NCBI GenBank assembly: GCA_008632985.1
Contig: QPGO01000009.1
Coordinates: 806,001-854,945 of the forward strand
Source: Psammoneis japonica
Lineage: Eukaryota
Length of the DNA: 48,945 bases
Reading direction: 5' to 3'
Shown here: positions 1-48,945 of the stretch, one piece after another
Layout: each line of letters opens with the position of its first letter
How positions within the stretch are numbered: the first letter of the stretch is position 1
Translations under genes and position numbers: made by a program
Notes under the pieces: model-generated
What the model was told of the DNA's origin: nothing
The model's input: only the letters and a program-made list of their open reading frames with translations
The model's database searches: none

Positions 1-3000
1 GTGCTTGCCGAATTTGTGGAGCGCGATCCGGACCATTGTCTGAGCAAGAAATTCACGCAGCTCTGGGAGAACGACGTGTGCTCTTCCCCAGGCCCCTGTG
101 TCCCTCCAGCTCTAGAAGACCTCGAGTCCCACTTCGACACCTGTGATTCAGAGGAAGCCCTCGGCCCGCTCCCGACCGAGCCGAGCCACTGCTTTGACAC
201 GGTTGAGGAGCTCTCTCCGGACTATTTTCGTTTCGACGAGCTGTCCACCAAGTTTGGTTTCGTGGACACCACTCCATGGCAAGACCCTGTGAAGCTTCTC
301 CAGGCAGCTGCTGACGGAACCGAAGCCCATCCCACTCATACCTCTGTGCAGGTGTTGACGGGCCAACGTTCTTCAGCACAACTCGCCGCCGACCCGCAAG
401 CTTTGCTGAGTCTAGCACATGAGCGCCACACCGTCACATGCGACACTGGCGCATCCTCAGCCATTGCTTACGATGAAAACGACTTTATCGGACCTCTGAC
501 GATCCCTGATGGCCCATTGAAGCTTGGGGGTCTAGCAAATGGCTTAACCATCGCCGGCATCGGACCCGTCTCCTGGGTTTTCCATGACGAGGACGGCTCT
601 GAGCTCGTCGTCAAGACGATGGCGTGCCATGTACCTCAGGCCGGACAACGTCTTCTATCCCCACAACGCCTCTACAGCAAGGAACATGGCGTGACAGGAA
701 AACATGAGGGAGACGAGGACTCATTTCGAGTGCATGTTGATGGCGTCGGTTCGCTCAAGGTCGCGTGCGCGTCAAATCACTTGCCGGTTGCGTCTGTGAC
801 CAACGGGGTGGCACCCGCTCCTCAAGTCAATCTGTCTGTGTTGCACGAGGACAACCAGAACCTCACCACCGGTCAGAAGCTCCTTCAAGAATGGCACTTC
901 AGGTTTGGTCACCTGAACATGCCACGCATCCAAGGCCTGCTTCGGGCCGAACCTTTTCTCCGACCCAAATTCAAGCATGCTTCGCGTTGCGACATTCCGC
1001 GGTGCGAGGTGTGCGAACATGCCAAAGGACATCGCCGAACCCTCAAGTCTGCCAAACATGCGGCTACTCCAGAGCGTGAGGGTGCTCTTCGAGCCGAGCA
1101 TCTACGTCCAGGCCAAGCCGTCAGCGTGGATCACTTCGAATCCCGTCTCCTCGGCCGAACCTGCGACTCCTGCGGGAAGGCCTCGTCCCAGCAATGCAAA
1201 GGAGGCTGCATTTTTGTGGATCATGCCTCCGGTTACCTGCGTGTTGAACACCAACTCGGTTTCTCTGCTGTGGAAACGGTGCGAGCGAAGCAAGCGTTTG
1301 AAAAGCACGCGATGGACCACGGCGTCATCATCCAGGAATTTCTTGCCGATTCTGGCGCTTTCAAGGCCAACACTTTTGTGCAACACATGCGACAGCACGA
1401 ACAACGTCTACGTTTTTGCGGAACCAACGCCCACCATCAGAACGGCATCGCAGAACGCGGCATTCGCTCCGTCTCCAACATGGCGAGAGCGATGCTCCTC
1501 CACGCATCCATCCGTTGGAAGGGGGGCANNNNNNNNNNNNNNNNNNNNNNNNNNNNNNNNNNNNNNNNNNNNNNNNNNNNNNNNNNNNNNNNNNNNNNNN
1601 NNNNNNNNNNNNNNNNNNNNNNNNNNNNNNNNNNNNNNNNNNNNNNNNNNNNNNNNNNNNNNNNNNNNNNNNNNNNNNNNNNNNNNNNNNNNNNNNNNNN
1701 NNNNNNNNNNNNNNNNNNNNNNNNNNNNNNNNNNNNNNNNNNNNNNNNNNNNNNNNNNNNNNNNNNNNNNNNNNNNNNNNNNNNNNNNNNNNNNNNNNNN
1801 NNNNNNNNNNNNNNNNNNNNNNNNNNNNNNNNNNNNNNNNNNNNNNNNNNNNNNNNNNNNNNNNNNNNNNNNNNNNNNNNNNNNNNNNNNNNNNNNNNNN
1901 NNNNNNNNNNNNNNNNNNNNNNNNNNNNNNNNNNNNNNNNNNNNNNNNNNNNNNNNNNNNNNNNNNNNNNNNNNNNNNNNNNNNNNNNNNNNNNNNNNNN
2001 NNNNNNNNNNNNNNNNNNNNNNNNNNNNNNNNNNNNNNNNNNNNNNNNNNNNNNNNNNNNNNNNNNNNNNNNNNNNNNNNNNNNNNNNNNNNNNNNNNNN
2101 NNNNNNNNNNNNNNNNNNNNNNNNNNNNNNNNNNNNNNNNNNNNNNNNNNNNNNNNNNNNNNNNNNNNNNNNNNNNNNNNNNNNNNNNNNNNNNNNNNNN
2201 NNNNNNNNNNNNNNNNNNNNNNNNNNNNNNNNNNNNNNNNNNNNNNNNNNNNNNNNNNNNNNNNNNNNNNNNNNNNNNNNNNNNNNNNNNNNNNNNNNNN
2301 NNNNNNNNNNNNNNNNNNNNNNNNNNNNNNNNNNNNNNNNNNNNNNNNNNNNNNNNNNNNNNNNNNNNNNNNNNNNNNNNNNNNNNNNNNNNNNNNNNNN
2401 NNNNNNNNNNNNNNNNNNNNNNNNNNNNNNNNNNNNNNNNNNNNNNNNNNNNNNNNNNNNNNNNNNNNNNNNNNNNNNNNNNNNNNNNNNNNNNNNNNNN
2501 NNNNNNNNNNNNNNNNNNNNNNNNNNNTGAAAATCGAAATTGACGCGCCACTCCACCGACGTGCATGGGAAATGGTGCCAAGAACGGCAGACATGAATGT
2601 GCCACCCGGCACATGGGCTTTCAAACTCAAACGACTCCCGGATGGCACGCCCTTGAAATGCAAGGCACGACATTGCGTTCGCGGCGATTTGCAGAAACAC
2701 GGGATCGATTTTTTCGAGACCTGCGCGCCGGCAGTGCAATGGTCGTCCATGCGCCTTCTCCTCACCACGGCACTCAAGGAAGGTTGGGCTGCACGTCAAG
2801 TGGACTGTGCCACAGCCTTCTGCCAAGCTGACATCAAGGAGAAGGTCCATGTAGAGCCTCCCAAGGGTTTCCAACCAAAATCGGGCGCCGATCTGGTGCC
2901 AAAATTGTTGAAAGGCCCACATGGCCTACGCCAGTCTCCCAAGTGCTTCTGTGAAAAGCTGAGGGACGGATTGCTCGAAAGAGGATGGATTCAATCCGCC

Positions 3001-4134
3001 ATTGACCCTTGTCTTTATTTCAAAAAGGGCATGTTGTGTGTGGCACATGTTGATGATGCCGTGTTCGCCGGCGCATCGGCCCAAGCCTTGGAAGCAGAGA
3101 TTGCCAAGTTGGGCATTTCCAACGATGAGCAACGCCATGTCTTTGATCTACGTGATGAAGGCGAAGTCGGCAACTTTCCAGGTGTCAAGATTCAAAAGCT
3201 CGAAGACGGCCGATTCCTCCTGACCCAACCCGGCCTAATTGAGAAAGTTCTCCGAACCGCACAGATGACTGAGTGCAACGGCGCACCCACTCCTGCCTTG
3301 CCTGCTCCTGCTGGCAGCGATGCCGACGGGCCACCGTTCGAAGAGCCTCATGACTGCCGTTCCGTGGTCGGCATGCTGATGTGTCTAGCGTCCAACAGCC
3401 GCCCGGACATTGCTTGCATGACCCATCAAGTCGCACGGTTCTCCTGCGCACCCAAGGCCTCCCACGCTGCGGCCATCAAGCGCATTCTTCGTCACCTGAA
3501 GGATGNNNNNNNNNNNNNNNNNNNNNNNNNNNNNNNNNNNNNNNNNNNNNNNNNNNNNNNNNNNNNNNNNNNNNNNNNNNNNNNNNNNNNNNNNNNNNNN
3601 NNNNNNNNNNNNNNNNNNNNNNNNNNNNNNNNNNNNNNNNNNNNNNNNNNNNNNNNNNNNNNNNNNNNNNNNNNNNNNNNNNNNNNNNNNNNNNNNNNNN
3701 NNNNNNNNNNNNNNNNNNNNNNNNNNNNNNNNNNNNNNNNNNNNNNNNNNNNNNNNNNNNNNNNNNNNNNNNNNNNNNNNNNNNNNNNNNNNNNNNNNNN
3801 NNNNNNNNNNNNNNNNNNNNNNNNNNNNNNNNNNNNNNNNNNNNNNNNNNNNNNNNNNNNNNNNNNNNNNNNNNNNNNNNNNNNNNNNNNNNACCTCCCA
3901 GCATCCGTTGTGTACGAAGACAATGCTGCCTGCCTCCAACTCGCCCGTGTGCCAAAATTGTCCCCACGAACCAAGCACATCGGCATTCCCCACCATTGGT
4001 TTCGTACTAAAGTTGAGGCTTTGGAGATCAAAATTGAGCCTGTGAGCTCAGCTGCACAGCTTGCTGACCAGTTTGCTAAAGGATTGACTGTTGATCTGTT
4101 CCGCACTGGCCGCAAAGCCCTCATGGGCTGGTGA
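1..4134 (+). mobile_element. Ty1/copia (CoDi-like) LTR retrotransposon pol: protease, GAG-pre-integrase, integrase, RT, RNase H; 5'-truncated by the window, gapped, and degenerate through TpA mutation
   Basis: Copia domain order: CDTGAS protease; WHFRFGH...CEVC zinc motif; integrase VSVD...DSG...QNGIAER; RT KARHCVRG, HGLRQSP, HVDD, RPDIA; RNase H EDNAAC...RTKHI...QLADQFAKGL. Confidence 0.95.
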
Positions 4135-4160
4135 CTGACAGTTCTCCTTCTCTTTTCGGT

Positions 4161-4432
4161 TGAGAGGGAGAGTCACGAGTCAACAACCGAGTCTGATTCA
4201 CGGATGACGCTCCCGGTCATGGATCTCTTCTTCCGGAAGAAATGTCCGTTGAGTCTTCTAGCGACAGCAATCGGAGTGACACACACGACCGTCAGGTCAT
4301 GATGTCATCTCCAATCCCTCGTGAGATCTTCTCACAATTCGCATCTTTAGCGTATCTTATTGTCCCAAAAAAACCTACTTCTTATCATCCTCTGTTGTAT
4401 TGTACAACCTCAAGAGAGTCCTGAACTCTCCA
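4161..4432 (+). repeat. Polypurine tract (TGAGAGGGAG, 4161-4170) followed by the probable 3' LTR; right end approximate
   Basis: Purine run 27 nt after the pol stop. The 5' LTR is outside the window, so the end cannot be confirmed. Confidence 0.55.
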
Positions 4433-4594
4433 TCCTACACAGTGCATTGTTGCATCCCAAGTCTACGATGTGTTGGTGTGCGAGGCTGTATGATTTTGAT
4501 TGTATGTACGGTCACCGCGCAAGCAAGACACGAAGAGGTGCGGTCTGTCCATAGTACCAGTACTGGTACCGGTAGCTACTAGAGCGAGAGAGGT

Positions 4595-4802
4595 TGGGGG
4601 AAGTCTCCAGCCAGCTGCTGGCTGAAGAATCTTGTGTAGAATTTGTACTGAATGAGTCTGTCAATCTGTGCGTTAGGGGGTTTTGATGAACGCTGGACAG
4701 ACTCGTCGTATTCTGTGTACGTAAAAATTCTACTGGCAAAACCCACAAACGCACTGACGAGCAGACTTTTTTCAGCCAGCAGCTGGCTGGAGTCTTCCCC
4801 CA
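4595..4802. mobile_element. MITE (208 bp) with ~35-bp TIRs and a 4-bp flanking direct repeat AGGT
   Basis: Left TGGGGGAAGTCTCCAGCCAGCTGCTGGCTGAAGAA; reverse complement of right end TGGGGGAAGACTCCAGCCAGCTGCTGGCTGAAAAA; AGGT at 4591-4594 and 4803-4806. Confidence 0.85.
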
Positions 4803-4837
4803 AGGTGGACGTGACACTTTCTCTGCCATCAACAACC

Positions 4838-6457
4838 ATGATGGCTTCTCCATCATCCAAACGACAGCCGCCGTTCCTTGCATGCATACTATTACTACTC
4901 GCAAGTAGTATCGTGATTTCCACCAATGCCTTTGTTATAAATTCATTGACAAATCATGCCAATAAGTCGTCATCAAGACTCTACGCAACAACAAAACAAC
5001 AACAAGAACGCTCCAAGATTCGACGAGCCTCCAATTTGTTGACGGATTGGGCACGTAATGATGCGGGTATTCAAATGGGTGGTGGTGTAGAAGTGGGAAC
5101 GAGTGAATTGGGCGGTTTGGGTTTGATTGCGAGCCAAGATTTAACTGCAGGTCAAGTCGTCGTGACGGTTCCGTCTTCGCTCGCACTGTCGGTACAAGTA
5201 CCCGGACAATCGAATAATCTACCACAAGAGTATTTTGATAGCAAGTCTCTCCAAGAACTTTCGTGGTTTGTTCAATTTTCAGCCTATCTACATGTTTTGG
5301 ATCTAGACAAACAAAAGGATAATGTCGACATGAGCGTATGGTTAGATTCGTTGCCACGGTCCTTTGATACGCCGCTGCACTGGTCCAAGGAGGCACGAGA
5401 TGAGTTGCAGTATTCCTTTTTACAAAATGCCGTGTCACGACAAGAATCGGAATGGAAGAAACATTACGAAACTGTGAAAAAGTCGTGTTTGGTCGATTTT
5501 TCTTTTGAGAAATTTGTGTGGGGCGCCGAATGTGCTCGATCTCGTGCCTTTTCGGGAACGACGGGTGCCGCCTTTGATGCCAAACCCTACGTGCTATCGT
5601 TGCTCTTGGTGGTGGTCTATGTGGGTTTGAATTTGGGCACACTGGAACAAGCCGCCAATGGTGCCGCCTTTGTCGTGTGTGCGTCCATTCTCAAGGATTT
5701 TGTTGTTCCAAAACTACTGAAAAAACAAACCTACGTCATTTGTCCCTACATTGACATGGCCAATCACAATTCGCAACAAACGTCCGCAAAGGTCGAATTT
5801 GAATTTTTTGGTAATGCCTACAGTTTGGTGACTTCAGAAGATATCCCGAGAAATTCCGAATTGTTCATTTCGTACGGACCCCGATCCAATGATCAATTGT
5901 TGCAATATTATGGATTTTGTGAAGCAAACAATCCTCATGATGTCTACGTCATGCCGCCTCTACGAGAATGGGATATCGATGCACTCGAACAAGCCACCGG
6001 ACGCCAATTTGCTCCGGGACGATTGGAAAAATTAAATCGTGCCGGATTGTTGGGGAGTAGTAGTAATGAGAATAATAATGGAGACGATGACATGGAGAAT
6101 GCAGCTGCCAATCGGTCACGTGGGGGTGTCGTGGTGACAAGGGCGGGTGGTGTCGATCCTGCCGTGATGCAAGCCTTGCGGGCTTTGGTGTCGTCCCAAG
6201 AGGAATGGACCAATGCCGGTGAGGCCATTGGTAATTTTGCCCAAGAAGTGGGACCTGACAATGAGCGTGCCACCCAAATTGCGGCCCGGACCGCACTGGA
6301 ATTGGAACTCGAATCCAAACCCACCACGATTCAACAAGACGAGGAGTTGTTGAAGCGAATTCCCAAAAAGGGAGCTGATGCGGAGGATGTTTTGGCGATT
6401 CAATTTCGATTGGAAAAGAAGAAACTATTGGAGGAAACCATCAAGGCGTTGCAGTAA
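4838..6457 (+). CDS. Plastid-targeted SET-domain lysine methyltransferase (Rubisco LSMT/SETD3-like)
   Basis: GLGLIA, IDMANH, ELFISYG, LLQYYGF motifs and a C-terminal substrate-binding region (TTIQQDEELL...RLEKKKLL). Signal peptide with TNA/FVIN cleavage site; start placed at ATG 4838. Confidence 0.9.
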   Translation: MMASPSSKRQPPFLACILLLLASSIVISTNAFVINSLTNHANKSSSRLYATTKQQQERSKIRRASNLLTDWARNDAGIQMGGGVEVGTSELGGLGLIASQDLTAGQVVVTVPSSLALSVQVPGQSNNLPQEYFDSKSLQELSWFVQFSAYLHVLDLDKQKDNVDMSVWLDSLPRSFDTPLHWSKEARDELQYSFLQNAVSRQESEWKKHYETVKKSCLVDFSFEKFVWGAECARSRAFSGTTGAAFDAKPYVLSLLLVVVYVGLNLGTLEQAANGAAFVVCASILKDFVVPKLLKKQTYVICPYIDMANHNSQQTSAKVEFEFFGNAYSLVTSEDIPRNSELFISYGPRSNDQLLQYYGFCEANNPHDVYVMPPLREWDIDALEQATGRQFAPGRLEKLNRAGLLGSSSNENNNGDDDMENAAANRSRGGVVVTRAGGVDPAVMQALRALVSSQEEWTNAGEAIGNFAQEVGPDNERATQIAARTALELELESKPTTIQQDEELLKRIPKKGADAEDVLAIQFRLEKKKLLEETIKALQ

Positions 6458-6608
6458 GAGAGATACTCTTTCACTTTGTAGAGCTTTCGAGATCCATACC
6501 TTCAAAACGGAAACACAGCTCCCTCACTGTCGCGGAGAAATAATACCTTCCCTGGAGTACATTACTCTGTTTTTATGTACTACTTGTAGCTAGAGTTTAC
6601 ATGAAAAG

Positions 6609-8678
6609 TCACACAGACATGGCCTCATTCAGCTCATTTACAGCCACGGCCACATCCTGCGCTTTCGTCACGGCGCCAATGACAGCCACACAATCGGCTC
6701 CAGCATGCTTGACAAAGGATGCCGTTTCGGCATTCCCAATTCCTCCAATGGCAACAAATGGCATGTCGGGTGGTATCAATTGTCTCCATTTCGTAACCGT
6801 CTCCAAACCCTGTGGATCAAATGCCACGTTTTTACTCGCCGTCCCAAACACGGGACCCATGCTAATGTAAGATGGTTTCACTCCGAGTGCAACCGCCAGC
6901 TCTCCATAGGAATGTGTCGAAATACCTAGAGCCATGTTGTTTTCTTTCATGGTTTCCAAACCTCCTTTTTGAATGCACTTGTACAAGTCTTCTTGACCCA
7001 AATGAACACCAAAGCAACCGGCTTGACAAGCCGCATCCCAATGATCATTGATCCACAATCGGACATTGCTCTTGCCGCAAATGTCTTGACATTTTCGAAC
7101 CCGTTCCAGTATTTGTTGCGGATCGTTGGTGTCTTTGAAACGCAATTGAATATCTGTCACGCCCTCTGTCGCAGCCAAACGCTCTACCCATTCGACCGTG
7201 TCGACAATGGGAAGAATGCGGCCCAAACACAAAGCATTGTCGTTATTGTTGGTGCTACTACTCCAAGGAGACATGGGACGAAACGGCGCTGTGGCAGCAT
7301 CAGAAGAAGCTGTTGGATCCATTACAATGGAAGGAAAGTACCGAAAGGAGGACGGGAATTCTGTATGAATAACTGGTCCAGGACCTTGGCCAATCTGCAA
7401 CATACAATAAAGAAAGAGAAAAGCGTTTGGCGACGGCGTTCAGTATTGTTATGGCACAAGACAGGCAATACACTACTAGTACTTACACCACCTCCAACCT
7501 CAATACCCTTTGTCACATAGGCCTTGGCCAAGCAACAAGCATCTACTGAAAAGATTGCACTCGTGGCTCCACTACTACCACTACTACTACTACTACCATT
7601 GCTTCGTGCAGCGTGGCCAAGCGCCAGTGAGCAAGCAATAGCGGACGACAAGGTACAACCCGTCCCATGAGTATGCTCTGTATCGTAGCTACAATGGAAA
7701 AAGGAAGGGCGGAGGAGAATAAGTATGAGCATCATGAATTGACCCACATTAATGATAATCAACGATTTGACGTACCGATTGGTCCGAAGCCATACACCCA
7801 AATGCCCATCACACAATCGTTCTTCTTCATCATCATTCGAAGGTTTTGTCGAAAGAAAATAGTCTTGAGCATATCCCAAGGTCACCTTTACACCTTCTGA
7901 CGCTTCTGCATTATTATTTGTGGAGGATTCCGTCAAGGTATGACCGCCCTTGATGAGAACGGCCTTGACACCCATGGCAAGCATGTCGCGTGCGCCTACA
8001 TTACGCGAAAATAGCACGTTAGTTTTTATGGTCAACCCCAAACCACAGAAGACGATCAAACAGGAACACCACTTGTATATACTCGTACTCACCTTTTTCA
8101 ACATCTTGTGGTGTTTGCAATTTTCGGTCCAATAGAGCTTCGGCTTCAAATTTGTTGGGTGTCAAAATATCGACATATGGAAAGATTTGGTCCATCATGG
8201 CTTGTTTGGTTTCATCATTGATGAGTTTGTGCCCCGAAGTGGAAATCATGACGGGATCCAAAACGATAAAGGGCCGGTCTTTTCGAGACACTTGCTCCTT
8301 GACAAAGGCACCTACAGCCTCTGCCAATTCTCGTGTACCCAACATTCCAATCTTGATGGCTCGTGGCGGCATGTCACTCGAGAGTGTGTTTAGTTGCGTC
8401 GTGAGAAATGTAGCGGGAGGAGTGTGAACGTCCGTCACGCCCACTGAATTTTGAGCCGTAAGACAGGTAATGGCCGAACATCCGTGTCCTCCCATGGCAT
8501 GAATGGCATGCAAATCGGCTTGGATTCCAGCGCCTCCACCCGAATCCGATCCGGCAATCGTGTACACAACGGGAGGCGGTGATGATGATGCTAATGCGTG
8601 GCACGGGGAGGACGTCATGGTCAATAGTTGTAGAGCAGTAATGCAAGCAGTAAACCAAGGATGAAGCATAGAAAGCAT
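6609..8678 (-). CDS. TH1: Bifunctional HMP-P kinase / thiamine-phosphate synthase (ThiD-ThiE fusion), 4 exons
   Basis: IAGSDSGGGAGIQAD, LDPVM, TPNKFEA, LIKGGH, HGTGCTLSSA (ThiD); QLRFK, INDHW, GVHLGQED, GISTH, VAIGGI (ThiE). Introns 7996-8092, 7689-7775 and 7395-7486 are all GT-AG and keep frame; N-terminal signal peptide. Confidence 0.95.
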
Positions 8679-9097
8679 GTGATATCGACAGGCTGCCCTT
8701 GCTTGGAAGGCCTCGCTCTACCTACTTCTGTTTCACAGCAACGACCGACGACCGGAGTTGTGGCGATGATGTGTGCGATGTTGCCGTTTTCATGGTGCGA
8801 TCCGGGTGATCCGGGAAGCCGCAGACCGATCGCGCGCCCGCGCAACAAAAATGAGGATGACGTCATCGTTCACAACTCGTGATTGAAACAATTCCATTCA
8901 CGTTTCTTCCCGTGTCAAAATCTTCCGCGAAAAAGATCTCCATCTTCACAACCTCCTGACTTGGAACAGGAAGAAACAAAGGATCGCCGTCAACTTGTCA
9001 ATACGGTACAAAAGAGAGAGCTAAAGTTCGAATATCCCCACTCAAGTGCTCTCCGTTCCGACTACTACAACTGTAGAGGAAAACAGATTCGTCCAAG

Positions 9098-10686
9098 ATG
9101 ACATCATCTGAAAAACAAGGAGCTCCGTTACCCGCCTCGCACACGGTACGTTGGATACTGGTTGCGACTGGAATGCTCCAAATCACCTTGGGCGCTGGTT
9201 TGGTGGTTGGATGGGCTGGAATTGCGGGTTCCATCTTGACAGCAACACGAGTCAGTGGTGGAGCGGGTCTCACCTTGGATGAAACCACAACCTTGTACGG
9301 CTTTGCGGCAGCTTCCAATTACTTGTCACCCATTTTCTTGGGAGCCATTTTAGATCACCGTGGGCCTCGAACAGCGTCCTTTGTGTCCAATGCCCTCGTG
9401 GCGGTCGGGTGTTTGTTGTTTGGTCAAGCAACCACTTTTCGGCAATTTGCGGTAGCAATTTCCATGGTGGCGTTTGGTGGACCGGGTGTGCAGACGTCAG
9501 TTATTCATACAGCCAATCTCTTTCCGGCCAATCGATATTTTGTCATGGGACTTGTCGGTGAATGTATTACACTCAGTTTTGCCGTTTTCCCATTGATGGA
9601 TGTGATTTGGCAAACCTATGACGTGGATTTTGAAACGCTCTTTTACGGACAGGCAATCTTGGTGGCACTTTCGGCCATTACCTCGTTGTGCATCTGGCCC
9701 GACACACCGTATGAACACGTTCATGTTGAAGAAGAAAATAAGACGGCCGACGCTGGAGAAACCGAAAGCGAGAAATTGCTATCCTCAGTCAAGGAAAAAA
9801 CAGATCCACCACTTCAGGAACAGTCGCTCATCAAACAACTCACCAGCGGAGCTTACATTCGGCTCAGTATATTCTTTCTTGTCACCTCCTTTTATGCCAA
9901 TCTTTACATTGCCACGGTGACGACAGAGGTAAGTGTATGTGTTGAGAACCAACTTGCTTTATCATTACTTGTCATCTCATACCTACTATTCACGTTTCGT
10001 AATTCGAACAGCTTGGAGACACACAACAGTTTACTTTTGAAACTCAGCATCAATTGGCAAGCACGCTGAGCTTTATTGATGCCGCCGCCATTCTCTGCGC
10101 TCCACTATCCGGATACTTGTTGGATTCGGTCGGTTTTGGCGCGGCAGCCGTGGTTGCAATTTCCTTGGGTATGGGACAAATGATTCTCCTCTTGGTAGCC
10201 AACATGGACATGTTGGATTCTTCCTACGACAGTCCCGATTTTCCCTTCATCATGGCAATCATGATTGCCAGCTTTATCTGTTATGCAGCATTTCGAGCCT
10301 TTTTGTTTCCTTACTTTTTTGCCAATCTATCCAGAAAACTGGGATTTCGCTTTTTTGGCATCTTGTCGGGATTATCCTTTTGTGCGTCTGGACTTTGTCA
10401 ATTGGCCATTGCGCCTCTCTCCAAGTTGGTAGACGGAGAATGCCACCACATCATGGACAATACGTTTGAAGAGTACCACAATGAAGACTGCGATCAAGGA
10501 AATTGGAAGCTGTTGCACGTCATTCAGTTGGTGAATTTGGCATTGCTCTTTCTTATCCCCTACTTTGATACACGCTCAAGTTCCATTGCTGCGGCCGAGG
10601 AAAAGACTCTTCAAAACACCGACTCTGAATATGGATCCACGAGCAGTACGGACGGAGACGGTGTGATTGGAGTTCAAGTGTACTAG
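9098..10686 (+). CDS. MFS transporter, SLC43/LAT3-FMP42-like, 2 exons
   Basis: About 12 hydrophobic segments and MFS motif A (GAILDHRGPR; GYLLDSVG). Intron 9929-10011 (GTAAGT..CAG) joins two ORFs in frame. Confidence 0.85.
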
Positions 10687-10963
10687 TATATAGTACGCAA
10701 CTTCAGTTAATTTTGTACATACTACACACGCGACATGAATTCATACTAAGGAGACAACGAGCTCTGTTGGTCTGTTGGATTTGAGCGAGGGGAAGACAAC
10801 GATCGCGGTTGACGGGATGCAGGGTTTTTCACAGACCAGAGATATCATAAATCAATGTTTTACCATGACGACTTTGAGCGTTGCAGTGATGTGAAGATTT
10901 GCGCCACGAATCAAACCCTTGCGTGGTTTTCAATCCGAACAAAACTCAATCTTTTCCAAATTT

Positions 10964-11127
10964 CTAACACGTGACTTGGCATAACGTGTTAAGGAGTAGC
11001 TGTGCTTTCCACCGATTCACTAGCCCTATGCCCCCCGTCTATTGAGCAGTTGTTGTCCATGTAGCAAGCTCTTGTAAACTGATAGAAGTCGAGAAATTGG
11101 CGATTCTGAACCAGCGGTAGAGTTTGA
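10964..11127 (-). pseudogene. Truncated 3' fragment of the gene at 16699-17736
   Basis: Aligns to 16699-16864 with a 5-nt deletion and a 3-nt insertion; TpA sites are retained. Confidence 0.9.
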
Positions 11128-11250
11128 AATCGACCGAAACGACCGGTGCTCATCATATACTCTAGAGTAGGTCTATCGTTGGATCCTTGTAGGATTAAAT
11201 CATGAACGACCGCAAGCTACCTACACGGCACCTCCTATCTCGGCATCAAG

Positions 11251-12507
11251 TTAACTGTCTGAAGAATCAGTTTCCGTCGACTTTTTTATTTCGGCAGAAA
11301 TTTGCTCTTGCAAAAGCTGTAGATTCTGCAATGCAGCCTTCAACTTAAGTTTCTCCAAGGACTTCTGGATATGTTGCTTTTGATCCGCTTTTCCAAACGG
11401 ATACCACGATAATTTGTCTAACTCCATTTCCAATTTGTAAATTTGTTCCTCTTGATTGCCAAGTAAATTTTCATACTCTGCAGAAGATGAATCGTCCAAG
11501 TCATGGAATTGGGACTCGAGTGCGATTCTTGCCTGCACAACCGCAAAATGGCGAGCTTTTGGATCCGCTCTTGGTAGGACAAGGCATTCCACTGAAGCCA
11601 CTTCTTTTGTACCGTCATGGCCACCAATGGCATACACCTTGTTGCCCAGCACTACAGTGGCAAGACTAGATCTTGCCATAGACAAATCGGGCAGCGAAAT
11701 ACATACATCTCGATTCGTATCAAATACTTCCACCGAAGACAACTTATCGCCGTCATTGTCTTCGCCACCGACAATTATGATAGAGTCACCCCACTTTTGA
11801 ACTCGCATGTGCCATTTGGGTGTTGACAGTTTTGCTTGACATAATTTCCATCTCTTCAGGTCAGTGTCTAGACACTCGATGGTATTCAAATTTTCTTCAC
11901 CATACCCACTGTCCCCACCAACAACATATAATTTAGTCCCAACAGCTTCCGCTGCACCTCCCCATCGTGCGGTAGTCATGGGTGGACCTTGCAGAATTTC
12001 GTCCGTCGCTGTGTCTAAAATGTCTACCGACGTTTTGCCCGATCCACCAAAGATGTACACATATCGTTCTCCCACTGCAGCCGCTGTGCATCCGTATCGT
12101 GTGCAAGTCAATTTTGCTTTGAGTATTTGCCATTTTGGTTCATTGAGAGATAAATCCAAGCATTCGATGGAATCAAGAGTACCTCCATCCAGTCCCCCAA
12201 ATACATAAACTTTGTGTTGTGTAAAAACTGCCGCATGATGACTACGGGCACGATTGAGATTAGGCCATGACGACAATTGCTCCCATTCTTTAGACTCAAG
12301 ATTGCAAACTAATACTCTTGATAAACGTTTGTTTCCGTCATTGCCACCAATAATCATGTATTTTTGATTGCTTATTGCGACCGCCGCGTGGTCGCTCCGT
12401 GGTTCTGGCAAAGGCGGAACATGCGACGACCATGCGACTTGTTCCACGTTTCCGATGCCGACCAAGAGCAAATCTCTTTCTAATCCGTTATCACCCGATA
12501 ACGACAT
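11251..12507 (-). CDS. Kelch-repeat beta-propeller protein with C-terminal coiled coil
   Basis: Six repeats of R..HAA....VYVFGG....S.E.YD....W; Leu/Gln/Lys heptad tail; single 418-aa ORF. Confidence 0.9.
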   Translation of the reverse strand: MSLSGDNGLERDLLLVGIGNVEQVAWSSHVPPLPEPRSDHAAVAISNQKYMIIGGNDGNKRLSRVLVCNLESKEWEQLSSWPNLNRARSHHAAVFTQHKVYVFGGLDGGTLDSIECLDLSLNEPKWQILKAKLTCTRYGCTAAAVGERYVYIFGGSGKTSVDILDTATDEILQGPPMTTARWGGAAEAVGTKLYVVGGDSGYGEENLNTIECLDTDLKRWKLCQAKLSTPKWHMRVQKWGDSIIIVGGEDNDGDKLSSVEVFDTNRDVCISLPDLSMARSSLATVVLGNKVYAIGGHDGTKEVASVECLVLPRADPKARHFAVVQARIALESQFHDLDDSSSAEYENLLGNQEEQIYKLEMELDKLSWYPFGKADQKQHIQKSLEKLKLKAALQNLQLLQEQISAEIKKSTETDSSDS

Positions 12508-12639
12508 GTTGTGTATTTTGACTTTCTGAGGAGCAACGTGATACCGTACTCCTAAAGGTTAGCGAGGCTAGAGCGGGGAGTGACACGAAAAAATGAATGA
12601 AGCTAAAATAACAGCTGGGAAGCAGTGTGAAGATGCCGA

Positions 12640-15600
12640 CCGTTGTTCAGCCGTTACGGCGGCATCTCTCGACACTGTCATGCCAGAACGAATGATCATC
12701 TGTTTGCGACGATGGCACAGCTAGAATCAGTGAAAAAGTTGAAACAACCAGTGCCAAATGACAAAAGCCATTTAGAGTTTTTGGCCTCTGGCAAACAACA
12801 GAGCAACCAAGATTTGCCAACTCGTGTTTCTTGCTCCCACCCAAATCAGCAGTGATCAAAATGGTGTCTCTTGGCCACACACGGCAAAACCACTGTGGCG
12901 CTGGCCAACAATTGCCGAAATGCAACACAAACCTCATGAAAAAATTTCTGCTCCAATGTTCTTTCCCAAGAATTTCACGTGGTGGCCAACACAGCAGTTT
13001 TGGGCAGATGATTCAGCGCCTCTTCACACATCTTTGGAGAGGAGCACTTCTCTTTTGGGGGGCCCACACATCTGATTTGTTGAGAGGAGCTGGAAATTGC
13101 CATCACCAGCAAATGAACAAAAGCTTTCATGTCCTCAGCATGGTGCTGGCCACTGTTTTATTGCTTGTGCACTGCCCCACAAAAGCTTCTGCACTCACAA
13201 GCAACTTCAAACCACAAGTGGCAGCAACTGGAGCAGCTTCGGGCATTGTCAATGCGAGCATGAATGCAACACCTTGTTGCTCTGGAGTGTTGGCACAAGA
13301 AAAGGTGTTTGTTTTGGGCATGGCTCAAGATGCTTTTTGTGCTAGGGTGATGAATGTCATCACACAAAATGAAGCTCAAAAGCTTGCAGATCAAACATCA
13401 GCAGGGGTCACCATCACACTCTGGAAGGAGCAGTGGCAGCTTTGTCATGGCAGAAAAAGTTGCAGTGGAGAGTTGTCAGAGGTGCAGCCAGGTGGAATTC
13501 AGGTGGCTGTTTTGCAGCTGCAGCATGAGACAGGGGGGGGGGGCAAGCAGTGGCAGCACTGTTGGACAGGGGCACTTTTCTCATCAAAAAGAGTGGTTTT
13601 TGTTGGGATTGGTGCCTGTTTGCATTGGCAGCTGGCTGAGGAACATTTCTTTTTCTTTCACACAGAACAGTGTCATGTGGGTGGCAGCAGTGAAGCAAAA
13701 AAAGAGTGCAGCAACAGGGGCGGTGGGCTTTTCTTTTTGCACTCTGAGATGAAATGAGCACTCTGGTGCACGCAAAAGTTCAACACACATGTGATGTAAA
13801 AAGAGTGAAGGCAGAAAACAATTGCAAGCTCCCAAAACAATGAAAAAAGTCCCATGCAAAGCTTTTTTCTCACATGGAAGTTGACAAATTCTCCAAAGTG
13901 GCTGGCTCAAAAACTCCTCTTTCAACAACCAAAAACTCAAAAAAAAAAACACAAAACGCCATGATGCCAAAAACATTTTCCTGGCGTTGCTGCACAGAGA
14001 GATTGGTTTTGGAAAAAACTCAAATTGAAGGGAGCTTGCAAACAGGCAAAATGTGACATTTGATGGATTGCACATTTTTGTGCCACCTGGAGCTGATCAG
14101 AAGAAAACAATGCTGCCCATGCTGGCAGAGCCAACAGCAAGAAATTGCCAACCTTGGTCAAGGAAGAAACAGGTCCGCTCTTCACAGAAACAGTTTTTCA
14201 TCAACAACTGGCAAACAAAGCTTGTGCTCCATGCTCAGTGTGTGCTCTTCCTTGTTGCCTCCTTTTGTGCCCACCTTTGCATTGCCACAGTGACCACAAG
14301 GCAAGTCTGTGTGACAAGTCAACTTGTGTTGGCATTGCTTTTCAACGCATGCCTGCCATTGATGTTTTGCAGCTCAAGCAGCTTGGAAAAGCATGCTTTT
14401 AAAATTTGTCATCAATTGGCAAGTGTGCTGAGCTTTGTTGCAGCCCACTGCTGCAGCTGCACTGCTGCCTGGGTGCTTGTTGGTGCAGCAGCAGCCATGG
14501 CTGCAAATTTGGGCATGGGTCCAATGATTCTCCTCTTGGTGGCAGACATGGACACACTGGATTTTTCATGCAACACAGCCCCAGTTGTGTCTTCCTTTCA
14601 TCATGGCAACCACGGTTGCCAGCTTCATCTGTTGTTCAGAATTTTGAGCCTTTTTGTTTCCCTGCTTTTTTGCCAACCCACCCAGAAAACTGGATTTGGG
14701 TTTTTGTGGCATCTTGTTGGGTCCGTCCTCTTTTGTGCATTTGGGGCATTGTTCCTCTCTCAAACTTGGTTCATGGAGAATGACACCATGTTGTGGACAG
14801 CACATTTGAGGTGCACATCAAGGAAGACTGCGGTCAAGGAAATTGCAAGCCATTGCATGCCATTCCAAATGGCCAATTTGGTGCTGCTTTTCCATGTCCC
14901 CTGCTTTCATGCCACTCAAGCTCTGACATTGCAGCCAAGAAAGAAAAGGCTCTCTTTGACACATCAATGTGGAACATGGACCTGCTGGCAGCATGGGCGG
15001 AGACAGCGTGACTGGAGCTCAAGTGTGCAAGCTGCCAGAGAGTGTGCAGCAGGAGGCAGTGTCTCAATTTTGTGCACGCCGCACCAGCAGCATTGACTCT
15101 CACTTCTGGAAAGACAACAACAAGCTCTGATTGATTGAGCAGGAGGGAACAATGACCATGGTGGATGGGGTGCAGAATTGTTGCTGGCCCAAGGTGTGAT
15201 GAAGCAAGGCAGCCATGAGCGCTGCAGTGGCATGAAGATTTGCACCATGAGTCAAAAACTTTTGTTGTTTTGTGAACATTGAGTGGTGATTGATCTTTTT
15301 TTAACACATGACTTGGCACAACATGTTGAGAAGCAGCTGCACCTCCCACCAATTCACACATCCAGCCCCGTGTCTCCTGCCCGCTGAGGAAATTTTCAGC
15401 ATTGTGCCACAGCCAGTTTTAACATTTTCCCACTGATGGGTGTGACACCTGGCAAACCAATGATGTGACTTTTAAGATGCTCTCTTGTGAGAGCAGGCAA
15501 TCTTGGCAGCTTGCTCAAGCTGAAAAGGAGATCAGAGTGCAGCCGACACTGCTGGCGATGGAGCCAACAGTGACAAATTGTTGTCTCCACCTCAGCAAAG

Positions 15601-16450
15601 AAAGAAAGAGGTTTGTGCCACTTTGGGGACAGTTTCTTGTCAAACAACTTGCCAGATGAGCTTGTGCTTGGCTCCACACATTTTTTCTTTGTCTTTTGTT
15701 GCCTCCTTGTGTGCCAATCTTTGTGCTGCCATGGTGAGATGACAGAGGCAAGAAGTGTGTGGGTTGAGAACTGCGTGCTTTGTTGTTGCCTCTCATTTCA
15801 TGTGCCTCCTGCTGCTCACATGCACAATTCAAACAGAGCATCTTGGAGGAGACACAACAAACATTTTTCTTTTGAAACTCAGTGCCAGTTGGCAAGTGCG
15901 CTGAGCTTCATTGACATTTTTGCCATTCTCTGCACCCCACTGTCTAGAGATGCGCTTGATGGGCTCACTTGGCTTTGGCAAAGAATCAGCTTTGGTTGAA
16001 ATTTCCTTGTTGGGCATGGGCCATGATTCTTCTCCTTGTGGCCAACATGGACTTGTTGGAATCTTCACATGATGCCAGCCTCAATTTGTCCTTCATCATG
16101 GCAATCATGATTGCCAGCTTTGTGCCTTTTGTCTCCCTGGTTCTTTGCCAATCTATCCAGAAAACTGGGATTTTGGTTGTTTGGCATCTGTCTTGTCAGG
16201 ATTGTCCTTTTGTGTGGCCATTGTGTCTCTGTGCAAGTTGGCAGATGGAGAACGTCACCATGCAATGGACAACACGTTAGAAGTGCCACAATGAAGACTG
16301 TAATCAAGGAAAGTGGAAGCGTCATTCAATTTGGCTGATTTGGCCTTGCTCTTCCTCATCCCCTGCTTTGATGCACGCTTAAGTTCTTATGTTGCCTCCG
16401 AGAAAATGACGCTTCGACACACCGAAACGGCATGTGGATCCGCTGGCAGT
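12640..16450. other. TpA- and CpG-depleted hypermutated block 1
   Basis: TA and CG are almost absent and CA/TG abundant; long Tyr-free, Cys/His-rich spurious ORFs in many frames. Confidence 0.85.
14099..15388 (+). pseudogene. Hypermutated duplicate B: MFS 3' half, downstream spacer, and 3' tip (15301-15388) of the 16699-17736 gene
   Basis: SFYANLYIATVTT becomes SFCAHLCIATVTT; donor GGTAAG becomes GGCAAG; LGMGPMILLLVADMD versus LGMGQMILLLVANMD; TTAACACATGACTTGGCACAACATGTTG versus TTAACACGTGACTTGGCATAACGTGTTG. Confidence 0.9.
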
Positions 16451-16476
16451 GCGGACGGAGACGGCGTGATTGGAGT
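15400..16476 (+). pseudogene. Hypermutated duplicate C of the MFS transporter (matches from about 9563 to the end of the gene)
   Basis: FIMAIMIASF, FFANLSRKLGF and ALLFLIPCFDAR match the intact gene (IPYFDTR); the intron is retained with a mutated donor. Confidence 0.9.
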
Positions 16477-16698
16477 AGTTAATTTTGTACAGTACATACA
16501 ACATGAACTCACACTATATTATGATGACAACGAGCTCTGTTTCGATTGAGCGATGGGAAAATAACGATCGCGGTGAACTATCACTGGCCCGAGACATACT
16601 AAAACAAGGTTACCGCGAACACTTTTTAGCATTGCAGTGATGTGTTTGCACCACGAATGCTTTCGTTGATTTAGATGTCGAACATTAATCAATCCGTT

Positions 16699-17736
16699 TT
16701 AACACGTGACTTGGCATAACGTGTTGAGTAGTAGCTGTGCTTTCCACCGATTCACATACCTAGCCCTATGTCCCCCGTCCGTTGAGCAGTTGTCCATGTA
16801 GCAAGCTCTTGTTAACTGATAAAAGTCGAGAAATGGGCGATTCTTGACCAGCGGTAGAGTTTGATGGTAAGCTTGTCCGTTCCTGCCAACATCAGGCCGG
16901 TATTCTTCGGGTACTTTTTGCTTTTGATAACACGGCATAGAGTTGAATACAACGTTTGGCGCGCTGTCAAGGAACGCTTTGATTTCGTGAGAAAATCTCG
17001 TAATGTTGCTTTTAAGCGACCCTAATATGTGAATGCCAGCACCCACTATTGCCGCGAAGCTGGTCTTGTTTTGTAAAATGGAATTGATGCAGTTCGAGCA
17101 CTCGAGATGAAATAACGATCCCCCCTGTCCGTAGCATTCAGCGCTGCAAACATAGCCCACTGCGGGATATGACTTGTTTTGCTGCCAATGATCGTGAAGG
17201 GCCTGCATGGATAGTTTCAGAACCTCTCGTCTATGGGAAGCATTCATTATTTCTTCATTGCTAGGATTCTCCAACAGAATGTCAATCAGTCCGATATAAA
17301 GTTGAATGTTGTAGCTGTCTCCAGATACCGCTACTCGAATATCTTTGTTTGATGAGAGGCAGTCGATGGCTTCTTGGGAGGAAAAAAGATGAAGCCTCGA
17401 CCTAAATACCTTGTCGGTCGGCAAGCAAATGCCCTCGTTTAACGCTGCTAGTTGTATCGTGTCGAGATGTTTGTAACTGTTGCAGTAAAAATCGTCCATT
17501 GCTCTATATTGCTTGCTTCTGATTGTTGTGGACCAACGACAAGCAGCATCTACTCCATACGGAAGGAATCTGTGCGGAAACGGAACGAATGTTGACGTGA
17601 CATTCGTGACATTCTTGTTCTGTATTTTTGATTGATTCACCGCGTTCGTTTGACTTGATTGAAAACGAAGAATATATCCTCCCAAGCAAACAGCAGTCAC
17701 ACTATAGATCAAGGCTTGTTTTGCTACCTTTCGCAT
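16699..17736 (-). CDS. Type II membrane SGNH/PC-esterase (TBL/NXPE-like) acyltransferase or esterase
   Basis: N-terminal TM anchor (MRKVAKQALIYSVTAVCLGGYIL), GDS motif (VSGDSY), C-terminal DxxH (TDGGH). Confidence 0.7.
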   Translation of the reverse strand: MRKVAKQALIYSVTAVCLGGYILRFQSSQTNAVNQSKIQNKNVTNVTSTFVPFPHRFLPYGVDAACRWSTTIRSKQYRAMDDFYCNSYKHLDTIQLAALNEGICLPTDKVFRSRLHLFSSQEAIDCLSSNKDIRVAVSGDSYNIQLYIGLIDILLENPSNEEIMNASHRREVLKLSMQALHDHWQQNKSYPAVGYVCSAECYGQGGSLFHLECSNCINSILQNKTSFAAIVGAGIHILGSLKSNITRFSHEIKAFLDSAPNVVFNSMPCYQKQKVPEEYRPDVGRNGQAYHQTLPLVKNRPFLDFYQLTRACYMDNCSTDGGHRARYVNRWKAQLLLNTLCQVTC

Positions 17737-18059
17737 TTCACTACCGTCGGTATTATTTGTTTGCAGGTTGCAACAACAGCAATGACATAACAACGCGATC
17801 GCAAGACTGAGAGCTTCCTCTCTGCTTTTGGCGAAATGAAATCGCGAAAAAACCAATAATTTCAAATTTTCCACCGCGCTCGCGCTCACATTGCCCTGAC
17901 GACGACTCGGTGTCGCGCGAACGTGCCGCTCTCGCGAAAGCGCGCGCGCGGCGACAAGGCACCGCACGCACGACATCACACACATCACCGGTCGAGGTTC
18001 GAGGTTCGAGGTGCAATCTACTCTCTAGCGCAGCAACCTTGGCGATCTTTTTGCAGGAG

Positions 18060-19900
18060 AGAACGACAAGGATGGTGATTGTTTGTTCCAATGAAGAATC
18101 CTTTCATCAAACAACAACACTGCTGTGTGTGGCTCTAAACTGGCTGCACAATCTTCAAGTCTCAACATCGCCTCAAAGTGGGGGTTCAACAGCAAAGTCA
18201 ATCTGCTTGATGAATTCACTCAAATGCCAAAGCAACAGAGTGGAGGAAATCTGCCTTTGCTGACACCATCTATCCTCACATGCACAAATGATTGTCAACA
18301 TGCAGCAATGCCTGTGTTGGAACACTGACACAGCACAACAAGAAGCAACAAATTGTTCCCCCCTCCCCCGCCAAAGTGTGCGGACCTTCAAACCCCCATC
18401 AGATCATTTGGCTTTCCCAAAATTGATTTTGGGCACATGGACAATGCTTCTGTTCTTCTTTGTCTTCTTCACTGTTGACAAACATGACGTTGAGCCAGAC
18501 CTGCAATCGCCCGGGAGCATTGCGGGCCAGACCTCGATTGACCAGGAACTCTGCTGTGGTCGAGTGGCACACGTTTGGCTTTGCTGACCCCAAACTCACT
18601 GTGTGGCTTGCAACCACCCCAATGCTGCTGACTGCTGTTGCCATGTCAGCTGGGTGCAGAAGCTAAAAAGTGAGCGGAAAACCCGCATCTCAGCCTGAGT
18701 TGTGAGCGCAACTTTGCCACATTGTCCACAATCGTCGGCACATCTTGCACTGCAACATTGTCTGTCTGTCCTGTGAAAACTGCCTCTGACCCTGATGTTC
18801 CAACAGTCACCTTTCCAACAGAGGTTGTCTGCTGCACTTGCTGAGATGAGAAGAGGAAAGGCAACTCTGGGCTGCAACTGTTGCAACCTCAGTTTTGGAG
18901 CATGCTTTTTCTGCAATTTGGTGCAGTGATCCAAAACTTGCAAGCACTGTGATCTGACCTGTCTGTGCAATTTGTTCTGTTGTCTGGGAGCTTCCTGCAG
19001 CACTTGTGGCACACCAGCCAAGGGGCTGAGGGTCACAGAGAGACAGGCTTGTCTTCTTTCACAAGTTGCTCCAGCACCAAAATGGATCTTCTTGCAAAAG
19101 CTTGTTGGGAGATGCTCAATTTGAGCTGCAGTCAATGACATCACATGGCCAGAAAGCTCAGCAGCAAAACTCTCACATCCTCCTGGCACCAGCAATCCAC
19201 CCCCAATCATTTGTGCAGACCGCTGGCCAAAAAGCACTGGCAAAAAAGTGGAGTCTCTGCTGCAATGCTTGCCCCAGTCAATTGGGAAGCTCCAGATCAG
19301 GCAGTGAGCCAATGCCGCACCTTTGGAAGAGTCCAGCAGAGCCCAAGATTTGCCCAGCTGGCAAAGACCTTTGCTGTTGCAAGAAACTCAAAAGCCCCAG
19401 TTTGTCTGCATTGCAGAGAATCCAAAGATGGCACTGATCTTGTTTTGTGCTGCACAGCCCTCTTGGATCAAAAGAGGCCTGGACTTTGAAATGATGGCTT
19501 GCCAGCCAACTGGCTCAGCATCCCTTTCTGTGTAGGGGGGTTGTGCAGTCACTTCAATCATGCCATGATGAACAGGGCACACCTGCACCCACTTCCAATT
19601 GTTGTCCACAGGCACAAGCAACCCATCCAACCACACCCATCTTGCCAGATGGTTCACCAGGCCAATGGAGTCAGTTCAAGCAGAGGAGACTGATTTCAAA
19701 AGACATTGGCCAGAGGCAGTTGCAGTGGAAATGCAAGCTGTGGCCCTTCTGGATGCTGATTGAAATGCTTCGTCAAGACAATGGTGAAGGGTTACTTCAG
19801 TTGTGCAGTGTGTCAATCGCCCCACAACTCTGCGTGCGACAATGTGCATGACATGTGTTGCTGACGTTCTGCTCCCATCCATGTGGTCCTGGATTGAAAG
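18060..19900. other. TpA/CpG-depleted hypermutated block 2; original identity unrecognisable
   Basis: Same dinucleotide signature; abrupt return of TA at about 19920. Confidence 0.8.
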
Positions 19901-20279
19901 GAAAAAACAGGATGCGTTTCTAGGCAGCAGCTCGTCGCCGATAAAATTTAAAAGTGTCTGAAATACGGTACAATCATGGGCTCAAGGTACAACGTAGACA
20001 TTGCCAGTTTGGTCTTTTGCCTGTTGTTTGAGTTGTGTATCTTTGGAAGAAGTGCCGGCAGTAGAGGTTAGCAAATTGAAAAAGAGGACTGGTTAACCCA
20101 CAGCCAAGAGGAAGCGAACTGCTCAATAAACGCATGGTCTAAGAACATCAAAAGATGCTTGCCGCCAAATAATCAACACGCACTACATGAAGAATAAAAC
20201 TGATAAGGAAGCATGCAGAAACCAATGTGATACAAAAGCGGTACACCCCTCGAGCAAACAAGTTGTCAAAGTTGCGCTT

Positions 20280-22685
20280 TCACATTTTAATTTCCCGCAG
20301 CATAGTGGTGCCGTGCTTGATGTCCAATCGCTGACCTCCAAAGGGATAGCCATCGAGTCGCTTGACTTCAAAAATATATCCTGGTTTCTGGTAGGAAACA
20401 TACATTCGCATGTTGTCGGGAGAAAAAGCCAAACCAGTTACTTCGCCAGCTAGCTCAGGTCTGTGACCGAAGTTTTCGAGAATAGTGAAATAATTTCCAT
20501 TGCTGTCTCGACCGTGCACTCCACAGTCCTGGCCATTTGGTCCCGTTTCTTCGCAAAAATAAAGGATTGCATCACTTTCATTCCCCCCGAGGACTCTCGC
20601 TACTTGATCGGGGCTTCCATTGAATGCTCCTTGTTTTGTTGATTCTCGGATGTAGGTGCCTCTGTTGGTATCCAAAATGAATAAATGAGCATTCCTTTTG
20701 CAGGTAAAGTAGACAATGCCATTTCTAAAGTCGATGCCTTCACATTGGGAATATTCCTGAAACGCGTTCTTGCGAGCTGCTTTCAAATCCTCGGTCCATA
20801 AAAAGGTACCTTCTTTGCTAGCTTTCTTCTTGTTGGGCCGAAGTACAAGGAACTCGGTTCTTGCAGTGCCGGTTTCATTGGAGTGCAAAAGCCGCGAAAA
20901 ATCGTTGCTTTTCAATGCTTTTGATGTCACCTCACTGTCCGGTGTGAACTTGAGAACAGGCCCGCGTTTATTGTCGGTGGTGACGTAAAAGATTGGTCTT
21001 TCAGGCTTCCGATTATCGTAAGCAGCAGACTCATACGTGTCTCCACCCTTGACTCCGATGATAGTCTTTCTTGGTGGGTGCTTTCCGAATGGGTCTACCT
21101 CCCAAATCTGTCCGCCTTCTATTTCTTCACAGGAAAGCCAAGTCGACCAGAATGTGGCGCCCCCACCGCAATTTCTCTGGCTTCCAGACAGCAGCCTCTC
21201 ATAGCCAATGACTTTACCTCGAGCATCGAATTCAATTGCACCCACACCTCCTGTTATTCTGCTTTCCGCATTGGACACGTACTTCCAACCACCCGTCTGT
21301 TTATTCGCAAATACGGCGGCACCATCTGCAGCTGGGTGAAATCTTATTTTGGACAGTTTTCCATTGTGCTCCAGCTTGACTGGCTGATGCTTCGTGGCAA
21401 TGAGACGGGCCGTCAGACCAGTGGAGAGCAATAGGCCTTCTTCTACGTGGGAGAGCTTGCCAGGCACATACGTTACCGGCTTGTCCTTTGGTGGAACAGA
21501 GCAATAATCAATACCGGAAACACCAACGGCTGCACACCCCGGGATCCTGTGATCTGTTGTCCTGGAAAAACAAATTAATCCCCGCTTGCATTTATCATTG
21601 CTGCCGGCGCAATCCCCTTGACACTTTGAGCAAGGTGCGGCAACGGTGCATCGGCTAGTATTGTCGAGACGACTGATTGAATCAACATTGTCTTTTTCAT
21701 CTTTTGGCTTCTTGCTGCTATTTTCTTTCTCTGTGCCTGTTCTTTTGTCCTTGATACAATAGGATCCGCCAAAAATACCTTGGCCGGTACAACCACGAAC
21801 GCTTTCACTGGATTGACGTTTGAAACATCGAAGTCCCTTTTTGCAATGACTGTCCAGGAGGCATTCTCCTTCACACTCTGCAAGCAGCGCTTGTCCTCCT
21901 CGGCGCACTTGACTTTTTTCCACAACACGAACCAAGGTGTTTGAAACAGTGGGAACGGTGCAATAATTGACACCAAGTATACCGTTGCCACGACAATCAG
22001 GAACTGCTTGATTTCCGATTCGTCGGAAACAAATTAGTCCTAGGCTGCAGAACGCATCTCCAGCACAGTGTCCTTGGCACTTTCTCAGAGGGAAAGCCGA
22101 TTCGGGTACACCGTTGACTCCACGTCTCACTAGAACACCCTTAAGGGGCTTGAAACAGTAACTGCGCGACGTTTTATCGTTTCCACTACAGCCTGGTACT
22201 GGCTGACCTCCTTGTCTCCTGAAACAGTTCAAGCCAAATCTACAGTCTTCATGACCGGAGCAGCGCCCCTGGCAAAGACCAAGAGGACGGGCCTCTGATG
22301 ATTTCACGACAGTTAGTGGATGCATTGGCTTAGCTTTCACATTCTTCAATGACTTTAAAAGCGGTGGAGGCTTCTCTGTGGCACTAGTGTTTCGTACAGG
22401 GTATGAACAAAAGTTTCGTCCCAAACCGTTGTTTCCAACAACTTTACATCCCGGCACACCTTGCTCTGCACCATTGTAGGATAGACACGAAAGTCCTACG
22501 TGGCAGTCTTTACTTGTTCGACAATGCCCTTGACATGGACCAAGTGGAAAACGAAACGGATGTGTTTCATGTCTTCCGACAAACTGCAAGGCCGTATCCT
22601 CCTCGGAAGCAACAGCAACCGTCGTTGGCAGATGGAGGGACACAGACACAGCAGCGACAAGCAACAGTGATGGGATGACCTTCAT
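20280..22685 (-). CDS. Secreted PhoX-type (DUF839) alkaline phosphatase with five N-terminal frustulin-ACR-like Cys repeats
   Basis: Signal peptide MKVIPSLLLVAAVSVSL. Repeats C[QE]G.C....C..GL.CF.R....VPGC.G....YC. PhoX motifs DGAAVF, YVSNAE, RNCGGGATFWSTWLSCEE, ESAA, EGI, PDQ, EVTGLAFSPD...YVSYQ. Confidence 0.88.
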   Translation of the reverse strand: MKVIPSLLLVAAVSVSLHLPTTVAVASEEDTALQFVGRHETHPFRFPLGPCQGHCRTSKDCHVGLSCLSYNGAEQGVPGCKVVGNNGLGRNFCSYPVRNTSATEKPPPLLKSLKNVKAKPMHPLTVVKSSEARPLGLCQGRCSGHEDCRFGLNCFRRQGGQPVPGCSGNDKTSRSYCFKPLKGVLVRRGVNGVPESAFPLRKCQGHCAGDAFCSLGLICFRRIGNQAVPDCRGNGILGVNYCTVPTVSNTLVRVVEKSQVRRGGQALLAECEGECLLDSHCKKGLRCFKRQSSESVRGCTGQGIFGGSYCIKDKRTGTEKENSSKKPKDEKDNVDSISRLDNTSRCTVAAPCSKCQGDCAGSNDKCKRGLICFSRTTDHRIPGCAAVGVSGIDYCSVPPKDKPVTYVPGKLSHVEEGLLLSTGLTARLIATKHQPVKLEHNGKLSKIRFHPAADGAAVFANKQTGGWKYVSNAESRITGGVGAIEFDARGKVIGYERLLSGSQRNCGGGATFWSTWLSCEEIEGGQIWEVDPFGKHPPRKTIIGVKGGDTYESAAYDNRKPERPIFYVTTDNKRGPVLKFTPDSEVTSKALKSNDFSRLLHSNETGTARTEFLVLRPNKKKASKEGTFLWTEDLKAARKNAFQEYSQCEGIDFRNGIVYFTCKRNAHLFILDTNRGTYIRESTKQGAFNGSPDQVARVLGGNESDAILYFCEETGPNGQDCGVHGRDSNGNYFTILENFGHRPELAGEVTGLAFSPDNMRMYVSYQKPGYIFEVKRLDGYPFGGQRLDIKHGTTMLREIKM

Positions 22686-23179
22686 CCTCGTGCTGAACAG
22701 CTGAACAGCCGTAAATGTAGGTCGTTTCGAAGAGCGAAAAGCAGGGAATTTGTACTGTAATGGATTCCTTTTATCGCCCATGTCAATATCCGGGAATGGT
22801 GTGAACTCCAAACTGTGAACTGAGCAACGTAGACTTCAGAATAAGGCGACAAGGAGGGTCCAAAACAAACCATAGAGTCGAGACGAGGAGGCCGCCTAAA
22901 TTACCCTGATGAGAAAAAAGGAAAGAAAGGATTGTCGTGATGTGATGTTGTTTTGAAAATGATTACAAATAATGTCATATAGCCCAGAAATGTCTCAGAT
23001 CAGAGCAAGACAATTGACATTTTATAATGAATCGACAAAAGACATTTTCCAGAAATAGGGAATCCTAAGTAAACAGTCAGTGAATCGCTGAACCCAGCCA
23101 CATGCGGTCTTCGAGATGTTGAGGGCAATTGATTTCTGCTGAACCAAAAGTGGTGAATTGAACCGGGCCGGAGCCTCCT

Positions 23180-26100
23180 CCTCACACATCTTTCTGCTTT
23201 GTCATGCACTGTGCCGGCATTTCCTGCGCTGCACAGTGATCACAGCACAGCATTTGAAATCACAACGTCACGCATGGCCACCCAATGCTAACAGCAAAGA
23301 TCCACAGAAGACGGACGCCAAAAGAACAACACGCACAAAAAAACATCACAAACCAGCCACTCGTGCATCATGGTGGGCATCACGGCATCACGGCACTTCT
23401 CTGTTGCGCCACGTGGCAAGGCAGAGGTGCTCTTCCTCCTCCAACCCCCACCTCTTGCTCTGGAAAGCAGCTTGCCCCTTTTCAACTGGACATGTGCTGC
23501 AAGAGCAGGAAAACCCTGGCTCTCTCAGCTCTTGCGCTGCTTTGTTGGAAAAGGGGGCAACCCAACCCTGCTTGGCAAAGCTTGGAGCTTTTGCGGGATT
23601 TTTTGCTGCACAAACCCGTGGCATGGTGCTCCCCATGCAATGCAGCTGCCTGCACTAAACAATGGTTGCAGGCTGCTTTTGCATCACCAAACACGTTGAG
23701 AAAGGCACGCCTTTGTGCAACAAGCATTGAGGCCGCAGGCAGCGCATCGCACTGTTGAGATGCACGGCGCACACTGCCCGGTGCACAATGCCCAGTGCAC
23801 AATGCCCGGCTTGCTCCAAGCCAGCTCTGGAGGTGAGGCCTCACACTGCTGCACTGTGGCATCTTAGTGATTTTTGGCAATGTGCCACGTGCACATTTCC
23901 ACATGCAATCTTGCACAAAGTTGTTTCGCGCTCCCCGTTTTGCAAAGCTGCCAAAAGCCAAAGGCTTTTTTCACAATTTTGTGGGGTTTAAAACACTGGC
24001 TGGGTGCAGTCTTTGGTGCCTTTGAAGAGTGCAGCAAGGCAAAGTAGAAATGCAAAGTGGAAATGATGCACTTCAAGCATCAAGGAGTTTTTTTCTGTTC
24101 ACAAAATTGCCTGTTTTCTGAGCTTGTGCCTGGAGTTCTGTGACCGAACGGGGCTGGAGAGCATGTTGTCACACACTGTGATGCCACACAACATTTTTAC
24201 AGTTGCTCTTCTGCCAGCCACACCTCAGGGTGCCCCAGTGATGGGCAGAAAGAGCAGCACACAAAGGGTGGTGTGTTGGCAGATGGAACAATGACCCCAA
24301 CAACCTTGTTGTGCAGTGCTCTGTGTCATCTTTTTCTCTGCTCATGCAAGGACTCATGGAACAAGGGCTGCTTCATTGCATTGAGGAGTGCACAGAGTGC
24401 ATGAAAGTGTGTGTTGATGGAGGGCTGGGTGGTTGTTTTTTGGCACACACACATGACCCATGTTCTCATTGCAGTGGTGGTGTCGCCACATTGCCTGCTG
24501 TGAAGGACACGGCAACAACATTTCAGAAAAACAGCTGCCATGCTGTGAAAGGTGCTTGCCACATTTTTCCCAGTGATTTGCACAAAGTTTGATCTTCATC
24601 TCAGAGCTCCAATGATCCCTTGCATTTCCAGGCATTTGCAAAGCTCTTCTGTCCTGTGACCTGCTGTTTCTTTGAAGTGTGGAGCACTCTTTGTCAACAG
24701 CAGCAAACTTTATGACCAACTTGTTTGTCAGGGTTGGTGAGTTTCAGCCCAATGCTCTCAGCATCCAAGCAAAAAGAAAAGCCAAAAAGAAGAAGAAAAA
24801 AGGCATGTGGTGCAAAGTTGTGACACACCTCATTGCAGCACATCATGCTCCATTGCATGACATTTTTTGTGTTGAGCATTTTTGATGCTTGCTCAACAAC
24901 ATGTGTGTTGCACTCTGCACTGCTTGGCAACCAGCACATCACATTGTGCAGCACTCCACTGTGTCTTCTTGCAGCACAACATTTTGCAACATTTTGTGGT
25001 GTGACATCCTTGGTGACTGCCAAATTGCACTTGCACCATGACACCAAAACCTGACCATCTCAGGTGCAATCAGACACAAAGCACAATTTGGTGGCCTTTG
25101 ACTCACCTGGGTCACAACCCTTGATTGCTTGTGCAACATTTTTGTGGCCCTTTCAAGGCACCATGTCAAATGTTGCACAGACCCTCCCAGGGTTTCCAAA
25201 AAATTCTTCATGCTGTGCATGGTTTTGAAGTCAGGGTCTCTTTTGGCACCCACCTGGAAAGCAACACAGCCATCCAATGCCCTTTGCCCTGATGCTTTGG
25301 AGTGGCCATCAAAGACATTTGTGACATTCTTGCCACCACCACTGCAATCCTCCTCCTTTGCTTTGTTGTTGTTCTGGTGCATGAGATGCAACGCAATGGC
25401 ACATCACAACAGCGCCACAACAGAGCAACAGGACAGCTGTTTTTTCACCTTCTGTTTCTCACTGCTGTCCTGTTGCACTGGAACACTGCCCTCATCAAAT
25501 TGCTGTCCTCTGATTTCTTGCCATTTGTCATTGAAAACATTGTCCTTGTTGACACTGCTCTCCTGGTCATTGCTGTGGTTGCAATCACTCTGCTTCTTGA
25601 CTGTGCTTGTCTTTTGTCACTTCATCACCCATGTTTGGCACAAACAACAGAGAACATGAAAGAATGTAGCATTGCATGCTGCAGCGCAGCAGCATGTTCT
25701 TGCCTTCTCAATGCCCTTGTTGCTGCTGTCAGTTTTGCACCTCTTTGTGTCCCTTGTTGCTCTCACTTTGACAGGTTGCTCACCCTTTGCTTGCACTTCT
25801 TGCTGGCTTTGTTTTTCACTTCTGGCATGTGATGGGTGCAAACAGCAGCACATTGTGTCACACTTTAGCACTCAACATTGTGCTGTGCAAACACATGCAC
25901 AACATCTGATGTGATGTCACACAATTTCACACCTCTTCAGCAATGCTCTCAACACTCCTCTCATCACTGCTGCTGTTGCTGTCACACAAGAGACTCTCCA
26001 CTTGTTTTTCCTGCTGCTCAATGTGCTTGCATTGCTTGCCACAACTCTGGTGGCAGCTGGCGAGAGTGGAGGCTTTTTCAATGGCTTTGCTTTCCCCACA

Positions 26101-28900
26101 TTTTCAATTGAAGCCCAAGGCAGGCAAAAGAGAGCTGGGGGGTTGGAGCACCCTCCTCCAGCATGGCAGTGACCACAAAAGGTTTTTTGCCCTGCTGCAC
26201 CTGCAGCCATGGTGATGCACTCAGCTCCTCCACTGACAGCAGCCTTCAGCTTGGCTTTCTCCTGCTTTGCTGAGGCTGTCATCACACTTGATTGCACAAG
26301 AATGATGCACAGCTCAGAGCTGCTCTGAGTTTGTGGTGGTTGGCTAAGAACTCTGATTGTGCAGTGGTTGTTTCTCTGTCTGCACCAGCATGCAGAGAAC
26401 AGGTGCAGTGCACATCAGCAAAAGTGTGACCATGGTGAACTTTGATGAAGTGGGACATCTGGCACTTGGCAGGGTGCCCTGCACTGCTCAAGGGCCAGTG
26501 GCATTGTTTTCCTTTTTTTTGCATGTGGCATCATCTTCAATGTGATGTCACATTTTTGTTGAGCAACCACATCACATCTTCCAAGTTGGCTGTGCCAAAC
26601 CACTGAATCACCACCTGAAGCTGTGTTGTTTTATCCCCTCTGCTTTCAACTGGGGCTGGACCTTCTTTTGTTGGAGCTTCTTTGCCATTCATTGGATTCG
26701 GGTGTGCCAGGCTGCCATTGGCTGCCAACTGCCAGGCTGGGGTTGGCCAGCAGCACTGAAGTGGCAGACACAAGCCTTTGTCCCATGACCACCAGGAGCT
26801 CCCAAAGATTTGCTCAAGGACTTGCACCCCAAGTGTTGCAGAATCCACGAGCAATGGCGGCAGAGGTGGGTCCTGGCATGCACACCCCTGAAGTTGCCCA
26901 TGGCTGTCCCCGTGCAAATCCCAAAACAAGAAGGAAGAAAGACCCCGTGAGAGAGCCCAGCTGCACTTGTGTGTCAATGCAGCCTGCCCCCCAAGTGTGG
27001 AACATGAGATTTGTTGGAAAAACAGGGTTGTTTGGAGTGGGGCAACCCCACCCACCAATGACAGACAGTTCTCCATGCAACATGACCTTCTTGGTCCCAC
27101 ACACTCCAGCACTGAGAGACAAGCCACAGCCCCCTCACTGGGAAGCAGACAGCTGGCACCCCCCTGCAAGAATCCCCATCATGTGAGAGACAGCCTCCCA
27201 AAAAAGGTTGAGGCCCCAAGGCCAAATCAAGGGAGGTTGTTGCTCCAGATGCTTGACCAACTTCAGACTGGGGGATGCACATGAAAGTCAACCTTTGCTG
27301 GGGCTGAAACAGCTGTGGTGCAATGTCCCACCAAAAGGTGATGACTTGGAATTGTCAAGGTGCACTGAGACATGCTGCCCACTCCCAACAGTTGAAGAGA
27401 AAGTGGTCAAAGTGGGCAGGGGGGCAAAACAGATGAGGAGACACCACACTCCATGAAAGGTTGAGAGCTTTTGACCATGAATGACATCCCTCAGGCTGTG
27501 GTGGCTGGAGGACAACTCTGCCACCCTCTCTGCCCCCCCCCCCCCCCCGCCTCCTTTCACATCAGGTGCTTTGTCTCCTTCAACTCACTCCACTGGCAAT
27601 CTCAGTGTGAGCATGCTGTCTCCTTGAGCCTGGGCATTGGCTGGCCCACCAGCCTCTGAAACAGGGGCATTTCCCAGCTTTTTGGCAAGAGCTCCAACAG
27701 CAGTTTGCCGCTGGGCAACAACTTTAAGAGGTGAGCTCAGCCACAATGTCCTGAGCTCAAAGCACAGTCCACAAAATCTGGCTGCAGACAGCACCAAGGT
27801 CCATGCCTTCAATCATTGTGAAGACCCCAGCACAAGCTTTTTCAAGATCCTTGGCAAAGAGGATTGCAGTCAAAGAGCATGTTTGTTTCTCAGGGAACTT
27901 GCACAACCACATCAATGACTTGCAGGCTCTGTCAACACAGGCAAGGGCTTGCATGGGTGCAGCAAACTTGGACAGCACACTGCAAACCACCTGACTTTCA
28001 AAGGTCCCATGATCCAGGGTGTGCAGTGGTTGATCATGTCATCCAAGGTGTTGGATTTGACCACAGCCATCCAACTGAGGATGCAGTGTTTTGTGCCCAC
28101 ACATCCCAAGGACCATTTTTTGTGGGTGAGCAGCTTGTTCAAAAAGGAAGGATGCATGCATGCCACCAACCAAGTGCCCTTTGAAGCACCAGAGTCAAAA
28201 ATCCTTGGCTTGCTGTGCTGGAAAGCTGCCAAAAAGCAAGCATCTTTTCCCCTCAGTCTTGATGTTCAAGACACAAGGGGTGTGCTGCAAAGAAAGGCCC
28301 AACAGCAGCATCAAGTGATGTTGGGGGACAGGCTTGACACCCACAATCCAATCAAACAGGAGGTTTGTGTCTGTTGGACAGCCACCACAACAGACCTTTG
28401 ACAGAAAGCACTGTTTTGAGCCATTTGTTCAGCACGGCACTCATTGAACAACAAATGTCACACCCACGCCAGAGAACTCAATGGCCAATTTCTTGTCTGC
28501 CTCTTGGCCTTGAAGAAATCACCGACCCTGTGCTGCTCCAAATGAGTGTGAACACTCCATGCAAGAACTAAAAAAAAATGCCATCACCTTGTTTGCATGC
28601 TGTTTACGTGCACTTGAGAACGTTCCAGACTTCAACAACTCTCCACATCCAGCTCCAGGCCAGAGGTCAGCTGGCCCCACACAAAGCAAAGCTGGTGGGA
28701 TTGCACAGATCACAAAGTGCCCTGTCCTGTCAAGGCATCCATGTGGTGCTTGTGGGCATCACCCCCCTTGGCTTTGCAGAGGCCTGTGCATTGTCAGTTT
28801 GAACATCACCACCCATCCCACCTCCTGCACTGTGCTTTGCGGTGCTGCACCTTTGCACAGAGCTGCAGTCCAAGCTGTGTTTTGTCAAAGAGTTGCACTC
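23180..28900. other. TpA/CpG-depleted hypermutated block 3 (about 5.7 kb), probably decayed repeats or TE
   Basis: Long runs with no TA or CG; dozens of overlapping Tyr-free ORFs; no domain confidently recognised. Confidence 0.8.
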
Positions 28901-29239
28901 TACTAGAGCACCTTGCCACAGATGCGGAGATGGAGGCACCCATGCTTCAACATGTCTTTAATCTCTGTCGTTCATGCACAAAAAGCCCACTTACTCTCTC
29001 TAGAACAAGAACCGCCACTTAGTCTTATTGAACCAAAAAATGAAACAAGTCTTTTGTGTTTGTTCTACGGCCAGAGAACATTGTTAAAATCATTCGAATG
29101 TGAGAGTGGCAAACAATGACGGCGGCACCAACGATAAATAGCGCTATATATAGAGAGATCACCTTTTTTCGAAACACACACAACCTCATTTTACTTTTTT
29201 TTATTGTTTCAAAAACTACAAGAAACCTCTGCAGTTCTT

Positions 29240-30759
29240 CTAAAGCTTGAGTTCCTTCACCTTCTCCCAGGTAAAATCGGGATCGTCCCGTCCAAAATGT
29301 CCGTAGGCGGCCGTCTTGCGCATGACGGGACGTTTGAGATCCAAATCCCGAATAATACATCCGGGACGCAAATCAAAGTTCTTGTTGACCACCTCGGTCA
29401 AATCGGAATCCGTCATGCCCTCCTTGACGGTCCCGTACGAATCGACAAAGACCGAAAGTGGGTACGGCACACCAATGGCATAGGAAAGCTGCACCAGGGC
29501 ACGTTTGCACAATCCACCCGCCACGAGGGACTTGGCCACCCAACGGGCGGCATAGGCGGCACTGCGATCAACCTTGGTCGTGTCCTTTCCGGAAAAGGCT
29601 CCACCACCATGAGCACCCCATCCACCGTAGGTATCGATAATGATTTTTCGTCCCGTCAAACCGGCATCGCCGTGAGGACCACCAATGACAAAACGACCGG
29701 ACGGGTTCAAGTGGTAAATGGTCTTGTCGTCCAAATACTTTTCCGGCACAACCGGCTTGATGACGTGTTCCATGAGATCCGACGCAATCTGTTCATTCGA
29801 CACGTCTTCGGAATGCTGCGTGGAAATGACAATCGTGTGGACACGTTGTGGGACGGGCACACCGTTTTCCAACTTGTATTCACACGTGACTTGCGTCTTG
29901 CCATCGGGCCTGACCCATTCACAGATTCCCTTTTTACGGACTTCCGTCAACTTGGACCCGATCGATGTGGCCAACATGTGAGTCAGAGGCATGTACGAAT
30001 CCGTCTCATCCGTGGCATACCCAAACATAATGCCCTGATCACCGGCACCAATGTCTTCCACCTTGACGGCATCGACCGATTGAGCAATATCCGGTGACTG
30101 TTCTTCAATGGCCACAATGACATTGCACGTTTTGTAATCAAATCCCTTGGCGGGATCATCATAACCAATGTCCTTGATGGCGTCACGAATGACTTGTTCG
30201 TAATTGACGGTCGAGGCTGTGGTGATTTCACCAAAAATCATCACCATGCCCGTCTTGCAACACGTTTCGCATGCGACACGAGACGATTCGTCTCCGGCAA
30301 TGCACGCGTCCAAGACAGCGTCCGACACTTGATCGCAAAATTTGTCTGTGTAGAGAAAGAGGAGTGTGTGTGAGTGAGTGAAATGATTTGTTTGAACGTT
30401 GTTGTTCAAGTACGAACGTTGGAGGGAGGTACACGACGTGTTTCAAGTTGCGTAAGAAAAACTACACTATTGATGCGACCATGGCCTTTTTGTATGCGTA
30501 TTCAACTACAATCAACGTGTGTGTGAAAGTTACCCTCTGTAACTGCAAATATAATCACAAAAATAGCCAACAACGCATGCCCATGCACGAGACGGCGGAA
30601 CGAGACGAAAACATGCCACACGACGAGGAGGGGTATTTTCTTGGTACAAAACAAAATCAACAATCTCCACCACAATCCTTTTCAATACACACACAAAAGA
30701 GTGAACATACCAGGGTGTCCCTCATTGACAGATTCGGAAGTAAAGAGAAAGGTCGACAT
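29240..30759 (-). CDS. METK: S-adenosylmethionine synthetase, 2 exons
   Basis: Exon 1 30711-30759 ([16 protein letters not shown]), intron 30346-30710, exon 2 starting [55 protein letters not shown]. Confidence 0.98.
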
Positions 30760-31132
30760 GGTGGATGGTGTTTTGTTTGGTTGTGTGAAAACAAAAAACA
30801 ATGCGTTGAGCTTTGTTTGGAAAAAAGGATTGTGCGGCCGATTGGATTGCTTGTGTAGATTTCTACAGGCACCATACGGAACGTGACTCTGTGTGGTTCT
30901 ACGTGGATTTGTGTCGTACCAAATGCCGATACGTACGGGTGGAGGACGAACAGAGTGACGTCAGAACATACTTATCTTAGTATCTGAATGAAAAGAATAA
31001 TGGTCCAAAATGCATCCGTTGGATCTTGGTTTTATTTTTATGCCCTCACATTCTCTCGTGACCCCACGCGACATTGTGACTTTTTTCAAGAAATCGAAAA
31101 GATACCGCCATTTTTTCTCGTAATACATCACC

Positions 31133-32326
31133 ATGACAACGGACCTGCTCACCACAGACTCGGAGATTTATCTTGGTGGTGTCCATCATTTTGCGTACAC
31201 GGTCGATAATGCCACCAAAAGTGGTGACAGCATTTTGCTTTACAATGCCGAAACGGATGGCAATCTCAAGTGTGGTCCACAACGCAACATTAAACACGCA
31301 AGTGGACGTGGTGCATGGTCGCGATGGATTGTAGATTCACTACAAGATGATATGGTGGCGTTGCAAAATGTGGGACACAAGGAAAAAGGCGATTCCGTGT
31401 ATTTGGGAGTGAGTCATGGAGTCTTTGTTCCAGTCGAATCTCCACAGCCACTGTCGATTCAACCCATTTCGGAAACCTGTCAAGAAGAAGAAGAAATGAG
31501 TGTCGAGTCGTCTTCGTCTCCTCCACCCACGCACACCTTGACAGACAAGGAACGCCAAACTTTTGTCGATACGGGTGTCTTGCATTTGCCGGGTTTAGTC
31601 CAAGACCATCTCGTGGACAGCGCGCTCGCCACGATTAATCAAGCTCTCGGCATGGCGTGGCTGGGAACGGATGACGATGGTCATTATGACGCGGAAACGG
31701 GTTTGATTGCTACATCGCGCAAAAATCCCGACGTTCTAAATCTATTGCACAAATCTCCCATTTTACATGTGGCCACACAATTGCTGGGCAAACCACCCAA
31801 GCGTTGTGAAAGTTGTCAAGTGGCACTGCGGTTTCCCAAGAATCGCAATCCCGACGACAAGGCGTGGCATATCGACGGAACGGATACCATTCACATGACT
31901 CCGTTTCAAATTCTCGTGGGAGTTGCTCTGTCAAGTCAACCAACCGAAGATTGTGGCAATCTTGTTGTCTTTCCCGGATTTCATCGTGAACTCCATGAAG
32001 CTGTGAAGAAGGCACGACAAGCTCGTGAGGACCAAGACAAGAACGACGACATGGGTCCATCGTGGTTCAAGTGCAGGCCCGTATTGGATGGAAAAAACGA
32101 TTCGCAACAAGTGCTCTTGGAGCCAGGAGATGTCATGTTGGCACATCAAAAAATTCCTCATCGTGTGGCTCACAATGCGTCTCCTCACATTCGTTACATG
32201 GTGTACTTTCGTCTTTCCCACAAACGGCATCGTCCACACGGGCCACTGGGTGGTTTGTGGGAATACTTTGAAGGTGTACAGGATCTAGTGCAAGACGATG
32301 ACGAGGAAAAGACGTGTGCGGCTTGA
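31133..32326 (+). CDS. Phytanoyl-CoA dioxygenase (PhyH)-family Fe/2OG enzyme with a possible N-terminal beta-trefoil-like domain
   Basis: LTDKERQTFVDTGVLHLPGLV, WHIDG (HxD), GNLVVFPGFH, PGDVMLAHQKIPH...N....RYMVYFR. Confidence 0.85.
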   Translation: MTTDLLTTDSEIYLGGVHHFAYTVDNATKSGDSILLYNAETDGNLKCGPQRNIKHASGRGAWSRWIVDSLQDDMVALQNVGHKEKGDSVYLGVSHGVFVPVESPQPLSIQPISETCQEEEEMSVESSSSPPPTHTLTDKERQTFVDTGVLHLPGLVQDHLVDSALATINQALGMAWLGTDDDGHYDAETGLIATSRKNPDVLNLLHKSPILHVATQLLGKPPKRCESCQVALRFPKNRNPDDKAWHIDGTDTIHMTPFQILVGVALSSQPTEDCGNLVVFPGFHRELHEAVKKARQAREDQDKNDDMGPSWFKCRPVLDGKNDSQQVLLEPGDVMLAHQKIPHRVAHNASPHIRYMVYFRLSHKRHRPHGPLGGLWEYFEGVQDLVQDDDEEKTCAA

Positions 32327-32810
32327 AGTGTGTGTCTGTCAGATCTAATGTTGCATGTAATCTAAATTGGATTTTGCAAATGATCGGCCAATACTGGTAG
32401 GAGGTGAACGGGTTTGTTGCATGATGTAGTGACTTGAGATCCAACGCTATTATATGTATAATCCAAAGAAATGTTTCTGCGGTTGGTTGATCATTGTTAA
32501 TGACGAGATTTTTTTTTTTTTTTTCGTTTGCTTGTGGTTTGCTATAGAGGTTCTCAAAATCTCTACACCAAGAAATCTCACGAGAACCGCAACCTTGCAA
32601 ATGCAAAACATGTACTCTAGGCTTACAGTACTTATATCTATCGACCAGGAATATCAAATGATCGAGACCTGGTGGCTTTTCTAACATTCTAACAGCGCAC
32701 CACGGCATGTATACTTTACAAAGAAACGTAGTAAATGTGTAATTCGACCTGAAACCTCAACGATACGTTGTTTCCAATGGAAATACGAAACACGCGTATG
32801 CTCTTCCACA

Positions 32811-33302
32811 CTACACATTGAGACTCTGACGTTCCTCAACAGTGCCATCGTCACCTAGTTTCTCTTCCAACAAAATACCCACAAATGCGAGAACGATCCA
32901 AAGTGGCCAAATCCACGCTGCACTGTCCCAAACGACTCCACACGAAGGAAGGTCTGCCGAGGCAAAGAAGCTTTTCCACATCCAAAACCACACCAAACAA
33001 AACCCCGCCACAATTCCAACATTCCAGGAATGTAATCCACTCTTGTCTGCGTAAAAGAAAAAGCCAACGACAAAGAGATTCAATCCACGCATCAAGCAAG
33101 CAATCGTGGCGAGATCCCTGCTGGACGCATTGTCAAAGAGACAGTTCATTCCCTGAGATTCCGGGACAATGATGGACCAAATGGATGCAACGATATTCAC
33201 CCAAATGAACGTGTAGAATAGGACTAGACTGATGCGTCCCCAAATGGTTTTGGTCGACTCCCAAGCGTGGCGAAGGTAGACGGCAGGGTTGAAGCTCCAC
33301 AT
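32811..33302 (-). CDS. Small 4-TM membrane protein, paralog 1 (163 aa)
   Basis: Four hydrophobic segments; highly similar to 34935-35423 with many synonymous differences. Confidence 0.8.
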   Translation of the reverse strand: MWSFNPAVYLRHAWESTKTIWGRISLVLFYTFIWVNIVASIWSIIVPESQGMNCLFDNASSRDLATIACLMRGLNLFVVGFFFYADKSGLHSWNVGIVAGFCLVWFWMWKSFFASADLPSCGVVWDSAAWIWPLWIVLAFVGILLEEKLGDDGTVEERQSLNV

Positions 33303-34934
33303 GGCGTTCAAAATCAAGTGGTGTTACAAGAAGCGATTCAATGTACTCTCAAGCTATGGCTAAGCTCTATTCTTTTGTGAAGTCTTTGTTCTTGACGCTT
33401 CGTGACACAGGGGTTCGGATGGCGGTGTCGGGTTCGGATCGAATTTTGGGTTGACGCTCTCTGAAAAGTGAGAGGTGGGAGTTGGGTCGTGGTTTGGTCG
33501 TGGATAGAGTTCAGTCGTGACATGCGCTTGTCCTTTGATGAAAACAGCCCCACTCTACTGCTCTTCTCTCTCTCTACTAGAGTCTCTGAGAGTGGAAGTA
33601 GGCTATTTGCTTCTACTCTCGCTAGCTAGAGTGCACGTACCGGTTAGAAGCCCACTGCTGGTACTGGCAATGGTAATTGTCGTTCTTGTTTGCTCTGCAG
33701 CTGGATCTCTGGGGGCATCTCGACGCCCAACGGTGTCGGCATGGAACCCAGCCAGGTTTTTCAGAATGTGCAATTGTTTCATGGCCAAGATGATGGCCTT
33801 ACTCCCTGTAAAGCTGCCGCATGGTTGAACAGGCAACCGTCCTGTGATAACGTGGAACGATTTCTCTTTGGGACACACAAAACGATGCTCTCTTCGCCAC
33901 CTTGCACGAGTTCGCAGTGGAAGGCATTTTTCTCCATGGGGAAGTGGATCGCGACCAATCATTGCAATGAAAACTCGAGATTGTTTTCGGTGCAGTAATT
34001 TTTTTCCAAGCCGTTGTCAGTCTCTTAACGAGCACAGAATGAGAACCCCAAGTTGGCGCTCGCAGACATGTTGGGTGGGTGCCTTCGAAAGTGAAAGTCC
34101 GAAAGTCGGCAGTGCGAACGCCATTGTAGGTGGAATTTTCAATGCGCAAAAGTGGCGATCTAGGCGTTCCAAGATATTGAAAGATTTGTCTTTGCGCATG
34201 TAGGTTGAAAAATAATAGTGAAGAGAAATGTTAGTTTAGTGTCGTGATGTGAAAACAGTACTTACAGTAGGGCCTTGGTCCTTGGCCTTGGTCGGCTTTC
34301 CATCCCTTCTTACTTTCCTTTTCCAGCTCTTTGACTTTCAATTTGTCATTCGCCGACTGATCTTTGCCCTCGAAAGCTCGTTCTCATCCTGGGTAACTCA
34401 CTCTTACTAGTCTTTACATGTCATTCGACCCACCGCAGCTCAGGAAGCTGATGACAAAACAGCTTTGGCTCAACGTGATGTGGAAACTCATTTTATATGT
34501 AATCGAAAGAAGGATTTGCACATTGTAACCCAATGATGTAGTATTGTAGGCTATGAAAGGGCTTTGTGCATTGTACCAACTAGTCGTACAAAATTGGTTT
34601 GAAGTACGAGAATAATCTTTGACCCGGAATCTAACGTTAAAGGTAATAATCTAAAGAAGGATTCGAGTGGTCGGTTGATCATAGCAGACGCGGGCATCTT
34701 GTCCTTCTTGCTTGTGATAAAAGGTAGGCTATGAAAGGGGTCGTGATAAAGAAATTCGAAAGGTGGTTATGCAGTCGGGAGAGCCTTTGTTGACCTGGAA
34801 AAGCTTAAAAGGCCGAGACCCGACGACTTGGCAAATGCAAAACATGCAAGCTTTTCAAATAAAACGTAAAACATGTCATGCAACCCGGATAAACTCAAAT
34901 AATTGAAATGCGACAGCCATGGGTTCTTCCGGCA

Positions 34935-35423
34935 TTAAACGTTGAGACTCTCGCGTTCTTCCTCGGTGCCCTCGTCTCCAAGTTTCTCGTCGAGTAAAAT
35001 ACCTACAAGTGCGAGAATGATCCAAACCGGCCAAATCCACGCTGCGCCGTCCCATATCGCAGCACACGGAGGAACGTTTTCCGAAAGACCTCTCTTCCAA
35101 ATCCACATCCACACCACACAAAACGCTGCCACGATCCCAACGTTCCAAGAATGAAGTCCGCCCTTGTCCGCGTAAAAAAGAAAGCCGACGACAAAGAAAT
35201 TCACGCCACGATACAAGCACGCAATCAGGGCGACGTCCTTGCTGGACGCATTGTCAAAGAGACAGTTCATTCCCTGAGACTCTGGCACAATCACGGACCA
35301 AATCGAAGTAACGATGTTCACCCAAATGAACGTGTAGAATAGGACTAGACTGATGCGTCCCCAAACTGTTTTGGTCGACTCCCACGCGTGGCGGAGGTAG
35401 ACGGCTGGGTTGAAGCTCCACAT
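34935..35423 (-). CDS. Small 4-TM membrane protein, paralog 2 (162 aa)
   Basis: Shares MWSFNPAVYLRHAWES...EKLGD.GT.EER.SLNV with paralog 1; upstream sequence is partly shared (GTGACAC.GGGTTCGGA). Confidence 0.8.
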   Translation of the reverse strand: MWSFNPAVYLRHAWESTKTVWGRISLVLFYTFIWVNIVTSIWSVIVPESQGMNCLFDNASSKDVALIACLYRGVNFFVVGFLFYADKGGLHSWNVGIVAAFCVVWMWIWKRGLSENVPPCAAIWDGAAWIWPVWIILALVGILLDEKLGDEGTEEERESLNV

Positions 35424-35858
35424 GGTGACGAGAGAAATAAGTGCTATTTTGAAGTCGTATGATGCGAGAAGGGATTCAGCAAAGCCACAATGTTGATGTT
35501 TGACGCCTCTCGTGACACCGGGGTTCGGACGATGATGATGTCTTCGCTCTCGTTCTCTCAAAAAGTGAGCGGAGTTCAGTCGTGGTCGCGGATTGAGTCT
35601 CAAACGTGAGCGGGCGAATATTCCTTTTCAAACATCATTCGTACTGCTGCACAGTATGATAACTACAGTTTAGGTAAGCAGCAGAGGGAAGGATCAGCTC
35701 ATTACAGTCTACTAGAGTGTCCTTTTTTTTTTTTGACGAACCTGCTTTTAGGAATATCAGCGTGTCTGGTAGTAAGTTCCAGAGCTGCTTGTAGCTCAGC
35801 TGCTTTCTCGAGACAGAAGCAGTCACAGTCTCCCAAGCCCGCTGACATTACGATGATT

Positions 35859-36353
35859 TCATTGTGGCAAATCGAAGACATTACAGAAAAGAGCGACACG
35901 CCAATCACTCCCGCAGCAATTGCAAACAAAATATACGCCACCACAAAGGCGCCCTTGTCCAACACGCGTCGACCCCGACTTTGATCTGGAGCATTGTCCT
36001 TTCCAATGTAGACGGAATCCTTGCCCGTACCAAAAGGTTCACCCACGGCAATGCGATTCCAAAATTCAAACGTTGCCCATGCAAAGGGAATGATTCCGGC
36101 AATAAAGATTGCGGTGTTCGTAACGGCGTCTTGATTCATACCAGCATGCAAGGCATGCGATTGTTGCTTTGTCGTTGTGAAATTGTCGCAGTAGAATGGC
36201 CTCGTGATGAAATATCCAACAAGTAAGAGGGCTGTCTCCCTGATGCAAATGGTGTTTGGTTCAACTTTTGCCGTGTTGATGGTGTCGACGCAATGAATGA
36301 GGCTTGTGCTGCTGAAGAAAGGAGGTCGTCGCGAGAACAATCAACGCTGCCAT
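35859..36353 (-). CDS. Hypothetical 2-TM protein with probable presequence; needs about three 1-nt frame corrections
   Basis: Core [33 protein letters not shown]...SRGRRVL...AYILFAIAA; start and stop are inferred by restoring single G bases. Confidence 0.55.
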
Positions 36354-36673
36354 TATCTTTGCGTTTGGTAATAATCTCACGCTCATTTTAACACCTCTGT
36401 GCCCAATCTACTGTAGAGATGGTGACGAGTCCTCTTTACCCTTTACCGTTGTCTACTTGCCGACTTCTAGAAGTAGTTTCCAAGTAATGTGCCTGTCGAC
36501 AACGCCGTCGGTGCAAAAAAGCATAAAAAAGGTGAGACGAAAAAGAAAAGTGAGTCAGCCTTTGTCCGCCCGTCCATCATCCGTTTCTACGTAGAAAAAG
36601 TACTGCCCCCCCGCGTAAGATCTGGAAAGGATTTCAGATTTCAGATTCGCCACTTTGAACTTGCCTATTCACC

Positions 36674-37684
36674 ATGGCGTCTCCCGCTACGCAGACAGCT
36701 CTTTCGAGAACGGGCCAAGTATTTTTTGCCTCACTATGTGCCTCGACATTTGGATTGGGAGTTTGGCAAACCGTCGATATTTCGAAAAGCAACAACAAAT
36801 GCAAGAACGACAAGAACAGCTAGCCATGGAACCACGTAGTAATTATTCTACTGCTCAACAAAAACCGTGGCAACGCGTTCTAGTCACTGGTCAGTACCTA
36901 CACGACAAGGAGATTTTAGTGGGTCCACGAGGAGCACCACCGGGTGTGGATTTGGGTGGTCCAAAATTCGCCAATCGAGGAGGTTCCGGTGGAATGAGCA
37001 GCAGTCCGCAGGTGCGCGCATGTCTTGCTCTTTGTGATATACCTGTTGTGTTTTTCATGAGCTTTACGTTTGTCAAAAAGCGCTTTTCGTCATGGTATTA
37101 CGAACGTTTTCTCTAATGACTTTTTAACTTCTTTGATAGGGCTATTATATAATTACACCACTCAAAATTGATGGAACCGACACGACCGTGTTGCTCAATC
37201 GGGGTTGGGTACCCAAGCGGCTGATAAGTCAACCAAACTCGTGGGATAGACCGACAGGTCAAGTCAGTGCGGTAGGAGTACCGTCACCCATGGAACGTGA
37301 GTTTTTGTTGTTGTCGTGTTTACCGTACACGTTTAGTTAAAGAGTTTCCTTCTCACATATTTTCCAGAACCCCGCTTTTTGACACCCCAACACGACTTGT
37401 CCAAGACGCATCCCTTGGAACTCTTTTGGATGGATCTCGATACTATGCAAAAGCATATTGGTGCTGACAAGAATAACCCGGTAGGCATGCTGACGCTCGT
37501 CACGACAAGCAACAATTCTACTAGCGAAAATGAAAAGAAACTGCCACTGCAACCACCCTTGACAAGCATTGGAGAATTCAAAGTGACACCCATGATTCAT
37601 GCCGGATACGCCGTGACATGGTACGGTTTGGCTGGTGCGGGAGTGTACATGACTCGAAAGTTAATGACAAGAGGAAGAGGATAA
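36674..37684 (+). CDS. SURF1: SURF1/Shy1 cytochrome c oxidase assembly factor, 3 exons, one apparent frameshift
   Basis: TFGLGVWQT|RRYFEK (frameshift near 36771), GYYIITPL, VLLNRGWVP, HAGYAVTWYGL; introns 37012-37139 and 37297-37367. Confidence 0.9.
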
Positions 37685-37744
37685 AACAGAATGAAAAGAA
37701 AAAGACGATATTGCAAATAGTACTCATTTTCGTTCGTCTTGTTG

Positions 37745-38571
37745 TTATTGCGCCGGTGTTTTTGCCAATTGGAGTGGTCGCAAGGTTGCCGTTCCAAGTT
37801 TGTAGTGTACGATGTTGAGTGCCATGCAATTTGGAAAAGGCCGTTTGTAATATTTGCAACACATCTCCATGGAGCAACACTTATTATCAAAAATTCTCGA
37901 GTGCTCATCGTACTCCAAAATGCATTCCGTAGTTCGTTGCATGACGGAATGGACCGATTCGACATTTTCTACAGTGTGATCTGCATTTACAGCATCGTCT
38001 TTCCAAACCTTGTGGTAATTGTCATCCGATCCGCCATCCCACGAACCAAAATATCGTTCTCGCAAACGGGGTTCCAACACGACCTTGTTTTTGTACAATA
38101 CATCCATTGTTTCGGACATTTCAACACGCATCCACGACGCATTGTGCCGTTTCCTTGGCTCGCAAAAAATCCGATGAAATCACAGGCAATTCCCTTGTAT
38201 TGCTTTTGTCTTGTTGAGAAAAGTGATAAATCACATCTTGACCCGCCTTGTTGGCTTGTTCTTGGCCCATGTCTGACAAGCCGTGTTGGACCGTGGCAAC
38301 TTGGGGAGATGAGGATATAATTTGTTGTACATTGGCCATGGACTGTCCATGACGTAATGCGCAATACTCATTTCGTAATGTAATCTTGTCCAAAAGGGCA
38401 TTATTAGGAACGGAGGAGGTTGTCGACATTTGTACAATGTGTTGATGTCGTCGTCGTGGAGTCGTCTGTGCACGAGAAACAAACGCCAAGGTGACGATCT
38501 AGAGTAGCTGATGAAGATACTCTTGAAATAGCAATCATGAGTAGAGTCAATAGAACAAGTGGATGATGCAT
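37745..38571 (-). CDS. Histidine phosphatase / phosphoglycerate mutase family protein with several apparent frameshifts
   Basis: LRHGQS, SSDFLRAKETA, LRERYFG, ES...V..R and HGDVLQILQT are spread across different frames. Confidence 0.8.
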
Positions 38572-38935
38572 GAGATCCAAGCTTCGTCTTGAATAGTACA
38601 GTAAGAAGTGTTGTGTCTGAGCCTCGCGGTGCCCATTTTTTCCCCGTGCTTTCGCGTCGTCGGAGGGGTTTTTTGTTTTTGCGTTTCGAAATTTTGCCAT
38701 CCAATGACGTACCCACACTTTGCCGTATGTTTTCTACGTGATGACGTATAGCAACAAAAAGCCAGCCAATCAAAATGCTGCATTTGAATTTAGGCTTCCG
38801 ACAAAATCATCAGCACAAGAAACCACGCACGAACGAAAAATTCCGCCACATCGATGACATTGGTGTGTGTGTTGACACTCTCATTGTTCTTTCTCACGCC
38901 AACAAGCATTGTTGTGCGTTTTGTGTATAATAACC

Positions 38936-39769
38936 ATGTCAAAGGACAATGACACTCCAGGTCTCACATCGCAATGTCAACAATGTGTAAAAATGCTCAC
39001 AAAAGTGTTGCTATCCGACAAGTCCTCATCTCGAGCGTTGGAGTTGTTGCGTGCTCTTGGCAATAACAATTCATCTCATGACACGCAAATGATTCGAGAA
39101 ACGACACAAGTACATGACAATGGTGTAACTGTTCAACTATCCGACAATACCAAGACTGCTCCACCAAAACGGCTACGTCGCTACACGACTACTTTCTTGA
39201 ATTCGGCTCAGACAAGCGTGGAAAACAACTTGGCAGCAAGGATGTCTGGCATGGACGAGGCGCTCGCCACTTCACCTGCAAACAGCAATTCTATTCAACA
39301 ACAACAAGAACACGACGACGATTCAATGAAATTAAAAATTGAATGCCGCGTTTGTGGCAATGCCGGTCCCGAAGGCAGCGCTCGAGCCTTTGTCATGGGC
39401 CCGAATCCATTGTCGGTTGTGCTTTGCAGCAATCGATTAAGCACAACGGACGAAATGGATCAAGTCTTGATACACGAGCTCACTCATATATACGATGTGA
39501 TGCGATTAAAGTTGGATTTACGAAATTGTCAAGAATTGGCCTACTCGGAAGTACGAGCCGCACGTCAAGCGGAATGTTATGGGTTTAAAACGTCCTTTAT
39601 GAAGCTACCGCAAAACTTGTGCATTCAACAAAAAGCCACCATTGCGACACAAAACTTGTTCCCCACCAAGGGACGCAAATGTGTGTCGGATGTCTTTCAA
39701 AAGGCAATGGCAGATGAAAGGCCGTTTCTTTCGCAACAACAACAAGAAGAAGAAGCGTCTCGGCGATAG
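38936..39769 (+). CDS. ATP23: Mitochondrial inner-membrane metalloprotease ATP23 (peptidase M76)
   Basis: VVLCSN, HELTHIYD (HExxH), C.ELAYSEVRAA, C...V..VF..AMAD.RPF. Confidence 0.88.
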   Translation: MSKDNDTPGLTSQCQQCVKMLTKVLLSDKSSSRALELLRALGNNNSSHDTQMIRETTQVHDNGVTVQLSDNTKTAPPKRLRRYTTTFLNSAQTSVENNLAARMSGMDEALATSPANSNSIQQQQEHDDDSMKLKIECRVCGNAGPEGSARAFVMGPNPLSVVLCSNRLSTTDEMDQVLIHELTHIYDVMRLKLDLRNCQELAYSEVRAARQAECYGFKTSFMKLPQNLCIQQKATIATQNLFPTKGRKCVSDVFQKAMADERPFLSQQQQEEEASRR

Positions 39770-40014
39770 AGATTTGTATTATAGAATTACATGAATGCTA
39801 CAGTACGCAAGTTTCTAGTGATAGACTACCGTTATATTCGTTTTCCTCTAATACTAGTCAAGGGATCAGTCGTGTCCTTTTTGTATGGTGGGTAAATACG
39901 ATTGCATAGAAACTAGACTACTCGGCATCACTGTACTTTGAGACTACGAGAGAACGAAAGCCTCTCCATGTCTCTCCCTAGCTCTAGTCCGTCGTGTAGT
40001 ACACTTTAAACTTC

Positions 40015-40347
40015 AAGCCTTATGGTATCTTTTGTTTAGGTGGTCTTTACATTACGATATTTTGTCTTTGATCCTATCCAAGGATGCACAAAAAGCCGCG
40101 ACTCCTCGGCATTGCCGGACTTAAGCCGACAAGTGGGAAGCTTCGCCTTGACGCTCACTATTTCTAGCTAGAGCTAGACTAACTTCACGCCTTATTGTAT
40201 CTGTCATTTGCAAGGGCTTTATATTATGGTGTTATACCTTTGGTCCTATCCAAGGATGCACATGAGTGCAACTCCCGGCATTACCGGACTCACGCCGACA
40301 AGTCGGAAGCTTCGCGTTGGCGCTCCCGATCTCTAGTAGAGGCTAGT
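40015..40347. repeat. Two diverged tandem copies of a ~170-bp non-coding unit
   Basis: TCCTATCCAAGGATGCACA...CGGCATT(G/A)CCGGACT...GCCGACAAGT(G/C)GGAAGCTTCGC.TTG.CGCTC occurs at about 40072 and about 40244. Confidence 0.8.
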
Positions 40348-41466
40348 CTAACCTAGAGAAATAAAACTGTAAGTAAAAAGTCTCTATTATGTACACGATT
40401 TATATGTTAAAACATGTCTATGTGGTCAAGAAAAGAACATCCAAGAACACCAATCCATAGCGATGCGCCCCATATCACGGAGTTATTCTTGCGCCATGTT
40501 CTTTCTTGTCTAAAAAAGGAATGTACAAACACAAACCTCCAAAAAACGGCATCCAAAAGAAATACTACTGGTCATAGCATAAGGAACATTCGGCATGTTG
40601 TGATGCGTTTTCGGGCACCACGTACTTGCTCAACTTGTCCACATTGGCACCACAATGATCGCAGATCCAAACGCCCTTTTTCTCTTGGTTCTTCTTTCTG
40701 CAAAGGTCGTCTTGGGATGGAGTGGTGGAGAACGTCCGAACAAGTGATGATTCTTGGGGCTATCAGTAGTAGTGTCGGCAGTGGAAACTTTCATGGTGAT
40801 GTCGTTGTTGTCGGATCAATCGTGATGTTTTTTTATGAGCGGAATAACGACGATACACTAGGCGTCATGATTTGGATTGACACTTTTGTGTCAGGTGGTC
40901 CCAGTACCGAAAAATGTGAGCAGTAGCAAGCACGTAGAAATCCACTACCAATCCGCGAGTTCGAGCTTCGCATTTGGATTGACACGCATTGGCGGAAGAG
41001 CTCGTACTTGATAGGAACCAAGACTGACATGAAGTTGCAATCACAGGCTCATTGCAATTGAGCAGTGATATCTTTCTTTGCAGAATCATTCCATACAAAA
41101 GAACGCGTCTTCCTAGCTACTCTCTAGAATTTGAATGACTTGCTAGAAATTAGACTAGATTGACGGAGTTCATCTGGTCGGACTCAATGCCTTGTAGCAT
41201 ATTGCTTAGAACGTACTTCTAAGAACAAGTCACAAAGTCATCACTAGCTAGTGTAATTACTACCCTGTGCTCATAATAAGTCCTGTAGACAACTCTAGTT
41301 CTAACGTGAAAGCATAAGAAAAAGATGAATACTATATTTTTAGATACTTTTTCTGGAGGTGGTTCTGGTTGTTCAAATAATGTACAATTTTTGTGGTGTT
41401 TTTCTTGTTGTAAAATGGAGGAGACTTGGAAACGTCTCCACTACTCGGTCTTCCCTATGAAATGGT

Positions 41467-42032
41467 CTACCTACCCTTGCAAGGCTGCTGAATCGGATGA
41501 ATACCGCGCTGGCCCATGAGATGCTTGTTCTTACCATGGTTTCGGCGCTTGGCCTCCTCCTTGGAACGGAGACGACTCTCTAGAGTGGCAACCGCCATGG
41601 CACTACGGTGCATATCGTACGGAACAATCTCGGTCTCCTCCGCTTCCTTGACGTGCGCCTTCTTGTTGGCTGGCAGCGTATGCCTGGCAGGATGAGGTTT
41701 GCCAACAAGACCGTCTTCACGACGAGCCTCCCAACGCCGGCGGATATGCACAAAGGACCGAGCTTCCTCTTCACGCTGTTCCATGATATCAAACTCCACC
41801 ATGGACTCGACAAACTCTTCCGCCGCCTCCATTTCGGCCACTTCTTCGGCCGTCGGAGGGAATGCCTCGTCGAGTGCCTCATCGGGAATGTTGTGAAGAA
41901 TCATGTGTTCCCAATGTTCACCATGACCAACGAGCGACGGAACGCCGTCGTTGAAAATGGCAAACTCGGGAGCTTGGGATGAAAGGTCGGCTCAAAAGCC
42001 TTTGCCAAGGGAGATAAGACAGTGGCACTCAT
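41467..42032 (-). CDS. Hypothetical protein with an N-terminal PAM2-like motif; one apparent frameshift near 41977
   Basis: MSATVLSPLAKAFEP (PAM2-like) joins PEFAIFNDGVPSL...ILHNIPDEALDEAFPP if one C is restored. Confidence 0.65.
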
Positions 42033-42292
42033 GCTTTAGTATTGTGATGATAATAGGATAATGACTGAGAATTGAGAATCCGTGAAAGAAAAAGATACGC
42101 GAAGTTGTTTCGCGGAAGTTTGGTGAAGGGGTGTCACGAATTCGCAAATCAGAACAACGCACACGTCATTCGCTGTCGCCCAAAAACATCGCACAAAGAA
42201 AATCCGTGTCAAACCACAGACACCCATGGATCAGACTGACTGACACTGTAACATGATAATATCCCTCAGAGCTGCATACATTTCAATCCAAA

Positions 42293-42305
42293 TTTTGGCG
42301 CGAAA
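42293..42305. promoter_or_regulatory. Overlapping double E2F-type site TTTTGGCGCGAAA
   Basis: Matches TTTSSCGC on both strands; lies in the divergent promoter upstream of the CRC gene. Confidence 0.4.
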
Positions 42306-42811
42306 CTTTATACTAGCCTGTGCGTTTAGGAATTCGAATGATATACAGATGTTAAAATTTGACGATTAATTATTTTAGTAATGTATTCAATCATAAATAT
42401 ATTTCAATGATCAACCAAATTTTTGGACAGGTGCATTTAAATAGTGATAGTAGAATTTTGAAATATTTGCAGTATCACAGATTTAGTACATGGAGTCTGT
42501 TAGACAAAATTACGCAAATCTTGTATGGAAACGTTTAGTAGAAGAAACTGAGTTGGCGCCTAAATAAATGGCGAAACATACCGATACTGTTAAAAGAAAA
42601 ATCCTATGTATCAGATAATGATTTCCGTTGAACTGATCAAAATGGTTTTCGAAGCTTCATAGACCAAGATAATCATTACTCTTTTCTAAAATCAAACGAC
42701 CACAAAAAATGATGGGGCAAGTCACGCAAACAGCAAACAGGCAACGCCACCACACTGTTTTGCTTTCTCCTTTCAACAAGAAGAAAGAGTCTCATTTATC
42801 GTTTCCATACC

Positions 42812-44546
42812 ATGACTTGGCATCCACCACCAAAGCAACCCTTTCATTCTCCGCCTCACACCATGGGCAAAAGACCAGATATTGGCGGTGCTAGTCCGGA
42901 CGAAAGACGAGGTCCCAATCCGCCGTTGGAAACGATGAGACGTAGTCCTTCATCTTTTCATATGCCTCCTCCTCCTCCCCATCAGAATATGTGCGGGGTC
43001 CTCCACCGCCACCTCATGGTCCTCCTCCACCTCGAGGCTATGTCGAGTCTCCTCCACATTATTACCACCACCCTCCTCCATCACCCTATCATCAAGGCCC
43101 ACCGCCGCCACCACCTCCTCCTCCGTCCTACTCTCACTATTACGGAGAACAACCACCCGCTCCTTCGCCTCCATCATCATCGTTTGAGTTGGACTTTGCA
43201 AACGCGGCTGGCTGTACTTGCAAAAAGAGCAAGTGTCTTAAGCTGTACTGTCAATGCTTTGCATCGTCCGTCACATGTGGTCCCCGTTGCCGCTGTCAAG
43301 CCTGTCACAATACGACTCTGCAAGGTCCCGCCATTGAAGACGCACGGCGCATCATTTTGGAACGCAACCCCTGTGCCTTTCAAGACAAGTTTGTCAAACA
43401 AGACCAAGAGCATGTTGTGTACAAACCAAAGGAAATGTTGTGGCACCCCTCGTCTTTTACCCCGACGCGCAAGCACAAGTCGGGATGCAAGTGTCGGCGA
43501 AGCAATTGTCTCAAAAAGTATTGTGAGTGCTTTCATTTTGGTGCTCGATGTGGAGACATGTGTCGGTGCATTAATTGCAAAAACAAGCCGAGCGACGAGG
43601 AACATGCAGCAGCAGAGCCTGCTCCTCGAGCCACAATGAGAGCGTCACCTCCTCCTCAAGTCTACCCACCACCACCATATGAGCCGCGGTATGCAGCAGA
43701 GCCACACCGACAACAAGTCCGACCGAGTAGTTTTGCAAGTCCCCGCGTCTCGCCGCCCTTGCATCACTCTCCACCACGTCACAGCACACCGGCAACAAAG
43801 ATTCAAGACGAGGACAAGGAGAACAACAAGACTACGAAGGAGGATGATTCCATGGCCATTATGGCAGCCGTGGCCATGACGGAGCTCTTTGGCAACAAGA
43901 AAACTGGTGCTCCCGATACCGTGGTTCGCAAAGTGTCTACGGAAGAGTCGGAAGAAGAACCACCGAGCAGCAAGCGCAAGCTGGATGACTCACCCCATCA
44001 TGACACACCGAGAAAGCGCCACGCTCTCTCTCCGACAGTCGAGCAACAAGAACATCATGTCCTACCCAGTCGTCTCGTCCGAGCCTTCTCCGACACCGTC
44101 GGTTGTAAGTCACGACCAAATCACACCACCACCCTGTTATCCTCCACCTCCCCCACCACCACCCTATGGATATCATCACCATGCTCATGTTCCTCCACCT
44201 CCACCGCCGCCACCACTTTGCGATTTACCCAAATCCCTTTCCTTTCGCAAAATTTGCTCCACATGTGGCAAGACGCGTGGCGAACACGGCGAGCTGGGTT
44301 TTGGCAACAAGTGCGTCTTTCAAGATTGTGGCAAGTGTGGTGCGGGCGTTCAAACACACGCGAGAAACAAAGTGCCCATGGGATTCTTTTGTACTTTGAC
44401 CGTGGAACAGGGACGACCCCGGAGCGGCCCAAGCCTATCAGCGCAAGATTCAAAATTTGGCTGTTCGAGCTCAAGTGCAACAACGATTGAATCATAATAC
44501 GAATGCTTCTTCTTCCATTCCACCGTCGCGCCGTGTCAAGGCGTGA
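42812..44546 (+). CDS. CRC/tesmin (CPP, LIN54/TSO1-like) DNA-binding protein with a C-terminal Cys/His finger; apparent frameshifts near 42985, 44055 and 44410-44420
   Basis: CTCKKSKCLKLYCQCFA...C.C..CHN, ILERNP.AF, GCKCRRSNCLKKYCECF; C-terminal RKICSTCGKTRGEHG...C....CGKCG....H. Confidence 0.9.
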
Positions 44547-44678
44547 CGTTGTATATATACTACACAAATTGCATCAAGGATGCTGTTTTTGCATAGTTAC
44601 ATCTTACAATTACATAAATTGGAGTTGCATCCTGTAAACGAATAACCTGTACAATAATAACTTGTGCTCACTCTAAAA

Positions 44679-45080
44679 CTACAATTTTTCAAAATGCACC
44701 GCCACTTGCTTGTACACGTCTTCGACGCTCTTGTCGGCAACAATTTTCCGCACCTTATCTTGCTTTTCGTAATATTCCACAATGGGCAACGACTCTTGTT
44801 GAAAGGTATGGAATCGTTTGCGAATCACTTCGATATTATCATCGACCCGTCCCGAGCTCTTGCCCCGTTCCAAGAGCCGTCCCACGAGGAGCTCTTCGGG
44901 ACAATCCATGTAGAGTACAAATTCCATTTTTTGGTCTCCACACAAATCCTTCCAGGCATCGAGATTGCCCTGCGAACGGGGAAAGCCGTCAATTAAAAAC
45001 TTTGTAGTTCCAGTTTCAGCATAGGCCTCATTCATGGCATTGACGAGCAATTGAACGGTAATGTGGGAGGGAACAATCTG
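44679..45080 (-). CDS. UMP-CMP kinase (adenylate kinase family), 3' part; the 5' part lies in the gap
   Basis: IVPSHITVQLL, FLIDGFPRS, RLLERGKSSGRVDDNIEVIRKRF. Confidence 0.9.
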   Translation of the reverse strand, partial: QIVPSHITVQLLVNAMNEAYAETGTTKFLIDGFPRSQGNLDAWKDLCGDQKMEFVLYMDCPEELLVGRLLERGKSSGRVDDNIEVIRKRFHTFQQESLPIVEYYEKQDKVRKIVADKSVEDVYKQVAVHFEKL

Positions 45081-45519
45081 NNNNNNNNNNNNNNNNNNNN
45101 NNNNNNNNNNNNNNNNNNNNNNNNNNNNNNNNNNNNNNNNNNNNNNNNNNNNNNNNNNNNNNNNNNNNNNNNNNNNNNNNNNNNNNNNNNNNNNNNNNNN
45201 NNNNNNNNNNNNNNNNNNNNNNNNNNNNNNNNNNNNNNNNNNNNNNNNNNNNNNNNNNNNNNNNNNNNNNNNNNNNNNNNNNNNNNNNNNNNNNNNNNNN
45301 NNNNNNNNNNNNNNNNNNNNNNNNNNNNNNNNNNNNNNNNNNNNNNNNNNNNNNNNNNNNNNNNNNNNNNNNNNNNNNNNNNNNNNNNNNNNNNNNNNNN
45401 NNNNNNNNNNNNNNNNNNNNNNNNNNNNNNNNNNNNNNNNNNNNNNNNNNNNNNNNNNNNNNNNNNNNNNNNNNNNNNNNNNNNNNNNNNNNNNNNNNNN
45501 NNNNNNNNNNNNNNNNNNN

Positions 45520-47874
45520 TTACTACGAAATACCTAACAATTGTCATAATTAAAAGTAGCAAATTTCTTTTACCAATTTTTCAGTCAACCTCAACAAAAG
45601 TTCAACTAAAGTGGCGCGGTTTCGGCATCACGTAGAACCTACGGACTTCTCAGTACACTCGATTCTGACGACTGGCAGACCAAGAAAAACACCAGAATTT
45701 ATCCGCAGTCAAGGTTGACGATGGCGTTGCTCGTCTTGTCTATACTCTTGATAAACAATGTCACAGCTCCCAACAAACATTTCTATTGTCAATACAGGCA
45801 CGAGAGGCATCCCCAATCATACCGGGGATGAATCTGCAGCGTCTACTCAACCGCCACCGGAGCAGACGGTCGGTTGAGCTGCAGGGTCGTGTTGAGTCGT
45901 CGTGTTGAAGACGACATCGGCTTCACCGCACTGAAAGGAAGCAGTGTGATGAAGATAGAAAACAAACGCAAGCTATTGGTAGCATTTATGGAGAGGCCTG
46001 TAAAGGCTAACTTCCAAGGACCGACAGAGGAGCATGCTGTCGCCGAGATCCACAATCTCAAAATATCGGGTGCGACGGCGGCGGCGCGCAAACGCAGCTG
46101 GAACGCAGACTGGACGGATGTGTTCTTGTGCTATTTGTTGCTGCCCATACGATGCAAGCTACGCAATGCACGAGGCAAGTCTATTGAAGGTAGTATTGTT
46201 TGCATGTTCTTTTGATTGTGGCTCTACTGATACTGTGATTTCTATTTCTCTGTATCCAGAGAACCAAAATCATGAAGGATGCCTACCTTGAAAAGCATCT
46301 AAATGATTTTGAGACTCAGGCTACTAGGGCTGCACCACAGAGGCAGCTTGAAATACTACAAGGTATCATTGGAGACAACATTAGGAATGGCATGATGGAC
46401 GCCAGTCAAGGTAGCGACGAGAGCAGAAGCTATTATGATGTCGCCGCGGAAGGACTTGAGACTTGGCATTGCAGGATTTGCTACTATATCCAATAGAGCA
46501 ATAGGCTGTATGGTAGACTTGACTGAAAAATAGTATCTATTTGTTGGCACCTCTCACGATACCGGTAGTAGCACAAGCTATCAATACTAGTCGATGTTGG
46601 ATTGACATTCTATCGAGTAGTAAAAAGTATTGTAGAGTTGGCCTCTATCTATTTTTTCTTATTCTATCACACTAGTTCCAAATGTAGCCACAGTTGTGGA
46701 AGGTATTAGCAATACCGTGCAACTCTTGGGCGGCAACCGTGTAGATTATTTGTTGCTCCAGATCGTGGAGGCTGTTGATGGGAAAAAAGCCGGTCCGTGA
46801 GGATCTGGCAAATAGCATACTCCACAGGACCATCCTTGGGCTAGTAGGGTGGTCTCTGGGCTATTTGAAAGTGATGTCCTGGAGTATTGCGACCCTCCAC
46901 TGTTTGGGTTACGAGTGGAGTGAGATGCGAGTTGAGATTGTCCCACATCACAATTCGGTGGGTCGTCCAAACCGGCAATTGGGTTCGCCTCGATTGAAGA
47001 CAGCACCTGGTTGACAAAATCAGCAAATGCAAATTGGTCTGTACCTCCTACTCGCCTCAATAAATCGTATTGATACAGTGATGTCGTCACCATTGAAGAA
47101 TTGCTGCAGTCCAGCTTCGCGGAACCAAACTGGATGCCCTAGGCATGCACCACGTAAGATGGGTCGGGAAGCCGCGCACGTGTCATTCCGAGCTCTCTGT
47201 GTGCCCTAATGGTAATACGGGCAGAAGCCCTTTGATCCGCAGGGTCATTCTGCATTGTATATTGTGTAGTCTACAGCATTCCTGCTTCCATTTCCTCGTC
47301 GCAATGAGACGATCATTGCTCGTTTTGGTTTGATGGAATCAGTTTTGATGATTCTTGCCGCCATCACATGACGTCAGAGTACTAGCCGTACGTACATGTG
47401 TACGAGAGCGAAGCTCGCAAATTTGTTGAACTTTTGTTGAGGTTGACTCAAAAATTGTAAAAGAAATTTGCTATGGGGACATACCGAATGATTTTAGCCA
47501 GTGGCTAAAATCTTGTGTAGACACATACCAGGTTTGTACGCTAGTATATTTTCTACACAAAAAATATTTACTATCCACTTTACTGAGCCTATAAATGTCA
47601 TATCTGTAACGGTTTTCTGCTAACTATAACGTTCGTTAATATAAATCCTTTAGCTTTTATGCCTCTAAAAATAAATACAAAAACAAAAAACTAAAAATAA
47701 TTATATGTATATAAAAGAAAACAATGGGGTGGCGTTAAAAGGCGTTATCATTAAATAAATCGCATACCAGGAGAAATGCGTATAATTCTACAGGAGGTTT
47801 TTAGCCACTGGCTAAATTTATTCGGGATGTCCCCATACTTTTAAATTATGACAATTGTTAGGTATTTCGTAGTA
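45520..47874. repeat. Inverted duplicate pair: 45520-45607 versus 47425-47874 (the right copy is interrupted by a MITE)
   Basis: Reverse complement of left copy GTTGAACTTTTGTTGAGGTTGACTGAAAAATTGGTAAAAGAAATTTGCTACTTTTAATTATGACAATTGTTAGGTATTTCGTAGTA matches the right copy once the MITE is removed. Confidence 0.9.
47474..47835. mobile_element. AT-rich MITE (362 bp) with ~37-bp TIRs and a TA target-site duplication
   Basis: TGGGGACATACCGAATGATTTTAGCCAGTGGCTAAAA versus reverse complement of right end TGGGGACATCCCGAATAAATTTAGCCAGTGGCTAAAA; TA on both sides; the empty site at about 45557 has a single TA. Confidence 0.92.
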
Positions 47875-48219
47875 TCTAATTTACTCGCAAGACGTTAATG
47901 TAGATTCTACGTGACTTTTTGTACGAGGCACGAGCTCGCTTTTTGGGGTGCGAAATCCGAACAGAAATCATCGCGGCATCATTTCCGCTGTCCGTTGACA
48001 TCAACATTGAACACGGCTATGCAACTTCGTCTTTGTTGTTGCACTCTTTTTACGTCTCTTCTCCTTATACAACGTCTTAAGGATACTGTACGCATCGAGT
48101 GCCATAGAGTATCCCTGTTGAGCTTTGATTTCGAATCGTCATTTTCGGTGGCATTTCAGACGCAACAAAACATACACACCTCTCTGCATAACAACCTCGA
48201 AATCTTGTTTTCTGCAAAA

Positions 48220-48945
48220 ATGCCCAAGAAGAAGGCTGCAAAGAAAAACAAAAAGGCAGAGCCGCCGAAAAAGGTAATTTCATGCTTCAATGAATTGGAG
48301 CTTGATTCATTACGATCTTATCAGTTATGCTGTTGCAAGGTCGTCAGCGGCACTTTATCTCTCGCAAAAATCGGTATGCAAGCTCTAACACATGGCTACT
48401 TCACATATTTATATAATTCAGGAACAGTACATTCTGTGTCCTTTTACAGACGAAAAGGTGTACATTGTCCCCTACAAGTTATCACAGCTCACATCCAAAC
48501 AAAAGTCATCCAATCGCCGAGAGTTGGTGTATCTCTTTTCCAAGCAAACACGCGAGGAAGTTTACACACACACCGCCTGTGCGCTGCAAGAAAAGGAAAC
48601 AGAGCTCTTGCCGTTTTACGGACAACGACCTTGGAATGTCACAGTCAAGGTATCGGAATCATCCTCCAAGAAGAAGCAACAAAAATCACCACTCTTTCGT
48701 TGGTACCGCGGACAACTCGAGTTGGCCGTGTTGCCACACTTTTTGGAACGAATCCCCGACGCTCCCAACAAGAGGCTCTTGCAGTACAGTGGCAAGACAC
48801 AACGTGAATCCAACAAGTTTCGAAACGAAGAATGGGAAACACACGCCAAGAGTACCGATTTGCAAGAACGACAAGTGTCCATGTTGTCACAGGTGGCATG
48901 GAATTGTGAAGAATACGCCATTCCCACGGTGACGCTCAAGTGGAT
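48220..48945 (+). CDS. Hypothetical, probably spliced gene running off the window end
   Basis: MPKKKAAKKNKKAEPPKK followed by GTAATT; a stop-free frame runs from 48422 (EQYILCPF...IPTVTLKW) to the end. How the exons link is unresolved. Confidence 0.4.

Follow-up and report, generated by a model that had tools for sequence, protein, structure and literature searches.

What process could have stripped certain domains of a genome of TpA dinucleotides while sparing the genes interleaved with them? The question is raised by the window analysed here, the whole 48,945-nucleotide stretch of contig QPGO01000009.1 from Psammoneis japonica. An earlier note on this DNA had described four TpA-poor domains, a copia element and three blocks, and had proposed that a RIP-like system converts TA to CA or TG in transposable elements and duplicated genes.

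TpA-poor domains and the genes between them

Dinucleotide counts placed the four domains close to the coordinates first given. Outside the copia element, TpA was almost absent and CpG scarce in block 1 (core 12780–16150), block 2 (18070–19770) and block 3 (23100–28430). When expected counts were calculated as the number at the background observed/expected ratio (o/e), block 1 had 8 TA against 135 expected and 29 CG against 184, block 2 had 4 against 62 and 17 against 102, and block 3 had 12 against 191 and 47 against 326. The TpA o/e was 0.03–0.04 in the blocks (10.4 kb in total), compared with 0.58 across 32.8 kb of DNA elsewhere, the minimum among 115 normal 1-kb windows being 0.31. CA and TG rose to an o/e of 1.66–1.93 from background values of 1.20/1.25, and GC content was 47–50% versus 46.5%. 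On the plus strand, CA and TG were nearly equal in number (377/383, 193/186 and 640/601 in blocks 1, 2 and 3), indicating that both DNA strands were mutated, as had been claimed from the presence of both products on one strand. The TpA loss reported for the blocks was thus upheld, but their CpG loss had been overlooked: blocks 1–3 were approximately 85% CpG-depleted (o/e 0.14–0.16). As a whole, these data make a real regional mutational process at TpA very probable.

The interleaved genes were of normal composition, as the earlier note had stated for TpA. They include the MFS gene described below; a Kelch-repeat gene (11254–12558, minus strand; Pfam Kelch families), which carries X2 contigs on 10872–11961 and whose 5′ end borders block 1; a 441-aa ORF (16702–18024, minus strand; no Pfam family; X2 contig on 16724–17822), whose CpG-dense 5′ end (17794–18064) borders block 2; and, between blocks 2 and 3, a PhoX-type phosphatase gene (20283–22835, minus strand; Pfam PhoX) with X2 contigs and a GT..AG joint at 20456/20563. 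For block 2, no Pfam family and no homologue were found; a six-frame search of block 3 gave no Pfam family, nor did the window contain a paralog of it. Block 2 contains a repeated segment (18339–19005) with a word depth of 768 in the public run X1, against about 50–80 elsewhere, and many joints and loose ends of X1 contigs fall there. At the left edge of block 3 (23100–23600), CpG falls off gradually and TpA is already absent.

A copia element that lost TpA and kept CpG

A fragment of a copia-type LTR retrotransposon (1 to approximately 4340, plus strand; Pfam gag_pre-integrs and RVT_2) occupies the left end of the window, and TA density returns to normal at its end, from approximately 4340. 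In the piece 1–1528, 15 TA were counted against 40 expected and 121 CG against 121 (o/e 0.22 for TpA, 0.97 for CpG); in the piece 2528–3505, the counts were 6 against 27 and 68 against 74 (0.13 and 0.89). CpG was therefore normal despite the TpA loss, at a GC content of 56–57%. The ORF at 1–4134 stays open across two N gaps, and tyrosine makes up 0.7% of its 913 residues, compared with 3.0% in seven other ORFs of the window. The reading of TA-to-CA/TG change from conserved reverse transcriptase (RT) motifs held when tested against 119 relatives: none of the nine consensus-Tyr columns was kept, four being His (CAY) and five Cys (TGY), and the active-site motif YVDD had become HVDD. All five Leu-to-Pro changes at consensus-Leu columns were CCA codons (CTA to CCA), and 157 of the 193 non-Tyr consensus columns were kept. 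With a second, independent homologue set (n = 140), 0/6 Tyr columns were kept. A change of TpA to TpG or CpA never makes a stop codon, so that the frame stays open while Tyr turns into His or Cys and the RT active-site motif is ruined. The closest copia relatives have 2.0–3.9% Tyr in 119/119 cases, and related metagenome copia loci have a TpA o/e of 0.53–0.85 in 8/8, indicating that the loss is not a trait of the copia family. The best named relatives were from Fragilaria crotonensis (57–60%). For a SAM synthetase, the top named hits were likewise from diatoms (83–88%), and the window thus appears diatom-like.

Degenerate MFS copies record the direction of change

The MFS transporter gene at 9077–10683 (plus strand; Pfam MFS_1) is intact, has normal TpA and contains an 83-nt intron at 9927–10009 (in an X2 contig, 9926 is followed directly by 10010; GT..AG ends). 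We took this gene as the presumed ancestral state of two degenerate copies on the plus strand. Sequence homologous to the intron is retained in the copies, indicating that they are DNA duplicates and not retrocopies. Copy B (14070–15450; 72% identical to the intact gene) lies entirely within block 1. At 35 TA sites of the intact gene, copy B had TG at 20, CA at 11 and another outcome at 4, and 27 of 38 CG sites had become CA (15) or TG (12). The direction of change proposed for TA was thereby borne out.

Copy C (15560–16900) straddles the edge of block 1 and falls into three zones. From 15560 to 16100 both dinucleotides were lost (TA to TG/CA at 19/21 sites, CG to TG/CA at 15/22, transitions:transversions 100:27); from 16100 to 16465 only TpA was lost (11/12, 4/15, 40:22); and from 16465 to 16900 the copy is unmutated (3/18, 4/24, 41:44). 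The mutated and unmutated parts differed sharply in TA to TG/CA change (30/33 versus 3/18; Fisher p = 1.6e-7). Copies B and C had the identical product at 11 of 16 sites, and so are not independent replicates.

The TpA-mutated zone thus outruns the CpG-poor core by approximately 365 bp. Since this zone (16100–16465) and the copia element lost TpA and largely kept CpG, the two losses are separable processes. Ordinary decay of 5-methylcytosine (5mC) can, judging from the substitutions, explain the CpG loss in the blocks, where CG went to TG/CA (27/38 sites in copy B, for example) as expected of such decay. It is incapable of removing TpA, and the CpG loss here is narrower than the TpA loss. The first reading, that neither RIP nor 5mC decay accounts for the TpA loss, is sound. 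Diatom transposable elements are reported to carry CpG methylation, for which DNMT5a is responsible in Phaeodactylum (PMC9998398).

The block copies also differ by many further substitutions (C>T at 63/448 non-CpG sites of the MFS copies; 78 transversions in 910 aligned sites of copy B, or 8.6%), indicating that the blocks are old, and general decay may account for part of their composition. The claim that the ancestor is visible within the window stood for the MFS copies of block 1, the only block with a paralog there, and for the copia RT motifs; it did not stand for blocks 2 and 3, which have no recognisable origin. The depletion of these two blocks, of 12780–14070 and of the DNA separating copy B from copy C is read, by analogy, as probably the same process.

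Sequence context of the target

In copy B, A>G changes were found at 52 of 109 TpA adenines, which is near saturation because a single hit destroys a TA. Adenines after A had changed at 36/229, so that ApA is no hot spot. Among non-TpA adenines of the block MFS copy, A>G occurred at 71/259 before a pyrimidine versus 27/332 before a purine (p = 4e-10), the corresponding values beyond the block being 12/159 and 12/195. The TA that remain in the blocks were YTAR in 15/24 cases (background 16%) and RTAY in 0/24 (background 31%; p = 2e-9). Compared with its level in normal DNA, TAC was at 0.01×, TAT at 0.04×, TAG at 0.08× and TAA at 0.13×, and TGC and GCA were up 2.0–2.2×. The flanks predicted the product, TG or CA, in 29 of 38 cases (p = 0.0017). 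These data show that the wider target context is T-A-Y, which had gone unnoticed.

A proposed domain-confined TpA mutator and its candidate chemistry

The findings as a whole are best explained, with somewhat more confidence than doubt, by a DNA-level TpA mutator confined to certain domains plus a slower CpG loss in the older cores. Such a mutator would turn A:T into G:C at TpA on both strands, with T-A-Y as its best context, V-A-Y weaker and Y-T-A-R worst. It would act between expressed genes, on the copia element, the degenerate MFS copies and two inserts of unrecognised origin. In the older cores, 5-methylcytosine deamination in methylated silent DNA would strip CpG as the slower second process, and the two together would leave DNA without TA and CG but with unchanged GC content. 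The sequence shows the signature with its direction, context and borders; the targeting would probably go through a silent chromatin state instead of homology.

The likeliest chemistry would be deamination of adenine on DNA by an ADAT2/TadA-like enzyme, to which we tentatively give slightly less than an even chance. Adenine deamination, already listed among the candidates, is reasonable because the changes at TA sites of copy B were almost pure transitions (31 versus 4 other outcomes) and because the T-A-Y context fits. TadA natively acts on an A that has U on its 5′ side and C on its 3′ side, and early adenine base editors favoured Y-A-C; both preferences agree with T-A-Y.

Because TA is self-complementary, T>C at R-T-A is indistinguishable in sequence from A>G at T-A-Y, and the pattern could instead have come from a thymine modification in silent chromatin that leads to T>C at TpA (5-hydroxymethyluracil or base-J type, made by a TET/JBP-like oxygenase), or from Pol eta-type error-prone repair recruited to these domains. 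In dinoflagellates, 5-hydroxymethyluracil is concentrated at TpA and TpC, and WA is the preferred target of Pol eta. Many transversions would however be expected from Pol eta, as from the excision repair of a modified T, against the 31:4 seen here, and the paucity of change at ApA (36/229 versus 52/109) is contrary to WA. We regard these other chemistries as unlikely.

More doubtful still is a homology-triggered system that recognises and mutates duplicated DNA in the style of RIP but with the opposite chemistry. The identifiable domains are indeed a retrotransposon and gene duplicates, and the block 2 segment is at about tenfold X1 depth. However, a control duplicate pair (32802–33304 and 34925–35425; 82% identical over 500 bp) is not hypermutated: TA was kept at 7 of 10 sites, with 47 transitions and 41 transversions. 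In copy C, the mutated zone stops at approximately 16465 and the duplication extends to about 16864–16900, so that duplicated 16465–16900 was spared next to mutated 15560–16465. The window contains no paralog for the approximately 1.3 kb of block 1 that precede copy B or for any part of block 3, and the large target described in Bigelowiella natans is single-copy (10.64898/2026.01.13.699255). The term RIP-like, taken as repeat-induced, is not supported, since both the control pair and the boundary in copy C argue against a homology trigger.

ADAR-like A-to-I hyper-editing of double-stranded transcripts, fixed via reverse transcription, is very improbable. One target is a retrotransposon, and the A edited by ADAR is preferably preceded by U (10.64898/2026.01.13.699255, Discussion), but the copia sense strand shows both T>C and A>G and the MFS copies are DNA duplicates. 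Moreover, ADAR is not known from outside animals. Just as improbable is an untargeted origin, by a neutral mutational equilibrium of the genome or by arrival of foreign DNA that was TA- and CG-poor beforehand. The lack of a visible ancestor for blocks 2 and 3 and the age of the blocks would suit it, but other ORF-sparse stretches of the window keep a TpA o/e of 0.65–1.16 (39.5–42 kb and 44.5–48 kb, for example), the spared and mutated parts of copy C are equal in age, the change in the host-derived MFS sequence is directional, and the copia relatives are TA-normal. A sequencing or assembly artefact is scarcely credible: three N runs interrupt the window, a scaffolded draft, but X1 contigs, which may come from the window's own sample, span all 30 bins of 9001–29000 and reproduce the blocks (one of 2176 letters on 13939–16119 has 6 other letters and 7 gaps), indicating that the bases do not stem from an error of this assembly alone, and Tyr codons turned into His or Cys beside spared genes match no known artefact. 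As a sign of present-day activity, an excess at TpA was looked for where X1 contigs differ from the window, and no clear one was seen.

Relation to known systems

The earlier note knew of no named system with this spectrum, but the same spectrum has been measured in B. natans. There, in mutation-accumulation experiments, regional hypermutation of TpA to TpG/CpA was described by Mettrop et al. (bioRxiv 10.64898/2026.01.13.699255, April 2026 version): of the 231 new mutations that arose in two viral regions, 230 were A>G or T>C, every one of them at TpA; the genome holds 124 TpA-poor, CpA+TpG-rich clusters; TpA-poor genes are enriched in RT and transposase domains; and an ADAT2 homologue is put forward as a candidate. 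Both cases share the change, its occurrence on both strands in discrete regions, the TpA-poor, CpA+TpG-rich clusters as a long-term trace and a proposed adenine deaminase, and we take the TpA process here to be the one measured directly in B. natans. The hosts differ, a diatom-like stramenopile versus a rhizarian chlorarachniophyte, as do the targets, copia and host-gene remnants versus giant-virus and virophage inserts. Depletion is near saturation here (o/e 0.03–0.04) versus 0.45 in the NCLDV region of B. natans. T-A-Y and the weaker V-A-Y are seen here, whereas the B. natans mutations are at TpA only and V-A-Y is absent from the main text of the preprint; CpG is also lost in the cores here, and that main text mentions neither CpG nor flanking context. 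New mutations were measured in B. natans, whereas the process here is known by its signature.

Fungal RIP is likewise a regional transition hypermutation that inactivates mobile and duplicated DNA and leaves a dinucleotide footprint, but it changes C:G to T:A at CpA, the opposite of A:T to G:C at TpA. Unlike RIP, the process here neither lowers GC content nor makes stop codons, and duplication does not suffice to bring it on, nor does it match the mutated zone in extent. Animal APOBEC, acting on retroelement DNA, and ADAR, acting on dsRNA with U preferred before the target A, also cripple selfish or viral nucleic acid by editing; here, both strands of chromosomal DNA are changed, at A and not C as with APOBEC, and without the RNA intermediate of ADAR. 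The mark of a targeted TpA mutator has so far been reported once only, in the unrelated alga B. natans. With the present window, the TpA hypermutation signature is now found in diatom-like DNA, the second case after that report.

TpA- and CpG-poor domains in the window

The window sequence, which is 48,945 bases long, contains three N runs and has a GC content of ~47%, carries three blocks poor in both TpA and CpG: block 1 (12780–16150), block 2 (18070–19770) and block 3 (23100–28430). With the observed/expected ratio (o/e) of the background as the expectation, block 1 contained 8 TA (135 expected) and 29 CG (184 expected), block 2 contained 4 TA (62 expected) and 17 CG (102 expected), and block 3 contained 12 TA (191 expected) and 47 CG (326 expected). 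The o/e of CpG was 0.14–0.16 in the three blocks, and that of CA and TG was raised up to 1.66–1.93, the two products being equally frequent on the + strand; GC was 47–50% in the blocks and 46.5% elsewhere. The background, 32.8 kb of other DNA, had a TpA o/e of 0.58 and a CpG o/e of 0.97, and among its 115 normal 1-kb windows none fell below 0.31 for TpA or below 0.64 for CpG. Hypermutation was confined to discrete regions with normal neighbouring DNA, and the domain edges, resolved within ~100–400 bp, adjoined expressed genes. The four TpA-poor domains proposed in the earlier note, namely these blocks and a retrotransposon, were confirmed with coordinates correct to a few hundred bases; the CpG depletion of the three blocks had been missed.

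The same note had asked whether raw reads support the bases. Contigs of X1, a public run, spanned all 30 bins of 9001–29000 and reproduced the sequence of block 1, where a single contig of 2176 letters on 13939–16119 differed by 6 other letters and 7 gaps. This match rules out an assembly quirk but not a property of the sample, since X1 may be the window's own source sample. Among the 40 differences listed between the window and the contigs of X1 and X2, a second set (192 more exist), there was no clear excess of TA exchanged with TG or CA, and several lay near contig ends.

Direction of change in the MFS duplicates

The intact MFS gene at 9077–10683 (+), with an intron at 9927–10009, has two degenerate tandem copies, B (14070–15450, inside block 1) and C (15560–16900, across the block edge). 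Both retain intron-homologous sequence and are therefore DNA duplicates. Three-way parsimony was set aside because many changes are common to B and C or arose in both in parallel, with 34 apparent G>A changes falling on the intact lineage; polarity was instead read from pairwise comparison, with the intact gene taken as the ancestor. Its 35 TA sites were TG at 20, CA at 11 and something else at 4 positions of copy B (TG/CA, 31/35), and its 38 CG sites were CA at 15, TG at 12, kept at 2 and otherwise changed at 9 (CA/TG, 27/38).

Copy C is a single duplicated segment in which three zones met different outcomes. At 15560–16100, TA had become TG/CA at 19/21 sites and CG had become TG/CA at 15/22 (transitions:transversions, 100:27); at 16100–16465 the counts were 11/12 and 4/15 (40:22); and at 16465–16900 they were 3/18 and 4/24 (41:44). 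Conversion of TA thus amounted to 30/33 in the affected part versus 3/18 in the third zone (p = 1.6e-7), indicating that the process is regional, that its limits are not those of the duplication and that TpA loss extends ~365 bp past CpG loss. The statement in the earlier note that TA repeatedly becomes CA or TG where the ancestor is visible holds for copy B and for the affected part of copy C.

Sequence context of the target

When both strands of copy B were pooled, with the intact gene as ancestor, A>G was found at 52 of 109 TpA adenines, which is near the ceiling because a single hit destroys a TA. TpA was the main target, as the earlier note had required in asking for enrichment over other contexts. 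Non-TpA adenines of copy B were also changed to G, at 71/259 positions before a pyrimidine versus 27/332 before a purine (p = 4e-10), compared with 12/159 and 12/195, respectively, outside the block. The old blocks carry other substitutions as well.

The TA dinucleotides that remain point the same way. In the three blocks, 15/24 were YTAR (background, 16%) and 0/24 were RTAY (background, 31%; p = 2e-9), and the residual TA of the retrotransposon leaned likewise (YTAR, 9/26; p = 0.03). Relative to normal DNA, the blocks retained TAC at 0.01x, TAT at 0.04x, TAG at 0.08x and TAA at 0.13x, and TGC and GCA were raised 2.0–2.2x; the product, TG or CA, was predicted by the flanks in 29/38 cases (p = 0.0017). 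Together, the context counts and the residual TA indicate a favoured target T-A-Y, with a weaker V-A-Y class. ApT was also reduced in the blocks within 12780–28430 (o/e 0.72–0.78 vs 0.93) and GpC was raised (1.30–1.45 vs 0.99), which fits A>G before a pyrimidine besides the TpA target.

Loss of tyrosine from an open copia frame

A fragment of a Copia-type LTR retrotransposon (copia hereafter) occupies 1 to ~4340 (+), with an ORF at 1–4134 that carries the Pfam domains gag_pre-integrs and RVT_2. Unlike the three blocks, it combines a TpA o/e of 0.13–0.22 with normal CpG and a GC content of 56–57%; its TA-poor zone ends at ~4340, ~200 bp past the ORF stop. The reverse transcriptase (RT), whose nearest named relatives belong to the diatom Fragilaria crotonensis (57–60%), was aligned to its 119 closest relatives (42–61% identity), all 119 of which contain 2.0–3.9% Tyr. 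At the nine columns with a Tyr majority, including that of the YVDD motif, the window has Cys (TGC/TGT) at five and His (CAT/CAC) at four, so that the change of TA to CA/TG that the earlier note had read from conserved RT motifs extends to 9/9 Tyr columns. With a 60% consensus cut-off, 0/8 Tyr columns were kept versus 157/193 other consensus columns, and a second, independent alignment with 140 remoter homologues likewise showed 0/6 retained (the residues read H, H, H, C, C, H). Five consensus-Leu columns have become Pro, in every case encoded by CCA, the codon that CTA would yield. Two Tyr columns of the gag-integrase part are now Cys and Phe, and Tyr makes up 0.7% of the whole ORF, compared with 3.0% across seven other ORFs in the window.

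This copia family is not characterised by low TpA, because related metagenome copia loci, scanned with a 5-sequence alignment, had a TpA o/e of 0.53–0.85 in 8/8 cases. The change of TpA to TpG or CpA cannot make a stop codon, since the sole source of TGA would be TAA, itself a stop; the dead element consequently retains a frame open over 1377 codons. Among the best 150 library representatives of the copia RT, five contain <1% Tyr (P0142, P0181, P0201, P0228 and P0257), and the last four have His or Cys at at least four of six Tyr columns, each in a separate pattern. P0257, a copia-type polyprotein from public assemblies, has 0.05% Tyr in 2061 residues. These Tyr-poor polyproteins with His/Cys indicate that the same footprint is present in other public assemblies.

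Contents and surroundings of the blocks

Each block occupies the entire intergenic space between two genes. Block 1 holds host-derived MFS remnants, and no recognisable origin was found for its first 1.3 kb. Blocks 2 and 3 likewise showed no recognisable origin and no paralog within the window: a tblastn search of the blocks with every ORF from the normal regions returned MFS matches only, block-versus-block blastn gave no LTR-like pairs, and a six-frame Pfam search with X at stops detected no family in 18 read-through frames. The ORF at 18599–19387 (−) in block 2 had no homologue among 569 candidates. The blocks contain one small tandem repeat, and no tRNA gene or Rfam family was detected in them. 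Within block 2, X1 word depth reached 768 at 18339–19005, compared with ~50–80 in the bins next to it, and joints and loose ends were numerous; the segment is a multi-copy repeat in the genome of X1.

Genes in the window take the form of long single ORFs, interrupted by few and short introns. Transcript-like X2 contigs, which are not on record as RNA, lay on the genes between the blocks (Kelch, the ORF at 16702–18024 and PhoX) and included two joints with GT..AG ends, 83 and 106 nt long. Bins that fall entirely within the three blocks had no X2 cover, and those at the block edges had little or none, a gap that is not evidence of silence; no contig of a third set, X3, aligned to the window. The SAM synthetase gene lies just outside the stretch compared with X2; its best named relatives are from the diatoms Astrosyne, Nitzschia and Achnanthes (83–88%), and other proteins reach 92%. 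With the Fragilaria affinity of the copia RT and this gene structure, the window is taken to derive from a diatom or a near relative of diatoms, and not from Bigelowiella. The 5′ end of the ORF at 16702–18024 (−) is very CpG-dense (17794–18064) and directly adjoins the CpG-free block 2; TA is already missing from ~17860.

Two other features have normal composition. The fused thiamine gene at 6612–8717 (−; TMP-TENI and Phos_pyr_kin) reads as three overlapping ORFs, probably because of introns or frame changes, and 40009–40183 and 40181–40352 form a tandem direct duplication of ~175 bp with 78% identity. Short inverted repeats of 39–53 bp, 92–97% identical, pair 45521–45609 with 47422–47474 and 47836–47874, and 47472–47510 with 47799–47837. 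They flank an AT-rich, high-TpA stretch (o/e 0.8–1.16) beside an N gap and may represent a terminal-inverted-repeat element with normal TpA.

Candidate mechanism and comparison with known processes

The observations fit a mutator that acts on DNA within restricted domains and converts A:T to G:C at T-A-Y in both strands, with ordinary CpG decay superimposed on this TpA process in the older cores. We infer that the affected domains are silent chromatin. The earlier note had envisaged a targeted A:T>G:C mutator on silenced or repeated chromatin; the targeted, regional conversion of TpA to TG/CA stands, and repeat induction is not supported.

In the anticodon loop, TadA/ADAT enzymes target an A that follows U, and the early base editors derived from TadA showed a preference for Y-A-C. 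Because the TA changes are nearly pure transitions, and because of these context preferences, we favour adenine deamination as the putative chemistry, judging from the substitution pattern. A thymine-directed process at R-T-A may instead be responsible: TA is its own reverse complement, and by sequence R-T-A and T-A-Y are indistinguishable.

Decay of CpG driven by 5-methylcytosine matches part of the record, namely CG to TG/CA at 27/38 sites of copy B and the low CpG o/e of the blocks, but copia shows no CpG loss. As copia has largely lost TpA with CpG intact, and as the zone at 16100–16465 of copy C behaves similarly, the TpA process appears to outpace CpG decay and to be separable from it. 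The CpG loss in the blocks would presumably reflect cytosine methylation. This modification is reported to mark transposable elements in diatoms (PMC9998398).

Fungal RIP introduces C:G>T:A transitions, mostly CpA>TpA, so that DNA turns AT-rich and stop-rich, and it depends on a RID/DNMT4-type enzyme. Relatives of DNMT4 are reported from many diatoms (PMC9998398). Here, however, TpA is removed rather than created, GC is not lowered (47–50% vs 46.5%) and the copia ORF remains open. Moreover, duplication sets off RIP and defines its extent, whereas the affected zone stops inside copy C, and a control pair at 32802–33304 and 34925–35425 (500 bp, 82% identity) is unaffected, with TA kept at 7/10 sites, 47 transitions and 41 transversions. 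The "RIP-like", repeat-induced character suggested in the earlier note is thus not borne out. Nor is its Pol-eta-type candidate: Pol eta and the A:T phase of somatic hypermutation have WA hot spots (TA and AA) and mix transitions with transversions, whereas in copy B adenines were changed at 36/229 positions after A versus 52/109 after T, and TA sites showed 31 transitions versus 4 other outcomes. ADAR hyper-editing followed by retrotransposition, which confines A>G to the transcribed strand and passes through an RNA copy, is ruled against by the presence of both products on the copia sense strand and of intron-homologous sequence in the MFS copies.

Relation to Bigelowiella natans and wider meaning

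The earlier note knew of no named system with this spectrum, a view now outdated: from sequence alone it had arrived at a phenomenon just described in Bigelowiella natans. According to a bioRxiv preprint (Mettrop et al., 10.64898/2026.01.13.699255), 231/302 new nuclear point mutations in mutation accumulation of that alga fell in two integrated viral regions, and 230 of these were A>G or T>C changes, every one of them in TpA, at a rate of ~1e-7 to 1e-6 per site and generation. The same source reports 124 TpA-poor, CpA+TpG-rich clusters in the genome and enrichment of TpA-poor CDS for RT and DDE domains, and proposes an ADAT2 homologue as the enzyme; a term search of its main text found no mention of CpG, trinucleotide context or diatoms. 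In the literature searched, TpA-directed hypermutation was reported from no diatom, and from nowhere else besides this preprint in the parts available.

As in B. natans, A>G and T>C at TpA yield TpG and CpA (31/35 in copy B, 30/33 in the affected part of copy C and 9/9 RT Tyr columns), in discrete regions amid normal DNA (TpA o/e of at least 0.31 in 115 windows). In that alga mutation falls only on TpA; here TpA is the main target, A before a pyrimidine is also raised (71/259 in the block vs 12/159 outside), and the old blocks carry further substitutions. Its targets are foreign or selfish DNA; here copia is selfish, the MFS remnants are host-derived, and blocks 2 and 3 showed no recognisable origin. 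To the description from B. natans the window adds a new host group, targets that comprise a retrotransposon and remnants of host genes, depletion close to saturation, a T-A-Y context and a separation from CpG loss.

One joint reading, which we put forward tentatively and with more doubt than confidence, is that diatoms and chlorarachniophytes have in common a genome defence driven by an enzyme. An adenine deaminase of TadA/ADAT descent would be recruited to silent chromatin and edit T-A-Y sites in both strands of chromosomal DNA, faster than and independently of CpG-methylation decay, and would inactivate mobile elements through missense (Tyr to His/Cys, Leu to Pro) without introducing stops. 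If so, "tyrosine-less" open reading frames would remain as a searchable fossil.

If adenine in chromosomal DNA is edited naturally, RIP and APOBEC would have an A:T counterpart, one that so far rests, in the sources available, on one preprint and one alga. The same footprint near saturation in a diatom-like genome would extend the host range to a major group of primary producers in the sea, and would extend the targets beyond viral inserts to retrotransposons and dead gene copies. It would also provide, in T-A-Y, a sharper motif that any candidate enzyme has to reproduce, and would set the process apart from CpG methylation decay. For annotation, hypermutated elements seem intact by ORF length, yet are dead; open-frame transposable-element proteins without tyrosine offer a cheap tracer for surveys across taxa. 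The finding widens the phenomenon and narrows what the responsible enzyme must do.

Follow-up and report, generated by a model that had tools for sequence, protein, structure and literature searches.

The window, which is the whole stretch of 48,945 nucleotides analysed from Psammoneis japonica contig QPGO01000009.1, opens inside a retrotransposon and continues into host DNA that carries an MFS transporter gene and three blocks of unusual composition, B1 to B3 (Table 1). Positions 1-4134 make up one Ty1/copia polyprotein in frame +1, open over 1377 codons if two runs of N (1529-2527 and 3506-3892) are counted, and the integrase core is masked by an N run. Using Pfam profiles, we identified the reverse transcriptase (RT) class as RVT_2 (PF07727) over 2530-3504, with an E value of 2.5e-34 and a score of 119 bits, where the cut-off is 31.6. 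A CDTGAS protease motif and an H-H-C-C integrase zinc finger are readable in the translation of 1-1528, and the gag_pre-integrase domain was found there at E 1.1e-4, weaker than the Pfam cut-off. The domains follow the order protease, integrase, RT in a single frame, as expected of Ty1/copia. The 5' end of the element is outside the window, and the repeated segment that follows the coding sequence and its tail may be the 3' LTR. We found no second LTR or repeat partner for the 3' end within the window, and no LTR pairs in nine related loci. The nearest relatives of the element protein, including a Fragilaria protein, are at most 61% identical, the nearest named one, from Fragilaria crotonensis, reaching 60%, and there were no close nucleotide-level relatives in viral contigs. 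Judged from its sequence, the element is a diatom Ty1/copia retrotransposon, putatively of the CoDi-like type. It shares with the CoDi elements (Maumus et al. 2009, PMC2806351) the diatom host, the Ty1/copia class and the domain order, and a search of that paper for RIP, hypermutation, dinucleotide and point mutation found none of these terms.

Table 1. Position, strand and main characteristics of the features found in the window (o/e, observed/expected ratio).
Feature	Position	Strand	Characteristics
Gag-protease-integrase, N-terminal part of the polyprotein	1-1528	+	Open at window edge; TpA-poor, CpG-normal
Reverse transcriptase	2528-3505	+	RVT_2; each of the 9 conserved Tyr replaced by His or Cys (YVDD>HVDD among them)
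Polyprotein C-terminal end (…FAKGL…LMGW) and TGA stop	3893-4134	+	Aligns with the C-terminal ends of relatives
Untranslated tail of the erased zone, TpA-poor	4135-4345	+	1 TpA versus 12.7 expected
TpA-rich, highly repeated segment, candidate 3' LTR	4346-4593	+	19 TpA (o/e 1.07); provisional limits
Unmutated source, 3' half of host MFS transporter gene	9563-11127	+	MFS_1, E 6.9e-14
Block B1	12750-16250	.	TpA o/e 0.04, CpG 0.15
MFS segment copy A	14099-15388		Within B1
MFS segment copy B	15403-16864		Left part within B1
Block B2, multi-copy repeat	17950-19750	.	TpA o/e 0.06, CpG 0.20; depth 465-1070
Block B3	23100-28900	.	TpA and CpG erased; left 750 nt with half its CpG

The dinucleotide composition of the element sets it apart from its surroundings. 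Only 25 TpA are present in the 2748 visible coding bases, where about 130 are expected from composition and about 61-73 under the host ratio (Poisson p about 1e-7). Along the three visible parts the TpA o/e is 0.22 (1-1528, 15 TpA versus 69.8 expected), 0.13 (RT, 2528-3505, 6 versus 47.3) and 0.30 (C-terminal part, 3893-4134), and the CpG o/e is 0.97, 0.89 and 0.54 respectively; the tail at 4135-4345 gave 0.08 for TpA and 1.04 for CpG. Host DNA of the same window has ratios of 0.56-0.57 and 0.97-1.04. Among 33 metagenome relatives, the TpA ratio of the RT region ran from 0.39 to 0.89 (median 0.61), and the minimum among 611 windows of 500 nt from 80 related loci was 0.14, these metagenome loci having been collected by their intact VYVDDTI or GTWAFKLK patterns, which biases the comparison towards unedited copies. 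The shortage of TpA is paired with an excess of CpA and TpG in runs of adjacent windows, and GC content is 56% in the element, 47-53% in the blocks and 46-47% in host DNA. CpG thus stays near 0.9 where TpA has fallen to 0.13-0.30, and the loss of TpA can be separated from CpG decay, as the preliminary description of this locus had proposed. The candidate LTR segment at 4346-4593 is TpA-rich (1.07) though highly repeated; if it is an LTR, editing of the whole element in place would fail to explain it.

The effect on the protein was measured at 424 conserved columns, defined by a consensus of at least 70% among 31 full-length relatives. The element retains 344 of these and has replaced 80. Losses fall on tyrosine, with a single conserved Tyr retained out of 18 (8 now Cys, 7 His and 2 Phe; Fisher p 1.7e-12), while Gly (39/39), Arg (25/26) and Cys (10/10) are kept. 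Single TA>CA or TA>TG steps account for 32 of the 80 replaced columns, 16 of each kind, and explain 15 of the 17 lost Tyr; the remaining transitions are 2 of CpG type and 9 others. The RT has replaced 44 conserved columns, 21 of them by such single steps, with a further 8 in 1-1528 and 3 in 3893-4134, and 13 control relatives together had one TA-type step in 231 replacements. The relatives that polarise these changes are at most 61% identical to the element, and the comparison makes non-synonymous changes alone visible. These results bear out the proposal that the RT has been hit by systematic substitution of TA codons. The individual residues listed in support of it were all found, namely HVDD (CAT at 3046), ETCAPAV, PHGL, FPG (CCA at 3178), NVPP, CRSVVGMLMCL, DIAC and RHLK. 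KCKARH is also present, but here the ancestral state is ambiguous, relatives having F or Y at both places. One other homologue, P0099, was considered as a second edited case and rejected: it keeps 3 of 10 Tyr and has 4 as His or Cys, yet TA-type steps make up only 9 of its 70 replacements.

The reading frame had been described as free of stops and frameshifts. It is indeed open, but this is no sign of selection: the frame at 1-4134 remains open because TA>CA and TA>TG changes cannot create new stop codons. This matters for the reading in which low TpA is simply the normal composition of an active family, whether by codon choice or because a TA-directed nuclease is avoided, with His and Cys tolerated. 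The 4.1 kb open frame would fit an active family, as would the catalytic Asp of the RT and the protease DTG, both still present, and the element is multi-copy with at least two residues shared. An open frame is, however, expected from the spectrum itself, and only one of 18 conserved Tyr survives, that of YVDD being among the losses, while five conserved Leu have become Pro. Cross-codon TA sites have altered the following residue (Thr>Ala at 5, Ile>Val at 5), which is impossible by codon choice. Moreover, TA-signature replacements reach 16/26 in the element, and none of 214 sufficiently covered database homologues exceeds 27%. The preliminary description had itself allowed that a multi-copy family might share these residues as ancestral features; the family is multi-copy and residues are shared, but functional ancestral features they do not appear to be. 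We therefore regard an active family of this composition as very improbable. The loss of TpA in the element is, on this evidence, best described as a mutational signature and not as codon choice or drift, and the encoded protein is predicted to be dead.

A decay private to this copy could not be upheld. Read depth in the RT bin is 2962 versus about 64 for single-copy DNA, which puts the family at about 46 times single-copy depth, and the bin at 4003-4669 has the top summed depth of 6380. Among the 40 of 565 entries listed, a contig at depth 719 (about 11 copies) departs from the window only at 3418/3419 over at least 52 nt on each side, from which we infer that both Tyr>Cys codons, at 3382 and at 3415, are present in it. 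This suggests that the edited state is not private to this copy and that the burst did not take place in it. A deterministic choice between TG and CA was considered as the cause of this sharing and set aside, since the MFS copies described below differ at random.

The same signature was found outside the element, in DNA with a recognisable source. The host MFS transporter gene has an 83-nt GT-AG intron, which is present in the sequence and was also seen via a contig of the public run X2, and its composition is normal. Run X2 looks like RNA, as one of its contigs skips this intron; it had no match on the element or the blocks, and no RNA run was listed as matching the RT stretch, neither of which carries weight for or against expression. 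Copies A and B of the MFS segment retain the host intron and are therefore DNA-level copies. They are 64% identical to each other, and 72% and 75% identical to the source. At former CG sites their choice between TG and CA is concordant at 4 and discordant at 8, and from these discordant choices together with the lower identity between A and B we infer that they were edited in place, with a stochastic choice of strand. Copy B is mutated only to about 16250, showing that the edges of the mutated domain depart from the limits of the duplicated unit.

Over the three blocks TpA is reduced to 0.03-0.10 and CpG to 0.07-0.49, CpA and TpG are doubled, and the edges are sharp. One part of B3 (23250-24000) has a TpA ratio of 0.10 with CpG still at 0.49, as compared with 0.03 and 0.07 for the rest of the block. 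This, together with the untouched CpG of the element, agrees with the earlier suggestion that TpA loss precedes CpG loss. The blocks were also considered as decayed copia elements and rejected as such: no Pfam family was found in B1-B3 at E<=0.001 among 48 stop-to-stop frames of 90 aa or more (four hits of the lowest grade all had E >=0.06), and no RT-like tblastn match was found outside the element with 123 queries (best E 0.025). BLAST of the blocks coded as purines and pyrimidines returned MFS homology only, matches of 24-45 nt being two-letter chance. Duplication alone is not the trigger, because the MFS source and a duplicated pair at 32802-33304 and 34925-35425 (83% identical) have normal composition.

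Could the signature be produced by the sequencing or assembly, with modified bases miscalled in repeats? Just a fraction of 0.55 of sampled 31-mers from the RT stretch was found in the one matching run, and at six positions of the element the letter of the window was never seen, as miscalling might produce. Against this, contigs from the public run, which may be the source of the window's own assembly, reproduce B1 with single-copy depth, and over 2176 nt they depart from the window at only 6 letters. Double CA>TG steps are present, divergence from the paralogue is about 30%, and TpA-less element sequence occurs in high-depth contigs. An artefact is hardly credible in the light of these observations.

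The source gene allowed the direction of change in B1 to be read at single sites. In the first pair compared, 24 TA sites of the source had become TG at 14 and CA at 7, with 1 kept, and 24 CG sites had become TG at 9 and CA at 8, again with 1 kept. In the second pair, 35 TA sites gave 20 TG and 11 CA, and 38 CG sites gave 15 CA and 12 TG. TA>TG or TA>CA changes are thus polarised at 21/24 and 31/35 sites. Transitions outnumber transversions by 99:30 and 174:78 in these pairs, versus 60:51 where the same duplicate continues unmutated. GC-biased gene conversion was rejected as an explanation, W>S transversions not being raised. The two strands are hit equally in the element (16 TA>CA versus 16 TA>TG), and B1 leans about 2:1 towards TG. 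Flanking bases have an effect in B1, where YTAY became TG at 27 and CA at 7, and RTAR became TG at 3 and CA at 7 (p 0.006). The TpA that survive in the blocks are YTAR at 18/30 (16% in host DNA) and RTAY at 0/30 (31% in host DNA), making the adenine in 5'-TAY-3' the hottest target, and this dependence on flanks points to an enzyme. TpA is not the sole target in the blocks, where the NAY and TC contexts are also raised. Unlike B1, the Tyr codons of the element present no flank effect (YTAY to Cys 4 and His 4; RTAY to Cys 4 and His 3).

Two-strand symmetry had been used in the preliminary description as an argument against editing of RNA or of single-strand cDNA, and the 16:16 balance, joined by the same signature in the intron-bearing MFS duplicates, strengthens it. 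RNA hyperediting of the ADAR type was rejected on these same two grounds. A more elaborate possibility is editing during retrotransposition, in which an ADAR/ADAT-like deaminase acts on the genomic RNA (TA>TG) and on minus-strand cDNA or the RNA:DNA hybrid (TA>CA), so that copies are born hypermutated. Born-hypermutated copies have a parallel in APOBEC3G and HIV. The target here is a retroelement, many copies of which have inherited the edited state; a region-limited substrate could account for the TpA-rich segment after 4345, and ADARs have a 5' U preference (bioRxiv 10.64898/2026.01.13.699255). However, the signature and the CpG loss occur in duplicates of a host gene that keep its intron and never passed through spliced RNA; the 16:16 symmetry requires equal editing of two separate substrates; and independent born-dead copies would not share stochastic choices between TG and CA. 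Editing during retrotransposition is, we believe, improbable.

Slightly less improbable, though still unlikely, is a chromatin-bound route that involves no deaminase, either through thymine at TpA that, once oxidation or another modification has altered it in silenced domains, mispairs with G, or through error-prone or biased repair in methylated heterochromatin beside 5mC decay at CpG. Modified thymine is able to mispair with G. The sharp domain edges that lie off the limits of the duplicated unit, as in copy B, are consistent with such a route, as are the joint loss of TpA and CpG in the blocks and the transitions raised beyond TpA and CpG in B1. The strong asymmetry between 5'-TAY-3' and TAR on the adenine strand argues against it, with the reservation that it is equally writable as RTA for thymine, and adenine deamination is favoured, as a proposal, by the authors of the Bigelowiella natans work (bioRxiv 10.64898/2026.01.13.699255).

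Known systems resemble the present case in part. Fungal RIP also hypermutates repeats or mobile elements in place by transitions, in bounded tracts, and inactivates without deletion. RIP acts mainly at CpA and leaves AT-rich, TpA-rich DNA, whereas here TpA is destroyed and GC raised (56% in the element versus 46-47% in host DNA). Also unlike RIP, the MFS source and the pair at 32.8/34.9 kb were spared and copy B only partly mutated. APOBEC3 and ADAR share with our case the context-dependent, deaminase-type transitions that kill retroelement genes. Their substrate is a single strand of a replication intermediate, with G>A as the outcome or, on the sense strand of RNA, A>G, whereas both strands are equally affected here and DNA that is not of retroelement origin has the same signature. 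The CpG decay of methylated transposons is comparable with the loss of CpG to TpG and CpA in B1-B3, but the CpG ratio of the element is 0.9 and the loss of TpA is not a product of 5mC deamination. RIP causes C>T (bioRxiv 10.64898/2026.01.13.699255), and DNMT4 relatives of RID exist in diatoms (PMC9998398).

The closest known case is that of the chlorarachniophyte B. natans. Two integrated viral regions gained 231 mutations in mutation-accumulation lines, of which 230 were A>G or T>C, all of them at TpA, and RT and DDE domains were over-represented among TpA-poor coding sequences (Mettrop et al., bioRxiv 10.64898/2026.01.13.699255). Both cases have A:T>G:C changes at TpA that give TpG and CpA on both strands, resident DNA of foreign or mobile origin as the target at the DNA level, and clusters of TpA-poor windows rich in CpA and TpG. 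There are also clear differences. The host here is a diatom, a stramenopile, and the target is an LTR retrotransposon family together with host-gene duplicates; the B. natans target is single-copy. Depletion here is near-saturating (o/e 0.03-0.2 versus 0.45 for the NCLDV region of B. natans), the older blocks have also lost CpG, and there is a preference for a 3' pyrimidine. The TpA-only pattern fits the element, which has 2 CpG-type and 9 other transitions among its 80 replacements, but not B1-B3, from which CpG is also erased. Mutation was measured de novo there and is deduced from sequence comparison here. The preprint makes no mention of the terms CpG, trinucleotide, flanking, diatom or retrotranspos, and our search of the literature found no report of a TpA-loss signature in diatoms.

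Taken jointly, we think it probable, with some real doubt remaining, that the element was edited in place at TpA by a host process and that the edited state was then inherited by a subfamily. A:T>G:C transitions would have come close to saturating the TpA sites of both strands in the coding DNA of the element, through a host process that acts in place on DNA that is silenced or unwanted and would be of the same kind as the TpA-only hypermutation of B. natans. The likeliest chemistry would be the enzymatic deamination of adenine preceded by T. The edited state would come from a progenitor copy and would have passed to a subfamily numbering about 11 copies or more, spreading presumably via mobilisation in trans or DNA duplication. 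The older targets in the window would represent the end state, in which TpA and CpG are both gone and CpA and TpG doubled. This evidence concerns one window and has no bearing on the genome-wide extent or the present activity of the process.

Perhaps a broader scheme applies, which we offer tentatively and consider rather doubtful. Diatoms would have a chromatin-guided defence in which an ADAT2/TadA-like enzyme at silenced domains deaminates the adenine of 5'-TAY-3' on either strand and, together with 5mC deamination, clears unwanted DNA of TpA and CpG, the two YpR steps that are self-complementary. Such a defence would be common to chlorarachniophytes and hence old within SAR, and edited elements, keeping their long frames, may go on spreading non-autonomously, as parasites on relatives that are still intact.

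TpA-directed editing of foreign DNA resident in a genome is known from one earlier report, the 2026 preprint on one chlorarachniophyte. If the reading of in-place editing is true, the process occurs in a second, ecologically dominant lineage, which would argue for its wide occurrence. The preference for TAY over TAR, the sharp domain edges and the loss of TpA before CpG would guide the search for the enzyme. The source gene and its two independently edited copies offer a natural polarised data set for modelling of the spectrum. For annotation there is a warning, in that long open frames in such genomes may be dead genes.

The first 4134 nt of the window form, in frame +1, one uninterrupted open frame of 1377 codons, spanning two runs of N. 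In its translation, the protease motif CDTGAS and an integrase finger of the H-H-C-C type precede the reverse transcriptase (RT) in the same frame, and the element therefore has the Ty1/copia order. Its best protein relatives are at most 61% identical, and the named ones are diatoms, for example Fragilaria crotonensis. One copia-type RT relative, P0238, is labelled by its source as a Gaiellaceae bacterium MAG and probably represents eukaryotic sequence that was wrongly binned with bacterial contigs. The adjoining SET/LSMT host gene (4859-6454) has its best named matches, at ~50-60%, in raphid pennate diatoms, among them Seminavis, Nitzschia, Pseudo-nitzschia and Epithemia, and the window is therefore of diatom origin.

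Features of the window, with observed/expected (o/e) dinucleotide ratios
Feature	Position	Strand	TpA o/e	CpG o/e	Remarks
N runs inside the element frame	1529-2527 and 3506-3892
RVT_2 reverse transcriptase	2530-3504	+			profile match, E 2.5e-34
Host MFS transporter gene	9077-10683				MFS_1 match; unmutated reference
Block B1	12750-16250		0.04	0.15
Copy A	14099-15388				MFS 3' half, tandem in B1
Copy B	15403-16864				MFS 3' half, tandem with copy A
Block B2	17950-19750		0.06	0.20
Block B3, whole	23100-28900
Block B3, left part	23250-24000		0.10	0.49
Block B3, rest	24001-28900		0.03	0.07
Duplicated pair	32802-33304 and 34925-35425				two ~500-nt segments, 83% identical

The visible coding DNA of the element (2748 nt) contains 25 TpA, against about 130 expected from base composition. 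In its three visible parts TpA o/e is 0.22, 0.13 and 0.30 while CpG o/e is 0.97, 0.89 and 0.54, and this bears out the proposal in the preliminary description that TpA loss is separable from CpG decay. Host DNA within the window has TpA o/e of 0.56-0.57 and CpG o/e of ~1.0. In 33 related metagenome loci the RT region has a TpA o/e between 0.39 and 0.89, and the minimum among 611 windows of 500 nt from 80 such loci was 0.14.

The three visible parts were aligned to 31 full-length relatives; consensus reaches 70% or more in 424 columns, of which the element retains 344. Only 1 of 18 conserved Tyr is kept, the replacements being 8 Cys, 7 His and 2 Phe (Fisher p 1.7e-12), versus 39/39 Gly, 25/26 Arg and 10/10 Cys. 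Among the 80 replaced columns, 16 are explained by a single TA>CA step and 16 by a single TA>TG step, a balance that supports a two-strand, TpA-specific mutational process; the others are CpG-type (2), other transitions (9), transversions (19) or need more than one step (18). Cross-codon changes are counted in the TA class (5 Thr>Ala and 5 Ile>Val); T is the last base of the codon before, fitting the A>G step, in 4/5 and 1/5 respectively, and such changes cannot be produced by codon preference. Within the RT, TA-type changes account for 21 of 44 replacements, versus 1 of 231 in 13 control relatives under the same analysis, these being a biased sample selected by intact motifs. Among the database homologues, 214 had sufficient coverage; their TA-signature share has a median of 5% and a maximum of 27%, compared with 16/26 in the element. 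All the substitutions first listed for the RT are present, only KCKARH being ambiguous (relatives have F or Y there), and no flank effect is visible at the element's Tyr codons.

The lack of stops and frameshifts had also been remarked on, and the frame is indeed open from 1 to 4134. However, TA>CA and TA>TG abolish TAA and TAG, and the sole stop that they can yield is TGA from TAA, already a stop, so that an edited gene remains open whatever the fate of its protein. CGA>TGA would require CpG decay, which has not begun in the element. The open frame is thus expected from the mutation spectrum alone and is no evidence of selection.

Dinucleotide counts per 250-nt bin revealed three intergenic blocks, B1 to B3, depleted in both TpA and CpG, with CpA and TpG o/e of 1.65-1.9 throughout and edges sharp to ~100 nt. 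Neither a recognisable protein domain nor an RT remnant was found in them. The left part of B3 resembles the copia element, with TpA gone and much CpG retained, and together the two support the earlier suggestion that TpA loss precedes CpG loss. The bin at the left edge of B2 (17751-18000) has 31 CpG, the window maximum, and also lies at the 5' end of an open frame on the minus strand (16702-18024).

Polarity could be read from the two partial MFS copies in B1. Both retain the 83-nt GT-AG intron of the MFS gene and therefore arose by duplication of DNA, not by retrocopying. Copy B shows editing only as far as ~16250, its last 600 nt being of normal composition. Where the reference has TA, the first edited pair (24 sites) shows TG at 14, CA at 7 and 1 kept, and the second (35 sites) TG at 20 and CA at 11. 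Reference CG sites became TG at 9 and CA at 8, with 1 kept, in the first pair (24 sites), and CA at 15 and TG at 12 in the second (38 sites). Double steps were CA>TG at 9/47 and 13/68, and TG>CA at 1/41 and 3/66. Transitions to transversions were 99:30 and 174:78 in the edited pairs versus 60:51 in the duplicate's unedited continuation. Copies A and B agreed at 4 former CG sites and differed at 8; at former TA sites they agreed at 14 and differed at 6, with an overall bias to TG. This independent choice of TG or CA indicates stochastic strand choice and, with an A-B identity (64%) below that of each copy to its source (72% and 75%), in-place editing after duplication. Duplication alone is not the trigger, given that the MFS source gene and the 83%-identical pair, which sits in two unnamed minus-strand open frames with normal TpA and CpG, are both unedited.

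The outcome at TA sites depended on the flanks: YTAY gave TG 27 times and CA 7, and RTAR gave CA 7 and TG 3 (p 0.006). A>G was commonest at TAC (23/30, plus strand) and TAT (21/36), and infrequent at TAA (2/9) and TAG (2/8). Among the 30 TpA surviving in the blocks, 18 are YTAR (host 16%, p 6e-8) and none is RTAY (host 31%, p 3e-5). The preferred target is therefore adenine in 5'-TAY-3', equivalently thymine in 5'-RTA-3'. C>T was high at NCG and slightly raised after T (TCA, 11/46). From these small counts, and with a reference paralogue itself diverged, the flank dependence speaks for an enzyme and against spontaneous decay. RNA editing of the ADAR type does not fit, since both strands are affected and the signature is present in intron-bearing DNA copies.

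Contigs of one public run were placed on window positions 1-20000 at ≥80% likeness; 0.55 of the sampled words of the RT stretch are present in that run. B1 and most host bins have depths of ~55-69, B2 has 465-1070 and the element 500-6400, with 2962 (~46x) in the RT bin. Contigs match B1 over 2176 nt with 6 letters different, so the odd sequence is present in reads, and the run may be the assembly's own source. Two difference clusters at about half of the run's depth (4924-4970 and 6458-6516) suggest that two haplotypes of a diploid are present. Among the differences listed (40 of 565), at least six element positions have no contig with the window's letter (1241, 3255, 3418, 3419, 4044 and 4050). 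The window reads CGT at 1241, versus CAT (His) in contigs and relatives, and ATG at 3418-3419, versus GCG in the contigs; this CGCG>CATG difference amounts to two private changes of the CpG type in the window copy. The sole contig at 3418/3419, of depth 719 (~11x), extends at least 52 nt to each side, with no equally supported second difference in its span among those listed, from which we infer that the Tyr>Cys codons starting at 3382 and at 3415 are present in it too. A burst private to one copy, as first envisaged, is not supported by this contig and the RT depth; under stochastic strand choice, shared codons imply sharing by descent. The edited state would have arisen in a progenitor and then multiplied, possibly by mobilisation of the dead element in trans by intact relatives, possibly by DNA duplication.

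The TpA-poor zone stops at ~4345, 211 nt past the stop codon, and the next 248 nt, in the deepest bin (6380), are TpA-rich (19 TpA, o/e 1.07); an LTR at this place would have been either spared by the editing or renewed. A contig of single-copy depth joins 4135 to 4392, omitting the 256 nt directly after the stop codon, and may reflect either structural variation in another copy or an insertion carried by the window copy. Beside the copia end, a deeply covered 210-nt unit (4594-4803) between 36-nt inverted repeats (4594-4629 / 4768-4803, 94%), whose arms are joined by many contigs with varying inner lengths, looks like a multi-copy MITE-like element. Elsewhere there are short inverted repeats (39-53 nt, 92-97%; 45521-45609 versus 47422-47874) beside the third N run, and a 172-nt tandem duplication at 40009-40352.

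Fungal RIP generates TpA and does not fit, as the process in the window destroys it. No report of TpA erasure in diatoms was found in the literature searched, and a term search of the accessible text of the CoDi paper (Maumus et al. 2009, PMC2806351) gave no mention of hypermutation or dinucleotides. Diatom DNMT4 enzymes, of unknown function, are relatives of RID, the RIP factor of fungi, according to the accessible part of Hoguin et al. (2023, PMC9998398). The closest case is that of Bigelowiella natans (Mettrop et al., bioRxiv 10.64898/2026.01.13.699255). As described in the accessible part of that preprint, two integrated viral regions received 231 of the 302 nuclear point mutations in mutation-accumulation lines; 230 of these 231 are A>G or T>C, all at TpA and yielding TpG or CpA. 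Windows poor in TpA and rich in CpA+TpG form 124 clusters in the B. natans genome, and TpA-poor coding sequences are enriched in RT and DDE domains. The mechanism proposed by the authors is deamination of adenine in DNA by an enzyme like ADAT2, and the same text has no mention of CpG, trinucleotide, flanking, diatom or retrotranspos-. As far as that text goes, the copia element is like this system in every testable feature.

We consider host-driven, TpA-targeted editing the probable cause, and hold adenine deamination as its chemistry with less confidence. On this reading, the finding extends a very recently described phenomenon to a new lineage and a new target class, and adds to what the earlier case showed by describing a sequence context, domains and an order of events.

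Follow-up and report, generated by a model that had tools for sequence, protein, structure and literature searches.

Three direct copies of a unit carrying the 3' part of an MFS transporter gene, a spacer and the tail of an SGNH-fold gene were recognized in a window of 48,945 nt from the diatom Psammoneis japonica (the whole stretch analysed, contig QPGO01000009.1, positions 806,001–854,945). Leftover copies of the transporter gene that lack a promoter occupy a stretch with sharp boundaries in which nearly all CpG and TpA were converted to TpG and CpA, and they plainly record the states before and after the action of a DNA mutator. The best explanation, with a probability of roughly 60%, is that two context-specific mutators aimed at chromatin or transcription state acted, near saturation, on promoterless DNA left by tandem duplication.

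The intact MFS gene is on the forward strand at 9098–10686 including the stop codon, with exon 1 at 9098–9928, an intron at 9929–10011 (GT..AG) and exon 2 at 10012–10686. Its product matches Pfam MFS_1 (E 1.5e-13), and orthologues are 50–61% identical. A contig of run X2 jumps positions 9927–10009 with GT..AG ends, and thus the gene is spliced. A Kelch-repeat gene with an open frame of 418 codons (11251–12507, reverse strand; Pfam Kelch_1, E 1.7e-42) lies between copy A and the first hypermutated domain. The intact SGNH-fold gene is at 16699–17736 on the reverse strand, and X2 contigs cover it at 16639–17822. The Pfam search of its product gave no match; its identity is supported by conserved motifs and the predicted fold. 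The protein has GDS and DxxH motifs and an N-terminal helix. D141 and S142 are invariant among 98 homologues, all named ones of which are from diatoms, and G140, D321, G322, G323 and H324 are nearly invariant. The AlphaFold2 model has a mean pLDDT of 88.9, and nearly all among the PDB matches listed by Foldseek were SGNH/GDSL-type enzymes.

The repeat search of the window revealed 15 direct-repeat families across the array, all in register. Together with BLASTN and with BLAST on sequences recoded to purine/pyrimidine, which is blind to transitions, they establish the three copies reported in the first-pass annotation, all on the forward strand: copy A (9563–11127), copy B (14099–15388) and copy C (15400–16864). 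BLASTN aligned A 9809–11127 with C 15618–16864 at 70.7% identity over 1377 columns (E 0.0), and A 9730–10681 with B 14099–15026 at 70.5% over 976 columns (E 9e-117). Recoding lengthened these matches to A 9563–11127 with C 15403–16864, and to A 9730–11046 with B 14099–15388 (score 508; the best of five shuffled nulls scored 33–37). Copy A is not hypermutated and contains 73 CG and 67 TA in 1565 nt. Copy B, shorter than A at both ends, is hypermutated throughout as had been claimed, with 12 CG and 2 TA in 1290 nt. In copy C, hypermutation affects the MFS part except for its end; that end, the spacer and the SGNH tail are normal, and the copy runs on into the intact gene. Every substitution quoted in the first-pass annotation is visible in the repeat alignment of 15299–15388 with 16697–16786. 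The intron homologue is still present in the mutated copies B and C, which indicates that the copies are DNA-level duplicates and agrees with the earlier statement that intron-containing host sequence was targeted. Copy A ends in a truncated, non-functional pseudo-copy of the SGNH gene 3' end (10962–11127, reverse strand), which is 93% identical to 16789–16864 over 76 nt and matches 16697–16864 after recoding. Besides transitions, indels and transversions (6.8–11.4%) separate the copies; the duplication is old, and changes accumulated over a long time are added up in the substitution spectrum.

It is extremely improbable that these differences are artefacts of wrongly assembled paralogues or of modified bases that were systematically miscalled. 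The window does contain three N runs (999, 387 and 439 nt), two of them within a copia element, and X1 is possibly the source sample of the assembly itself, so that its support is not fully independent. Contigs of run X1 nevertheless span the entire stretch with a word depth of about 48–75 and reproduce the blocks; at single-copy depth, one (13939–16119) bridges the B/C junction and another (10246–12852) bridges the end of A, the Kelch gene and the block start. Also against such errors are the indels and 7–11% transversions between the copies; the sized N gaps suggest paired-end scaffolding rather than a nanopore consensus, and an unrelated metagenome contig, L003, carries the same signature.

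The direction of change was determined with four outgroup proteins over 185 conserved columns, a check proposed beforehand in the first-pass annotation. Copy A has the outgroup consensus at 141 of the 185 columns, in keeping with the intact MFS gene that had been described there. Among 63 codons differing between A and B, the consensus is matched by A at 49 and by B at none; among 56 differing between A and C, it is matched by A at 37 and by C at none. As judged from these alignments, the comparison shows copy A as the ancestral state and B and C as mutated derivatives. From A to B, 46 of 60 CG and 41 of 55 TA became CA or TG, while the reverse change to CG or TA was seen at 1 of 97 CA and 3 of 94 TG (4/191 together). 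From A to C the corresponding numbers are 30/64 for CG and 37/55 for TA, with 6/101 and 5/102 in reverse. Inside the block, transitions per site amount to 0.40–0.47 at CG, 0.46–0.47 at TA and 0.12–0.18 at other sites, the last class being raised by alignment error in gapped regions; non-CG/TA sites in the unmutated part of C show 0.07. The values of about 0.4–0.47 correspond to about one hit per dinucleotide, and thus to near saturation. Over 10.3 kb of blocks, the observed/expected ratio is 0.14 for CG, 0.04 for TA and 1.84 for CA/TG, with a GC content of 0.49 compared to 0.47 outside. Reading frames remain open: these blocks contain 12 TAA and 9 TAG against 221 TGA.

The TA motif is a strand-symmetric 5'-TAY-3'. 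A>G changes were found at 36 of 56 TAC, 30 of 55 TAT, 10 of 29 TAG and 7 of 38 TAA. Y_TA_Y sites became TG 27 times and CA 7 times, while for R_TA_R the ratio was 3:7 (Fisher p 0.006). The preference is also seen outside TpA, with A>G at 110 of 448 V-A-Y versus 53 of 568 V-A-R (p 6e-11). Both strands are hit (TA>TG 43, TA>CA 27; CG>TG 40, CG>CA 33). A weaker excess of TC>TT (53/246 vs 55/526, p 8e-5) indicates that C>T changes were not confined to CpG. Since A:T>G:C at 5'-TAY-3' is the same change as T>C at 5'-RTA-3', the sequence fits adenine and thymine chemistry equally. In the latter case, an enzyme would modify T at TpA steps of silent DNA, for example by TET/JBP-type oxidation to 5-hydroxymethyl- or 5-formyl-uracil, and the modified base would pair with G at replication, giving T>C. 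Dinoflagellates are reported to replace T by hydroxymethyluracil, preferentially at TpA, and 5-formyluracil mispairs with G. This route is considered unlikely: the retrieved literature held no evidence for modified thymine in diatoms, and the sole experimental precedent, in the available part of the preprint, favours an adenine deaminase, itself a hypothesis there (bioRxiv 10.64898/2026.01.13.699255).

TA loss and CG loss are separable. The Ty1/copia-type retrotransposon ORF at 1–4134 (forward strand; RVT_2, E 2.5e-34), open throughout except for the N gaps, has TA observed/expected ratios of 0.13–0.22 with CG at 0.90–0.97 and a GC content of 56–57%. At Tyr positions of 60 homologues (655 aligned pairs), it has Cys in 45% and His in 39%; each of the 8 conserved Tyr columns is likewise Cys or His, and the tyrosine of YxDD is among those replaced. 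TA-only margins are seen on the promoter side of three reverse-strand genes, such as the CpG-rich 17801–18200 next to the SGNH gene (21 CG and 0 TA in 17900–18000), and CpG is kept at gene promoters adjoining the blocks. In the contig L003 of a different organism, whose MFS shares 53% identity, a sharply delimited 3-kb block contains 2 TA and 99 CG in 3000 nt, versus 34 TA and 46 CG in the 1200-nt flank. These cases are difficult to reconcile with one enzyme system for both losses, for example a dual A/C DNA deaminase or a modifier recognizing the self-complementary YpR steps CG and TA, as are the staggered borders of CG and TA and the lack of a reported CpG component in the available text on Bigelowiella natans (bioRxiv 10.64898/2026.01.13.699255). 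The two losses do share nearly the same borders in three domains, both are strand-symmetric with CA/TG as their product, and both A>G and non-CpG C>T somewhat favour a 5' T. ADAT2-type enzymes are also reported to deaminate A and C in DNA, as cited in the same preprint. A single system is nonetheless regarded as distinctly improbable.

The hypermutated DNA forms domains rather than repeat units. The first-pass annotation had B and the MFS part of C as hypermutated; B and most of C are, but they belong to one continuous domain of 3.6 kb (domain 1, about 12700–16330) whose left edge is 1.4 kb left of B, and two further such blocks lie beyond the array. In domain 1, CG and TA are almost absent, CA+TG reach about 22–23 per 100 nt and GC is unchanged. 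The block 12801–16300 contains 31 CG and 10 TA, while 336 in total were predicted from the gene-region rate (binomial p 7e-98) and mononucleotide shuffling gave means of 196 and 243. The part outside the copies (12801–14098; 12 CG and 3 TA in 1298 nt) has no partner in the window and no recoded-BLAST match above the null; its four long ORFs have no credible Pfam match, the only row up to E 0.1 being DUF1611 (E 0.091; 12.6 bits, cut-off 25). Copy C does run into the intact SGNH gene with a hypermutated MFS part, but mutation stops inside the MFS pseudo-exon and not at the MFS/spacer border. There, at 16320–16480, CG is retained from ~16320, while TA is converted to ~16450 and retained from 16480, an offset of ~150 nt. 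Domain 2 (approximately 18080–19880) includes a high-copy stretch, with an X1 word depth of 455–934 at 18350–19097 versus about 64 elsewhere. Domain 3 (approximately 23000–28900) has a TA-only margin at 23001–24000 adjoining the 5' end of a PhoX-like gene; its 11 long ORFs have no credible Pfam match, the only row up to E 0.1 being DUF1129 (E 0.079; 13 bits, cut-off 29.1).

A homology-triggered defence resembling RIP with different chemistry, in which B and C were recognized as duplicates of each other and of A and mutation leaked into unique neighbours, is rather unlikely. In its favour, the two most mutated identifiable sequences are tandem duplicates, domain 2 has its high-copy stretch, and the copia element is by its nature a member of a repeat family. 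RIP in Neurospora also spreads into flanks. The repeat-directed reading still fits poorly. The spacer and dead SGNH tail of copy A (10687–11127) are duplicated and non-functional yet unmutated, with 0.15 transitions per site at CG and 0.19 at TA whereas the corresponding segment of B has 0.43 and 0.50; mutation in C ends ~370–500 nt before the A/B homology does; 1.3–1.4 kb of domain 1 is without a partner in the window; and a tandem paralogue pair of ~0.5 kb (32802–33304 and 34925–35425, 83% identical) is free of hypermutation. The preprint on B. natans describes its hypermutated NCLDV region as single-copy (bioRxiv 10.64898/2026.01.13.699255). Under the homology-triggered reading, A and the SGNH tail would be clean by selection having removed mutated alleles. 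The partnerless DNA, the border inside C and the clean tail of A indicate that the limits of the domain are those of genes and promoters and not those of the repeat. cDNA-like contigs of run X2 cover the same DNA that is unmutated, and two of them (10872–11109 and 11092–11961) lie over the SGNH tail fragment of A. Two points count against the domain logic: B and C adjoin as direct repeats, so that each might have been the other's partner in a homology-triggered process, and the clean state of the MFS gene and the SGNH tail would already follow from selection on them.

In the preferred model of two mutators, the three units would stem from old tandem duplications at the DNA level that spanned the 3' ends where the convergent MFS (forward) and SGNH (reverse) genes adjoin. 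Topology alone would let the left unit A complete the MFS gene and the right unit C the SGNH gene; copy B as a whole and the MFS part of C would be promoterless leftovers. The first-pass annotation regarded one functional copy of each gene as spared; this is abandoned, because tandem duplication over convergent 3' ends always leaves one intact copy of each, and the reciprocal survival requires no sparing. As had been suggested, the array serves very well as an internal control for the mutator. The leftovers and the 1.4 kb of partnerless DNA would together make up a single non-genic domain, bounded by the Kelch promoter on one side and by the 3' end of the SGNH gene on the other. The first process would convert TpA to TpG/CpA with the 5'-TAY-3' preference, most likely through adenine deamination in double-stranded DNA, as proposed for B. 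natans. The second would convert CpG to TpG/CpA, most likely because 5-methylcytosine was deaminated where silent DNA is methylated. An adenine deaminase and a DNA methyltransferase are thus the candidate enzymes. Both processes would target chromatin or transcription state and not sequence homology, which is proposed as the reason that the borders match gene and promoter edges; it is on these border positions that the suggested targeting of silent chromatin is based. The mutator may function in defence.

Dense transitions in defined tracts of non-genic or repeated DNA, the destruction of duplicated gene copies and a presumed role in genome defence are shared with RIP of Neurospora and other fungi. 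RIP converts CpA to TpA in a homology-dependent manner, yielding AT-rich and TpA-rich tracts and creating stop codons. Here, unlike in RIP, TpA is destroyed, GC is 0.47–0.50, TAA and TAG are nearly gone, ORFs are open and borders lie off the repeat. The RIP-like CpA-to-TpA spectrum is ruled out by the conversion of both CG and TA to TG/CA with unchanged GC, in line with the earlier view that this is not classical RIP.

The CG>TG/CA half, with silent blocks decaying and promoter CpG kept, resembles methylation-driven decay of silenced transposons in vertebrates and plants. Diatoms have CpG-methylated transposons. The TA>TG/CA half has no counterpart in such decay and occurs alone in the copia element, the margins and L003.

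APOBEC/AID and ADAR of animals likewise produce clustered deaminase-type transitions on selfish elements, and the minor TC>TT excess recalls APOBEC contexts. Their substrates are single-stranded cDNA or RNA, and the tracts that they produce in new insertions are biased to one strand, whereas resident chromosomal DNA, including non-mobile host pseudogenes and intergenic DNA, is mutated here symmetrically on both strands. ADAR prefers a 5' U, as cited in bioRxiv 10.64898/2026.01.13.699255.

The literature search found no report of such hypermutation in diatoms. The closest precedent, and the sole report so far of such a mutator among the literature covered, is a 2026 preprint on the unrelated chlorarachniophyte alga B. 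natans, in which integrated giant-virus and virophage DNA undergoes TpA-specific hypermutation (Mettrop et al., bioRxiv 10.64898/2026.01.13.699255). In its mutation-accumulation lines, 230 of 231 mutations in two hypermutable viral regions were A>G or T>C, all of these on TpA according to the paper, and the larger region is single-copy (bioRxiv 10.64898/2026.01.13.699255). De novo mutations were observed there, while the process is deduced here from sequence alone. The host here is a diatom (stramenopile) and not a rhizarian, and older blocks also show near-complete CpG loss, which the available part of the preprint does not report. Compared with that system, the targets in P. japonica include promoterless host-gene duplicates of known ancestral sequence, the depletion is saturated (TA observed/expected 0.04), and the 3'-pyrimidine preference (TAY) is resolved.

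Judged from protein similarity, the window is diatom nuclear DNA. The best named match of the MFS exon is from Amphora coffeaeformis (61% identity), the copia reverse transcriptase matches Fragilaria crotonensis, and the named homologues of the SGNH-like protein are all from diatoms (Thalassiosira, Cyclotella, and Skeletonema). The neighboring genes are ordinary ones: ThiD/ThiE, SET/Rubisco-LSMT-like, Kelch, PhoX-like, and SAM synthetase. The MFS gene (9098–10686, forward strand) starts with the ATG at 9098; its exon 1 runs to 9928 and its exon 2 from 10012 to 10686, with a GT..AG intron between them at 9929–10011. It passes the Pfam gathering score of MFS_1 (50.9 bits against the cut-off of 33.4). 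One contig of X2, a sequencing run with contigs matching the window, exactly skips 9927–10009. Thus, this gene, which belongs to copy A of the triplicated unit, is transcribed and spliced. X2 is labelled "DNA?" and was read as cDNA-like from this contig lacking the MFS intron and from the presence of contigs on genes alone; its absence on the mutated blocks carries no weight, and neither does that of a further run, X3, which has no contig anywhere on the window. A metagenome scan with the alignment of MFS orthologues revealed four loci. In one of them, L003, the orthologue is colinear across the intron position (L003 6471/6472) and hence intronless there, so that the intron is not conserved among relatives. 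Another locus, L001, has a gap of 155 nt (1842–1998) where the MFS intron of the window sits.

The second gene of the unit, at 16699–17736 on the reverse strand, was recognized through conserved motifs and its predicted fold. Its family is found across diatoms and shares the conserved motifs GDS and DGGH, and both the block I GDS serine and the block V DxxH histidine are present. Among 43 sequences, D141 and S142 are invariant, and conservation is 90% or more at G140, D321, G322, G323, and H324. The AlphaFold2 model of the product (mean pLDDT 88.9) was compared with PDB using Foldseek, and nearly all matches listed are SGNH/GDSL-type enzymes, such as 1z8h, PatB, and TesA. The scores are modest, with the best e-value of 3.3e-4 for 1z8h and target-normalised TM scores of 0.5–0.65 among the top matches listed. 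The predicted structure shows a flavodoxin-like SGNH fold. No Pfam family was matched up to an e-value of 10, so no curated SGNH-clan model was matched either; the SGNH assignment made by the first-pass annotation is thus supported at the level of the fold. The Atlas neighbors are leads only: in one cluster, 50% of the members have PC-Esterase, and in a second cluster, 12% have NXPE4_C. With tblastn, neither the SGNH-like gene nor the Kelch gene was detected in the four metagenome loci carrying MFS orthologues, and the ancestral adjacency of MFS and SGNH was not confirmed in these relatives.

The three direct copies of the MFS 3' part, the spacer, and the SGNH tail are real. Fifteen direct repeat families were found by repeat search, all in register across copies A (9563–11127), B (14099–15388), and C (15400–16864). 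BLASTN aligned A and C with 70.7% identity over 1377 columns, and A and B with 70.5% over 976 columns (e-value 9e-117). When sequences were recoded as purine/pyrimidine, which makes the search blind to transitions, the pieces were united into A 9730–11046 with B 14099–15388 (score 508), and A 9563–11127 with C 15403–16864; five shuffles gave null maxima of 33–37. The homologue of the MFS intron is present in all three copies. Thus, they are DNA-level duplicates, not retrocopies. The transversion distances are 95/1387 for A–C, 131/1300 for A–B, and 140/1226 for B–C, and suggest that B diverged first or evolves faster. With the transversion divergence of about 7–11%, the duplications are old. 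When two convergent genes are duplicated in tandem across their 3' ends, the order is bound to be MFS(5')-unit-unit-SGNH(rest). The MFS gene is then completed by the left unit, which carries a dead SGNH tail at its end; the SGNH gene is completed by the right unit, which starts with a dead 3' part of MFS. Having one intact copy of each gene is thus the outcome of this topology and is not evidence for sparing by a mutator. The reciprocal sparing proposed in the first-pass annotation is needless.

Sliding dinucleotide statistics revealed blocks with sharp edges, in which the observed/expected ratio (o/e) is about 0.03–0.2 for CpG, 0.01–0.06 for TpA, and 1.7–2.1 for CA+TG, at a GC content of 0.46–0.53. 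Pooling of the blocks gives an o/e of 0.04 for TA and of 1.84 for CA/TG, and GC is 0.49 inside versus 0.47 outside. The interval 12801–16300 contains 31 CG and 10 TA, while the CG+TA rate of the gene regions predicts 336 (p 7e-98). The alignments of the copies indicate where these dinucleotides went. From A to B, CA/TG replaces 46/60 CG and 41/55 TA, and the reverse is seen at 1/97 CA and 3/94 TG. From A to C, 30/64 CG and 37/55 TA are converted, with the reverse at 6/101 and 5/102. Of the 89 TA dinucleotides of copy A, 70 have turned into CA or TG, either in B or in that part of C which lies within the block, and 3 are kept; for CG, 73 of 97 turned into TG or CA.

The direction of these changes was determined with four orthologous proteins at 185 conserved columns, where at least three of the four agree. 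Copy A matches this outgroup consensus in 141 of the 185 columns. Among 63 codons that differ between A and B, the consensus is matched by A in 49 and by B in 0; among 56 that differ between A and C, it is matched by A in 37 and by C in 0. Thus, CA/TG is the derived state, and an ancestral CA/TG, which the first-pass annotation named as a refuting outcome, was not observed. Within the block, transitions per site are 0.40–0.47 at CG and 0.46–0.47 at TA, compared with 0.12–0.18 at other block sites and 0.07 at the non-CG/TA sites of the unmutated A/C alignment, and transversions are 0.03–0.13 throughout. These rates correspond to about one hit per dinucleotide, the product then being immune. The interpretation in the first-pass annotation is partly supported: its mutator, with CG and TA loss near saturation, its polarity, and its claim of host sequence as a target are right. 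B and C are fragments of host genes.

RIP creates TpA and lowers GC, and in fungi it is marked by an RID-type cytosine methyltransferase and premeiotic timing. Classical RIP, with C>T at CpA, an excess of TpA, and AT-rich tracts, is rejected here as the main explanation: TpA is destroyed, GC is unchanged, and CA turned into TA or CG at 1 of 97 sites from A to B. The earlier statement that the process is not classical RIP was right.

The 3' neighbor affects the A>G change at TA, which is found at TAC in 36/56, TAT in 30/55, TAG in 10/29, and TAA in 7/38 cases. The flanks also decide which side is changed. TG and CA result in 27 and 7 cases at Y_TA_Y, and in 3 and 7 at R_TA_R (Fisher p 0.006); the outcomes at R_TA_Y are 12 and 11, and Y_TA_R is converted in just 3/6. 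Thus, the motif is 5'-TAY-3' on either strand, equivalent to 5'-RTA-3' if T is the target. The strands are nearly symmetric (TA>TG 43, TA>CA 27, CG>TG 40, and CG>CA 33). There are two weaker signals, A>G where a non-TpA A precedes a pyrimidine (110/448 versus 53/568, p 6e-11) and TC>TT (53/246 versus 55/526, p 8e-5), and both are echoed in the block composition (AT o/e 0.74, GC o/e 1.34, GA/TC o/e 0.84).

Across 10.3 kb of blocks, there are 12 TAA and 9 TAG versus 221 TGA triplets, and this near disappearance of TAA and TAG generates long spurious ORFs in all frames. The 18 long ORFs of the window blocks show no credible Pfam match up to an e-value of 0.1; the sole rows, DUF1611 (0.091) and DUF1129 (0.079), are far under the cut-offs and were rejected. 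Given the scarcity of TAA and TAG, the block ORFs of the window and those of L003 are probably spurious.

Loss of TA can be separated from loss of CG at two kinds of sites. The first is a Ty1/copia ORF (1–4134, forward strand; RVT_2 e-value 2.5e-34), whose 1377 codons are open except for two N gaps. Its TA o/e is 0.13–0.22, its CG o/e is 0.90–0.97, and its GC content is raised to 56–57%. Tyrosine is rare, occurring 4 times in 509 codons and once in 325. Alignment to 60 homologues gave 655 pairs in which the homologue carries Tyr; in 45% of them Cys stands in the window, and in 39% His (84% together), while three homologues used as a control keep Tyr in 70–78%. C or H stands at all 8 conserved Tyr columns, one of which is the YxDD tyrosine of the polymerase. 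Thus, the element is TA-edited and dead, and its frame is still open because the TA-editing chemistry cannot create TAA or TAG. In each of the 117 database homologues, the share of conserved Tyr columns with C/H stays below 30%, in a word-based search that may miss edited copies.

The second kind comprises margins that lost TA only (12601–13000, 17801–18200, and 23001–24000), on the promoter sides of the reverse-strand Kelch, SGNH-like, and PhoX-like genes. They retain CG, with mean o/e of 0.65, 1.26, and 0.53, respectively; 17900–18000 contains 21 CG and 0 TA. The copia element and the margins together indicate that TA loss does not require CG loss and reaches slightly further. Since TA loss can occur without CpG loss, it suggests that TA loss acts before, or faster than, CpG loss. 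CG is replaced by TG/CA in the tract and CpG is retained at the adjoining promoters, as in methylation-driven CpG decay. The simplest reading would be a TpA-specific editor together with ordinary decay of CpG in an older, putatively methylated core. The stretch 17880–18010, on the 5' side of the SGNH-like gene, is very CpG-rich and TA-free, and is followed by a 7-nt tandem repeat (17992–18012). Contigs of X1, the other sequencing run matching the window, show alternative joints there (17785>17903, and 17926>17979 with 20 other letters), which suggests allelic length variation.

The extents of mutation did not follow the copies. That B and the MFS part of C are hypermutated, as observed in the first-pass annotation, is confirmed, but the borders given there were corrected to one domain at about 12700–16330, ending within copy C. 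The borders of this block and of block 2 (about 18080–19880) were set at 100-nt resolution; block 3 extends over about 23000–28900. The domain at 12700–16330 starts about 190 nt upstream from the start codon of the Kelch gene (12507) and spans 1.3–1.4 kb of DNA that is partnerless within the window, then B, and then extends into C. With the recoded BLAST, no hidden partner in the window exceeded the null of 33–37 for 12700–14098, block 2, or block 3. In copy C, CG is kept from about 16320; conversion of TA continues to about 16450, and TA is intact from 16480, while the homology with A/B goes on to 16786–16864. The spacer and dead SGNH tail of copy A (10687–11127) are non-coding and duplicated, yet unmutated: transitions per site in the A/C comparison are 0.15 at CG and 0.19 at TA, versus 0.43 and 0.50 in the same segment of B. 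X2 contigs lie on unmutated stretches (10010–10824, 10872–11109, 11092–11961, 16639–16753, and 16724–17822). A duplicate without mutation, usable as a control, is the second tandem paralogue pair (32802–33304 and 34925–35425), with 83% identity across 505 columns. It has normal CG and TA, no hypermutation, and two open reverse-strand frames (32811–33323 and 34935–35627), neither with a Pfam family.

A homology-triggered, RIP-like recognition of repeats is a rival explanation. B and C adjoin as repeats, and selection could have kept the functional parts clean, both of which agree with such recognition. The homology rule of RIP, by which both partners are hit over the shared segment, does not hold within the window: A is clean including its spacer and tail, the block contains DNA that has no partner there, and its border falls within C. 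Together with the X2 cover and the unmutated pair, these observations favor targeting of a putatively non-transcribed or silent domain over homology recognition. The mutator looks domain-directed, not repeat-directed.

Contigs of X1 span 9000–20200 at a word depth of about 48–75, and bridge B/C (13939–16119) and A/Kelch/block (10246–12852). An assembly or base-calling artefact as the main explanation was rejected, with these bridges among the reasons; a caveat is that the assembly itself may have been built from the X1 sample. Among the sites listed for 12700–19850, the differences between the window and the X1 contigs are mainly inside the blocks and mostly transitions; among the 37 sites listed of 67 in all, the contig has CG/TA where the window lacks it in 13, and the reverse is seen in 4. 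They may be allelic states of an ongoing process, which is only a hint at an elevated de novo mutation rate in the tracts, as several sites are near contig ends. In block 2, 18350–19097 has an X1 word depth of 455–934 versus about 64 elsewhere, and numerous joints and loose contig ends fall there. The block holds a high-copy element with some CG (6 in 18500–18600) and no TA.

A similar block was found in a second organism, whose MFS, encoded by L003, is 53% identical to that of the window. L003 has a razor-edged 3-kb block (2001–5000) directly upstream of the MFS orthologue, with 2 TA in 3000 nt versus 34 in a 1200-nt flank and CA/TG o/e of 1.56–1.75. CG is nearly unchanged (99 in 3000 nt versus 46 in 1200 nt). 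The block has no similarity to the window blocks by recoded BLAST (null maximum 33–37), and its eight ORFs have no Pfam match up to an e-value of 0.01. The other three loci (L001, L002, and L004) have no such block.

We tentatively propose, with a probability of roughly 0.3, that diatoms carry a programmed, chromatin-directed DNA-editing defence, which turns the A within 5'-TAY-3' into G on both strands of any non-transcribed DNA, such as transposons, foreign relics, and promoterless host duplicates. It would never create TAA or TAG, and dead elements would keep their ORFs. If true, this would be a third kind of mutational genome defence in eukaryotes, beside RIP and APOBEC, and a natural adenine editor of double-stranded DNA; an enzyme with this specificity would be relevant both to genome-defence biology and to base-editing technology. 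The locus is a natural experiment with a known ancestor, providing a polarised and near-saturated spectrum, the TAY motif, and strand symmetry. It adds evidence that gene and promoter borders are followed rather than homology, that host pseudogenes are affected, and that the TA and CpG losses are separate processes, and it offers testable targeting rules. Annotation is affected as well: the long frames of TA-edited transposons stay open, so that these dead elements will be annotated as genes, and six-frame ORF length is meaningless within such blocks.

ADAR/APOBEC retro-editing, which acts on RNA or single-stranded cDNA and leaves strand-biased tracts, was rejected as the main explanation. No report of TA/CG-depleted blocks or hypermutated transposons in diatoms was found in a literature search largely confined to sources outside subscription journals. 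TpA-specific hypermutation of chromosomal DNA is described once so far, in a 2026 preprint on the chlorarachniophyte Bigelowiella natans (bioRxiv 10.64898/2026.01.13.699255). According to the preprint, 230 of 231 mutations in two hypermutable viral regions of mutation-accumulation lines are A>G or T>C, all of these on TpA. The larger region is an integrated giant virus and single-copy, the genome has 124 TpA-depleted, CA+TG-enriched clusters, and the authors propose an ADAT2-like adenine deaminase (bioRxiv 10.64898/2026.01.13.699255). The diatom window is alike in chemistry (A>G/T>C at TpA, giving TpG/CpA) and in cluster structure. Clusters of at least 3 kb, as in B. natans, are found here among the copia element and three TpA-depleted, CA+TG-enriched domains, which measure about 3.6, 1.8, and 5.9 kb. 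The locus thus adds a second major lineage, the diatoms, and a contig of a second organism with the same signature. If the proposal is true, the presence of this signature in a rhizarian alga as well would mean that the editing system is ancient within the SAR supergroup or was repeatedly acquired. The copia element fits the foreign targets of B. natans, whereas copies B and C are fragments of host genes. Compared with the system in the preprint, the diatom case differs in five respects: its lineage, its targets derived from host genes, its saturation, a TAY motif that is resolved, and the added loss of CpG.
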